Shown here one piece after another: positions 1-46,499 of a stretch of DNA of 46,499 bases; the stretch's first letter is position 1, and each line of letters begins with the position of its first letter. The notes beneath the pieces are model-generated. The model did no database searches. It was not told the DNA's origin and saw only the letters and a list, made by a program, of their open reading frames with translations. The stretch lies in assembly GCA_965233585.1 (NCBI GenBank), contig CBDDTI010000313.1:1-46499 (forward strand). The letters are read 5' to 3'. The position numbers and the translations under genes are program-made. Source of the stretch: a bacterium (GTDB taxonomy: Bacteria > SAR324 > NAC60-12).

Positions 1-193
1 ATTACAATGTATTAATTACAAATAGTTCTTGTGAAACTAGTTCAAAAATAAACAATGGCAACAACAACAGAACCAACTCAGCCCATCAAATGCATTTTTC
101 CACTGCCAGCTGTTGTCATGGCATGTGATGACACAAATCAGTCTGAGCTGAGATATTGCAAAGCATGCCTAAGTCTTTTGCTCAGGCTTCAAA

Positions 194-1476
194 TTAGTCA
201 AACTCCTCCTCAACATAGACCTCCACCATCTCAGAAGAATGCTGAGGCTCTTCAAGTCTTGCCTTCTTGGTGGCTGGACCACAATGTTCAGACTCAGCAC
301 TGGCAGCCTCAGAAGGAACTGCAGCTTCAGGCTGAGGAGGCTCAGAAACTTGATCTTCAGGAATTGGCTTCTGAGCATCTTTCTGCATTTTCTGATGCAG
401 CTCCAGCAAAGTCTGAGGGCTCAGACCAATAGCTGCCATGTGATGCAGAATATCCTGAGCCTGATCTTCTTTTAGCTTCCTCAGTTCCTCCTGAGCCTTT
501 GCCATCTCTTCTTCCTCCTGCTTCTCCTGAGCCACTCTAGCAACTCCAGCATCAACCCTTCCCTGAGCTTCAATGAATTCTTTCCTGAGCTCAGTCAAGA
601 CAGCTTGCTCCTTAGACATCTTCTCAGCATCTTGTAGGAGCATAGCCATAGTCTCATCCTGAGCTGCATAGGCTTTGTCAAGGAGCACAAGCCTCTCAGA
701 GATGAGGACTCCCAGTCTCTCCAAATCTGAGAGATCAGAACCCTCGATGTCCACACCCTTCAGCTGAGACATGGCATCTGCCATGCTGTTCTCAGGGTCA
801 ATAGTGGCAAGAATTGACTTGCAGTACCCCTTAGCAAAGAAAAGCTGGGCCTTCTCAGCATCTGCAGCCTCAAGTGACTGCTCAGGTGACTGAGAATGTT
901 CATCACCTTGAAGTTGCTGAGAAGAAGGATGCCCAGCAGGCTCAGCTGGCCTCTGCTTGTGCTGAAACTGAGCTGTCCCAAAAGATGCTGAGGTTAACCT
1001 CTGCCAAGGCAATGGGGCCATGTTGAGAATCATCTGGTAATACTGAGCAATGACTTTCTTAGGCCACCCATTGACATCCTGCAAGGTTCCAAAAGATGTG
1101 AAGAAAACTTTCAATCAGATATTAAACTTAGTAATTAATTAATTAATTAATCAATTCATTGATGAAGGCCATGCACCCATGCTCAGAGACACAAAGAACA
1201 AATGCATGCACACATGTTCAAACCCATGTCCTTGCAGTAAATGCACCCATTCTGAAATGGGATCCTGCTGAGTTTCACCTTAGCATTGCACCCAGGACAA
1301 GCAACATCAGGCTCTCCATGATAGCGAGGGTAGCTGATAACATGCTCAGGGTTTGATCCCTCACCAAAGAGGTCATCCACTGAGGGAAAGCTTTGAGGAG
1401 TGAGTTTGAGCTGAGCATGGCCACCTCTGATAGTATATTCCATGCCAAGTGGAACTGAGTCAGAGAGCTTTGCCAT
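194..1476 (-). CDS. Accessory gene A (spliced; exons 1476-1231 and 1078-194, ~376 aa): CxxC-x14-CxxC putative Zn-binding motif, coiled coil, basic NLS-like PATKKAR
   Basis: The 97-aa and 306-aa ORFs join in frame (CIYCK|DVNGWP) via an AAG|GA...pyrimidine tract TTGCAG|G intron at 1230-1079. GCC-ATG-GC start. Conserved in the 17.8 kb copy and in a diverged paralog. Confidence 0.7.
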
Positions 1477-1539
1477 GGCTCAGTTGCTGAGTTGCAGATG
1501 GCTGAGCTGGAAGGCAAAAAGTTGACTATGTGCTTGAGT

Positions 1540-1830
1540 TCACTCAGCAGCTGAGGAATCACACAAGCATGCCTTCCTGCACAAATTTGAGCACAAGTCC
1601 AAGACCATGGGCAAGCTGAGAACCAACCCCATACCCCCAGAACCAACCCTGAGTCCTCTGTCAGCATTGCCACCCTTCTGATGCTTCTCCTTCTCAGAGT
1701 CTTCCTTATCCTTCTTCTTCTTCTCAGTGTACTCCCTCAGGAATTCAATGGCCCACTCTATATCGAAGCCATTCTCTTCAATGAATCTGAGCACTCTTTC
1801 ATGAAACTCCTCAGGTGTCTCATCTGCCAT
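1540..1830 (-). CDS. Small acidic/basic hypothetical protein (MADETPEEF..., 96 aa as ORF; 3' part may be intronic)
   Basis: CTGAGCC-ATG-GC start; protein-like N-terminal ~60 aa; same protein at 34930-35220. Confidence 0.5.
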   Translation of the reverse strand: MADETPEEFHERVLRFIEENGFDIEWAIEFLREYTEKKKKDKEDSEKEKHQKGGNADRGLRVGSGGMGLVLSLPMVLDLCSNLCRKACLCDSSAAE

Positions 1831-1903
1831 GGCTCAGAAAGCTTCTTAAACTAGGAATTGAGCCCACACAAGCTGAGAAATGCACCCTTGCTGATGTGAA
1901 CAG

Positions 1904-4900
1904 CAATTTTTCAAGGAGATACCTCATGATTGGCTCAGTTACTCAATAATATGAATGTTTGGATGGTACTCTATTGTGCCCAACAGCTTCTTGGTGTTGA
2001 AAAAAATCAAAAAACCTTTCTCCACCTTTCTTTGAGTAAAGCTGGTCCATTTACTTTATAATATTTGTGATAAAGCTTTAAAATGCAAGGTTTTCCAAAT
2101 AATTAGATGCCTTATTAAACCCTTATTAAAAAACAGCACCCAAACAATTTTTCAAGGTGGTACCCCATGAGTGGCTGAGTTACTCAATAATATGAATGTT
2201 TGGATGGTACTCTATTGTGCCCAACAATTTTTGGGGTTGAAAAAAACAAAAACCTTTTCTCCACCTTTCTTTGAGTAAAGCTGGTCCATTTACTTTAGAA
2301 AGCAATATTTGTGATAAAGTTTTAAAATGCAAGGTTTTCCAAATAATTAGATGCCTTATTAAACCCTTATTAAAAAAACAGCATCCAGACAATTTTTCAA
2401 GGTGGTACCCCATGAGTGGCTGAGTTACTCAATAATATGAATGTTTGGATGGTACTCTATTGTTCCCAACAACTTTTTGGGTTGAAAAAAATAAAAACCC
2501 TTTCTCCACCTTTCTTTGAGTAAAGCTGGTCCATTTACTTTAGAAAGCCATATTTGTGTTAAAGCTTGAAGATCCAACCTTTTTCAAATAATTAGTTGTC
2601 TGAAAAAACCATGAATGGCTGAGTTACTCAATAATATGAATGTTTGGATGGTACTCTATTGTGCCCAACAATTTTTGGGGTTGAAAAAAAACAAAAAACC
2701 TTTCTCCACCTTTCTTTGAGTAAAGCTGGTCCATTTACTTTAGAAAGCAATATTTGTGATAAAGCTTTAAAATGCAAAGTTTTCCAAATAATTAGATGCC
2801 TTATTAAACCCTTATTAAAAAACAGCATCCAGACAATTTTTCAAGGTGGTACCCCATGAGTGGCTGAGTTACTCAATAATATGAATGTTTGGATGGTACT
2901 CTATTGTGCCCAACAACTTTTGGGGTTGAAAAAATAAAAACCCTTTCTCCACCTTTCTTTGAGTAAAGCTGGTCCATTTACTTTAGGAAACCATATTTGT
3001 GATAAAGCTTTAAAATGCAAGGTTTTCCAAATAATTAGATGCCTTATTAAACCCTTATTAAAAAACAGCACCCAAACAATTTTTCAAGGTGGTACCCTAT
3101 GAGTGGCTGAGTTACTCAATAATATGAATGTTTGGATGGTACCCTATTGTGCCCAACAAGTTTTGGGGTTGAAAAAAATCCAAAACCATTACTCAACCTT
3201 TCTTTGAGTAAAGCTGGTCCATTTACTTTAGAAAGCCATATTTGTGTTAAAGCTTGAAGATCCAACATTTTGCAAATAATTAGATGTCTGAAAAAACCAT
3301 GAATGGCTGAGTTACTCAATAATATGAATGTTTGGCTGGTGCTCTATTGTGCCCAACAATTTTTGGGGTTGAAAAAAAACAAAAACCCTTTCCCCACCTT
3401 TCTTTGAGTAAAGCTGGTCCATTTACTTTAGAAAGCACTATTTGTGATAAAGTTTTAAAATGCAAGGTTTTCCAAATAATTAGATGCCTTATTAAACCCT
3501 TATTAAAAAACAGCATCCAGACAATTTTTCAAGGTGGTACCCCATGAGTGGCTGAGTTACTCAATAATATGAATGTTTGGATGGTACTCTATTGTGCCCA
3601 ACAACTTTTTGGGTTGAAAAAAATCCAAAACCATTACTCAACCTTTCTTTGAGTAAAGCTGGTCCATTTACTTTAGAAAGCCATATTTGTGTTAAAGCTT
3701 GAAGATCCAACCTTTTCCAAATAATTAGATGTCTGAAAAAACCCTGAATGGCTGAGTTACTCAATAATATGAATGTTTGGATGGTACTCTATTGTGCCCA
3801 ACAATTTTTGGGGTTGAAAAAAAACAAAAACCCTTTCTCCACCTTTCTTTGAGTAAAGCTGGTCCATTTACTTTAGAAAGCAATATTTGTGATAAAGTTT
3901 TAAAATGCAAGGTTTTCCAAATAATTAGATGCCTTATTAAACCCTTATTAAAAAACAGCATCCAGACATTTTTTCAAGGTGGTACCCCATGAGTGGCTGA
4001 GTTACTCAATAATATGAATGTTTGGATGGTGCTCTATTGTGCCCAACAACTTTTTGGGTTGAAAAAAATAAAAACCCTTTCTCCACCTTTCTTTGAGTAA
4101 AGCTGGTCCATTTACTTTAGAAAGCCATATTTGTGTTAAAGCTTGAAGATCCAACCTTTTCCAAATAATTAGATGTCTGAAAAAACCATGAATGGCTGAG
4201 TTACTCAATAATATGAATGTTTGGATGGTACTCTATTGTGCCCAACAATTTTTGGGGTTGAAAAAAAAACAAAAACCCTTTCTCCACCTTTCTTTGAATA
4301 AAGCTGGTCCATTTACTTTGGAAAGCAATATTTGTGATAAAGCTTTAAAATGCAAGGTTTTCCCAAATAATTAGATGCCTTATTAAACCCTTATTTAAAA
4401 ACAGCACCCAAACAATTTTTCAAGGAGATACCTCACGATTGGCTCAGTTACTCAATAATATGAATGTTTGGATGGTACTCTATTGTGCCCAACAGCTTCT
4501 TGGTGTTAAAAAAAAATCAAAAAACCTTTCTCCACCTTTCTTTGAGTAAAGCTGGTCCATTTACTTTATAATATTTGTGATAAAGCTTTAAAATGCAAGG
4601 TTTTCCAAATAATTAGATGCCTTATTAAACCCTTATTAAAAAACAGCACCCAAACAATTTTTCAAGGTGGTGCCCCATGAGTGGCTGAGTTACTCAATAA
4701 TATGAATGTTTGGATGGTACTCTATTGTGCCCAACAATTTTTGGGGTTGAAAAAAAACAAAAACCTTTTCTCCACCTTTCTTTGAGTAAAGCTGGTCCAT
4801 TTACTTTAGAAAGCAATATTTGTGATAAAGTTTTAAAATGCAAGGTTTTCCAAATAATTAGATGCCTTATTAAACCCTTATTAAAAAACAGCATCCAGAC

Positions 4901-7900
4901 AATTTTTCAAGGTGGTACCTCATGAGTGGCTGAGTTACTCAATAATATGAATGTTTGGATGGTACTCTATTGTTCCCAACAACTTTTTGGGTTGAAAAAA
5001 ATAAAAACCCTTTCTCCACCTTTCTTTGAGTAAAGCTGGTCCATTTACTTTAGAAAGCCATATTTGTGTTAAAGCTTGAAGATCCAACCTTTTCCAAATA
5101 ATTAGTTGTCTGAAAAAACCTTGAATGGCTGAGTTACTCAATAATATGAATGTTTGGATGGTACTCTATTGTGCCCAACAATTTTTGGGGTTGAAAAAAA
5201 ACAAAAAACCTTTCTCCACCTTTCTTTGAGTAAAGCTGGTCCATTTACTTTAGAAAGCAATATTTGTGATAAAGCTTTAAAATGCAAGGTTTTCCAAATA
5301 ATTAGATGCCTTATTAAACCCTTATTAAAAAACAGCATCCAGACAATTTTTCAAGGTGGTACCCCATGAGTGGCTGAGTTACTCAATAATATGAATGTTT
5401 GGATGGTACTCTATTGTGCCCAACAACTTTTGGGGTTGAAAAAAATAAAAACCCTTTCTCCACCTTTCTTTGAGTAAAGCTGGTCCATTTACTTTAGAAA
5501 GCCATATTTGTGTTAAAGCTTGAAGATCCAACCTTTTCCAAATAATTAGATGTCTGAAAAAACCATGAATGGCTGAGTTACTCAATAATATGAATGTTTG
5601 GATGGTACTCTATTGTGCCCAACAATTTTTGGGGTTGAAAAAATAAAAACCCTTTCTCCACCTTTCTTTGAGTAAAGCTGGTCCATTTACTTTAGGAAAC
5701 CATATTTGTGATAAAGCTTTAAAATGCAAGGTTTTCCAAATAATTAGATGCCTTATTAAACCCTTATTAAAAAAAACAGCACCCAAACAATTTTTCAAGG
5801 TGGTACCCCATGAGTGGCTGAGTTACTCAATAATATGAATGTTTGGATGGTACCCTATTGTGCCCAACAAGTTTTGGGGTTGAAAAAAATCCAAAACCAT
5901 TACTCAACCTTTCTTTGAGTAAAGCTGGTCCATTTACTTTAGAAAGCCATATTTGTGTTAAAGCTTGAAGATCCAACCTTTTGCAAATAATTAGATGTCT
6001 GAAAAAACCATGAATGGCTGAGTTACTCAATAATATGAATGTTTGGATGGTGCTCTATTGTGCCCAACAATTTTTGGGGTTGAAAAAAAACAAAAACCAT
6101 TTCCCCACCTTTCTTTGAGTAAAGCTGGTCCATTTACTTTAGAAAGCAATATTTGTGATAAAGTTTTAAAATGCAAGGTTTTCCAAATAATTAGATGCCT
6201 TATTAAACCCTTATTAAAAAACAGCATCCAGACAATTTTTCAAGGTGGTACCCCATGAGTGGCTGAGTTACTCAATAATATGAATGTTTGGATGGTACTC
6301 TATTGTGCCCAACAACTTTTTGGGTTGAAAAAAATCCAAAACCATTACTCAACCTTTCTTTGAGTAAAGCTGGTCCATTTACTTTAGAAAGCCATATTTG
6401 TGTTAAAGCTTGAAGATCCAACCTTTTCCAAATAATTAGATGTCTGAAAAAACCATGAATGGCTGAGTTACTCAATAATATGAATGTTTGGATGGTACTC
6501 TATTGTGCCCAACAATTTTTGGGGTTGAAAAAAAAACAAAAACCCTTTCTCCACCTTTCTTTGAGTAAAGCTGGTCCATTTACTTTAGAAAGCAATATTT
6601 GTGATAAAGTTTTAAAACGCATGGTTTTCCAAATAATTAGATGCCTTATTAAACCCTTATTAAAAAACAGCATCCAGACAATTTTTCAAGGTGGTACCCC
6701 ATGAGTGGCTGAGTTACTCAATAATATGAATGTTTGGATGGTACTCTATTGTGCACAACAACTTTTGGGGTTGAAACAAATAAAAATCCTTTCTCCACCT
6801 TTCTTTGAGTAAAGCTGGTCCATTTACTTTAGGAAACCATATTTGTATTAAAGCTTTAAAATGCAAGGTTTTCCAAATAATTAGATGCCTTATTAAACCC
6901 TTATTAAAAAACAGCACCCAAACAATTTTTCAAGGTGGTACCCCATGAGTGGCTGAGTTACTCAATAATATGAGTGTTTGGATGGCACCCTATTGTGCCC
7001 AACAGCTTTTGGGGTTGAAAAAAATCCAAAACCATTTCTCCACCTTTCTTTGAGTAAAGCTGGTCCATTTACTTTAGAAAGCCATATTTGTGCTAAAGCT
7101 TGAAGATCCAACCTTGTCCAAATAACTAGATGTCTGAAAAAACCATGAATGGCTGAGTTACTCAATAATATGAATGTTTGGATGGTACTCTATTGTGCCC
7201 AACAATTTTTGGGGTTGAAAAAAAAAAACAAAAACCCTTTCTCCACCTTTCTTTGAATAAAGCTGGTCCATTTACTTTAGAAAGCAATATTTGTGATAAA
7301 GCTTTAAAATGCAAGGTTTTCCAAATAATTAGATGCCTTATTAAACCCTTATTTAAAAACAGCACCCAAACAATTTTTCAAGGTGGTACCCCATGAGTGG
7401 CTGAGTTACTCAATAATATGAATGTTTGGATGGTACTCTATTGTGCCCAACAACTGTTGGGGTTGAAAAAAATAAAAATCCTTTCTCCACCTTTCTTTGA
7501 GTAAAGCTGGTCCATTTCCTTTAGGAAACCATATTTGTATTAAAGCTTTAAAATGCAAGGTTTTCCAAATAATTAGATGCCTTATTAAACCCTTATTAAA
7601 AAACAGCATCCAGACAATTTTTCAAGGTGGTACCCCATGAGTGGCTGAGTTACTCAATAATATGAATGTTTGGATGGTACTCTATTGTTCCCAACAACTT
7701 TTTGGGTTGAAAAAAATAAAAACCCTTTCTCCACCTTTCTTTGAGTAAAGCTGGTCCATTTACTTTAGAAAGCCATATTTGTGTTAAAGCTTGAAGATCC
7801 AACCTTTTCCAAATAATTAGTTGTCTGAAAAAACATGAATGGCTGAGTTACTCAATAATATGAATGTTTGGATGGTACTCTATTGTGCCCAACAATTTTT

Positions 7901-10900
7901 GGGGTTGAAAAAAACAAAAAACCTTTCTCCACCTTTCTTTGAGTAAAGCTGGTCCATTTACTTTAGAAAGCAATATTTGTGATAAAGCTTTAAAATGCAA
8001 GGTTTTCCAAATAATTAGATGCCTTATTAAACCCTTATTAAAAAACAGCATCCAGACAATTTTTCAAGGTGGTACCCCATGAGTGGCTGAGTTACTCAAT
8101 AATATGAATGTTTGGATGGTACTCTATTGTGCCCAACAACTTTTGGGGTTGAAAAAAACAAAAACCCTTTCTCCACCTTTCCTTTACTAAAGCTGATCCA
8201 TTTGTTTTAGAAATAGATATTTGTGTTAAAGCTGTAAAATGCAAGGTTTTCCAAATAATTAGATGCCTTATTAAACCCTTATTTAAAAACAGCACCCAAG
8301 CAATTTTTCAAGGTGGTACCCCATGAGTGGCTGAGTTACTCAATAATATGAATGTTTGGATGGTACCCTATTGTGCCCAACAACTTTTTGGGGTTGAAAA
8401 AAATCCAAAACCATTACTCAACCTTTCTTTGAGTAAAGCTGGTCCATTTACTTTAGGAAACCATATTTGTGATAAAGCTTGAAGATCCAACCTTTTCCAA
8501 ATAATTAGATGTCTGAAAAAACCATGAATGGCTGAGTTACTCAATAATATGAATGTTTGGATGGTACTCTATTGTGCCCAACAATTTTTGGGGTTGAAAA
8601 AAAACAAAAACCCTTTCTCCACCTTTCTTTGAGTAAAGCTGGTCCATTTACTTTAGAAAGCAATATTTGTGATAAAGTTTTAAAATGCAAGGTTTTCCAA
8701 ATAATTAGATGCCTTATTAAACCCTTATTAAAAAACAGCATCCAGACAATTTTTCAAGGTGGTACCCCATGAGTGGCTGAGTTACTCAATAATATGAATG
8801 TTTGGATGGTACTCTATTGTGCCCAACAACTTTTTGGGTTGAAAAAAATCCAAAACCATTACTCAACCTTTCTTTGAGTAAAGCTGGTCCATTTACTTTA
8901 GAAAGCCATATTTGTGTTAAAGCTTGAAGATCCAACCTTTTCCAAATAATTAGATGTCTGAAAAAACCATGAATGGCTGAGTTACTCAATAATATGAATG
9001 TTTGGATGGTGCTCTATTGTGCCCAACATTTTTTGGGGTTGAAAAAAAACAAAAACCCTTTCTCCACCTTTCTTTGAGTAAAGCTGGTCCATTTACTTTA
9101 GAAAGCAATATTTGTGATAAAGTTTTAAAATGCAAGGTTTTCCAAATAATTAGATGCCTTATTAAACCCTTATTAAAAAACAGCATCCAGACAATTTTTC
9201 AAGGTGGTACCCCATGAGTGGCTGAGTTACTCAATAATATGAATGTTTGGATGGTACTCTATTGTGCCCAACAACTTTTTGGGTTGAAAAAAATAAAAAC
9301 CCTTTCTCCACCGTTCTTTGAGTAAAGCTGGTCCATTTACTTTAGAAAGCCATATTTGTGTTGAAGCTTGAAGATCCAACCTTTTCCAAATAATTAGATG
9401 TCTGAAAAAACCATGAATGGCTGAGTTACTCAATAATATGAATGTTTGGATGGTACTCTATTGTGCCCAACAACTTTTTTGGGGTTGAAAAAAATAAAAA
9501 ACCTTCTCCACCTTTCTTTGAGTAAAGCTGGTCCATTTACTTTAGAAAGCCATATTTGTGTTAAATCTAAATGCAAGGTTTTCCAAATAATTAGATGCCT
9601 TATTAAACCCTTATTAAAAAAACAGCATCCAGACAATTTTTCAAGATGGTACCCCATGAGTGGCTGAGTTACTCAATAGTATGAATGTTTGGATGGTACT
9701 CTATTGTGCCCAACAACTTTGGGTGTTGAAAAAAACAAAAACCCTTTCTCCACCTTTCCTTTAGTAAAGCTGGTCCATTTACTTTAGGAAACCATATTTG
9801 TGATAAAGTTCTAAAACTCTAAAATGCAAGGTTTTCCAAATAATTAGATGCCTTATTAAACCCTTATTAAAAAACAGCACCCAAACAATTTTTCAAGGTG
9901 GTACCCCATGAGTGGCTGAGTTACTCAATAGTATGAATGTTTGGATGGTACTCTATTGTGCCCAACAACTTTGGGTGTTGAAAAAAAACAAAAACCCTTT
10001 CCCCACCTTTCCTTTAGTAAAGCTGGTCCATTTACTTTAGGAAACCATATTTGTGATAAAGTTCTAAAACTCTAAAATGCAAGGTTTTCCAAATAATTAG
10101 ATGCCTTATTAAACCCTTATTAAAAAAACAGCACCCAAACAATTTTTCAAGGTGGTACCCCATGAGTGGCTGAGCTACTCAATAATATGAATGTTTGGAT
10201 GGTACTCTATTGTGCCCAACAACTTTGGGTGTTGAAAAAAACAAAACCCTTTTCTCCACCTTTCTTTGAGTAAAGCTGGTCCATTTACTTTAGGAAACCA
10301 TATTTGTGATAAAGTTCTAAAACTCTAAAATGCAAGGTTTTCCAAATAATTAGATGCCTTATTAAACCCTTTTTAAAAAACAGCACCCAAACAATTTTTC
10401 AAGGTGGTACCCCATGAGTGGCTGAGTTACTCAATAATATGAATGTTTGGATGGTACTCTATTGTGCCCAACAACTTTGGGTGTTGAAAAAAACAAAAAC
10501 CCTTTCTCCACCTTTCCTTTAGTAAAGCTGGTCCATTTACTTTAGGAAACCATATTTGTGATAAAGTTCTAAAACTCTAAAATGCAAGGTTTTCCAAATA
10601 ATTAGATGCCTTATTAAACCCTTATTAAAAAACAGCACCCAAACAATTTTTCAAGGTGGTACCCCATGAGTGGCTGAGTTACTCAATAGTATGAATGTTT
10701 GGATGGTACTCTATTGTGCCCAACAACTTTGGGTGTTGAAAAAAAACAAAAACCCTTTCCCCACCTTTCCTTTAGTAAAGCTGGTCCATTTACTTTAGGA
10801 AACCATATTTGTGATAAAGTTCTAAAACTCTAAAATGCAAGGTTTTCCAAATAATTAGATGCCTTATTAAACCCTTATTAAAAAAACAGCACCCAAACAA

Positions 10901-11515
10901 TTTTTCAAGGTGGTACCCCATGAGTGGCTGAGCTACTCAATAATATGAATGTTTGGATGGTACTCTATTGTGCCCAACAACTTTGGGTGTTGAGAAAAAC
11001 AAAACCCTTTTCTCCACCTTTCTTTGAGTAAAGCTGGTCCATTTACTTTAGGAAACCATATTTGTGATAAAGTTCTAAAACTCTAAAATGCAAGGTTTTC
11101 CAAATAATTAGATGCCTTATTAAACCTTTTTTAAAAAACAGCACCCAAACAATTTTTCAAGGTGGTACCCCATGAGTGGCTGAGGTACTCAATAATATGA
11201 ATGTTTGGATGGTACTCTATTGTGCCCAACAACTTTGGGTGTTGAAAAAAACAAAAACCCTTTCTCCACCTTTCCTTTACTAAAGCTGATCCATTTGTTT
11301 TAGAAATAGATATTTGTGTTAAAGCTGTAAAATGCAAGGTTTTCCAAATAATTAGATGCCTTATTAAACCATTATTAAAAAACAGCACCCAAACAATTTT
11401 TCCAGGTGGTACTCCATGAGTGGCTGAGTTACTCAATAATATGAATGTTTGGATGGTACTCTATTGTGCCCAACAACTTTTAGGAGTGAAAAAAATATTT
11501 CTCCACCTTTCTTTG
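1904..11515. repeat. Satellite array S1, ~42 monomers: alternating ~245-bp and ~200-bp types (1.9-9.4 kb), then ~252-254-bp type (9.67-11.2 kb)
   Basis: Anchor GGCTGAGTTACTCAATAATATGAATGTTTGGATGG recurs at 1939, 2180, 2425, 2624, 2869, 3112, 3312 ... 11429. Confidence 0.97.
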
Positions 11516-11694
11516 GGCAAAGGCTCCAGGATGTCTGAGATGTCCAAGCTCTCAAGGACATTGAGTTCCTCAGCCTTGTGGTGGAGAGCTTTCTGCCTGC
11601 TGAGAGCTCCTTTGAAGTAAAGAACTGCTGAGCTGTAGTAATTCTGAGCCATTGCACCAAGCTTGTCCTCAAAGGATTTGCTGAGCTTCTTCAT
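11461..11694 (-). CDS. Hypothetical 77-aa ORF or terminal exon whose 3' end overlaps the last satellite monomer
   Basis: Open ORF, conserved at 27318-27551; shares SR..L..KA..LNVL.S.D.SD..EP motif with the 125-aa ORF. Confidence 0.5.
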   Translation of the reverse strand: MKKLSKSFEDKLGAMAQNYYSSAVLYFKGALSRQKALHHKAEELNVLESLDISDILEPLPKERWRNIFFTPKSCWAQ

Positions 11695-12317
11695 CTCCTA
11701 GCTGGTTCAATGAAAGATCCCAAAAGATATAAACATAATTTAACTATATAATGAATTGTATAATGAGTTTACCTCAAGCAGCTCAGATGCACAAAATTAT
11801 ACTCAAGTGCCAACAAGCTTCATCCCTGAGCAGCTGCATCTTAGTGACCAGAGCACTCAAGTTACTGAGCGGCTTCAAAAGGATGCTCAGGGTGAAGAGG
11901 AGCAAAGAAGTGAATGCAAGCCATCCCTGAGTTTTGCAACATTGCATTCATGTTACAAGAGGCACATTTACCTACATAATAAAAAAAATGTTGATAAAAT
12001 AGAACATTGAAAACATGAAAATAGACAACACTAAGCTGTGCCTAAGGTCAAGTTCAGCTGAGGAAAAAATGAGATTGAGGTCCTTCAGCCTCACTGCCAG
12101 GTCAATAGCATTGCAACCTCAAGTGCAGGTTTGGTGCAAAACAAAAAATACACTAAGAAAAGAGCTAGTTGCCTAATTGATTAATTAATAAGTAATTAAT
12201 TAATCAATTAATTACATCAAATAATTACTAACTAATTAATTAATTACAGATGTTGAATACTGAGGCAGACTCTTTTTTCAAAAACGCTGCTCAGGTAAGC
12301 TGAGCTATTGTATTGTC

Positions 12318-12695
12318 TCAGCACTCATTCTGAGCCTGTAGATCACTGAGGTGCCATTGCACCTCAGTTTCAGTGTTCCACTGAGAAAGTAGGTCAGGCT
12401 CAGCCACATCTGAGAGGTCTATGCTGCTAAGCACATTGAGCCTCCCAGCCTTGGTTCTGAGTCCTGATTCCCTGCTAGAAGCACTGAGCCAATGGTGCTT
12501 AGCACAGCTGAAAGGATGTGCTGAGTCCACCACCTCTTCCATGCTTTTCTCAGTGTGGGCCCAAAGTCCTCTTAGCTCAGGTCGCTGAGTGTTCTCCACC
12601 ACCAGTGTCTCCTGCCTGAGCTCTTCCTCTGAGGCAGTCCTGCTGTAGAGTGCCTGAGCTGGCTGAAAAGGTTTCAAGAAACCAACAGACCTCAA
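12318..12695 (-). CDS. Hypothetical protein (125 aa; probably a downstream exon of the 12692-13210 ORF)
   Basis: Open in three copies; preceded by a T-rich stretch ending TTGAG|G that resembles a splice acceptor. Confidence 0.5.
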   Translation of the reverse strand: MRSVGFLKPFQPAQALYSRTASEEELRQETLVVENTQRPELRGLWAHTEKSMEEVVDSAHPFSCAKHHWLSASSRESGLRTKAGRLNVLSSIDLSDVAEPDLLSQWNTETEVQWHLSDLQAQNEC

Positions 12696-13210
12696 CTAAA
12701 AACATCCAACAACATGATCCTCTTCACAAAAAAAGGAAACCAAATGAATTCAAGTACCCTGAGGAATCGATTGTACATGACACCCTCCCTGGTGGCTAAG
12801 ATAGCAGTGCTCAGCAGCAAGTTCCACTCTGTGAACTGACCTTCTGGGTCCCAGTGGGAGACAGGTCCACTGAGAAGTGCCCAGCGCTTCTTCACTAAGA
12901 ATTCTGTGAACAAAGCTGCACCACCTGCCTGAGGGTCAAACTCTTCAAAATGCTGCTTGAGGTGCCTCAGGGTGTCCCAGGTACTTCCCCCAGTCATATC
13001 CATCCTGAGCTCCATGGACCTGACCTTCTCTGAGATGAAGTCAAGCCTCTGCTGAGAATGGTCAGAAGCATACCAAAGGTCATCTCTGAGGTTCTGCAGA
13101 ACCTGCACCAAGGTGCTGAGCTCAGTCTTAAGGCCCAGGAGGAAGATGAAGCAAAGAGCCAAGCCTGAGAGCCAAGCCTGGTGTTGTTTTATGCTCCCAG
13201 GCAAAAACAA
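12692..13210 (-). CDS. Hypothetical protein or exon (core TELSTLVQ...NRFLR)
   Basis: Core conserved in three copies with different N-terminal extensions, so the true coding part probably starts near 13126. Confidence 0.5.
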   Translation of the reverse strand: MFLPGSIKQHQAWLSGLALCFIFLLGLKTELSTLVQVLQNLRDDLWYASDHSQQRLDFISEKVRSMELRMDMTGGSTWDTLRHLKQHFEEFDPQAGGAALFTEFLVKKRWALLSGPVSHWDPEGQFTEWNLLLSTAILATREGVMYNRFLRVLEFIWFPFFVKRIMLLDVFS

Positions 13211-13233
13211 ACAAGTAGTTTTTTAGCATTGGC

Positions 13234-13473
13234 CTAAGCAATTTTTAACAGCTGATCCAAGTATGGTACTGCTTGCTGCCAAGAAGCAAGCTGAGGTGCA
13301 TGAATGACATCTGATAGCTGGCTGAGCCTAGCCTGTAGGTCCACTGAGGTACCACCTAGGGCTACCATCTGAGGAATGAACAAAAACATGTTGAACCATG
13401 CAATCCAAGGACCCAAAAACAAGTTGTTATGTAGCTGAGATGCTAGCCAAGCTGATGCCTGTGCTGCAAGCAA
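13234..13473 (-). CDS. Possible exon or hypothetical 79-aa ORF
   Basis: Open ORF on the coding strand, identical at 29057-29296; no recognisable domain. Confidence 0.3.
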   Translation of the reverse strand: MLAAQASAWLASQLHNNLFLGPWIAWFNMFLFIPQMVALGGTSVDLQARLSQLSDVIHAPQLASWQQAVPYLDQLLKIA

Positions 13474-14427
13474 GAGCCATGATGCAAACCATCTTCAGCT
13501 GAGGTCCCATGGCTCCAAGAGAAGAACTGATGACTGAAGGCTGCTGATGTGCTGAGATCAGAAAAAGCTGCTGAGGCACATGGTGCTCAAGAGACTGAGA
13601 TGCTGAAAACAGACTAGCTCAGAGGCTGACATGATATTTGTTCTACTGTGTCTAAGGCCAGGTTTACCTCCTGCAAAACCATTAATTAATTATAAATAAT
13701 TAATTAGCAATTGTTGAGGGGTGGGTTCCTCACACTAGACATTAAGGTGCAAGCTCAGAAACTTGAGAGGCTCAGCCCAGATGAAGCCACCAAGCTGAGG
13801 ATCACAAAGGCCTTCAGCTGAAGATTCATGGCTGTAGCCTTGGCTGCCATGGAAGCACATGGAAGCACATGCCATTAATTGATTATGTTTTAGTTTACCC
13901 TAAAATTTGAAAAATAACCAGAAACAAAAACATGACTAAACTTGATTGAGAAGCCAGGAAGCAAATGCAGTTGCAACTGGGTGCTCAGAGTGCTGAAGCT
14001 TGGATGTTGGATGCTGCTGTGGTAGCATGGAGGCTCAGAACAGCCCTAGATGAAAACTTAGAAAGGAATGTCACCAACTGAGGGTGGCCAACACTCAGTG
14101 CCAAGGCTTAGTAGTGGCTGCAGCCAACCTAAGTATGCCTAGTATGCTAAGTTATATAAATTCTACTTTAGATAGCCTTTCCCATGGGTGGCCTAGATCC
14201 TTAGCTAAGCATTAATTAGTAGTGACAACATCCTCCCCTGATCATGCTAAGTCAAATCTGAGTGATTGCAGCCAGCTCCAAGCCACTTTTTCACCCAGTG
14301 CCTCTGAAATCTGATGCTGTTGAAGAGCTGATGCATGCTGAGAATACATAAAGTAGACAAAAATCATGACCAAGTCATGGCTGAGGGTTGCTTAGGCTGT
14401 GCCAAGCTTCTAAAAAGTAGAAGTCAC

Positions 14428-16020
14428 CTAAGCCCCATCAGAAGTGCATCTGCTGAATCTTACTGTGCTTGCTGAGATAGATGCAGATGATGTAGCCCTG
14501 AGACTTTTCTTCACATCTTCAGGTCCTGCCAGGGGGAACAGTATAAGGACAAGGTCAGCTACATGGGCACTGCACTAAGAAGAACCATTACAATGTCCAG
14601 CATTAGCCATTACTTATGCTAAGTAACTAAAGTAATTAGTTAATACTTTAACTATTCTAAACCCCAACAACAACCAGCAGCAGTGCCAAAAAAAACTAGT
14701 TCAAAAAAACAATGGCAACAACAACAGAAACAGCAGCATTGACACATTTTCCCTGCCAGCTGTTTGCCATGGCTTGTGATGTTTCCAAAAAATAGGTAAT
14801 ATGTTAATTACCTAGGTTCATCGTCAAGCTAGTGTTCATCCTCAGGTATTACCTGAACCCTCTGGCTTCTCAATCCTTTGCTTCTTGCTGAGACCAGGAG
14901 GCTCAGAAACATCCTGGGCATCTTTCTGCATTTTCTGATGCAGCTCCAGCAAAGTCTGAGGGCTCAGACCAATAGCTGCCATCTGATGCAGAAGATCCTT
15001 AGCCTGCTGTTCTTTTAGCTTCCTCAGTTCCTCCTGAGCCTTTGCCATCTCTTCCTCCTCCTTCTTCTGAGCCAGGAAACCTTTCAGCTTCTCCTGAGCA
15101 TCTAAGATGCCAAGCCTGAGCTGACATAAGACACCTTGCTCCTCAGCCATCTGCTGGGCATCTTTGAAGATCCTCTCCATAGTGGCATCCTGAGCAGCAT
15201 AGGCTTCCTCAACAAGCAGAAGCTTCTGAGAGAGGATGGCTTCCAGCTGCTCCACATCTGAGACATCAGGACTAAGGTCCATCTCCTTCAGCTGATTGAT
15301 AGCCTGGCTGATGCCATTCTCAGGGTCAATCTTAGCAAGCAATGACTTGCAGTACCCCTGAGAAAAGGTGGGGTCATCAGTCTGGGCAGCTATAGCAAAG
15401 GTAGCAGCTTCAGGTGGCTGAGAACGTGCAGCATCAGCTTCAGCTTGAGGTTGCTGACAAGAAGGAGGCTTAGGTGGCTTCAGTCTGTGCTTGAACTGAG
15501 CTGTCCAGTAAGGTTTTGAGGAGATTGACTTCTGCCAAGGCAATGGGGTCATGTTGAGAATCACCTGATAATACTGAGCAATGACTCTCTGAGGCCACCC
15601 ATTGACATCCTGCAAGGTTCCAAAAGATGTGAAGAAAACTTTCAATCAGATATTAAAACTTAGTAAATAATTAATTAATTAATCAATTCATTGATGAAGG
15701 CCATGCACCCATGCTCAGAGACACAAAGAACAAATGCATGCACACATGTTCAAACCCATGTCCTTGCAGGAATTGCACCCATTCTGAAATGGGATCCTGC
15801 TGAGTTTCACCTTAGCATTGCACTTAGGACAAGCAACATCAGGCTCTCCCTCATAGCGAGGGTACCTGATGATCCTCTCAGTGCTTGATCCATGAGCAAA
15901 GAGGTCATCCACTGAGGGAAAGCTTTCTGGAATGAGCTTGAGCTGAGCATGGCCACCCTTGACAGTATATTCCATGCCAGATGGAACTAATTCTGAGTGA
16001 TCCTTAGTGATCCTTGCCAT
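14428..16020 (-). CDS. Accessory gene A2, paralog of gene A (exons 16020-15763, 15609-14853, 14525-14428; ~370 aa)
   Basis: The 101-aa and 267-aa ORFs join via the same GA-AG intron. A phase-1 TCAG|GTAATA donor matches a phase-1 CTGGCAG|GA acceptor giving ...EGSGPEDVKKSLR...; CPKC-x14-CNSC; LSKKQR NLS-like motif. Confidence 0.65.
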
Positions 16021-16550
16021 GGCTCAGTTGCTGAGTGTCAGCTGGCTGAGTTGAAAGGCAAATAGGCTCACCATGTGCTTGAGTTCACTAATCAGCTGAG
16101 GAATCACATAAGCATGCATTGCTGAAGAAAACAGAGCACAAGTCCAAGACCATGGGCAAGCTGAGAGCCAACCCCACACCCCCAGAACCAACCCTGAGTC
16201 CTCTCTAAGCATTGCCATCATTCTGAGCATCTTCTAAGCCACATCTCTGATTGTTCTCTGTGAGCATTCTAAGCCACACCCTCAGGTCCTGCCAGGGGGA
16301 AAAATATAAGAACAAGGTCAACTACATGGGCACTGAACCAAGAAGAACCATCAATTAATTACAATGTATTAATTACAAATAGTTCTTGTGAAACTAGTTC
16401 AAAAATAAACAATGGCAACAACAACAGAACCAACTCAGCCCATCAAATGCATTTTTCCACTGCCAGCTGTTGTCATGGCATGTGATGACACAAATCAGTC
16501 TGAGCTGAGATATTGCAAAGCATGCCTAAGTCTTTTGCTCAGGCTTCAAA

Positions 16551-17834
16551 TTAGTCAAACTCCTCCTCAACATAGACCTCCACCATCTCAGAAGAATGCT
16601 GAGGCTCTTCAAGTCTTGCCTTCTTGGTGGCTGGACCACAAGGTTCAGACTCAGCACTGGCAGCCTCAGAAGGAACTGCAGCTTCAGGCTGAGGAGGCTC
16701 AGAAACTTGATCTTCAGGAATTGGCTTCTGAGCATCTTTCTGCATTTTCTGATGCAGCTCCAGCAAAGTCTGAGGGCTCAGACCAATAGCTGCCATGTGA
16801 TGCAGAATATCCTGAGCCTGATCTTCTTTTAGCTTCCTCAGTTCCTCCTGAGCCTTTGCCATCTCTTCTTCCTCCTTCTTCTCCTGAGCCACTCTAGCAA
16901 CTCCAGCATCAACCCTTCCCTGAGCTTCAATGAATTCTTTCCTGAGCTCAGTCAAGACAGCTTGCTCCTTAGACATCTTCTCAGCATCTTGTAGGAGCAT
17001 AGCCATAGTCTCATCCTGAGCTGCATAGGCTTTGTCAAGGAGCACAAGCCTCTCAGAGATGAGGACTCCCAGTCTCCCCAAATCTGAGAGATCAGAACCC
17101 TCGATGTCCACACCCTTCAGCTGAGACATGGCATCTGCCATGCTGTTCTCAGGGTCAATAGTGGCAAGAATTGACTTGCAGTACCCCTTAGCAAAGAAAA
17201 GCTGGGCCTTCTCAGCATCTGCAGCCTCAAGTGACTGCTCAGGTGACTGAGAATGTTCATCACCTTGAAGTTGCTGAGAAGAAGGATGCCCAGCAGGCTC
17301 AGCTGGCCTCTGCTTGTGCTGAAACTGAGCTGTCCCAAAAGATGCTGAGGTTAACCTCTGCCAAGGCAATGGGGCCATGTTGAGAATCATCTGGTAATAC
17401 TGAGCAATGACTTTCTTAGGCCACCCATTGACATCCTGCAAGGTTCCAAAAGATGTGAAGAAAACTTTCAATCAGATATTAAAACTTAGTAATTAATTAA
17501 TTAATTAAGCAATTCATTGATGAAGGCCATGCACCCATGCTCAGAGACACAAAGAACAAATGCATGCACACATGTTCAAACCCATGTCCTTGCAGTAAAT
17601 GCACCCATTCTGAAATGGGATCCTGCTGAGTTTCACCTTAGCATTGCACCCAGGACAAGCAACATCAGGCTCTCCATGATAGCGAGGGTAGCTGATAACA
17701 TGCTCAGGGTTTGATCCCTCACCAAAGAGGTCATCCACTGAGGGAAAGCTTTGAGGAGTGAGTTTGAGCTGAGCATGGCCACCTCTGATAGTATATTCCA
17801 TGCCAAGTGGAACTGAGTCAGAGAGCTTTGCCAT
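16551..17834 (-). CDS. Accessory gene A, copy 2 (exons 17834-17589, 17435-16551)
   Basis: Near-identical to 194-1476 at offset ~16357; only ~3 aa differences. Confidence 0.7.
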
Positions 17835-18005
17835 GGCTCAGTTGCTGAGTTGCAGATGGCTGAGCTGGAAGGCAAAAAGTTGACTATGTGCTGGAGTTCA
17901 CTAAGCAGCTGAGGAATCACACAAGCATGCCTTCCTGCACAAATTTGAGCACAAGTCCAAGACCATGGGCAAGCTGAGAACCAACCCCATACCCCCAGAA
18001 CCAAC

Positions 18006-18553
18006 CCTGAGCTTTCCAGTAATCTTGTAAACTGCTGAAAGAGTCTTTGGCTGCCTTCATCTCCTCACAGTATTTCAGCTTAGTAGCAGCTGAGACTTCA
18101 ACTCTTTTCATTTGTGAGCCTGGCACTTTTCTGTTTGTTGACTTAGGGCTGGCTGTTGGAGATCTCTGAGGCTCTCTTCTCATCAGCGTCCTCTTTTTTT
18201 GTGCTACCTCAACAAGCTCATTTTCAGTTGTGGCTACCTCAGCTTCTAACTCAGCATGCTTTCTGAGTGCATCATTCCTTTCCTGGAGAGCATCTTGCTG
18301 GAATCTGCTGAGCCTCTGCCTCTTGAAAGGCTGAGGTTGCAGATGTAATGGCACTGGCTGAGCTTCTTTCTTCTGGCCTGCTGAGCCAAAGAACTTGTTC
18401 AAGCCATACTGGACCTTTCCTGAGCTGGGTGGTGAAGACTCAGGGCTGCCAGTGGCATCCTTCTCACGTGTAGCTTCAGCTCCTCCACCTCTAGCTCTGG
18501 CTTGCTGAGTCACCTTAGTCAGCAAGAAAGAAGCCAACATGAAGGTAGCCCAT
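18006..18553 (-). pseudogene. 5' fragment of the pogo-like transposase, truncated within the first HTH and fused to the gene A upstream region
   Basis: Matches 25478-26021 up to YWKAQ; 4-bp insertion near the start; junction at a shared CCTGAG. Confidence 0.85.
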
Positions 18554-19957
18554 GAGTGGCTGAGTTACTCAATAATATGAATGTTTGGATGGTACTCTAT
18601 TGTGCCCAACAACTTTTTTGGGGTTGAAAAAAAAACCTTCTCCACCTTTCTTTGAGTAAAGCTGGTGCATTTACTTTAGAAAGCCATATTTGTGTTAAAA
18701 ATCTAAATGCAAGGTTTTCCAAATAATTAGATGCCTTATTAAACCCTTATTAAAAAACAGCATCCAGACAATTTTCAAGGTGGTACCCCATGAGTGGCTG
18801 AGTTACTCAATAGTATGAATGTTTGGATGGTACTCTATTGTGCCCAACAACTTTGGGTGTTGAAAAAAAACAAAAACCCTTTCTCCACCTTTCCTTTAGT
18901 AAAGCTGGTCCATTTACTTTAGGAAACCATATTTGTGATAAAGTTCTAAAACTCTAAAATGCAAGGTTTTCCAAATAATTAGATGCCTTATTAAACCCTT
19001 ATTAAAAAACAGCACCCAAACAATTTTTCAAGGTGGTACCCCATGAGTGGCTGAGTTACTCAATAGTATGAATGTTTGGATGGTACTCTATTGTGCCCAA
19101 CAACTTTGGGTGTTGAAAAAAAACAAAAACCCTTTCTCCACCTTTCCTTTAGTAAAGCTGGTCCATTTACTTTAGGAAACCATATTTGTGATAAAGTTCT
19201 AAAACTCTAAAATGCAAGGTTTTCAAATAATTAGATGCCTTATTAAACCCTTATTAAAAAACAGCACCCAAACAATTTTTCAAGGTGGTACCCCATGAGT
19301 GGCTGAGCTACTCAATAATATGAATGTTTGGATGGTACTCTATTGTGCCCAACAACTTTGGGTGTTGAAAAAAAACAAAACCCTTTTCTCCACCTTTCTT
19401 TGAGTAAAGCTGGTCCATTTACTTTAGGAAACCATATTTGTAATAAAGTTCTAAAACTCTAAAATGCAAGGTTTTCCAAATAATTAGATGCCTTATTAAA
19501 CCCTTATTAAAAAACAGCACCCAAACAATTTTTCAAGGTGGTACCCCATGAGTGGCTGAGCTACTCAATAATATGAATGTTTGGATGGTACTCTATTGTG
19601 CCCAACAACTTTGGGTGTTGAAAAAAAACAAAACCCTTTTCTCCACCTTTCTTTGAGTAAAGCTGGTCCATTTACTTTAGGAAACCATATTTGTGATAAA
19701 GTTCTAAAACTCTAAAATGCAAGGTTTTCCAAATAATTAGATGCCTTATTAAACCCTTATTAAAAAACAGCACCCAAACAATTTTTCAAGGTGGTACCCC
19801 ATGAGTGGCTGAGTTACTCAATAATATGAATGTTTGGATGGTACTCTATTGTGCCCAACAACTTTGGGTGTTGAAAAAACACCAAAACACACTTTCTCCA
19901 CCTTTCCTTTACTAAAGCTGATCCATTTGTTTTAGAAATAGATATTTGTGTTAAAGC
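18549..19957. repeat. Satellite array S2 (~6 monomers, mostly ~253 bp)
   Basis: Anchors at ~18565, 18803, 19055, 19308, 19561, 19814. Confidence 0.95.
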
Positions 19958-20589
19958 TGAGCTTCTTCATCTCCTAGCTGGTTCAATGAAAGATCCCAAA
20001 AGATATAAACATAATTTAACTATATAATGAATTGTATAATGAGTTTACCTCAAGCAGCTCAGATGCACAAAATTATACTCAAGTGCCAACAAGCTTCATC
20101 CCTGAGCAGCTGCATCTTAGTGACCAGAGCACTCAAGTTACTGAGTGGCTTCAAAAGGATGCTCAGGGTGAAGAGGAGCAAAGAAGTGAATGCAAGCCAT
20201 CCCTGAGTTTTGCAACATTGCATTCATGTTACAAGAGGCACATTTACCTACATAATAAAAAAATGTTGATAAAATAGAACATTGAAAACATGAAAATAGA
20301 CAACACTAAGCTGTGCCTAAGGTCAAGTTCAGCTGAGGAAAAAATGAGATTGAGGTCCTTCAGCCTCACTGCCAGGTCAATAGCATTGCAACCTCAAGTG
20401 CAGGTTTGGTGCAAAACAAAAAATACACTAAGAAAAGAGCTAGTTGCCTAATTAATTAATTAAGTAATTAATTAATCAAGTAATTACATCAAATAATTAC
20501 TAACTAATTAATTAATTACAGATGTTGAATACTGAGGCAGACTCTTTTTTCAAAAACGCTGCTCAGGTAAGCTGAGCTATTGTATTGTC

Positions 20590-20967
20590 TCAGCACTCAA
20601 TCTGAGCCTGTAGATCACTGAGGTGCCATTGCACCTCAGTTTCAGTGTTCCACTGAGAAAGTAGGTCAGGCTCAGCCACATCTGAGAGGTCTATGCTGCT
20701 AAGCACATTGAGCCTCCCAGCCTTGGTTCTGAGTCCTGATTCCCTGCTAGAAGCACTGAGCCAATGGTGCTTAGCACAGCTGAAAGGATGTGCTGAGTCC
20801 ACCACCTCTTCCATGCTTTTCTCAGTGTGGGCCCAAAGTCCTCTTAGCTCAGGTCGCTGAGTGTTCTCCACCACCAGTGTCTCCTGCCTGAGCTCTTCCT
20901 CTGAGGCAGTCCTGCTGTAGAGTGCCTGAGCTGGCTGAAAAGGTTTCAAGAAACCAACAGACCTCAA
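20590..20967 (-). CDS. Copy of the 125-aa hypothetical ORF
   Basis: One amino-acid difference from 12318-12695. Confidence 0.5.
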   Translation of the reverse strand: MRSVGFLKPFQPAQALYSRTASEEELRQETLVVENTQRPELRGLWAHTEKSMEEVVDSAHPFSCAKHHWLSASSRESGLRTKAGRLNVLSSIDLSDVAEPDLLSQWNTETEVQWHLSDLQAQIEC

Positions 20968-21419
20968 CTAAAAACATCCAACAACATGATCCTCTTCACA
21001 AAAAAAGGAAACCAAATGAATTCAAGTACCCTGAGGAATCGATTGTACATGACACCCTCCCTGGTGGCTAAGATAGCAGTGCTCAGCAGCAAGTTCCACT
21101 CTGTGAACTGACCTTCTGGGTCCCAGTGGGAGACAGGTCCACTGAGAAGTGCCCAGCGCTTCTTCACTAAGAATTCTGTGAACAAAGCTGCACCACCTGC
21201 CTGAGGGTCAAACTCTTCAAAATGCTGCTTGAGGTGCCTCAGGGTGTCCCAGGTACTTCCCCCAGTCATATCCATCCTGAGCTCCATGGACCTGACCTTC
21301 TCTGAGATGAAGTCAAGCCTCTGCTGAGAATGGTCAGAAGCATACCAAAGGTCATCTCTGAGGTTCTGCAGAACCTGCACCAAGGTGCTGAGCTCAGTCT
21401 GGTGCACTGAAATTAACAA
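20964..21419 (-). CDS. Copy of the TELSTLVQ... ORF/exon, directly downstream of the transposase
   Basis: Identical core to 12692-13126. Confidence 0.5.
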   Translation of the reverse strand: MLISVHQTELSTLVQVLQNLRDDLWYASDHSQQRLDFISEKVRSMELRMDMTGGSTWDTLRHLKQHFEEFDPQAGGAALFTEFLVKKRWALLSGPVSHWDPEGQFTEWNLLLSTAILATREGVMYNRFLRVLEFIWFPFFVKRIMLLDVFS

Positions 21420-21471
21420 ATCCTAAGCCTGCCCAGTGCAAAGCTGCAAATCACTGTCTCTCAGTAGAGCT

Positions 21472-21974
21472 TCAGGCAGGTGCAGCTGATGTTGATGAGG
21501 TAGGTGCAGCTGAGCTCGAAGAAATAGGTGCTGAAGATGAGCTTGCTGAGATTGGCAGGGTAGCTGACTTGAGCAGCTGCTCCAGATCCTCAGGGCCTGT
21601 GCTGAGATAAGGCAGCTTGTGAGCCTTAGCAGCCTCTGAGTGCAGGTGGTACCTGAGGCATTTGTAGGCATCACAGTTCAGGCAGCCTGACTGCCACCTG
21701 CACTTAGAACATTTGCCCGAGGAATCCTTCAGGAGCTTGACCTTGTGAACTGAGTCCTGAGAAAGGTTTTTCCAGGTGAATCTCACTGAGTTCTTGTCCA
21801 GCTGGTCCTTGGCAGTCTGGAGGTGATGTCAGTCAGCTTGCTCAGCCTTTTCTCAGCCTTGCTTTTTTGCTGAGCAATGCCTGCCATTTGAAACTCAAGC
21901 TTAGCATGTCTGACTTTGGCATCTTCAATGAGTGCATTTGCCTGAGCCACCAGCTTAGGCACAATAGTGGCCAA
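21472..21974 (-). CDS. C-terminal part of the transposase-Ulp1 locus: coiled coil + CSKCRWQSGCLNC putative Zn-binding motif + Ser/Ala tail
   Basis: 21783-21974 is in frame with the Ulp1 ORF across TGA 22016-22014; frameshift near 21825 leads into 21472-21786. Confidence 0.55.
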
Positions 21975-22013
21975 CCTGAGTTTCCAATCTTTCCAGCCAT
22001 TTTCAGGCCAGAC

Positions 22014-22901
22014 TCAAGGCCACTCACCCCTGAAAAGCCTCAGCTCTTGCTCCATGTAATGGAGCACATAGCAGCCACAAGCATTGCTGCCCACAGGCTG
22101 AGTGGCAATGTTGCTGGGGGGTGGGAGATTGAAATCAGGGTCAAGCAAGGTTCCCATGAGGATCTGCTGAGGATGAGATTCTTCATGCTCTTTGCTGAGG
22201 GAGTCATACCTCCTCCAAGTGATGGGTTGCCCAGGCCCTGCCCTCTGAGCTGCCAGTAAAGTCCAGTGAAACTGAGAATACACTGGAACCAAAAGAAGCT
22301 TGCAGTGCTGAGACCAGTATTTCTTGATGCCTTCCTTGAAGCCCTCCAGCTGCTCAGGATTGCCATCATTTTCAAGGATCAGCTTGCTGAGGATTGGGTC
22401 CACACAGTGAACTCCTAAGACTTCTGGGAGAGCAACATTAGCCCTGTCAAAGCACCATCTGAGAAGGGCCCAGCCAAGCCAAAGGTGCTGATCCTCCACC
22501 CCAGGGATTTCCTTAGGGCATGGGAGCACTGTGTGGATACTCCACTCCTTTGGGCTCAAGCCAACCTCATCTTCAGGATTGCAGCTCAGAAGGCTCAGCA
22601 TGAGGCTGAGATCTCTCTTGCTGAGCTGGGTCCACTTGGGCCACTTCACCCTCAGAACTTCAGCCTTAGAGCTCTTGAGCTCCACCCATTCAGGCTCAAC
22701 ATGATATGCACCTGAGTCAGTGACACAGATGTACATACCTGAGGTGCTGCCATAAGTTAGCTTGCCATGCTTGCCAAAGCTGAGCTTGCCTGCTGCTTCT
22801 GAAACAATCACAGCTTCCTGCTTGAGAAGGGGATCCTCAGGTGGTGCTTCCTCAGCAGGTGGTGCTTCCTCAGCAGGTGGTGCTTCCTCAGGTGGAGGCA
22901 A
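22014..22901 (-). CDS. Ulp1/SENP-like (peptidase C48) cysteine protease domain
   Basis: LLLVPV..QFHWTLL, RYDSL and Q...NACGCYVLHYM match the His-Asp-(Gln)-Cys signature of C48 SUMO proteases. Confidence 0.85.
   Translation of the reverse strand: MPPPEEAPPAEEAPPAEEAPPEDPLLKQEAVIVSEAAGKLSFGKHGKLTYGSTSGMYICVTDSGAYHVEPEWVELKSSKAEVLRVKWPKWTQLSKRDLSLMLSLLSCNPEDEVGLSPKEWSIHTVLPCPKEIPGVEDQHLWLGWALLRWCFDRANVALPEVLGVHCVDPILSKLILENDGNPEQLEGFKEGIKKYWSQHCKLLLVPVYSQFHWTLLAAQRAGPGQPITWRRYDSLSKEHEESHPQQILMGTLLDPDFNLPPPSNIATQPVGSNACGCYVLHYMEQELRLFRGEWP
22838..22895. repeat. Coding minisatellite, 18-bp unit x3 (EEAPPA)
   Basis: GGTGGTGCTTCCTCAGCA repeated. Confidence 0.85.
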
Positions 22902-22993
22902 TGGTGGTGCATCAGAAAGGTGCTGCTTGGAGCCAGCCTTGACTAAGGCTTTAGCTTCTGATGTTTTCTTATTTTTTCTTCAAGTTCTTAAGC

Positions 22994-25096
22994 TTAGCTG
23001 ATGGCTTGTTCTTCATGGAAGCTTTGTTCTTGATGGAAGCTTTGAATGCTAGGGAGAATTTTTTTCTTAGGCTTGCCTTTCTGCCTGGCCTCAGGCTGGA
23101 GCTCAGCCAAAGCTTCATGTCTGCTCATGTCTGAGAGTTTCTGAGCATTTTTTTGCACAAGTTTGCTCTTATGCTTCCTCAGCAGCTTTCTGAGCTTCCT
23201 CTGCCTTTCCCTCTTAGCAACCCCTCTCTCTTTCTTGCTTTGGTACTCAGCAGTCCCCATTCTTCTGATTTGGGCTCTTCTGAGGGAAGGGTGAATCCTC
23301 AGGGACAAGGAGTTTTGAAGCTCTAGTTCCAAGTCCTCAGCAATGCCATCACAGATCTCTGGCTGGAGCTCTTCCTCAGTGAAGTCCTTCTCATCCTCAG
23401 GGTGGAAATAGTCCCAGACTTGGAGGTCTGAGATGTGCTTTGCTGTGCTGCTCAGATTCCAATCTGCCTTTACAGGCACTCCCTCAGCATCTCTCCACTT
23501 GAGCCTGTCTCTGAGCCACTCAGGACTGTACCTCTTGGTGCCAACCTCTAAGCCCATCTCCTTAGCCCAGCTCTGAGACAGGAGTTCTACAAGCCTCCCT
23601 GAGGCTGGATCAGGCCTGTAGACCAGGATCCCATTCCTCACTGCAGCTCTGAGAACCCATTCATCTTTGAGGTTCTTCTCAGCCATGGCTTCTTGAGCTG
23701 CCACAACTGCAGTGACAATTTGTAAGGGGCCAACTTTCCAAACTGAGTGCTCAGCTTTTCTTTGGGCCTGCCACTGGGCTCTGAGATCAATGAGCTTGTG
23801 TCTCACTAAGGCCTTGAACTGCTTAGCAAAATCAGTGTCAGTGATTTGCAACTTAGAGGTGCACTTCTCAGCCACAAGGCAGCTTAACTGATTTGCTAAG
23901 GCCATGGACTCAGTGGCTGAGTCACTGAACACTGAGGAGAAGCAATCCCTCATCCAAATGGATGCAGGGTACTGGGCAGCTTGAGCCTGGATGCTCCAGC
24001 TGAGGATAACTGAGTCCACATTGGCTGCAGGCTGCTGCATGATCTCAATCTTAGACATGAGCTCAGGGTGGCTCTGCCTCAGCCTCCTGTAGGGCAGCAT
24101 GATTCTCCCAGCTGAGTTTCCCTGAGACCTGGTGATGACCTTCTCACCCACTTTGAAGGTTTCATCACTGAGCCATGTGCCACTCTCTGAGATGTTGCTC
24201 AGTCTGGCCCATTCACCTGGCACAACTAACAGCCCTTTGCCAACTGAGCCAATGATCTCCTGAGACTCATCAGCATAAACTGAGTGCAGGAGCTGCCTGG
24301 CTTCATAAGTGATCCTGTATCTATCCTCCCCTGAGATTCCAATGAGAGTTGTGGACCCTGGCTGAGGCAAAGCTGGCTTGGCTGCTGCTGCTGAGGGCTG
24401 AGTTGAGCTTGCTGCATCTTTCTGAGTGCTGGCTTCTGCATCTTGCTGAGGGCTGGCTGGGACCATTTGCTCAGCATCTCCTGGAGCAGGGCTGTCTGAG
24501 CCAAAGAGACATTCCTCAGCTGGTGGAGCTGAATCAAAGCTGGCCTGCTTCACCAAAGAATCTTGCTCAGGTTGGCTGGCTGGAGGGCTGCTGGCTGCTG
24601 ATGCAAAGCTGAGCTGCCTCACTACTGACCCCTTGGGTGATGACTCAAAGCTCAGCTTTCTTTGTGGCTGAGGTGTGGCTGGTACAAGGGGCCCTGCCAT
24701 CATGTCAGGCCCATGCTCTGAGTGCATGGCTTCACTGATGGCTAGCCTGACTGAAGAGTAGTCCTTGACATCAGCTGAGGCATGCAGTTCCTCCTCAGCA
24801 AAGACAGCTCTTCTACCTGTAGCCTTAGCCCACAAAGGCACCTGATCAGAGAATCCAATGGCCAACTGAGACCTTGCTGAAATGAACTGGGCTGGGCTGC
24901 TGAGCCTGTTGCTGTCAGCTAATGTCTGCTGAGATGCACATGTTGCTAGCCACAGTGTGTGGTCAAACTCTTGCCAGGTCAGCTTGGTCCTGGTTTGGGA
25001 TTCTACCTGAGAGATGTTTGTAACTAGCTCAGTGGACATGTACTTAGCATCAAGCCATTTGACCAGCTGAGTCTTATTTTTTCTTGTAACCATCAC
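22994..25096 (-). CDS. pogo/Tc5 DDE_1 catalytic domain (DD35D)
   Basis: GFSDQVPLW (D1, ~24846), RYRIT, WMRDCFSS (D2, ~23946), CTSKLQITD...FK (D3, ~23838); 35 residues lie between D2 and D3. Confidence 0.8.
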   Translation of the reverse strand: MMVTRKNKTQLVKWLDAKYMSTELVTNISQVESQTRTKLTWQEFDHTLWLATCASQQTLADSNRLSSPAQFISARSQLAIGFSDQVPLWAKATGRRAVFAEEELHASADVKDYSSVRLAISEAMHSEHGPDMMAGPLVPATPQPQRKLSFESSPKGSVVRQLSFASAASSPPASQPEQDSLVKQASFDSAPPAEECLFGSDSPAPGDAEQMVPASPQQDAEASTQKDAASSTQPSAAAAKPALPQPGSTTLIGISGEDRYRITYEARQLLHSVYADESQEIIGSVGKGLLVVPGEWARLSNISESGTWLSDETFKVGEKVITRSQGNSAGRIMLPYRRLRQSHPELMSKIEIMQQPAANVDSVILSWSIQAQAAQYPASIWMRDCFSSVFSDSATESMALANQLSCLVAEKCTSKLQITDTDFAKQFKALVRHKLIDLRAQWQAQRKAEHSVWKVGPLQIVTAVVAAQEAMAEKNLKDEWVLRAAVRNGILVYRPDPASGRLVELLSQSWAKEMGLEVGTKRYSPEWLRDRLKWRDAEGVPVKADWNLSSTAKHISDLQVWDYFHPEDEKDFTEEELQPEICDGIAEDLELELQNSLSLRIHPSLRRAQIRRMGTAEYQSKKERGVAKRERQRKLRKLLRKHKSKLVQKNAQKLSDMSRHEALAELQPEARQKGKPKKKILPSIQSFHQEQSFHEEQAIS

Positions 25097-26021
25097 TCTT
25101 CAAGATAGTGTCTTTCCTGACTTCTCTTTCCTTAGCATCTGCCAGAAGCTCAGCTCTATGTAGAGCAGAAATATCACTCAGCTGAGCTTGGTTTCTAAGC
25201 TCATTGGCTGTGAGCTGCAGCCTACCAAGAAACTCAGCAAGCAAATCTTGCTTAGATATGGTGTGACCACATGCTCTTTCAATGCTGAGCCACTGCTTCA
25301 TTTTTGAGATGATGTCTGAGAATGGAACCTTTCTGCCACCTCCTGAAGCTCTTTTCCTCTTGGAGGTCTGATGCACAGGCTTGCATTTGAGGTCCTTCTC
25401 AGCTACAAGAACTTTCCAATGCTCTTCCTTAGCCAAGATGTTCTGAAGAGATCTCTTTGCAATGCCAAACTTCCCCACCTGAGCTTTCCAGTAATCTTGT
25501 AAACTGCTGAAAGAGTCTTTGGCTGCCTTCATCTCCTCACAGTATTTCAGCTTAGTAGCAGCTGAGACTTCAACTCTTTTCATTTGTGAGCCTGGCACTT
25601 TTCTGTTTGTTGACTTAGGGCTGGCTGTTGGAGATCTCTGAGGCTCTCTTCTCATCAGCTTCCTCTTTTTTTGTGCTACCTCAACAAGCTCATTTTCAGT
25701 TGTGGCTACCTCAGCTTCTAACTCAGCATGCTTTCTGAGTGCATCATTCCTTTCCTGGAGAGCATCTTGCTGGAATCTGCTGAGCCTCTGCCTCTTGAAA
25801 GGCTGAGGTTGCAGATGTAATGGCACTGGCTGAGCTTCTTTCTTCTGGCCTGCTGAGCCAAAGAACTTGTTCAAGCCATACTGGACCTTTCCTGAGCTGG
25901 GTGGTGAAGACTCAGGGCTGCCAGTGGCATCCTTCTCAGGTGTAGCTTCAGCTCCTCCACCTCTAGCTCTGGCTTGCTGAGTCACCTTAGTCAGCAAGAA
26001 GCCAACATGAAGGTAGCCCAT
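25074..26021 (-). CDS. Transposase N-terminus: HTH-psq-like and CENP-B/Tc5-type HTH DNA-binding domains
   Basis: KRVEVSAATKLKY...KFGIAKRSLQNIL followed by KRKRASGGGRKVPF...MKQWLSIERACGHTISKQDL. Confidence 0.8.
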   Translation of the reverse strand: MGYLHVGFLLTKVTQQARARGGGAEATPEKDATGSPESSPPSSGKVQYGLNKFFGSAGQKKEAQPVPLHLQPQPFKRQRLSRFQQDALQERNDALRKHAELEAEVATTENELVEVAQKKRKLMRREPQRSPTASPKSTNRKVPGSQMKRVEVSAATKLKYCEEMKAAKDSFSSLQDYWKAQVGKFGIAKRSLQNILAKEEHWKVLVAEKDLKCKPVHQTSKRKRASGGGRKVPFSDIISKMKQWLSIERACGHTISKQDLLAEFLGRLQLTANELRNQAQLSDISALHRAELLADAKEREVRKDTILKSDGYKKK

Positions 26022-27372
26022 GAGTGGCTGAGTTACTCAATAATATGAATGTTTGGATGGTACTCTATTGTGCCCAACAACTTTTTTGGGGTTGAAAAAA
26101 ATAAAAAACCTTCTCCACCTTTCTTTGAGTAAAGCTGGTGCATTTACTTTAGAAAGCCATATTTGTGTTAAATCTAAATGCAAGGTTTTCCAAATAATTA
26201 GATGCCTTATTAAACCCTTATTAAAAAACAGCATCCAGACAATTTTTCAAGGTGGTACCCCATGAGTGGCTGAGTTACTCAATAGTATGAATGTTTGGAT
26301 GGTACTCTATTGTGCCCAACAACTTTGGGTGTTGAAAAAAAACAAAAACCATTTCTCCACCTTTCCTTTAGTAAAGCTGGTCCATTTACTTTAGGAAACC
26401 ATATTTGTGATAAAGTTCTAAAACTCTAAAATGCAAGGTTTTCCAAATAATTAGATGCCTTATTAAACCCTTATTAAAAAACAGCACCCAAACAATTTTT
26501 CAAGGTGGTACCCCATGAGTGGCTGAGTTACTCAATAGTATGAATGTTTGGATGGTACTCTATTGTGCCCAACAACTTTGGGTGTTGAAAAAAAACAAAA
26601 ACCCTTTCTCCACCTTTCCTTTAGTAAAGCTGGTCCATTTACTTTAGGAAACCATATTTGTGATAAAGTTCTAAAACTCTAAAATGCAAGGTTTTCAAAT
26701 AATTAGATGCCTTATTAAACCCGTATTAAAAAAACAGCACCCAAACAATTTTTCAAGGTGGTACCCCATGAGTGGCTGAGCTACTCAATAATATGAATGT
26801 TTGGATGGTACTCTATTGTGCCCAACAACTTTGGGTGTTGAAAAAAAACAAAACCCTTTTCTCCACCTTTCTTTGAGTAAAGCTGGTCCATTTACTTTAG
26901 GAAACCATATTTGTGATAAAGTTCTAAAACTCTAAAATGCAAGGTTTTCCAAATAATTAGATGCCTTATTAAACCCTTTTAAACAAAAACAGCACTGAGT
27001 TACCAAACAATTTTTCAAGGTGGTACCCCATGAGTGGCTGAGTTACTCAATAATATGAATGTTTGGATGGTACTCTATTGTGCCCAACAACTTTGGGTGT
27101 TGAAAAAAACAAAAACCCTTTCTCCACCTTTCCTTTACTAAAGCTGATCCACTTGTTTTAGAAATAGATATTTGTGTTAAAGCTGTAAAATGCAAGGTTT
27201 TCCAAATAATTAGATGCCTTATTAAACCATTATTAAAAACAGCACCCAAACAATTTTTCAAGGTGGTACTCCATGAGTGGCTGAGTTACTCAATAATATG
27301 AATGTTTGGATGGCACTCTATTGTGCCCAACAACTTTTAGGAGTGAAAAAAATATTTCTCCACCTTTCTTTG
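26017..27372. repeat. Satellite array S3 (~6 monomers) immediately upstream of the transposase ATG
   Basis: Anchors at ~26033, 26275, 26528, 26781, 27043, 27286. Confidence 0.95.
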
Positions 27373-27551
27373 GGCAAAGGCTCCAGGATGTCTGAGATGT
27401 CCAAGCTCTCAAGGACATTGAGTTCCTCAGCCTTGTGGTGGAGAGCTTTCTGCCTGCTGAGAGCTCCTTTGAAGTAATGAACTGCTGAGCTGTAGTAATT
27501 CTGAGCCATTGCACCAAGCTTGTCCTCAAAGGATTTGCTGAGCTTCTTCAT
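27318..27551 (-). CDS. Copy of the 77-aa hypothetical ORF
   Basis: One amino-acid difference from 11461-11694. Confidence 0.5.
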   Translation of the reverse strand: MKKLSKSFEDKLGAMAQNYYSSAVHYFKGALSRQKALHHKAEELNVLESLDISDILEPLPKERWRNIFFTPKSCWAQ

Positions 27552-28181
27552 CTCCTAGCTGGTTCAATGAAAGATCCCAAAAGATATAAACATAATTTAA
27601 CTATATAATGAATTGTATAATGAGTTTACCTCAAGCAGCTCAGATGCACAAAATTATACTCAAGTGCCAACAAGCTTCATCCCTGAGCAGCTGCATCTTA
27701 GTGACCAGAGCACTCAAGTTACTGAGTGGCTTCAAAAGGATGCTCAGGGTGAAGAGGAGCAAAGAAGTGAATGCAAGCCATCCCTGAGTTTTGCAACATT
27801 GCATTCATGTTACAAGAGGCACATTTACCTACATAATAAAAAAAAAATGTTGATAAAATAGAACATTGAAAACATGAAAATAGACAACACTAAGCTGTGC
27901 CTAAGGTCAAGTTCAGCTGAGGAAAAAATGAGATTGAGGTCCTTCAGCCTCACTGCCAGGTCAATAGCATTGCAACCTCAAGTGCAGGTTTGGTGCAAAA
28001 CAAAAAATACACTAAGAAAAGAGCTAGTTGCCTAATTGATTAATTAATTAATTAAGTAATTAATTAATCAATTAATTACATCAAATAATTACTAACTAAT
28101 TAATTAATTACAGATGTTGAATACTGAGGCAGACTCTTTTTTCAAAAACGCTGCTCAGGTAAGCTGAGCTATTGTATTGTC

Positions 28182-28532
28182 TCAGCACTCATTCTGAGCC
28201 TGTAGATCAGTGTTCCACTGAGAAAGTAGGTCAGGCTCAGCCACATCTGAGAGGTCTATGCTGCTAAGCACATTGAGCCTCCCAGCCTTGGTTCTGAGTC
28301 CTGATTCCCTGCTAGAAGCACTGAGCCAATGGTGCTTAGCACAGCTGAAAGGATGTGCTGAGTCCACCACCTCTTCCATGCTTTTCTCAGTGTGGGCCCA
28401 AAGTCCTCTTAGCTCAGGTCGCTGAGTGTTCTCCACCACCAGTGTCTCCTGCCTGAGCTCTTCCTCTGAGGCAGTCCTGCTGTAGAGTGCCTGAGCTGGC
28501 TGAAAAGGTTTCAAGAAACCAACAGACCTCAA
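28182..28532 (-). CDS. Copy of the 125-aa ORF with an in-frame 27-bp deletion (116 aa)
   Basis: Lacks ETEVQWHLS. Confidence 0.45.
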   Translation of the reverse strand: MRSVGFLKPFQPAQALYSRTASEEELRQETLVVENTQRPELRGLWAHTEKSMEEVVDSAHPFSCAKHHWLSASSRESGLRTKAGRLNVLSSIDLSDVAEPDLLSQWNTDLQAQNEC

Positions 28533-29038
28533 CTAAAAACATCCAACAACATGATCCTCTTCACAAAAAAAGGAAACCAAATGAATTCAAGTACCCTGAG
28601 GAATCGATTGTACATGACACCCTCCCTGGTGGCTAAGATAGCAGTGCTCAGCAGCAAGTTCCACTCTGTGAACTGAGCTTCTGGGTCCCAGTGGGAGACA
28701 GGTCCACTGAGAAGTGCCCAGCGCTTCTTCACTAAGAATTCTGTGAACAAAGCTGCACCACCTGCCTGAGGGTCAAACTCTTCAAAATGCTGCTTGAGGT
28801 GCCTCAGGGTGTCCCAGGTACTTCCCCCAGTCATATCCATCCTGAGCTCCATGGACCTGACCTTCTCTGAGATGAAGTCAAGCCTCTGCTGAGAATGGTC
28901 AGAAGCATACCAAAGGTCATCTCTGAGGTTCTGCAGAACCTGCACCAAGGTGCTGAGCTCAGTCTTAAGGCCCAGGAGGAAGATGAAGCAAAGAGCCAAG
29001 CCTGGTGTTGTTTTATGCTCCCAGGCAAAAACAAACAA
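28529..29038 (-). CDS. Copy of the TELSTLVQ... ORF/exon
   Basis: Same core as 12692-13126. Confidence 0.5.
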   Translation of the reverse strand: MFVFAWEHKTTPGLALCFIFLLGLKTELSTLVQVLQNLRDDLWYASDHSQQRLDFISEKVRSMELRMDMTGGSTWDTLRHLKQHFEEFDPQAGGAALFTEFLVKKRWALLSGPVSHWDPEAQFTEWNLLLSTAILATREGVMYNRFLRVLEFIWFPFFVKRIMLLDVFS

Positions 29039-30254
29039 GTAGTTTTTACCATTGGCCTAAGCAATTTTTAACAGCTGATCCAAGTATGGTACTGCTTGCT
29101 GCCAAGAAGCAAGCTGAGGTGCATGAATGACATCTGATAGCTGGCTGAGCCTAGCCTGTAGGTCCACTGAGGTACCACCTAGGGCTACCATCTGAGGAAT
29201 GAACAAAAACATGTTGAACCATGCAATCCAAGGACCCAAAAACAAGTTGTTATGTAGCTGAGATGCTAGCCAAGCTGATGCCTGTGCTGCAAGCAAGAGC
29301 CATGATGCAAACCATCTTCAGCTGAGGTCCCATGGCTCCAAGAGAAGAACTGATGACTGAAGGCTGCTGATGTGCTGAGATCAGAAAAAGCTGCTGAGGC
29401 ACATGGTGCTCAAGAGACTGAGATGCTGAAGACAGACTGGCTCAGAGGCTGACATGATATTTGTTCTACTGTGTCTAAGGCCAGGTTTACCTCCTGCAAA
29501 ACCATTAATTAATTAATTATAAATAATTAATTAGCAATTGTTGAGGGGTGGGTTCCTCACACTAGACATTAAGGTGCAAGCTCAGAAACTTGAGAGGCTC
29601 AGCCCAGATGAAGCCACCAAGCTGAGGATCACAAAGGCCTTCAGCTGAAGATTCATGGCTGTAGCCTTGGCTGCCATGGAAGCACATGGAAGCACATGCC
29701 ATTAATTGATTATGTTTTAGTTTACCCTAAAATTTGAAAAATAACCAGAAACAAACACATGACTAAACTTGATTGAGAAGCCAGGAAGCAAATGCAGTTG
29801 CAACTGGGTGCTCAGAGTGCTGAAGCTTGGATGTTGGATGCTGCTGTGGTAGCATGGAGGCTCAGAACAGCCCTAGATGAAAACTTAGAAAGGAATGTCA
29901 CCAACTGAGGGTGGCCAACACTCAGTGCCAAGGCTTAGTAGTGGCTGCAGCCAACCTAAGTATGCCTAGTATGCTAAGTTATATAAATTCTACTTTAGAT
30001 AGCCTTTCCCATGGGTGGCCTAGATCCTTAGCTAAGCATTAATTAGTAGTGACAACATCCTCCCCTGATCATGCTAAGTCAAATCTGAGTGATTGCAGCC
30101 AGCTCCAAGCCACTTTTTCACCCAGTGCCTCTGAAATCTGATGCTGTTGAAGAGCTGATGCATGCTGAGAATACATAAAGTAGACAAAAATCATGACCAA
30201 GTCATGGCTGAGGGTTGCTTAGGCTGTGCCAAGCTTCTAAAAAGTAGAAGTCAC

Positions 30255-31845
30255 CTAAGCCCCATCAGAAGTGCATCTGCTGAATCTTACTGTGCTTGCT
30301 GAGATAGATGCTGATGATGTAGCCCTGAGACTTTTCTTCACATCTTCAGGTCCTGCCAGGGGGAACAGTATAAGGACAAGGTCAGCTACATGGGCACTGC
30401 ACTAAGAAGAACCATTACAATGTCCAGCATTAGCCATTACTTATGCTAAGTAACTAAAGTAATTAGTTAATACTTTAACTATTCTAAACCCCAACAACAA
30501 CCAGCAGCAGTGCCAAAAAAAACTAGTTCAAAAAAACAATGGCAACAACAACAGAAACAGCAGCATTGACACATTTTCCCTGCCAGCTGTTTGCCATGGC
30601 TTGTGATGTTTCCAAAAAAAGTAGGTAATATGTTAATTACCTAGGTTCATCGTCAAGCTAGTGTTCATCCTCAGGTATTACCTGAACCCTCTGGCTTCTC
30701 AATCCTTTGCTTCTTGCTGAGACCAGGAGGCTCAGAAACATCCTGGGCATCTTTCTGCATTTTCTGATGCAGCTCCAGCAAAGTCTGAGGGCTCAGACCA
30801 ATAGCTGCCATCTGATGCAGAAGATCCTTAGCCTGCTGTTCTTTTAGCTTCCTCAGTTCCTCCTGAGCCTTTGCCATCTCTTCCTCCTCCTTCTTCTGAG
30901 CCAGGAAACCTTTCAGCTTCTCCTGAGCATCTAAGATGCCAAGCCTGAGCTGACATAAGACACCTTGCTCCTCAGCCATCTGCTGGGCATCTTTGAAGAT
31001 CCTCTCCATAGTGGCATCCTGAGCAGCATAGGCTTCCTCAACAAGCAGAAGCTTCTGAGAGAGGATGGCTTCCAGCTGCTCCACATCTGAGACATCAGGA
31101 CTAAGGTCCATCTCTTTCAGCTGATTGATAGCCTGGCTGATGCCATTCTCAGGGTCAATCTTAGCAAGCAATGACTTGCAGTACCCCTGAGAAAAGGTGG
31201 GGTCATCAGTCTGGGCAGCTATAGCAAAGGTAGCAGCTTCAGGTGGCTGAGAAGGTGCAGCATCAGCTTCAGCTTGAGGTTGCTGACAAGAAGGAGGCTT
31301 AGGTGGCTTCAGTCTGTGCTTGAACTGAGCTGTCCAGTAAGGTTTTGAGGAGATTGACTTCTGCCAAGGCAATGGGGTCATGTTGAGAATCACCTGATAA
31401 TACTGAGCAATGACTCTCTGAGGCCACCCATTGACATCCTGCAAGGTTCCAAAAGATGTGAAGAAAACTTTCAATCAGATATTAAAACTTAGTAATTAAT
31501 TAATTAATTAATTCATTGATGAAGGCCATGCACCCATGCTCAGAGACACAAAGAACAAATGCATGCACACATGTTCAAACCCATGTCCTTGCAGGAATTG
31601 CACCCATTCTGAAATGGGATCCTGCTGAGTTTCACCTTAGCATTGCACTTAGGACAAGCAACATCAGGCTCTCCCTCATAGCGAGGGTACCTGATGATCC
31701 TCTCAGTGCTTGATCCATGAGCAAAGAGGTCATCCACTGAGGGAAAGCTTTCTGGAATGAGCTTGAGCTGAGCATGGCCACCCTTGACAGTATATTCCAT
31801 GCCAGATGGAACTAATTCTGAGTGATCCTTAGTGATCCTTGCCAT
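30255..31845 (-). CDS. Accessory gene A2, copy 2 (spliced)
   Basis: Near-identical to 14428-16020; ORFs 31540-31845 and 30671-31474. Confidence 0.65.
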
Positions 31846-32375
31846 GGCTCAGTTGCTGAGTGTCAGCTGGCTGAGTTGAAAGGCAAATAGGCTCACCATG
31901 TGCTTGAGTTCACTAATCAGCTGAGGAATCACATAAGCATGCATTGCGGAAGAAAACAGAGCACAAGTCCAAGACCATGGGCAAGCTGAGAGCCAACCTC
32001 ACACCCCCAGAACCAACCCTGAGTCCTCTCTAAGCATTGCCATCATTCTGAGCATCTTCTAAGCCACATCTCTGATTGTTCTCTGTGAGCATTCTAAGCC
32101 ACACCCTCAGGTCCTGCCAGGGGGAAAAATATAAGAACAAGGTCAACTACATGGGCACTGAACCAAGAAGAGCCATCAATTAATTACAATGTATTAATTA
32201 CAAATAGTTCTTGTGAAACTAGTTCAAAAATAAACAATGGCAACAACAACAGAACCAACTCAGCCCATCAAATGCATTTTTCCACTGCCAGCTGTTGTCA
32301 TGGCATGTGATGACACAAATCAGTCTGAGCTGAGATATTGCAAAGCATGCCTAAGTCTTTTGCTCAGGCTTCAAA

Positions 32376-34470
32376 TTAGTCAAACTCCTCCTCAACATAG
32401 ACCTCCACCATCTCAGAAGAATGCTGAGGCTCTTCAAGTCTTGCCTTCTTGGTGGCTGGACCACAAGGTTCAGACTCAGCACTGGCAGCCTCAGAAGGAA
32501 CTGCAGCTTCAGGCTGAGGAGGCTCAGAAACTTGATCTTCAGGAATTGGCTTCTGAGCATCTTTCTGCATTTTCTGATGCAGCTCCAGCAAAGTCTGAGG
32601 GCTCAGACCAATAGCTGCCATGTGATGCAGAATATCCTGAGCCTGATCTTCTTTTAGCTTCCTCAGTTCCTCCTGAGCCTTTGCCATCTTCTCTTCTTCC
32701 AGCATCAACCCTTCCTCAATGAATTCTTTCCTCCTGAGCCTCCTTAGACATCTTCTCAGCATAGGAGCAAGCCATAGTCTTCCTGAGCTGCATAGGCTTT
32801 GTCAAGGAGCACAAGCCTCTCAGAGATGAGGACTCCCAGTCTCCCCAAATCTGAGAGATCAGAACCCTCGAGTCCACACCCTTCAGCTGAGACATGGCAT
32901 CTGCCATGCTGTTCTCAGGGTCAATAGTGGCAAGAATTGACTTGCAGTACCCCTTAGCAAAGAAAAGCTGGGCCTTCTCAGCATCTGCAGCCTCAAGTGA
33001 CTGCTCAGGTCTGAGAATGTTCATCACCTTGAAGTTGCTGAGAAGAAGGATGCCCAGCAGGCTCAGCTGAAACAGCTGTCCCAAAAGATGCAGGTTAACC
33101 TCTGCCAAGGCAATGGGGCCATGTTGAGAATCATCTGGTAATACTGAGCAATGACTTTCTTAGGCCACCCAGCATCCTGCAAGGTTCCAAAAGATGTGAA
33201 GGAGCATTGATGAAGCCAAGCTCAGAGACACAAAGAACTCATGCACCATGAGCAGGAATTGCACCCATTCTGAAAGGCTCACCTTAGTCACTTAGGACAA
33301 GCAACAAGCCTCTGATAGAGCGAGGGTACTCCCTGATGTCTCTCTCATTGATCCATGAGCAAAGATCATCCACTGAGGGAAACTGGAATGAGCTTGAGCT
33401 GAGCATGGCCACCCTTGACATCTGCCATGCTGTTCTCTTGGGTCTGAGTTGAAAGGCAAAAGCTCACCATGTGCTTGAGTTCACTCAGCTGAGGAATCAC
33501 ATAAGCATGCATTGCGGAAGAAAACAGAGCACAAGTCCAAGACCATGGGCAAGCTGAGAGCCAACCTCACACCCCCAGCAAGCCATCATTCTGAATCTTC
33601 TTGATTGTTCTCTGTGAGCATTCTGCAGAACAAGGTCAACTCATGGGCACTGAACCAAGAAGAGCCATCAATTCAATGTATTAATTACAAATAGTTCTTG
33701 TGAAACTAGTTCTAAACAATGGCAACAACAACAGAACCAACTCAGATCAAAGCTGCCAGGGTCATGGCTGACACAAATCAGTCTGAGCATGCAAAGCTGC
33801 CAGCTCAGGCTTCAAATTGACTCCTCCTCAACATAGACCTCCACCATCTCAGAAGAATGCTGAGGCTCTTCAAAGGTTCATCAGCACTGGCAGCCTCAGA
33901 AGGAAAGCTTTGCTGAGATCTTCAGGAAGCATCTTTCTGATGCTCCAGCCTGAGGGCTCAGACCAATAGCTGCCATGTGCTCCAGCCTGATCTTCTTTTA
34001 GCTTCCTCAGTTCCTCCTGGCCTATCTCTTCTTCCTCCTGCTTGTGCTGAAACCCTTCCCTGAGCTTCTGTCCAGTCAAGAAGCTTGCTCCTTAGACATC
34101 TTCTGCTTGTGAGCCATAGTTCAAGCTGCTAGGCTGCCTCTCAAGGTCTCTCCAATCTGAGAGATCAGAACCCTCGATGTTGAGACATGGCATGCCATGC
34201 TGTTCTCAGGGTCAATAGTGGCAAGAATTACTTGTACCCCTTAGCAAAGAAAAGCTGGGCCTTCTCAGCACTGCAGCCTCAAGTGACTGCTCAGGGACTG
34301 AGAATGTTCATCACCAGTTGCTGAGAAGAAGGATGCAGGCTCAGCTGGCCTCCTGCTGAAACTGAGCTGTCCCAAAAGATGCTGAGGTTAACCTCTGCCA
34401 AGGCAATGGGGCCATGTTGAGAATCATCTGGTAATACTGAGCAATGACTTTCTTAGGCCACCCATTTCTG
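32376..34470 (-). pseudogene. Deletion-riddled A / A2-5' / A sequence (degenerate copies or low-quality consensus)
   Basis: Collinear with genes A and A2 but with dozens of short deletions from ~32690. Confidence 0.6.
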
Positions 34471-34572
34471 CAAGGTTCCAAAAGATGTGAAGAAAACTTT
34501 CAATCAGATATTAAAACTTAGTAATTAATTAATTAATTAATCAATTCATTGATGAAGGCCATGCACCCATGC

Positions 34573-34866
34573 TCAGAGACACAAAGAACAAATGCATGCA
34601 CACATGTTCAAACCCATGTCCTTGCAGTAAATGCACCCATTCTGAAATGGGATCCTGCTGAGTTTCACCTTAGCATTGCACCCAGGACAAGCAACATCAG
34701 GCTCTCCATGATAGCGAGGGTAGCTGATAACATGCTCAGGGTTTGATCCCTCACCAAAGAGGTCATCCACTGAGGGAAAGCTTTGAGGAGTGAGTTTGAG
34801 CTGAGCATGGCCACCTCTGATAGTATATTCCATGCCAAGTGGAACTGAGTCAGAGAGCTTTGCCAT
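34573..34866 (-). CDS. Gene A exon 1 (intact; exon 2 lies in the degraded stretch)
   Basis: Identical to 1183-1476 at offset 33390. Confidence 0.55.
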   Translation of the reverse strand: MAKLSDSVPLGMEYTIRGGHAQLKLTPQSFPSVDDLFGEGSNPEHVISYPRYHGEPDVACPGCNAKVKLSRIPFQNGCIYCKDMGLNMCACICSLCL

Positions 34867-34929
34867 GGCTCAGTTGCTGAGTTGCAGATGGCTGAGCTGG
34901 AAGGCAAAAAGTTGACTATGTGCTTGAGT

Positions 34930-35220
34930 TCACTCAGCAGCTGAGGAATCACACAAGCATGCCTTCCTGCACAAATTTGAGCACAAGTCCAAGACCATAG
35001 GCAAGCTGAGAACCAACCCCATACCCCCAGAACCAACCCTGAGTCCTCTGTCAGCATTGCCACCCTTCTGATGCTTCTCCTTCTCAGAGTCTTCCTTATC
35101 CTTCTTCTTCTTCTCAGTGTACTCCCTCAGGAATTCAATGGCCCACTCTATATCGAAGCCATTCTCTTCAATGAATCTGAGTACTCTTTCATGAAACTCC
35201 TCAGGTGTCTCATCTGCCAT
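34930..35220 (-). CDS. Copy of the MADETPEEF 96-aa ORF
   Basis: Same protein as 1540-1830. Confidence 0.5.
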   Translation of the reverse strand: MADETPEEFHERVLRFIEENGFDIEWAIEFLREYTEKKKKDKEDSEKEKHQKGGNADRGLRVGSGGMGLVLSLPMVLDLCSNLCRKACLCDSSAAE

Positions 35221-35293
35221 GGCTCAGAAAGCTTCTTAAACTAGGAATTGAGCCCACACAAGCTGAGAAATGCACCCTTGCTGATGTGAACAG

Positions 35294-38200
35294 CATTTTT
35301 TCAAGGAGATACCTCATGATTGGCTCAGTTACTCAATAATATGAATGTTTGGATGGTACTCTATTGTGCCCAACAGCTTCTTGGTGTTGAAAAAAATCAA
35401 AAAACCTTTCTCCACCTTTCTTTGAGTAAAGCTGGTCCATTTACTTTATAATATTTGTGATAAAGCTTTAAAATGCAAGGTTTTCCAAATAATTAGATGC
35501 CTTATTAAACCCTTATTAAAAAACAGCACCCAAACAATTTTTCAAGGTGGTACCCCATGAGTGGCTGAGTTACTCAATAATATGAATGTTTGGATGGTAC
35601 TCTATTGTGCCCAACAATTTTTGGGGTTGAAAAAAAACAAAAACCTTTTCTCCACCTTTCTTTGAGTAAAGCTGGTCCATTTACTTTAGAAAGCAATATT
35701 TGTGATAAAGTTTTAAAATGCAAGGTTTTCCAAATAATTAGATGCCTTATTAAACCCTTATTAAAAAAAACAGCATCCAGACAATTTTTCAAGGTGGTAC
35801 CCCATGAGTGGCTGAGTTACTCAATAATATGAATGTTTGGATGGTACTCTATTGTTCCCAACAACTTTTTGGGTTGAAAAAAATAAAAACCCTTTCTCCA
35901 CCTTTCTTTGAGTAAAGCTGGTCCATTTACTTTAGAAAGCCATATTTGTGTTAAAGCTTGAAGATCCAACCTTTTTCAAATAATTAGTTGTCTGAAAAAA
36001 CCATGAATGGCTGAGTTACTCAATAATATGAATGTTTGGATGGTACTCTATTGTGCCCAACAATTTTTGGGGTTGAAAAAAACAAAAAACCTTTCTCCAC
36101 CTTTCTTTGAGTAAAGCTGGTCCATTTACTTTAGAAAGCAATATTTGTGATAAAGCTTTAAAATGCAAAGTTTTCCAAATAATTAGATGCCTTATTAAAC
36201 CCTTATTAAAAAACAGCATCCAGACAATTTTTCAAGGTGGTACCCCATGAGTGGCTGAGTTACTCAATAATATGAATGTTTGGATGGTACTCTATTGTGC
36301 CCAACAACTTTTGGGGTTGAAAAAATAAAAACCCTTTCTCCACCTTTCTTTGAGTAAAGCTGGTCCATTTACTTTAGGAAACCATATTTGTGATAAAGCT
36401 TTAAAATGCAAGGTTTTCCAAATAATTAGATGCCTTATTAAACCCTTATTAAAAAACAGCACCCAAACAATTTTTCAAGGTGGTACCCTATGAGTGGCTG
36501 AGTTACTCAATAATATGAATGTTTGGATGGTACCCTATTGTGCCCAACAAGTTTTGGGGTTGAAAAAAATCCAAAACCATTACTCAACCTTTCTTTGAGT
36601 AAAGCTGGTCCATTTACTTTAGAAAGCCATATTTGTGTTAAAGCTTGAAGATCCAACCTTTTGCAAATAATTAGATGTCTGAAAAAACCATGAATGGCTG
36701 AGTTACTCAATAATATGAATGTTTGGCTGGTGCTCTATTGTGCCCAACAATTTTTGGGGTTGAAAAAAAACAAAAACCCTTTCCCCACCTTTCTTTGAGT
36801 AAAGCTGGTCCATTTACTTTAGAAAGCACTATTTGTGATAAAGTTTTAAAATGCAAGGTTTTCCAAATAATTAGATGCCTTATTAAACCCTTATTAAAAA
36901 ACAGCATCCAGACAATTTTTCAAGGTGGTACCCCATGAGTGGCTGAGTTACTCAATAATATGAATGTTTGGATGGTACTCTATTGTGCCCAACAACTTTT
37001 TGGGTTGAAAAAAATCCAAAACCATTACTCAACCTTTCTTTGAGTAAAGCTGGTCCATTTACTTTAGAAAGCCATATTTGTGTTAAAGCTTGAAGATCCA
37101 ACCTTTTCCAAATAATTAGATGTCTGAAAAAACCATGAATGGCTGAGTTACTCAATAATATGAATGTTTGGATGGTACTCTATTGTGCCCAACAATTTTT
37201 GGGGTTGAAAAAAAACAAAAACCCTTTCTCCACCTTTCTTTGAGTAAAGCTGGTCCATTTACTTTAGAAAGCAATATTTGTGATAAAGTTTTAAAATGCA
37301 AGGTTTTCCAAATAATTAGATGCCTTATTAAACCCTTATTAAAAAACAGCATCCAGACAATTTTTCAAGGTGGTACCCCATGAGTGGCTGAGTTACTCAA
37401 TAATATGAATGTTTGGATGGTGCTCTATTGTGCCCAACAACTTTTTGGGTTGAAAAAAATAAAAACCCTTTCTCCACCTTTCTTTGAGTAAAGCTGGTCC
37501 ATTTACTTTAGAAAGCCATATTTGTGTTAAAGCTTGAAGATCCAACCTTTTCCAAATAATTAGATGTCTGAAAAAACCATGAATGGCTGAGTTACTCAAT
37601 AATATGAATGTTTGGATGGTACTCTATTGTGCCCAACAATTTTTGGGGTTGAAAAAAAAACAAAAACCCTTTCTCCACCTTTCTTTGAATAAAGCTGGTC
37701 CATTTACTTTAGAAAGCAATATTTGTGATAAAGCTTTAAAATGCAAGGTTTTCCCAAATAATTAGATGCCTTATTAAACCCTTATTTAAAAACAGCACCC
37801 AAACAATTTTTCAAGGAGATACCTCACGATTGGCTCAGTTACTCAATAATATGAATGTTTGGATGGTACTCTATTGTGCCCAACAGCTTCTTGGTGTTGA
37901 AAAAAATCAAAAAACCTTTCTCCACCTTTCTTTGAGTAAAGCTGGTCCATTTACTTTATAATATTTGTGATAAAGCTTTAAAATGCAAGGTTTTCCAAAT
38001 AATTAGATGCCTTATTAAACCCTTATTAAAAAACAGCACCCAAACAATTTTTCAAGGTGGTACCCCATGAGTGGCTGAGTTACTCAATAATATGAATGTT
38101 TGGATGGTACTCTATTGTGCCCAACAATTTTTGGGGTTGAAAAAAAACAAAAACCTTTTCTCCACCTTTCTTTGAGTAAAGCTGGTCCATTTACTTTAGA

Positions 38201-41200
38201 AAGCAATATTTGTGATAAAGTTTTAAAATGCAAGGTTTTCCAAATAATTAGATGCCTTATTAAACCCTTATTAAAAAACAGCATCCAGACAATTTTTCAA
38301 GGTGGTACCTCATGAGTGGCTGAGTTACTCAATAATATGAATGTTTGGATGGTACTCTATTGTTCCCAACAACTTTTTGGGTTGAAAAAAATAAAAACCC
38401 TTTCTCCACCTTTCTTTGAGTAAAGCTGGTCCATTTACTTTAGAAAGCCATATTTGTGTTAAAGCTTGAAGATCCAACCTTTTCCAAATAATTAGTTGTC
38501 TGAAAAAACCTTGAATGGCTGAGTTACTCAATAATATGAATGTTTGGATGGTACTCTATTGTGCCCAACAATTTTTGGGGTTGAAAAAAAACAAAAAACC
38601 TTTCTCCACCTTTCTTTGAGTAAAGCTGGTCCATTTACTTTAGAAAGCAATATTTGTGATAAAGCTTTAAAATGCAAGGTTTTCCAAATAATTAGATGCC
38701 TTATTAAACCCTTATTAAAAAACAGCATCCAGACAATTTTTCAAGGTGGTACCCCATGAGTGGCTGAGTTACTCAATAATATGAATGTTTGGATGGTACT
38801 CTATTGTGCCCAACAACTTTTGGGGTTGAAAAAAATAAAAACCCTTTCTCCACCTTTCTTTGAGTAAAGCTGGTCCATTTACTTTAGAAAGCAAAAAGTT
38901 TTAAAATGCAAGGTTTTCCAAATAATTAGATGCCTTATTAAACCCTTATTAAAAAACAGCATCCAGACAATTTTTCAAGGTGGTACCCTATGAGTGGCTG
39001 AGTTACTCAATAATATGAATGTTTGGATGGTACCCTATTGTGCCCAAAAGTTTTTTGAAAAAAATCCAAAACCATACTCAACCTTTAGAAAGCCATATTT
39101 GTGTTAAAGCTTGAAGATCCAACCCAAATAATTAGATGTCTGAAAAAACCATGAATGGCTGAGTTACTCAATAATATGAATGTTTGGATGGTACTCTATT
39201 GTGCCCAACAATTTTTGGGGTTGAAAAAAAACAAAAACCCTTTCCCCACCTTTCTTTGAGTAAAGCTGGTCCATTTACTTTAGAAAGCATATTTGTGATA
39301 AAGTTTTAAAATGCAAGGTTTTCCAAATAATTAGATGCCTTATTAAACCCTTATTAAAAAACAGCATCCAGACAATTTTTCAAGGTGGTACCCCATGAGT
39401 GGCTGAGTTACTCAATAATATGAATGTTTGGATGGTACTCTATTGTGCCCAACAACTTTTTGGGTTGAAAAAAATCCAAAACCATTACTCAACCTTTCTT
39501 TGAGTAAAGCTGGTCCATTTACTTTAGAAAGCCATATTTGTGTTAAAGCTTGAAGATCCAACCTTTTCCAAATAATTAGATGTCTGAAAAAACCATGAAT
39601 GGCTGAGTTACTCAATAATATGAATGTTTGGATGGTACTCTATTGTGCCCAACAATTTTTGGGGTTGAAAAAAAACAAAAACCCTTTCTCCACCTTTCTT
39701 TGAGTAAAGCTGGTCCATTTACTTTAGAAAGCAATATTTGTGATAAAGTTTTAAAATGCAAGGTTTTCCAAATAATTAGATGCCTTATTAAACCCTTATT
39801 AAAAAACAGCATCCAGACAATTTTTCAAGGTGGTACCCCATGAGTGGCTGAGTTACTCAATAATATGAATGTTTGGATGGTGCTCTATTGTGCCCAACAA
39901 CTTTTTGGGTTGAAAAAAATAAAAACCCTTTCTCCACCTTTCTTTGAGTAAAGCTGGTCCATTTACTTTAGAAAGCCATATTTGTGTTAAAGCTTGAAGA
40001 TCCAACCTTTTCCAAATAATTAGATGTCTGAAAAAACCATGAATGGCTGAGTTACTCAATAATATGAATGTTTGGATGGTACTCTATTGTGCCCAACAAT
40101 TTTTGGGGTTGAAAAAAAAACAAAAACCCTTTCTCCACCTTTCTTTGAATAAAGCTGGTCCATTTACTTTAGAAAGCAATATTTGTGATAAAGCTTTAAA
40201 ATGCAAGGTTTTCCCAAATAATTAGATGCCTTATTAAACCCTTATTTAAAAACAGCACCCAAACAATTTTTCAAGGAGATACCTCACGATTGGCTCAGTT
40301 ACTCAATAATATGAATGTTTGGATGGTACTCTATTGTGCCCAACAGCTTCTTGGTGTTGAAAAAAAATCAAAAAACCTTTCTCCACCTTTCTTTGAGTAA
40401 AGCTGGTCCATTTACTTTATAATATTTGTGATAAAGCTTTAAAATGCAAGGTTTTCCAAATAATTAGATGCCTTATTAAACCCTTATTAAAAAACAGCAC
40501 CCAAACAATTTTTCAAGGTGGTACCCCATGAGTGGCTGAGTTACTCAATAATATGAATGTTTGGATGGTACTCTATTGTGCCCAACAATTTTTGGGGTTG
40601 AAAAAAAACAAAAACCTTTTCTCCACCTTTCTTTGAGTAAAGCTGGTCCATTTACTTTAGAAAGCAATATTTGTGATAAAGTTTTAAAATGCAAGGTTTT
40701 CCAAATAATTAGATGCCTTATTAAACCCTTATTAAAAAACAGCATCCAGACAATTTTTCAAGGTGGTACCTCATGAGTGGCTGAGTTACTCAATAATATG
40801 AATGTTTGGATGGTACTCTATTGTTCCCAACAACTTTTTGGGTTGAAAAAATAAAAACCCTTTCTCCACCTTTCTTTGAGTAAAGCTGGTCCATTTACTT
40901 TAGAAAGCCATATTTGTGTTAAAGCTTGAAGATCCAACCTTTTCCAAATAATTAGTTGTCTGAAAAAACCTTGAATGGCTGAGTTACTCAATAATATGAA
41001 TGTTTGGATGGTACTCTATTGTGCCCAACAATTTTTGGGGTTGAAAAAAAACAAAAAACCTTTCTCCACCTTTCTTTGAGTAAAGCTGGTCCATTTACTT
41101 TAGAAAGCAATATTTGTGATAAAGCTTTAAAATGCAAGGTTTTCCAAATAATTAGATGCCTTATTAAACCCTTATTAAAAAAACAGCATCCAGACAATTT

Positions 41201-44200
41201 TTCAAGGTGGTACCCCATGAGTGGCTGAGTTACTCAATAATATGAATGTTTGGATGGTACTCTATTGTGCCCAACAACTTTTGGGGTTGAAAAAAATAAA
41301 AACCCTTTCTCCACCTTTCTTTGAGTAAAGCTGGTCCATTTACTTTAGAAAGCCATATTTGTGTTAAAGCTTGAAGATCCAACCTTTTCCAAATAATTAG
41401 ATGTCTGAAAAAACCATGAATGGCTGAGTTACTCAATAATATGAATGTTTGGATGGTACTCTATTGTGCCCAACAATTTTTGGGGTTGAAAAAATAAAAA
41501 CCCTTTCTCCACCTTTCTTTGAGTAAAGCTGGTCCATTTACTTTAGGAAACCATATTTGTGATAAAGCTTTAAAATGCAAGGTTTTCCAAATAATTAGAT
41601 GCCTTATTAAACCCTTATTAAAAAAACAGCACCCAAACAATTTTTCAAGGTGGTACCCCATGAGTGGCTGAGTTACTCAATAATATGAATGTTTGGATGG
41701 TACCCTATTGTGCCCAACAAGTTTTGGGGTTGAAAAAAATCCAAAACCATTACTCAACCTTTCTTTGAGTAAAGCTGGTCCATTTACTTTAGAAAGCCAT
41801 ATTTGTGTTAAAGCTTGAAGATCCAACCTTTTGCAAATAATTAGATGTCTGAAAAAACCATGAATGGCTGAGTTACTCAATAATATGAATGTTTGGATGG
41901 TGCTCTATTGTGCCCAACAATTTTTGGGGTTGAAAAAAAACAAAAACCATTTCCCCACCTTTCTTTGAGTAAAGCTGGTCCATTTACTTTAGAAAGCAAT
42001 ATTTGTGATAAAGTTTTAAAATGCAAGGTTTTCCAAATAATTAGATGCCTTATTAAACCCTTATTAAAAAACAGCATCCAGACAATTTTTCAAGGTGGTA
42101 CCCCATGAGTGGCTGAGTTACTCAATAATATGAATGTTTGGATGGTACTCTATTGTGCCCAACAACTTTTTGGGTTGAAAAAAATCCAAAACCATTACTC
42201 AACCTTTCTTTGAGTAAAGCTGGTCCATTTACTTTAGAAAGCCATATTTGTGTTAAAGCTTGAAGATCCAACCTTTTCCAAATAATTAGATGTCTGAAAA
42301 AACCATGAATGGCTGAGTTACTCAATAATATGAATGTTTGGATGGTACTCTATTGTGCCCAACAATTTTTGGGGTTGAAAAAAAAAAACAAAAACCCTTT
42401 CTCCACCTTTCTTTGAGTAAAGCTGGTCCATTTACTTTAGAAAGCAATATTTGTGATAAAGTTTTAAAACGCATGGTTTTCCAAATAATTAGATGCCTTA
42501 TTAAACCCTTATTAAAAAACAGCATCCAGACAATTTTTCAAGGTGGTACCCCATGAGTGGCTGAGTTACTCAATAATATGAATGTTTGGATGGTACTCTA
42601 TTGTGCACAACAACTTTTGGGGTTGAAACAAATAAAAATCCTTTCTCCACCTTTCTTTGAGTAAAGCTGGTCCATTTACTTTAGGAAACCATATTTGTAT
42701 TAAAGCTTTAAAATGCAAGGTTTTCCAAATAATTAGATGCCTTATTAAACCCTTATTAAAAAACAGCACCCAAACAATTTTTCAAGGTGGTACCCCATGA
42801 GTGGCTGAGTTACTCAATAATATGAGTGTTTGGATGGCACCCTATTGTGCCCAACAGCTTTTGGGGTTGAAAAAAATCCAAAACCATTTCTCCACCTTTC
42901 TTTGAGTAAAGCTGGTCCATTTACTTTAGAAAGCCATATTTGTGCTAAAGCTTGAAGATCCAACCTTGTCCAAATAACTAGATGTCTGAAAAAACCATGA
43001 ATGGCTGAGTTACTCAATAATATGAATGTTTGGATGGTACTCTATTGTGCCCAACAATTTTTGGGGTTGAAAAAAAAACAAAAACCCTTTCTCCACCTTT
43101 CTTTGAATAAAGCTGGTCCATTTACTTTAGAAAGCAATATTTGTGATAAAGCTTTAAAATGCAAGGTTTTCCAAATAATTAGATGCCTTATTAAACCCTT
43201 ATTTAAAAACAGCACCCAAACAATTTTTCAAGGTGGTACCCCATGAGTGGCTGAGTTACTCAATAATATGAATGTTTGGATGGTACTCTATTGTGCCCAA
43301 CAACTGTTGGGGTTGAAAAAAATAAAAATCCTTTCTCCACCTTTCTTTGAGTAAAGCTGGTCCATTTCCTTTAGGAAACCATATTTGTATTAAAGCTTTA
43401 AAATGCAAGGTTTTCCAAATAATTAGATGCCTTATTAAACCCTTATTAAAAAACAGCATCCAGACAATTTTTCAAGGTGGTACCCCATGAGTGGCTGAGT
43501 TACTCAATAATATGAATGTTTGGATGGTACTCTATTGTTCCCAACAACTTTTTGGGTTGAAAAAAATAAAAACCCTTTCTCCACCTTTCTTTGAGTAAAG
43601 CTGGTCCATTTACTTTAGAAAGCCATATTTGTGTTAAAGCTTGAAGATCCAACCTTTTCCAAATAATTAGTTGTCTGAAAAAACATGAATGGCTGAGTTA
43701 CTCAATAATATGAATGTTTGGATGGTACTCTATTGTGCCCAACAATTTTTGGGGTTGAAAAAAAACAAAAAACCTTTCTCCACCTTTCTTTGAGTAAAGC
43801 TGGTCCATTTACTTTAGAAAGCAATATTTGTGATAAAGCTTTAAAATGCAAGGTTTTCCAAATAATTAGATGCCTTATTAAACCCTTATTAAAAAACAGC
43901 ATCCAGACAATTTTTCAAGGTGGTACCCCATGAGTGGCTGAGTTACTCAATAATATGAATGTTTGGATGGTACTCTATTGTGCCCAACAACTTTTGGGGT
44001 TGAAAAAAACAAAAACCCTTTCTCCACCTTTCCTTTACTAAAGCTGATCCATTTGTTTTAGAAATAGATATTTGTGTTAAAGCTGTAAAATGCAAGGTTT
44101 TCCAAATAATTAGATGCCTTATTAAACCCTTATTTAAAAACAGCACCCAAGCAATTTTTCAAGGTGGTACCCCATGAGTGGCTGAGTTACTCAATAATAT

Positions 44201-46499
44201 GAATGTTTGGATGGTACCCTATTGTGCCCAACAACTTTTTGGGGTTGAAAAAAATCCAAAACCATTACTCAACCTTTCTTTGAGTAAAGCTGGTCCATTT
44301 ACTTTAGGAAACCATATTTGTGATAAAGCTTGAAGATCCAACCTTTTCCAAATAATTAGATGTCTGAAAAAACCATGAATGGTTGAGTTACTCAATAATA
44401 TGAATGTTTGGATGGTACTCTATTGTGCCCAACAATTTTTGGGGTTGAAAAAAAAACAAAAACCCTTTCTCCACCTTTCTTTGAGTAAAGCTGGTCCATT
44501 TACTTTAGAAAGCAATATTTGTGATAAAGTTTTAAAATGCAAGGTTTTCCAAATAATTAGATGCCTTATTAAACCCTTATTAAAAAACAGCATCCAGACA
44601 ATTTTTCAAGGTGGTACCCCATGAGTGGCTGAGTTACTCAATAATATGAATGTTTGGATGGTACTCTATTGTGCCCAACAACTTTTTGGGTTGAAAAAAA
44701 TCCAAAACCATTACTCAACCTTTCTTTGAGTAAAGCTGGTCCATTTACTTTAGAAAGCCATATTTGTGTTAAAGCTTGAAGATCCAACCTTTTCCAAATA
44801 ATTAGATGTCTGAAAAAACCATGAATGGCTGAGTTACTCAATAATATGAATGTTTGGATGGTGCTCTATTGTGCCCAACATTTTTTGGGGTTGAAAAAAA
44901 CAAAAACCCTTTCTCCACCTTTCTTTGAGTAAAGCTGGTCCATTTACTTTAGAAAGCAATATTTGTGATAAAGTTTTAAAATGCAAGGTTTTCCAAATAA
45001 TTAGATGCCTTATTAAACCCTTATTAAAAAACAGCATCCAGACAATTTTTCAAGGTGGTACCCCATGAGTGGCTGAGTTACTCAATAATATGAATGTTTG
45101 GATGGTACTCTATTGTGCCCAACAACTTTTTGGGTTGAAAAAAATAAAAACCCTTTCTCCACCGTTCTTTGAGTAAAGCTGGTCCATTTACTTTAGAAAG
45201 CCATATTTGTGTTGAAGCTTGAAGATCCAACCTTTTCCAAATAATTAGATGTCTGAAAAAACCATGAATGGCTGAGTTACTCAATAATATGAATGTTTGG
45301 ATGGTACTCTATTGTGCCCAACAACTTTTTTGGGGTTGAAAAAAATAAAAAACCTTCTCCACCTTTCTTTGAGTAAAGCTGGTCCATTTACTTTAGAAAG
45401 CCATATTTGTGTTAAATCTAAATGCAAGGTTTTCCAAATAATTAGATGCCTTATTAAACCCTTATTAAAAAACAGCATCCAGACAATTTTTCAAGATGGT
45501 ACCCCATGAGTGGCTGAGTTACTCAATAGTATGAATGTTTGGATGGTACTCTATTGTGCCCAACAACTTTGGGTGTTGAAAAAAACAAAAACCCTTTCTC
45601 CACCTTTCCTTTAGTAAAGCTGGTCCATTTACTTTAGGAAACCATATTTGTGATAAAGTTCTAAAACTCTAAAATGCAAGGTTTTCCAAATAATTAGATG
45701 CCTTATTAAACCCTTATTAAAAAACAGCACCCAAACAATTTTTCAAGGTGGTACCCCATGAGTGGCTGAGTTACTCAATAGTATGAATGTTTGGATGGTA
45801 CTCTATTGTGCCCAACAACTTTGGGTGTTGAAAAAAAACAAAAACCCTTTCCCCACCTTTCCTTTAGTAAAGCTGGTCCATTTACTTTAGGAAACCATAT
45901 TTGTGATAAAGTTCTAAAACTCTAAAATGCAAGGTTTTCCAAATAATTAGATGCCTTATTAAACCCTTATTAAAAAACAGCATCCAGACAATTTTTCAAG
46001 GTGGTACCCCATGAGTGGCTGAGTTACTCAATAATATGAATGTTTGGATGGTACTCTATTGTGCCCAACAACTTTTGGGGTTGAAAAAATAAAAACCCTT
46101 TCTCCACCTTTCTTTGAGTAAAGCTGGTCCATTTACTTTAGGAAACCATATTTGTGATAAAGCTTTAAAATGCAAGGTTTTCCAAATAATTAGATGCCTT
46201 ATTAAACCCTTATTAAAAAACAGCACCCAAACAATTTTTCAAGGTGGTACCCTATGAGTGGCTGAGTTACTCAATAATATGAATGTTTGGATGGTACCCT
46301 ATTGTGCCCAACAAGTTTTGGGGTTGAAAAAAATCCAAAACCATTACTCAACCTTTCTTTGAGTAAAGCTGGTCCATTTACTTTAGAAAGCCATATTTGT
46401 GTTAAAGCTTGAAGATCCAACCTTTTGCAAATAATTAGATGTCTGAAAAAACCATGAATGGCTGAGTTACTCAATAATATGAATGTTTGGCTGGTGCTC
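35294..46499. repeat. Satellite array S4 (copy of S1 with one extra ~2.46-kb higher-order unit; runs off the window end)
   Basis: Same monomer-variant order as S1; marker GGAGATACCTCA(T/C)GATTGGCTCAG at ~35.31, 37.82 and 40.28 kb. Confidence 0.97.

What the first reader, a model, noticed from the sequence alone, without database searches (positions are those of the whole stretch)
1..46499. Candidate self-contained system: CENP-B-like transposase/deSUMOylase + its own satellite + nuclear accessory proteins, amplified in tandem
Seen: the same modules (A, satellite, B, transposase) recur head-to-tail in one orientation, and every array lies directly 5' of a gene (transposase, its fragment, or the 96-aa ORF). 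Known: pogo-derived CENP-B binds centromeric higher-order satellite, and Arabidopsis VANDAL elements pair a transposase, an Ulp1-like gene and an anti-silencing protein that targets motifs amplified in internal tandem repeats. Inference: a giant satellite-bearing element with a sequence-specific anti-silencing or centromere-like chromatin function.
Basis: inference. Interest (0 to 1): 0.8.

Follow-up and report, generated by a model that had tools for sequence, protein, structure and literature searches.

The report
Dinoflagellate gene and satellite tandem array
This stretch is not bacterial: it is a piece of a coral-symbiont alga's chromosome in which a broken transposase-like gene and three poorly understood genes alternate with long satellite repeats, an unusual layout that ordinary unequal recombination can explain.

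Summary
The window is a whole 46.5-kb contig. About half of it is four same-strand satellite arrays (monomers about 200, 245 and 253 bp). Duplicated gene modules, all on the minus strand, lie between the arrays, and each array ends at or 74 nt before a start codon.

The DNA is not prokaryotic. It belongs to a Cladocopium-like dinoflagellate and was binned into a bacterial MAG (B proteins are 93-94% identical to C. goreaui proteins).

The large gene carries a C-terminal Ulp1/CE-clan protease domain: profile hit to XopD at E=3.8e-7, with His/Asp/Gln/Cys invariant. Its core looks pogo/DDE_1-like only by language-model features and motifs; HMM searches found nothing. The window's copy is dead, with several frame breaks and one stop.

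The same genes and a related satellite recur on two diverged contigs. Two independent metagenome contigs show the transposase-like gene beside the satellite's conserved roughly 50-bp core. The satellite also occurs on three contigs without these genes.

No element ends, inverted repeats or binding evidence were found. A and A2 show dN/dS above 1 with frame-preserving indels.

Best reading: a one-directional dinoflagellate tandem gene array reshaped by recombination between its satellite spacers. The self-contained anti-silencing or centromere system remains untested.

The parts
197..1479 (-). Gene A, copy 1 (exon 2 at 197-1114, exon 1 at 1186-1479). Orphan protein with a CxxC...CxxC zinc-ribbon-like N-terminus and a coiled-coil-like acidic tail.
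   Evidence: ORFs; 99-100% identical to copy 2; 51 unnamed homologs with no Pfam family.
1543..1830 (-). orf96, a small ORF upstream of A with the same start context as A.
   Evidence: conserved on C102 (81-93% aa) and C352 (47% aa).
1904..11495 (.). Satellite array 1 (9.6 kb). It has a 245/200-bp mix next to orf96 and eight 252-254-bp monomers at the far end (from about 9411).
11680..13494 (-). Gene B, copy 1, with its 3' flank (B3 12321-12695, B2 12695-13222, B1 13237-13494).
   Evidence: 93-94% identical to Cladocopium goreaui 'unnamed protein product' entries.
14845..16234 (-). Gene A2, copy 1 (paralog of A, about 57% aa identity), with an orf96-like remnant at 16094-16234.
16554..17837 (-). 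Gene A, copy 2. ATG at 17834; GT..AG intron of about 110 nt between 17584 and about 17470.
17904..18543 (-). Recombinant junction: the 186-aa N-terminal fragment of TPN (17986-18543) fused to the 3' part of orf96 (17904-18011).
18544..19956 (.). Satellite array 2 (six anchors, 253-bp type only).
19957..21400 (-). B', a copy of B that lacks its 5' part, joined to the 3' end of TPN.
21434..26036 (-). TPN pseudogene. Order of regions: N-terminal region (25077-26036), conserved core (22997-25099), Ulp1-like protease (22017-22979), C-terminal Cys-rich region (21475-21828). It is broken by frame changes near 25080, 23059, 22970 and 21816 and by a TGA at 22014-22016.
26012..27352 (.). Satellite array 3 (six anchors, 253-bp type). 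Its last monomer supplies the TPN start codon.
27537..29317 (-). Gene B, copy 2.
30674..32059 (-). Gene A2, copy 2, with an orf96-like remnant.
32415..34503 (-). Degenerate A-family pieces.
34576..35220 (-). A exon 1 and orf96, copy 3.
35297..46499 (.). Satellite array 4 (more than 11 kb; runs off the contig end). Same composite build as array 1.

Best explanation
The window is nuclear DNA of a Cladocopium-like coral-symbiont dinoflagellate that was binned into a bacterial MAG. It is a one-directional tandem gene array. Contig C102 shows the full repeating unit best: B, a satellite array of long monomers, TPN, a 245/200-bp satellite array, orf96+A, A2, then B again.

TPN belongs to a very large dinoflagellate family of proteins that are probably pogo-type transposase-like and end in a Ulp1-like protease domain. 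The copy in this window is dead.

Unequal and illegitimate recombination multiplies and reshuffles the array, with the satellites as the main substrate. Recombination between the two arrays that flank TPN would delete TPN and leave a fused, composite array, which is what arrays 1 and 4 look like. Other events made the TPN fragment fused to orf96 and the truncated B'.

The monomers are amplified copies of the sequence just upstream of, and including, the start codon of the following gene. I infer, without direct evidence, that their conserved roughly 50-bp core is a cis element for expression of the downstream unit (promoter or leader).

Shown: the anatomy, the host, the Ulp1 domain, the pseudogene state and the linkage. 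Inferred: the recombination history, the pogo-type fold and the role of the core.
For: Host:
- 589 of 747 contigs (5.97 Mb) have under 30% long-ORF cover, against 0.79-0.87 for the largest contigs.
- The named TPN relatives are all Symbiodiniaceae.
- B is 93-94% identical to C. goreaui proteins.
- 18 public runs from 9 studies hold at least half of the TPN stretch's sampled words; their readable labels say coral metagenome.

Array anatomy and its repetition on C102 and C352.

Array types:
- Arrays upstream of TPN hold only long monomers (253 bp in the window, about 243 bp on C102).
- Arrays upstream of orf96/A hold a 245/200 mix near the gene and long monomers at the far end.
- C102 keeps the order B, array, TPN, 245/200 array, A.

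Phase at gene starts: the monomer begins with the same roughly 16 nt, ATG included, as the TPN coding sequence. Relative P0003 starts with the same residues.

Conserved core: it is kept in satellite variants that otherwise share nothing. All 69 copies in the window lie inside arrays, on the gene strand.

Ulp1 domain.

Family size: 2056 clusters at E<=1e-3.

Selection on TPN: dN/dS of the core is 0.31-0.47.

Pseudogene state. Contigs from other runs differ at these breaks: the stop codon reads TCA in 4 of 4 runs, one A fewer at 23059 in 4 of 4, and two extra bases near 25080 in 3 of 4.

Literature: tandem arrays made by unequal crossing-over are standard in dinoflagellates (PMC11453091, passages read).
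Against: - Three gene families and the satellite stay linked across copies that differ by up to about 50% in protein sequence (C352). Plain drift would be expected to erode that linkage.
- A and A2 show dN/dS of 1.45 (P=0.05) and 2.29 (P=0.006). Their exon indels are all multiples of three, and the A exon 2 is more diverged (90.3% identity) than its flanking spacer (95.8%). This points to a conflict-type function that this explanation does not account for.
- Nothing shows that the core acts as a promoter. Contigs from RNA libraries cannot prove transcription.
- The recombination history is inferred from three contigs that may be paralogs of one ancestral locus.
Confidence: 0.6

Rival explanations
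1. One reading: a self-contained, possibly mobile composite element. TPN, the fast-evolving proteins A/A2 (and B) and 'their' satellite spread as one unit. One of the proteins binds the conserved core to counter silencing, as VANC does in VANDAL elements.
For: - The gene set and satellite family recur together on C313, C102 and C352 at decreasing identity.
- TPN lies beside the core on the independent contigs L010 and L011.
- A2 has dN/dS of 2.29 with frame-preserving indels.
- The core is conserved across satellite variants.
- VANC targets are tandem repeats in non-coding parts of VANDAL elements, including the region upstream of VANA21 (PMC5735166, passages read).
- Transposases with a C-terminal Ulp1 domain are known (PMC2836005, passages read).
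Against: - No inverted repeats or ends in the window.
- Arrays flank TPN as direct repeats, not inverted ones.
- L011 has no A or B homolog within 8 kb downstream of TPN.
- The order differs on C352, where B lies directly upstream of A.
- 3 of 8 satellite-bearing contigs lack the genes.
- TPN copies on all three contigs have frame breaks.
- The three linked loci may be segmental duplicates and therefore not independent.
Confidence: 0.15
2. TPN is a domesticated, CENP-B-like satellite-binding protein, and the arrays mark a centromere-like or other architectural chromatin domain of the dinoflagellate chromosome.
For: Pogo-type similarity from language-model features. Purifying selection on the core. 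Higher-order 445-bp repeat structure of the arrays.
Against: The family has 2056 clusters at 50% identity, which looks like a proliferating element rather than a single host gene. The local copies are broken. The arrays are short (1.3 to over 11 kb) and interleaved with genes. There is no data on chromosome position. The satellite dimer has no unusual DNA fold (z = -0.51).
Confidence: 0.05
3. The layout is an assembly artefact, either a mis-joined repeat graph or a chimera of strains.
For: The contig comes from a metagenome bin. In the four other runs that were laid on the stretch, no contig bridges the TPN/B' junction at 21400. Those runs are short-contig assemblies, which break at repeats anyway.
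Against: Duplicates differ by 0.4-2% with their own substitutions and indels. A diverged contig (C102) shows the same order of modules and the same array-to-gene junctions. Relative P0003, from another assembly, starts at the same satellite-borne ATG.
Confidence: 0.04

Closest known systems
One-directional tandem gene arrays of dinoflagellates (PMC11453091 and PMC9412976, passages read)
   Same: The genes are co-oriented and repeated head to tail. Unequal crossing-over is the usual explanation. The host here is a Cladocopium-like Symbiodiniaceae.
   Different: The unit holds several unrelated genes. The spacers are kilobase-scale satellite arrays with a higher-order period and a conserved core. 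One member is transposase-like. 'Satellite' occurs 0 times in PMC9412976 and 'centromere' 0 times in PMC11453091 (word searches).
Transposases with a C-terminal Ulp1 protease domain: Ginger1 and some Mutator elements (PMC2836005, passages read)
   Same: One long protein joins a transposase-like core to a C-terminal Ulp1/C48 domain with an intact catalytic set.
   Different: The core here is neither integrase-like nor Mutator-like; its nearest neighbours by language-model features are pogo/DDE_1. No terminal inverted repeats were found. There is an additional C-terminal Cys-rich motif.
pogo/Tigger transposases and CENP-B (PMC7386202 and PMC4231638, search listing and abstracts only)
   Same: The order of two helix-turn-helix-like stretches followed by an acidic-residue core with a 'TS.LQ..D......FK'-type motif (motif recalled from memory). 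Physical association with a satellite.
   Different: No HMM match above threshold. No TIRs or TA duplications found. Fused to Ulp1. No evidence that it binds the satellite.
VANDAL elements with the VANC anti-silencing protein (PMC5735166, passages read)
   Same: A transposase-type gene, Ulp1-type sequence, fast-evolving accessory genes, and short motifs amplified as tandem repeats upstream of the element's genes.
   Different: A different transposase class. The arrays are far longer. No VANC-like domain was found. No methylation or binding data exist. That VANB is the Ulp1-like gene of VANDAL is recalled, not seen in the paper ('Ulp1' occurs 0 times).
Spacer-promoter repeats in rDNA intergenic spacers of Xenopus and Drosophila (recalled; no paper read)
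   Same: Tandem sub-repeats upstream of a gene that each copy its start region and end in phase at the gene.
   Different: Those serve RNA polymerase I genes. Here the genes are protein-coding, and promoter activity is untested.

Membership tests
Ulp1 / peptidase C48 (CE clan) protease | Profile-level sequence match to known members | tested here: met
   A profile of 9 sequences hits XopD (2oiv E=3.8e-7; 5jp1 6.7e-7), NopD (9e-6), RickCE (0.004), SENP8 (0.012) and SENP5 (0.027). Pfam C48 passes its cut-off in 2 of 35 relatives. The window's own copy scores only E=0.03.
Ulp1 / peptidase C48 (CE clan) protease | Catalytic His, Asp and Cys plus the oxyanion Gln | tested here: met
   H238/W239, D259, Q294 and C301 are invariant in 9 of 9 aligned sequences and align with the XopD motifs.
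pogo / DDE_1 (CENP-B-type) transposase | Match to the DDE_1 model | tested here: not met
   Pfam DDE_1 hits: 0 of 12 window ORFs, 0 of 9, 1 of 54 (E=0.11), 0 of 35 and 0 of 52 relatives. A six-frame search of the assembly found 0. Only the language-model search points to DDE_1 (score 0.92, 176 shared features, all ten best named hits).
pogo / DDE_1 (CENP-B-type) transposase | Conserved acidic triad with about 35 residues between the second and third residue | tested here: inconclusive
   E313 (42 of 45), D385 (44 of 46) and D421 (43 of 45) are conserved, with spacings of 72 and 36 residues. Assigning them to the triad is my reading.
pogo / DDE_1 (CENP-B-type) transposase | N-terminal CENP-B/Tc5-type helix-turn-helix domains | tested here: inconclusive
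   HTH_Tnp_Tc5 in 1 of 52 relatives at E=0.008, below its cut-off. 0 of 11 N-terminal regions match, and the N-terminal profile has no PDB hit.
pogo / DDE_1 (CENP-B-type) transposase | Terminal inverted repeats flanking the gene | tested here: not met
   The only inverted matches between 11400 and 35400 are (TAAT)n runs. The flanking arrays are direct repeats.
pogo / DDE_1 (CENP-B-type) transposase | RNase H-like fold of the core | not tested
   Structure prediction was not accepting jobs at any of five tries.
Satellite DNA with higher-order repeats | Long head-to-tail arrays of a monomer family with a higher-order period | tested here: met
   104 anchors in four arrays; 445-bp (245+200) period; within-class identity 0.97-0.99.
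Dinoflagellate one-directional tandem gene array | Dinoflagellate origin, co-oriented genes, tandem duplication | tested here: met
Dinoflagellate one-directional tandem gene array | Spliced-leader trans-splicing of the transcripts | not testable with these tools
   No relic of the spliced leader in the window (motif recalled). The contigs from RNA libraries cannot show 5' ends.
VANDAL-like anti-silencing system | An accessory protein binds motifs amplified in the element's tandem repeats and removes silencing | not testable with these tools
   Only circumstantial: a conserved core and fast-evolving A/A2.
Centromeric satellite with a CENP-B-type binder | One array cluster per chromosome at the kinetochore site | not testable with these tools
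   Only fragments of the host genome are held: 8 satellite-bearing contigs.

The most novel reading that the evidence does not exclude
A dinoflagellate chromatin-conflict module. A transposase-derived protein with a deSUMOylase domain, together with the positively selected orphan proteins A and A2, acts on a roughly 50-bp core that has been amplified into satellite arrays upstream of their own genes. This would be a protist counterpart of VANDAL-type anti-silencing or of satellite/binding-protein arms races, in a nucleus that lacks ordinary nucleosomal chromatin.
Probability: 0.1. Interest if true: 0.75.

Novelty: new variant of a known kind. Interest (0 to 1): 0.4.

Why it matters
First, it flags that about half of this 'bacterial' genome record is algal DNA. 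Anything else scanned from its small, low-coding contigs should be read as eukaryotic.

Second, it describes a very large dinoflagellate protein family (2056 clusters) that joins a probable pogo-type core to a Ulp1-like protease. Pfam does not recognise the core. I found no paper on the family in three searches.

Third, dinoflagellate promoters, spacers and centromeres are poorly known. A satellite whose monomers end in phase at start codons, and whose core is conserved across diverged variants, gives a concrete sequence to test for promoter, trans-splicing or protein-binding activity.

Tried and rejected
- Structure prediction of the TPN core was not accepted, so no fold search was run. The pogo-type fold stays untested.
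- Pfam on the window ORFs and on 150 relatives gave no usable family for the core, the N-terminus, A or B.
- PDB profile searches found nothing for the core or the N-terminus. A single-sequence search with the Ulp region found nothing.
- The DDE_1 model found nothing in the assembly or in 88 genomes of the bacterial phylum. I had hoped to obtain exemplars for a profile-profile comparison.
- The protein-atlas search gave no usable hit for A.
- Rfam found no RNA family in 9000-28000.
- There is no spliced-leader relic in the window.
- The satellite dimer has no unusual DNA fold.
- There are no inverted repeats other than (TAAT)n.
- Viral contigs hold no TPN relative and no copy of the core.
- GTDB contigs gave one 1.5-kb locus that was too short to use.
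- Earlier scan notes hold nothing similar.
- In the four runs laid on 19957-26040, no contig bridges the TPN/B' junction at 21400. Two contigs leave the window sequence at 25971, just before array 3. Short-read contigs break at repeats, so this neither supports nor refutes the layout.
- No intron-like joint was seen in TPN. A 104-nt skip (24486 to 24591) in three runs lies in the low-complexity part and looks like a length variant.
- I considered a programmed frameshift at the N-terminus/core boundary, because C313 and C352 both change frame there. I set it aside because C102 and P0003 read straight through.
- I could not fully resolve the indels near 22965-22972 from the rows shown.
Full report
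What is in the window. The window is the whole of contig C313 in an assembly of 12.0 Mb and 747 contigs. About half of it is satellite. There are four arrays in one orientation, at 1904-11495, 18544-19956, 26012-27352, and 35297 to the contig end. GC is 0.33-0.34 in the arrays and 0.45-0.52 between them. I found 104 monomer anchors and classed 100 monomers: 54 of about 245 bp, 31 of about 200 bp and 15 of about 253 bp. The 200-bp form lacks the last 45 bp, and the 253-bp form has 8 extra bases. Alternating 245- and 200-bp monomers give the 445-bp higher-order period.

Gene modules. All open reading frames of note lie on the minus strand between the arrays. Self-BLAST shows nested segmental duplications at 96.7-99.6% identity. 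The modules are orf96+A (three copies, one of them degenerate), A2 (two), B (two, plus one that lacks its 5' part), one long gene that I call TPN (21434-26036), and a 186-aa TPN fragment fused to the tail of orf96. Each of the 4 arrays ends at a gene start. The ATG of TPN and of its fragment is the ATG of the last monomer, and the ATG of orf96 lies 74 nt past the array.

Whose DNA it is. The assembly is filed as a bacterium; earlier notes of this scan call it SAR324-like. However, 589 of its 747 contigs (5.97 Mb) have under 30% cover by long ORFs, while the largest contigs have 0.79-0.87. The named relatives of TPN are all from Symbiodiniaceae: Durusdinium trenchii, Symbiodinium natans and an entry labelled 'Skav'. 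B is 93-94% identical to 'unnamed protein product' entries of Cladocopium goreaui. Public runs that hold the TPN stretch are labelled coral metagenome wherever the label is readable: 18 runs hold at least half of its sampled words, across 9 studies, and 7 rows are RNA libraries. The window is nuclear DNA of a Cladocopium-like dinoflagellate that was binned with a bacterium.

The large gene. Relatives show a protein of about 1,000-1,490 aa. It has an N-terminal region, a conserved core, a C-terminal Ulp1-like domain and a Cys-rich tail.

The Ulp1 domain is solid. A nine-sequence profile hits the CE-clan proteases XopD (E=3.8e-7), NopD, RickCE, SENP8 and SENP5. His, Asp, Gln and Cys are invariant in 9 of 9 sequences. 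Pfam C48 passes its cut-off in 2 of 35 relatives.

The 'pogo/CENP-B-like' core is only probable. The protein-atlas search puts it next to DDE_1 clusters (score 0.92, 176 shared features, all ten best named hits). E313, D385 and D421 are conserved, with 36 residues between the last two. The stretch around D421 resembles, from my memory, the pogo 'TS.LQ..D......FK' motif. Against this, DDE_1 appears in 1 of 54 relatives at E=0.11 and in none of 87 others. HTH_Tnp_Tc5 appears in 1 of 52 at E=0.008. PDB profile searches found nothing for the core or the N-terminus.

The family is very large, with 2056 clusters at E<=1e-3 and 471 at E<=1e-30. Transposases with a C-terminal Ulp1 domain are already known in Ginger1 and Mutator elements (PMC2836005, passages read).

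The window's copy is dead. Compared with relatives that read straight through (P0003, 1000 aa), the frame changes near 25080, 23059, about 22970 and 21816, and there is a TGA at 22014-22016. In contigs from four other public runs the stop codon reads TCA (4 of 4), the A-run at 23059 is one base shorter (4 of 4), and two extra bases stand near 25080 (3 of 4). One RNA-library contig matches the window across 25080, so that break is real rather than an assembly error. The copies on C102 and C352 also carry two and one frame changes. Between copies the core is under purifying selection (dN/dS 0.47 and 0.31), and the N-terminus less so (0.62).

The neighbours. A is about 390 aa: exon 1 has a CxxC...CxxC pattern, a GT..AG intron follows, and the tail is a long acidic, coiled-coil-like stretch ending in a KKAR motif. 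It has 51 unnamed homologs, no Pfam family and no atlas neighbour. B is about 270 aa in C. goreaui gene models and has a hydrophobic N-terminus. The label 'nuclear accessory proteins' is therefore unsupported.

Between C313 and C102, A has dN/dS of 1.45 (bootstrap P=0.05), A2 has 2.29 (P=0.006) and B has 1.25 (not significant). Every indel in the A and A2 exons is a multiple of three (15, 9, 12 and 9, 18, 3, 3). Indels in the A-A2 spacer measure 1, 4, 2, 1, 1 and 4. The A exon 2 is more diverged (90.3% identity) than that spacer (95.8%). These are real, fast-evolving genes. The test is pairwise and based on few synonymous changes.

Linkage beyond the window. In the same assembly the gene set recurs on C102 (77-92% aa identity) and C352 (45-76%). 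A-family genes alone also lie on C615 and C138 (30-47%). On all of these, arrays with periods of about 200, 250 and 450 bp stand between the genes, in the same orientation relative to them.

The satellite family occurs on 8 contigs. C313, C102 and C287 are 89-94% alike. C352, C524, C615, C606 and C138 share only a roughly 50-90-bp core. In the window all 69 copies of a 20-nt part of that core lie inside arrays.

Two independent metagenome contigs show TPN beside the core. In L010 (TPN 88% identical) the core lies just 3' of the gene. In L011 (59% identical) a 212-bp array lies 3' of the gene and a partial core 5' of it. Against a closed system: C287, C524 and C606 carry the satellite without these genes. 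L011 has no A or B homolog in the 8 kb downstream of TPN. On C352, B sits directly upstream of A.

How it most likely works. C102 keeps the order B, array of long monomers, TPN, 245/200 array, orf96+A, A2. In the window the arrays upstream of TPN and its fragment contain only 253-bp monomers. Arrays 1 and 4, upstream of orf96, are composite, with a 245/200 mix near the gene and 252-254-bp monomers at the far end. The simplest history is that TPN sits between two direct arrays and is lost when they recombine, which leaves one fused array. Other illegitimate joins made the TPN-orf96 fusion at about 18006 and the junction of the TPN 3' end with the middle of B at 21400-21434. This is the unequal crossing-over usually invoked for dinoflagellate tandem arrays (PMC11453091, passages read).

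The monomer starts, on the gene strand, with the same roughly 16 nt as the TPN coding sequence, ATG included, and with about 30 nt of the orf96 leader. The satellite is therefore an amplified copy of the genes' start region. That its conserved core serves expression of the downstream unit is an inference. That it is a binding site for TPN or A is the rival reading. Nothing here decides between them.

Comparison with known systems, and novelty. The closest known kinds are dinoflagellate tandem gene arrays, transposase-Ulp1 fusions, and transposon-linked tandem repeats such as the VANC targets of VANDAL elements (PMC5735166, passages read). None has this combination. Searches for dinoflagellate + Ulp1 + transposase, dinoflagellate + pogo/Tigger/DDE, and Symbiodinium + Ulp1 found no paper on it. 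'Satellite' occurs 0 times in the C. goreaui genome paper. I class it as a new variant of a known kind.

Verdict. The anatomy is real and well defined. The host assignment changes the frame of reference. The protease domain is confirmed, and the pogo label is probable. The 'self-contained anti-silencing or centromere system' is an untested idea to which I give about 10-15%. Interest is moderate (0.4).

Noticed in passing
whole assembly G000: About 6 Mb of the 12-Mb 'bacterial' genome (589 of 747 contigs) has eukaryote-like low ORF density. The record looks like a chimeric bin of a bacterium and Cladocopium-like DNA, although marker-gene contamination is reported as 2%.
   Followed up: partly
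G000 contig C606, 3-2550 and 12664-17223: ORFs that by eye resemble a protein-primed family-B DNA polymerase and an integrase (Polinton/Maverick-like?) lie next to a 214-bp satellite that shares the core motif. No family search was run on them.
   Followed up: no
G000 contig C287, 9114-13613: A 1500-aa ORF that looks retroelement-like by eye, on a contig that carries 12.8 kb of the same satellite but none of the A, B or TPN genes.
   Followed up: no
window 25077-25084; C352 about 27494-27504: Two diverged TPN copies change frame at the same A-rich spot between the N-terminal region and the core, while C102 and relative P0003 read through. This is probably an indel hot spot. A programmed frameshift was not excluded.
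   Followed up: partly
window 12174-12246, 20449-20518, 28033-28110, 17477-17524: (TAAT)n microsatellites recur in the 3' flank of B and in the A and A2 introns. They are the only inverted-repeat matches in the gene region.
   Followed up: no
window 24486-24591: Contigs of three other runs skip 104 nt inside the Ser/Pro/Gln-rich low-complexity part of TPN. This looks like a length variant between copies rather than an intron.
   Followed up: no
window 16412-16789 (+), also 55-432 and 32237-32614: A 125-aa ORF runs antisense to the 3' end of A exon 2 in all three copies. No homology search was done, and it may be a by-product of the biased composition.
   Followed up: no
protein P0112 (A-family relative): One source names a 175-aa A-family fragment 'DNA-nicking Smr family endonuclease'. 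No Pfam family supports this name for A.
   Followed up: no

Follow-up and report, generated by a model that had tools for sequence, protein, structure and literature searches.

A pseudogene encoding a transposase-like protein with an Ulp1-type protease domain, and the large family to which it belongs

A broken reading frame in a satellite-rich region

The 46,499-nucleotide stretch of DNA analysed here (the window) carries on its minus strand, at 21472..26021, a broken frame of about 1,450 codons, a member of a pogo-like-Ulp1 family. It extends from an ATG at 26021-26019 to a final stop at 21472-21474 and was delimited with the list of open reading frames and colinear tblastn alignments of four relatives, P0067, P0068, P0069 and P0030. 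Six minus-strand stop-to-stop frames share the interval: 26036..25074 (320 aa), 25099..22994 (701 aa), 23124..22969 (51 aa), 22979..22014 (321 aa), 22013..21783 (76 aa) and 21828..21472 (118 aa). A preliminary description had read these contiguous pieces as one frame, and the relatives bear this out, P0067 (1387 aa), P0068 (1430 aa) and P0069 (1464 aa) mapping colinearly from 26021 to 21514.

When the relatives were compared with the window by tblastn, the frame switched at about 25077-25084, 23057-23067, 22972-22979 and 21816-21819. The first frameshift lies in an A6 run (25077..25082, from the sequence and the tblastn frame change). The second lies in an A7 run inside a Lys-rich linker (23059..23065, from the sequence), where residues 910-941 of P0068 align to the third frame (23067-22972), and the third in an A6 run at the end of this linker (22972..22977, from the sequence and tblastn). 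The fourth (21816..21828, from tblastn) is a short deletion outside any homopolymer, with a length that is not a multiple of three: residues 260-692 of P0030 stop at 21819 and residues 697-810 restart at 21816 in another frame, so that the copy lacks four residues present in P0030 and P0068, and P0054 gives the same pattern. In addition, an in-frame TGA (22014-22016) stands where P0067 and P0068 have a Ser (GEWP-S-VWP). All these breaks were found where the preliminary description had placed them, the fourth frameshift at about 21825. With four frameshifts and one stop, the window copy (26021-21472) is a pseudogene.

The surrounding region is rich in satellite DNA and recombined. The DNA specific to the window copy, about 21400-26017, is almost exactly coding sequence and abuts a satellite, whose junction cuts the 5' end at the ATG, and a downstream block of 1.45 kb shared with neighbouring blocks. 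These neighbours, gene blocks repeated in tandem on a single strand, recombine with the window copy. A second, partial copy found by tblastn on the minus strand (17956..18537) corresponds to codons 1 to ~181 of the gene, with 99% identity to 25478-26021, and is joined to unrelated sequence of a neighbouring block in a chimeric ORF (17917..18564); in blastn, 25478-26100 matches 18006-18632 at 99.0%. Neither terminal inverted repeats nor a target-site duplication were found at the window copy. Since the satellite junction cuts its 5' end, missing terminal repeats say little here, and with copy-specific DNA limited to about the coding sequence, mobility is not demonstrated.

Modules of the predicted protein

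At its N-terminus, the protein is predicted to carry an RxRGGG motif and a PIP box, followed by a coiled coil and a bipartite helix-turn-helix region resembling that of CENP-B. Next would come an RNase H-like core, in which three aspartates are conserved, the Lys-rich linker and a PPLPPP stretch. The C-terminal part comprises a CE-clan cysteine protease of Ulp1 type, then another coiled coil and finally a C4 cysteine cluster.

The R-x-R-G-G-G motif (RARGGG, 25953..25970, minus strand like all the modules; alignment A1) lies upstream of the PIP box in 24/50 relatives and resembles a ubiquitin-like C-terminal tail or a CE-protease cleavage site. The PIP box itself, QYGLNKFF (25860..25883), has the canonical form Qxx[LIMV]xx[FYW][FYW] and was found in 50 of the 59 relatives whose N-terminus is covered; it is a putative PCNA-binding peptide, and a PIP box of the Pogo transposase is cited in PMC4103810. 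The helix-turn-helix region (25098..25562) is made up of a pair of helical bundles (residues 154-213 and 235-308, counted from the ATG), modelled by AlphaFold2 with a pLDDT of 88-96; an invariant segment, R..G.GRK..F....W...ER..GH, lies between and within them. Searched with Foldseek against the PDB, the N-terminal model was best matched by 1hlv_A, CENP-B(1-129) on DNA (probability 0.99), with a large rmsd and an E-value of 0.083, every Foldseek match of the N-terminus and of the core having an E-value above 0.001. The Brinker DNA-binding domain ranked 14th. Pfam gave no helix-turn-helix match to the N-terminal region in the six window frames, and HTH_Tnp_Tc5, CENP-B_N and HTH_psq were absent from the matches listed for window frames and relatives.

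The 701-aa frame contains a conserved beta-hairpin, GFSDQVPLWAK (24824..24862), that bears the candidate first catalytic aspartate, D85 (24845-24847). Its strand (residues 80-92) is modelled with a pLDDT of about 90; in alignment A1, F83, D85 and P88 show a conservation of at least 90%, and Q86 does not vary. A variable Ser/Pro/Ala/Gln-rich insert follows (24353..24712), probably disordered, as residues 130-260 have a pLDDT of 30-38 and columns 640-810 of A1 are poorly aligned and of variable length. The alpha/beta core (23405..24352, residues 250-565, pLDDT mostly 80-94) is a candidate RNase H-like DDD nuclease domain. It contains the motifs RITYEARQ, GLLVVPGxWARLSNIS, QPAANVDS, WMRDCFS with D385 (23945-23947) and CTSKLQITDTDFAKQFK with D421 (23837-23839). 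Exactly 35 residues separate D385 from D421, and the TSxLQxxD motif is conserved with this DD35D spacing in A1, in the pattern FSDQ ... RDCFS - 35 residues - TSKLQITD. The D-D35D aspartates of the preliminary description are therefore in place as D85, D385 and D421. Across 78 diverse members, D362, D385 and D421 each reach a conservation of at least 90%, and the true catalytic residues could instead be other conserved acidic positions, E266 and D362.

By its profile and conserved residues, the C-terminal module (22017..22530) is a CE-clan/Ulp1 (C48)-like cysteine protease. The family profile matched RickCE in the PDB at 2.8e-7 and NopD, XopD and SENP1/2 at 1e-6 to 1e-5, the best matches including deubiquitinases and deneddylases as well as SENPs, which makes SUMO, ubiquitin and NEDD8 all candidate substrates. 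Its alignment to C48 structures pairs HW, DS and Q..CG, that is, the His, Asp, Gln and Cys. The catalytic triad announced earlier, His 22266-22268, Asp 22203-22205 and Cys 22077-22079, is intact in the window, as is the oxyanion Gln within TQPVGSNACG. Pfam Peptidase_C48 scored the window at 14.6 bits (E 0.03), under its cut-off of 20.7, and four relatives reached the cut-off (P0085 27.8, P0086 24.3, P0166 22.2 and P0080 20.7 bits). Beyond the protease lies a Cys cluster, KCSKCRWQSGCLNCDAYKC (C-x2-C-R-W-x-S-G-C-x2-C, 21646..21714), conserved in A1 columns 1825-1845 and detected in 31/225 collected proteins. An ESM Atlas search with it returned no usable match and Pfam only CEBP_ZZ, below its cut-off (E 0.013); it is probably a small zinc-binding module of no known family.

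The family and its probable origin

Searches with just the 701-aa frame returned 66 + 20 relatives at E<=0.001, which puts the frame far beyond chance. Uninterrupted relatives of 1,387-1,475 aa, single ORFs predicted from unspliced DNA, occur in data from Symbiodiniaceae (dinoflagellates), and the product of an intact member is a single protein of about 1,400-1,480 aa. P0067 is continuous through the Ulp1 domain, and all 20 longer relatives (1,232-1,839 aa) align across at least 59% of the 701-aa frame. In the domain count, 26/29 collected proteins of at least 1,200 aa unite the N-terminal part, the core and Ulp1 in a single chain; of the 45 with at least 1,000 aa, 22 carry all four modules, eight the N-terminal part, core and Ulp1, and two the core, Ulp1 and Cys cluster. 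The single-chain architecture is retained down to 29-35% identity in A1. Judged from these reading frames, the fusion of the transposase-like part with Ulp1 is real and conserved, and in the uninterrupted relatives the Cys-rich tail shares the ORF as well, as had been claimed. The family of the window copy is multi-copy and very large, and occurs at least in dinoflagellates of the Symbiodiniaceae: 1,667 representative clusters (defined at 50% identity) were found at E<=0.001, of which 346 also reached <=1e-30, many of the 1,667 being truncated forms. The preliminary description knew of no pogo transposase with Ulp1 in the same polypeptide, and our literature search, which included the available text of PMC7386202 and PMC7325037, found none either; within those sources, the fusion with a SUMO/ubiquitin-type protease is not previously described for pogo-like transposases and the family is uncharacterised.

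We consider the best explanation, with a probability of about 60%, to be a highly divergent cut-and-paste transposase of the pogo/Tc1-mariner group that acquired an Ulp1 domain in the same polypeptide, the window copy being a pseudogene. The helix-turn-helix region would bind element DNA, which the aspartate triad would cut and join. The PIP box may, as has been reported for Drosophila Pogo, anchor the protein on PCNA where DNA is replicated or repaired, and the protease may strip SUMO or a different ubiquitin-like modifier from some target close by. Candidate targets are PCNA, factors of chromatin or of silencing, and the protein itself. Such removal could favour transposition or its repair.

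It is possible, if somewhat unlikely, that we are dealing instead with a transposase-derived, massively duplicated host gene family that is not, or no longer, a transposon and of which the window copy is a decayed paralogue lying among tandem duplications in a satellite-rich region. An example would be a PCNA-tethered chromatin- or replication-associated deSUMOylase or deubiquitinase. The absence of terminal inverted repeats and target duplication, the essentially coding nature of the copy-specific DNA, and the same-strand tandem blocks that recombine with the copy, giving the chimeric ORF and the shared 1.45-kb block, all suit this account, as does the strong conservation of the PIP box and other non-catalytic motifs. 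Dinoflagellate gene families are, moreover, often very large. However, 1,667 clusters, with truncated or frameshifted forms in abundance, would sooner be expected of mobile elements than of a host gene, the truncation of the 5' end at the ATG makes the absent repeats weakly informative, and the candidate catalytic aspartates are all at least 90% conserved, unlike in many domesticated pogo genes (PMC7386202).

The pogo identity of the transposase-like part is only partly supported. We regard it as rather doubtful that the central domain is not pogo-derived and represents a separate, unmodelled RNase H-like (or other) nuclease family with a convergent likeness to pogo; if it did, a new superfamily-level transposase or nuclease would be fused to Ulp1. 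Profile searches, in which the preliminary description's pogo/CENP-B-type DD35D transposase did not stand, leave room for this. Pfam DDE_1 matched at the thresholds used none of the 6 window frames, 24 relatives or 50 representatives, and 1/21 members at E 0.11; it was absent from the best 25 of 53 Pfam families matched by 78 more members. That sub-threshold match, to P0028, was the only one among the matches listed for 180 scans of 179 different proteins; it covers residues 179-260, roughly residues 400-481 of the window frame, including D421. Two family profiles found no transposase among PDB sequences, and neither approach gave a link to DDE_3. The best Foldseek matches of the core were retroviral integrase cores (E about 0.1, probability up to 0.72, TM-score <=0.45); almost all of the ~45 top PDB matches were integrase catalytic cores, plus Hermes, and not mariner (Mos1) or Tc1 structures. 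The layout is unusual as well: D85 lies ~300 residues before D385, its hairpin ~170 residues upstream across the disordered insert, and E266 and D362 are extra conserved acidic residues. Against this, the N-terminal model best matches the CENP-B DNA-binding domain, the hallmark pogo DNA-binding fold, and the TSxLQxxD motif with its 35-residue spacing fits pogo (PMC7386202), as does a PIP box in common with Drosophila Pogo. All 30 ESM Atlas neighbours of the core carry DDE_1, one set also having HTH_Tnp_Tc5, the best scoring 0.94 (193/256 shared features) on a scale where shuffled proteins reach 0.9 in 4-10/100 cases and whose calibration covers no protein parts. Structural matches, Atlas neighbours and motif spacing thus speak, at weaker strength, for the earlier assignment, which the DDE_1 and HTH_Tnp_Tc5 profiles do not support.

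We give little credence to an intact window gene broken only by homopolymer errors of sequencing or assembly. Of the four frameshifts, three do fall in A6-A7 runs, typical sites of long-read error, and the remaining frame is open and, by segment, 76-91% identical to P0067; but the TGA is a substitution and the fourth frameshift a multi-base deletion outside any homopolymer that removes four residues relative to three relatives, so these two lesions cannot be homopolymer miscalls, and the copy has no 5' flank of its own. Finally, the idea of separate adjacent transposase-like and protease genes, fused only by correcting the frame, is refuted to the extent that ORF structure can tell: the parts do occupy different frames in the window and numerous database entries contain only one of them, but both stand in single ORFs in unspliced DNA on many contigs and in one chain in nearly all the longest proteins, with a colinear and conserved linker.

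Comparison with known systems

Our preferred reading, a divergent pogo-like transposase, places the family beside the pogo superfamily (Tigger, pogoR, Passer, Fot, Lemi and Mover; domesticated CENP-B, POGZ and JRK). Shared traits are the N-terminal bipartite helix-turn-helix, closest in structure to CENP-B(1-129), the three-Asp pattern with TSxLQxxD and 35 residues between the last two, a D-35-D spacing given for the Passer and Fot families (PMC7386202), DDE_1 in the language-model neighbours, and a PIP box as in Drosophila Pogo. In contrast to pogo elements, the window family is missed by the Pfam DDE_1 and HTH models, is about three times longer, has a ~170-residue insert between the first-Asp hairpin and the remaining core, bears its PIP box N-terminally and carries the Ulp1 protease and Cys cluster; no terminal repeats were seen at the window copy. 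A 2020 pogo survey, in its available text, reports Chromista matches in Stramenopiles and Rhizaria only, not in alveolates.

Ginger1 (Hydra and others) also combines a DDE-type transposase with a C-terminal Ulp1 (pfam02902) in one polypeptide (PMC2836005). Its catalytic part, however, is Gypsy-integrase-like and readily recognisable, with a zinc finger and a GPY/F motif, whereas the window family has a CENP-B-like N-terminus and pogo-like core motifs, and its host range differs. Ulp1-type proteases have also been amplified with Mutator-like DNA transposons (KI-MULEs/Kaonashi and VANDAL, in melon, rice and Arabidopsis; cited in PMC2836005). The transposase of these elements belongs to another superfamily than that of the window family. 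Many Ulp1-carrying Mutator-like elements have the protease as a gene of its own, acquired by capture, not as part of the transposase chain. The CE-clan proteases SENP1/2, Ulp1, XopD, NopD, RickCE and ChlaDub belong by profile to the same fold family, with conserved His-Asp-Cys and oxyanion Gln; they are stand-alone enzymes or bacterial effectors, whereas in the window family the domain forms part of a transposase-like protein of 1,450 aa.

A dead and recombined gene copy among satellite arrays

The minus strand of block 19956-26020 contains six successive stop-to-stop frames (26036..25074, 25099..22994, 23124..22969, 22979..22014, 22013..21783 and 21828..21472), onto which four long database relatives, P0067 (1387 aa), P0068 (1430 aa), P0069 (1464 aa) and P0030, map colinearly. 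Since the relatives run across the frame changes, the preliminary description was right to see one broken frame here, and its coordinates, including those of the protease residues, proved exact when read from the window sequence. Three frameshifts fall in A-runs (A6 at 25077-25082, A7 at 23059-23065 and A6 at 22972-22977). The fourth, at about 21816-21828, is a short deletion away from any homopolymer, and an in-frame TGA (22014-22016, minus strand) replaces a serine found in the relatives. Given this last frameshift and the TGA substitution, the window copy is therefore a real pseudogene and not the result of homopolymer miscalls alone. The closest long relative, P0067, is 76-91% identical segment by segment and is cut short ahead of the Cys-rich tail; it ends in '…AGIAQQKTRLRKS' where the window reads '…AGIAQQKSKAEKRLSKL', in an A-rich stretch. 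Among the collected relatives we did not see a fully intact copy of this closest subfamily. The database cluster of the window protein has 50 members.

AT-rich satellite arrays (about 34% G+C), all in one orientation, occupy positions 1904-11495, 18544-19956, 26012-27352 and 35297-46407, with units of about 245, 200 and 253 nt, a higher-order period of 445 nt and GC-richer blocks between the arrays; an Rfam scan of the whole window, satellite included, gave no match. The transposase-like ORF shares its first ~10 nt with the satellite unit in minus-strand reading (…CTCATGGGGTACC…), and the start codon therefore sits in the satellite junction. Directly downstream of the pseudogene stop codon lies a shared 1.45-kb block, 19956-21400, which matches 11680-13128 at 99.4% identity and 27537-28965 at 97.2%. 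Its two minus-strand ORFs, 20964..21422 (152 aa) and 20590..20967 (125 aa), had nothing significant in Pfam, and it includes a (TAATTAAT)n-like, AT-only palindromic low-complexity stretch at 20441-20518 that is also seen at about 12174-12246 and at 28033-28110. Tandem copies of an unrelated two-ORF unit of ~1.8 kb are found in the neighbouring blocks at 11.5-18.5 kb and 27.4-35.3 kb and in that at the window start; they are located at 13128-18006, 28965-35290 and 1-1900 and have diverged from one another (70-85% identical). On the minus strand this unit encodes a Cys-containing ORF of 98-102 aa (e.g. 17541..17837 and 15715..16023) and a Glu/Lys-rich helical ORF of 267-306 aa (e.g. 16551..17471 and 14842..15645), both without a Pfam match.

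The start of the gene is present twice: region 25478-26100, comprising the first ~181 codons and the adjoining satellite, is 99.0% identical to 18006-18632. There, in the block that ends at 18540, a chimeric minus-strand ORF (17917..18564) fuses these ~181 codons (99% identical to the main copy) to unrelated sequence of the two-ORF block, which is evidence for recombination between the transposase-like block and the two-ORF blocks. At the left junction, the satellite meets the shared block at another point than in the other two blocks; at the right junction, it begins within a few bases of the ATG, with ~95 nt of the satellite unit missing and no duplication. Neither terminal inverted repeats nor a TA/target-site duplication were found at the block ends of this copy, a weak test as its 5' end is truncated at the ATG, and no relic spliced leader or poly(A) tail was found there either. 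Altogether, the junctions and the self-comparison point to recombination and segmental duplication of this copy rather than to a clean insertion; the copy of the pogo-like-Ulp1 gene in the window is dead and recombined. For the family as a whole, it is the abundance and the many broken forms that suggest mobility.

An Ulp1-like protease and a transposase-like part in one chain

We then looked at the protease part (22017..22530). Taken alone, the window frame scored 14.6 bits against Pfam Peptidase_C48 (E 0.03), under the cut-off, and phmmer retrieved no match for it in the PDB. The family profile matched 21 C48/CE chains in the PDB (E 2.8e-7 to 0.012), headed by RickCE (2.8e-7), NopD (4.8e-7) and XopD (7.5e-7) and followed by SENP2, SENP1, SENP5 and ChlaDub2. 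In these alignments the columns of the catalytic His, Asp, oxyanion Gln and Cys coincide, the motifs FHWTLL, RYDSL and QPVGSNACG being aligned with the catalytic residues of RickCE, NopD and XopD. Four relatives are at or above the Pfam cut-off for Peptidase_C48 (P0085, 27.8 bits; P0086, 24.3; P0166, 22.2; P0080, 20.7). The profile matches and these four proteins bear out the C48 identity proposed for this part, and the predicted His-Asp-Cys triad is intact in the window (minus strand, His 22266-22268, Asp 22203-22205 and Cys 22077-22079), together with the oxyanion Gln. The best PDB matches mix deSUMOylases with deubiquitinases and deneddylases at similar E-values, which leaves SUMO, ubiquitin and NEDD8 all as candidate modifiers.

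The fusion itself was also upheld, as several unspliced single ORFs of 1,387-1,475 aa span the whole chain from the N-terminus to the Cys-rich tail. Four rough domain HMMs were made from column ranges picked by eye in a family alignment (A1), using 25, 27, 23 and 15 of its 27 rows after removal of sparse ones, and were run on 225 collected proteins that include the sequences from which the HMMs were built. Among the 45 proteins of at least 1,000 aa, N-terminus, core, Ulp1 and Cys occurred together in 22, N-terminus, core and Ulp1 in 8, core, Ulp1 and Cys in 2, and N-terminus, core and Cys in 1. The remaining class, N-terminus and core only, comprised 12 proteins, many of which stop directly past the core. 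The fusion architecture is kept in A1 at identities as low as ~30%. In one family representative, P0190 (1457 aa), a complete WD40 beta-propeller (Pfam WD40, E 2.8e-49) precedes the transposase-like and Ulp1 parts; it reflects either an artefact, from the gene model or from ORF read-through, or a fusion with a host gene.

With the 701-aa frame (25099..22994, minus strand) as query, we obtained 66 relatives of 385-1227 aa and 20 of 1232-1839 aa. The named ones belong to Durusdinium trenchii, Symbiodinium natans, Symbiodinium sp. CCMP2592 and a 'Skav' EukProt model. The window DNA is eukaryotic and, as all named relatives lie in these dinoflagellate data, its source is therefore a Symbiodiniaceae-like dinoflagellate; a search for named relatives in other taxa, started from the divergent member P0156, gave 8 matches, none of them named. 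The family is very large. A profile search of 1.84 billion representatives returned 1,667 clusters at E<=0.001, 1,020 at <=1e-10 and 346 at <=1e-30, and the best 150 of the 1,667 clusters in the representative search all had E<=1e-52. Public databases already list these proteins, but with no more informative label than 'unnamed protein product' or 'ubiquitin-like protease family profile domain-containing protein'. With 1,667 clusters and a core that has no Pfam model, the family therefore makes up a large unannotated share of dinoflagellate coding potential.

Identity of the transposase-like part

In the preliminary description, this part was a pogo/CENP-B-type DD35D transposase joined to the protease. 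The protease and the fusion stood; recognition by Pfam as a pogo transposase did not. The profiles put forward to check it, DDE_1 and HTH_Tnp_Tc5, as well as DDE_3, CENP-B_N and HTH_psq, gave no match in the window frames, in 24 relatives or in 50 representatives; BrkDBD likewise had no Pfam match in the window frames or the 24 relatives. The scans for DDE_1 and HTH models covered the window frames and 173 different relatives, with a single sub-threshold DDE_1 match overall. At loose thresholds DDE_1 (PF03184) was detected in 1 of 21 members, P0028, whose residues 179-260 matched profile positions 97-177 (E 0.11, 12.5 bits against a cut-off of 22), and it was absent among the 25 of 53 matched families listed for 78 further members. 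Against PDB sequences, the family profiles found no transposase: the A1 profile matched C48 proteases and noise only, and that of a second family alignment, A7, Lys/Glu-rich helices only.

The first 315 residues were modelled with AlphaFold2 at a mean pLDDT of 75, and the helical bundles at 154-213 and 235-308 reach 88-96. The best PDB match of this N-terminal model is the CENP-B(1-129)-DNA complex (probability 0.99, E 0.083), and the Brinker DNA-binding domain ranks 14th (probability 0.89, TM 0.70); CENP-B/Brinker-type DNA-binding folds are described as typical of pogo transposases in PMC7386202. For the 701-aa frame, residues 260-565 were modelled with confidence as an alpha/beta core. In a Foldseek search of the PDB with this core, nearly all of the top ~45 matches were retroviral integrase catalytic cores, along with Hermes transposase and a polymerase exonuclease, every match being weak (E ~0.1 or higher, probability <=0.72, TM <=0.45); nothing significant was found in a viral library. 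Matches of this strength leave the RNase H-like fold of pogo catalytic cores as a candidate fold for this part. A language-model feature search of the ESM Atlas with residues 250-600 gave 30 of 30 matches with DDE_1 (best 0.94, 193 of 256 features in common), a lead for the identity of the core, and not proof, by the calibration of the tool itself.

The conserved motifs of this part are FSDQVPLW, WMRDCFS and CTSKLQITDTDFAKQFK, holding D85, D385 and D421, respectively (numbered along the 701-aa frame); the window retains all three aspartates, and each is conserved at 90% or more. The motifs resemble the pogo consensus, and by this resemblance the aspartates are candidates for a catalytic triad. 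E266 and D362, conserved as well, compete for the role of catalytic acidic residues. The D-D-D triad of pogo superfamily transposases has 29-59 residues between its last two members, and the 35 residues separating D385 from D421 fall in this range; the spacing is the same as in the pogo families Passer and Fot, given as DD35D in PMC7386202. We thus consider a pogo/Tc1-mariner-group ancestry of the transposase-like part likely, at about two chances in three. An identity of the core with Zisupton/KDZ, Mutator, CACTA or Ginger was rejected, since no Pfam model match was reported for the core and the Atlas neighbours were all DDE_1. The most repeated weak Pfam match among those listed, a sub-threshold TFIIE_alpha in 2 of 21 and 5 of 78 members (best E 0.017), falls on a helix past the third aspartate (23678-23917, residues 395-474) and is probably noise.

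Terminal motifs, a proposed role and known systems

Near the N-terminus, in a low-confidence, presumably flexible segment of the model, the window encodes QYGLNKFF (25860-25883, minus strand), and the motif Qxx[LIMV]xx[FYW][FYW] is found in 50 of the 59 relatives whose N-terminus is covered. This motif is the canonical PCNA-interacting PIP box, which makes QYGLNKFF a putative PCNA-binding peptide. PMC4103810 refers to a PIP box in the Pogo DNA transposase. Several of the nine relatives without the motif hold degenerate versions of it. In 24 of the 50 PIP-box relatives, an RxRGG(G) motif lies ahead of the PIP box, the form in the window being RARGGG (25953-25970, minus strand). Similar sequences form the C-terminal tail of ubiquitin-like proteins and the sites that CE-clan proteases cleave; that the protein processes itself there is speculation. 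At the other end, the tail has a conserved Cys cluster, C-x2-C-R-W-x-S-G-C-x2-C (21646-21714, minus strand), with no family match in Pfam and no usable one in an Atlas search with the Cys-rich tail.

The family is a huge dinoflagellate lineage whose proteins have, in a single chain, a PIP box and a CENP-B-like DNA-binding region followed by a pogo-like core with three aspartates and an Ulp1 protease. A bolder reading, to which we give roughly one chance in seven, is that of a dinoflagellate-wide, PIP-box-tethered lineage of the IS630-Tc1-mariner/pogo group that escapes the existing models and whose own CE-clan protease acts at replication forks. The PIP box would tether the transposase to PCNA, and at the fork the protease would clear PCNA or the chromatin close by of SUMO (or of ubiquitin/NEDD8); removal of the modifier would then license excision, integration or recombinational repair. 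The protease may, in addition, shorten the N-terminus of its own chain by cutting at the conserved RxRGG|G site. If true, no pogo-type element before it would have had a protease for ubiquitin-like modifiers built in, and the lineage would be a major part of Symbiodiniaceae genomes that has escaped annotation. The combination of a conserved PCNA-binding motif with a SUMO/ubiquitin-type protease also gives a concrete hypothesis for the repeated recruitment of such proteases by mobile elements, namely for editing modifications on the replication clamp or the chromatin at the transposition site. The interest lies in the family rather than in the dead window copy, and recognizing it would keep hundreds of fragments from being called as separate genes in genome annotation.

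In full-text searches we found no published description of a pogo/Tc1-mariner-type enzyme with Ulp1 in its chain, dinoflagellates and Symbiodiniaceae included. In a term search, the words Ulp1, protease and SUMO were absent from the available text of the pogo/Tc1-mariner surveys PMC7386202 and PMC7325037; the former, in its text without the species Table S1, reports pogo in Stramenopiles and Rhizaria and does not mention alveolates. According to the accessible part of PMC2836005, Mutator-type elements carry Ulp1 genes and Ginger1 has Ulp1 and transposase in the same chain.
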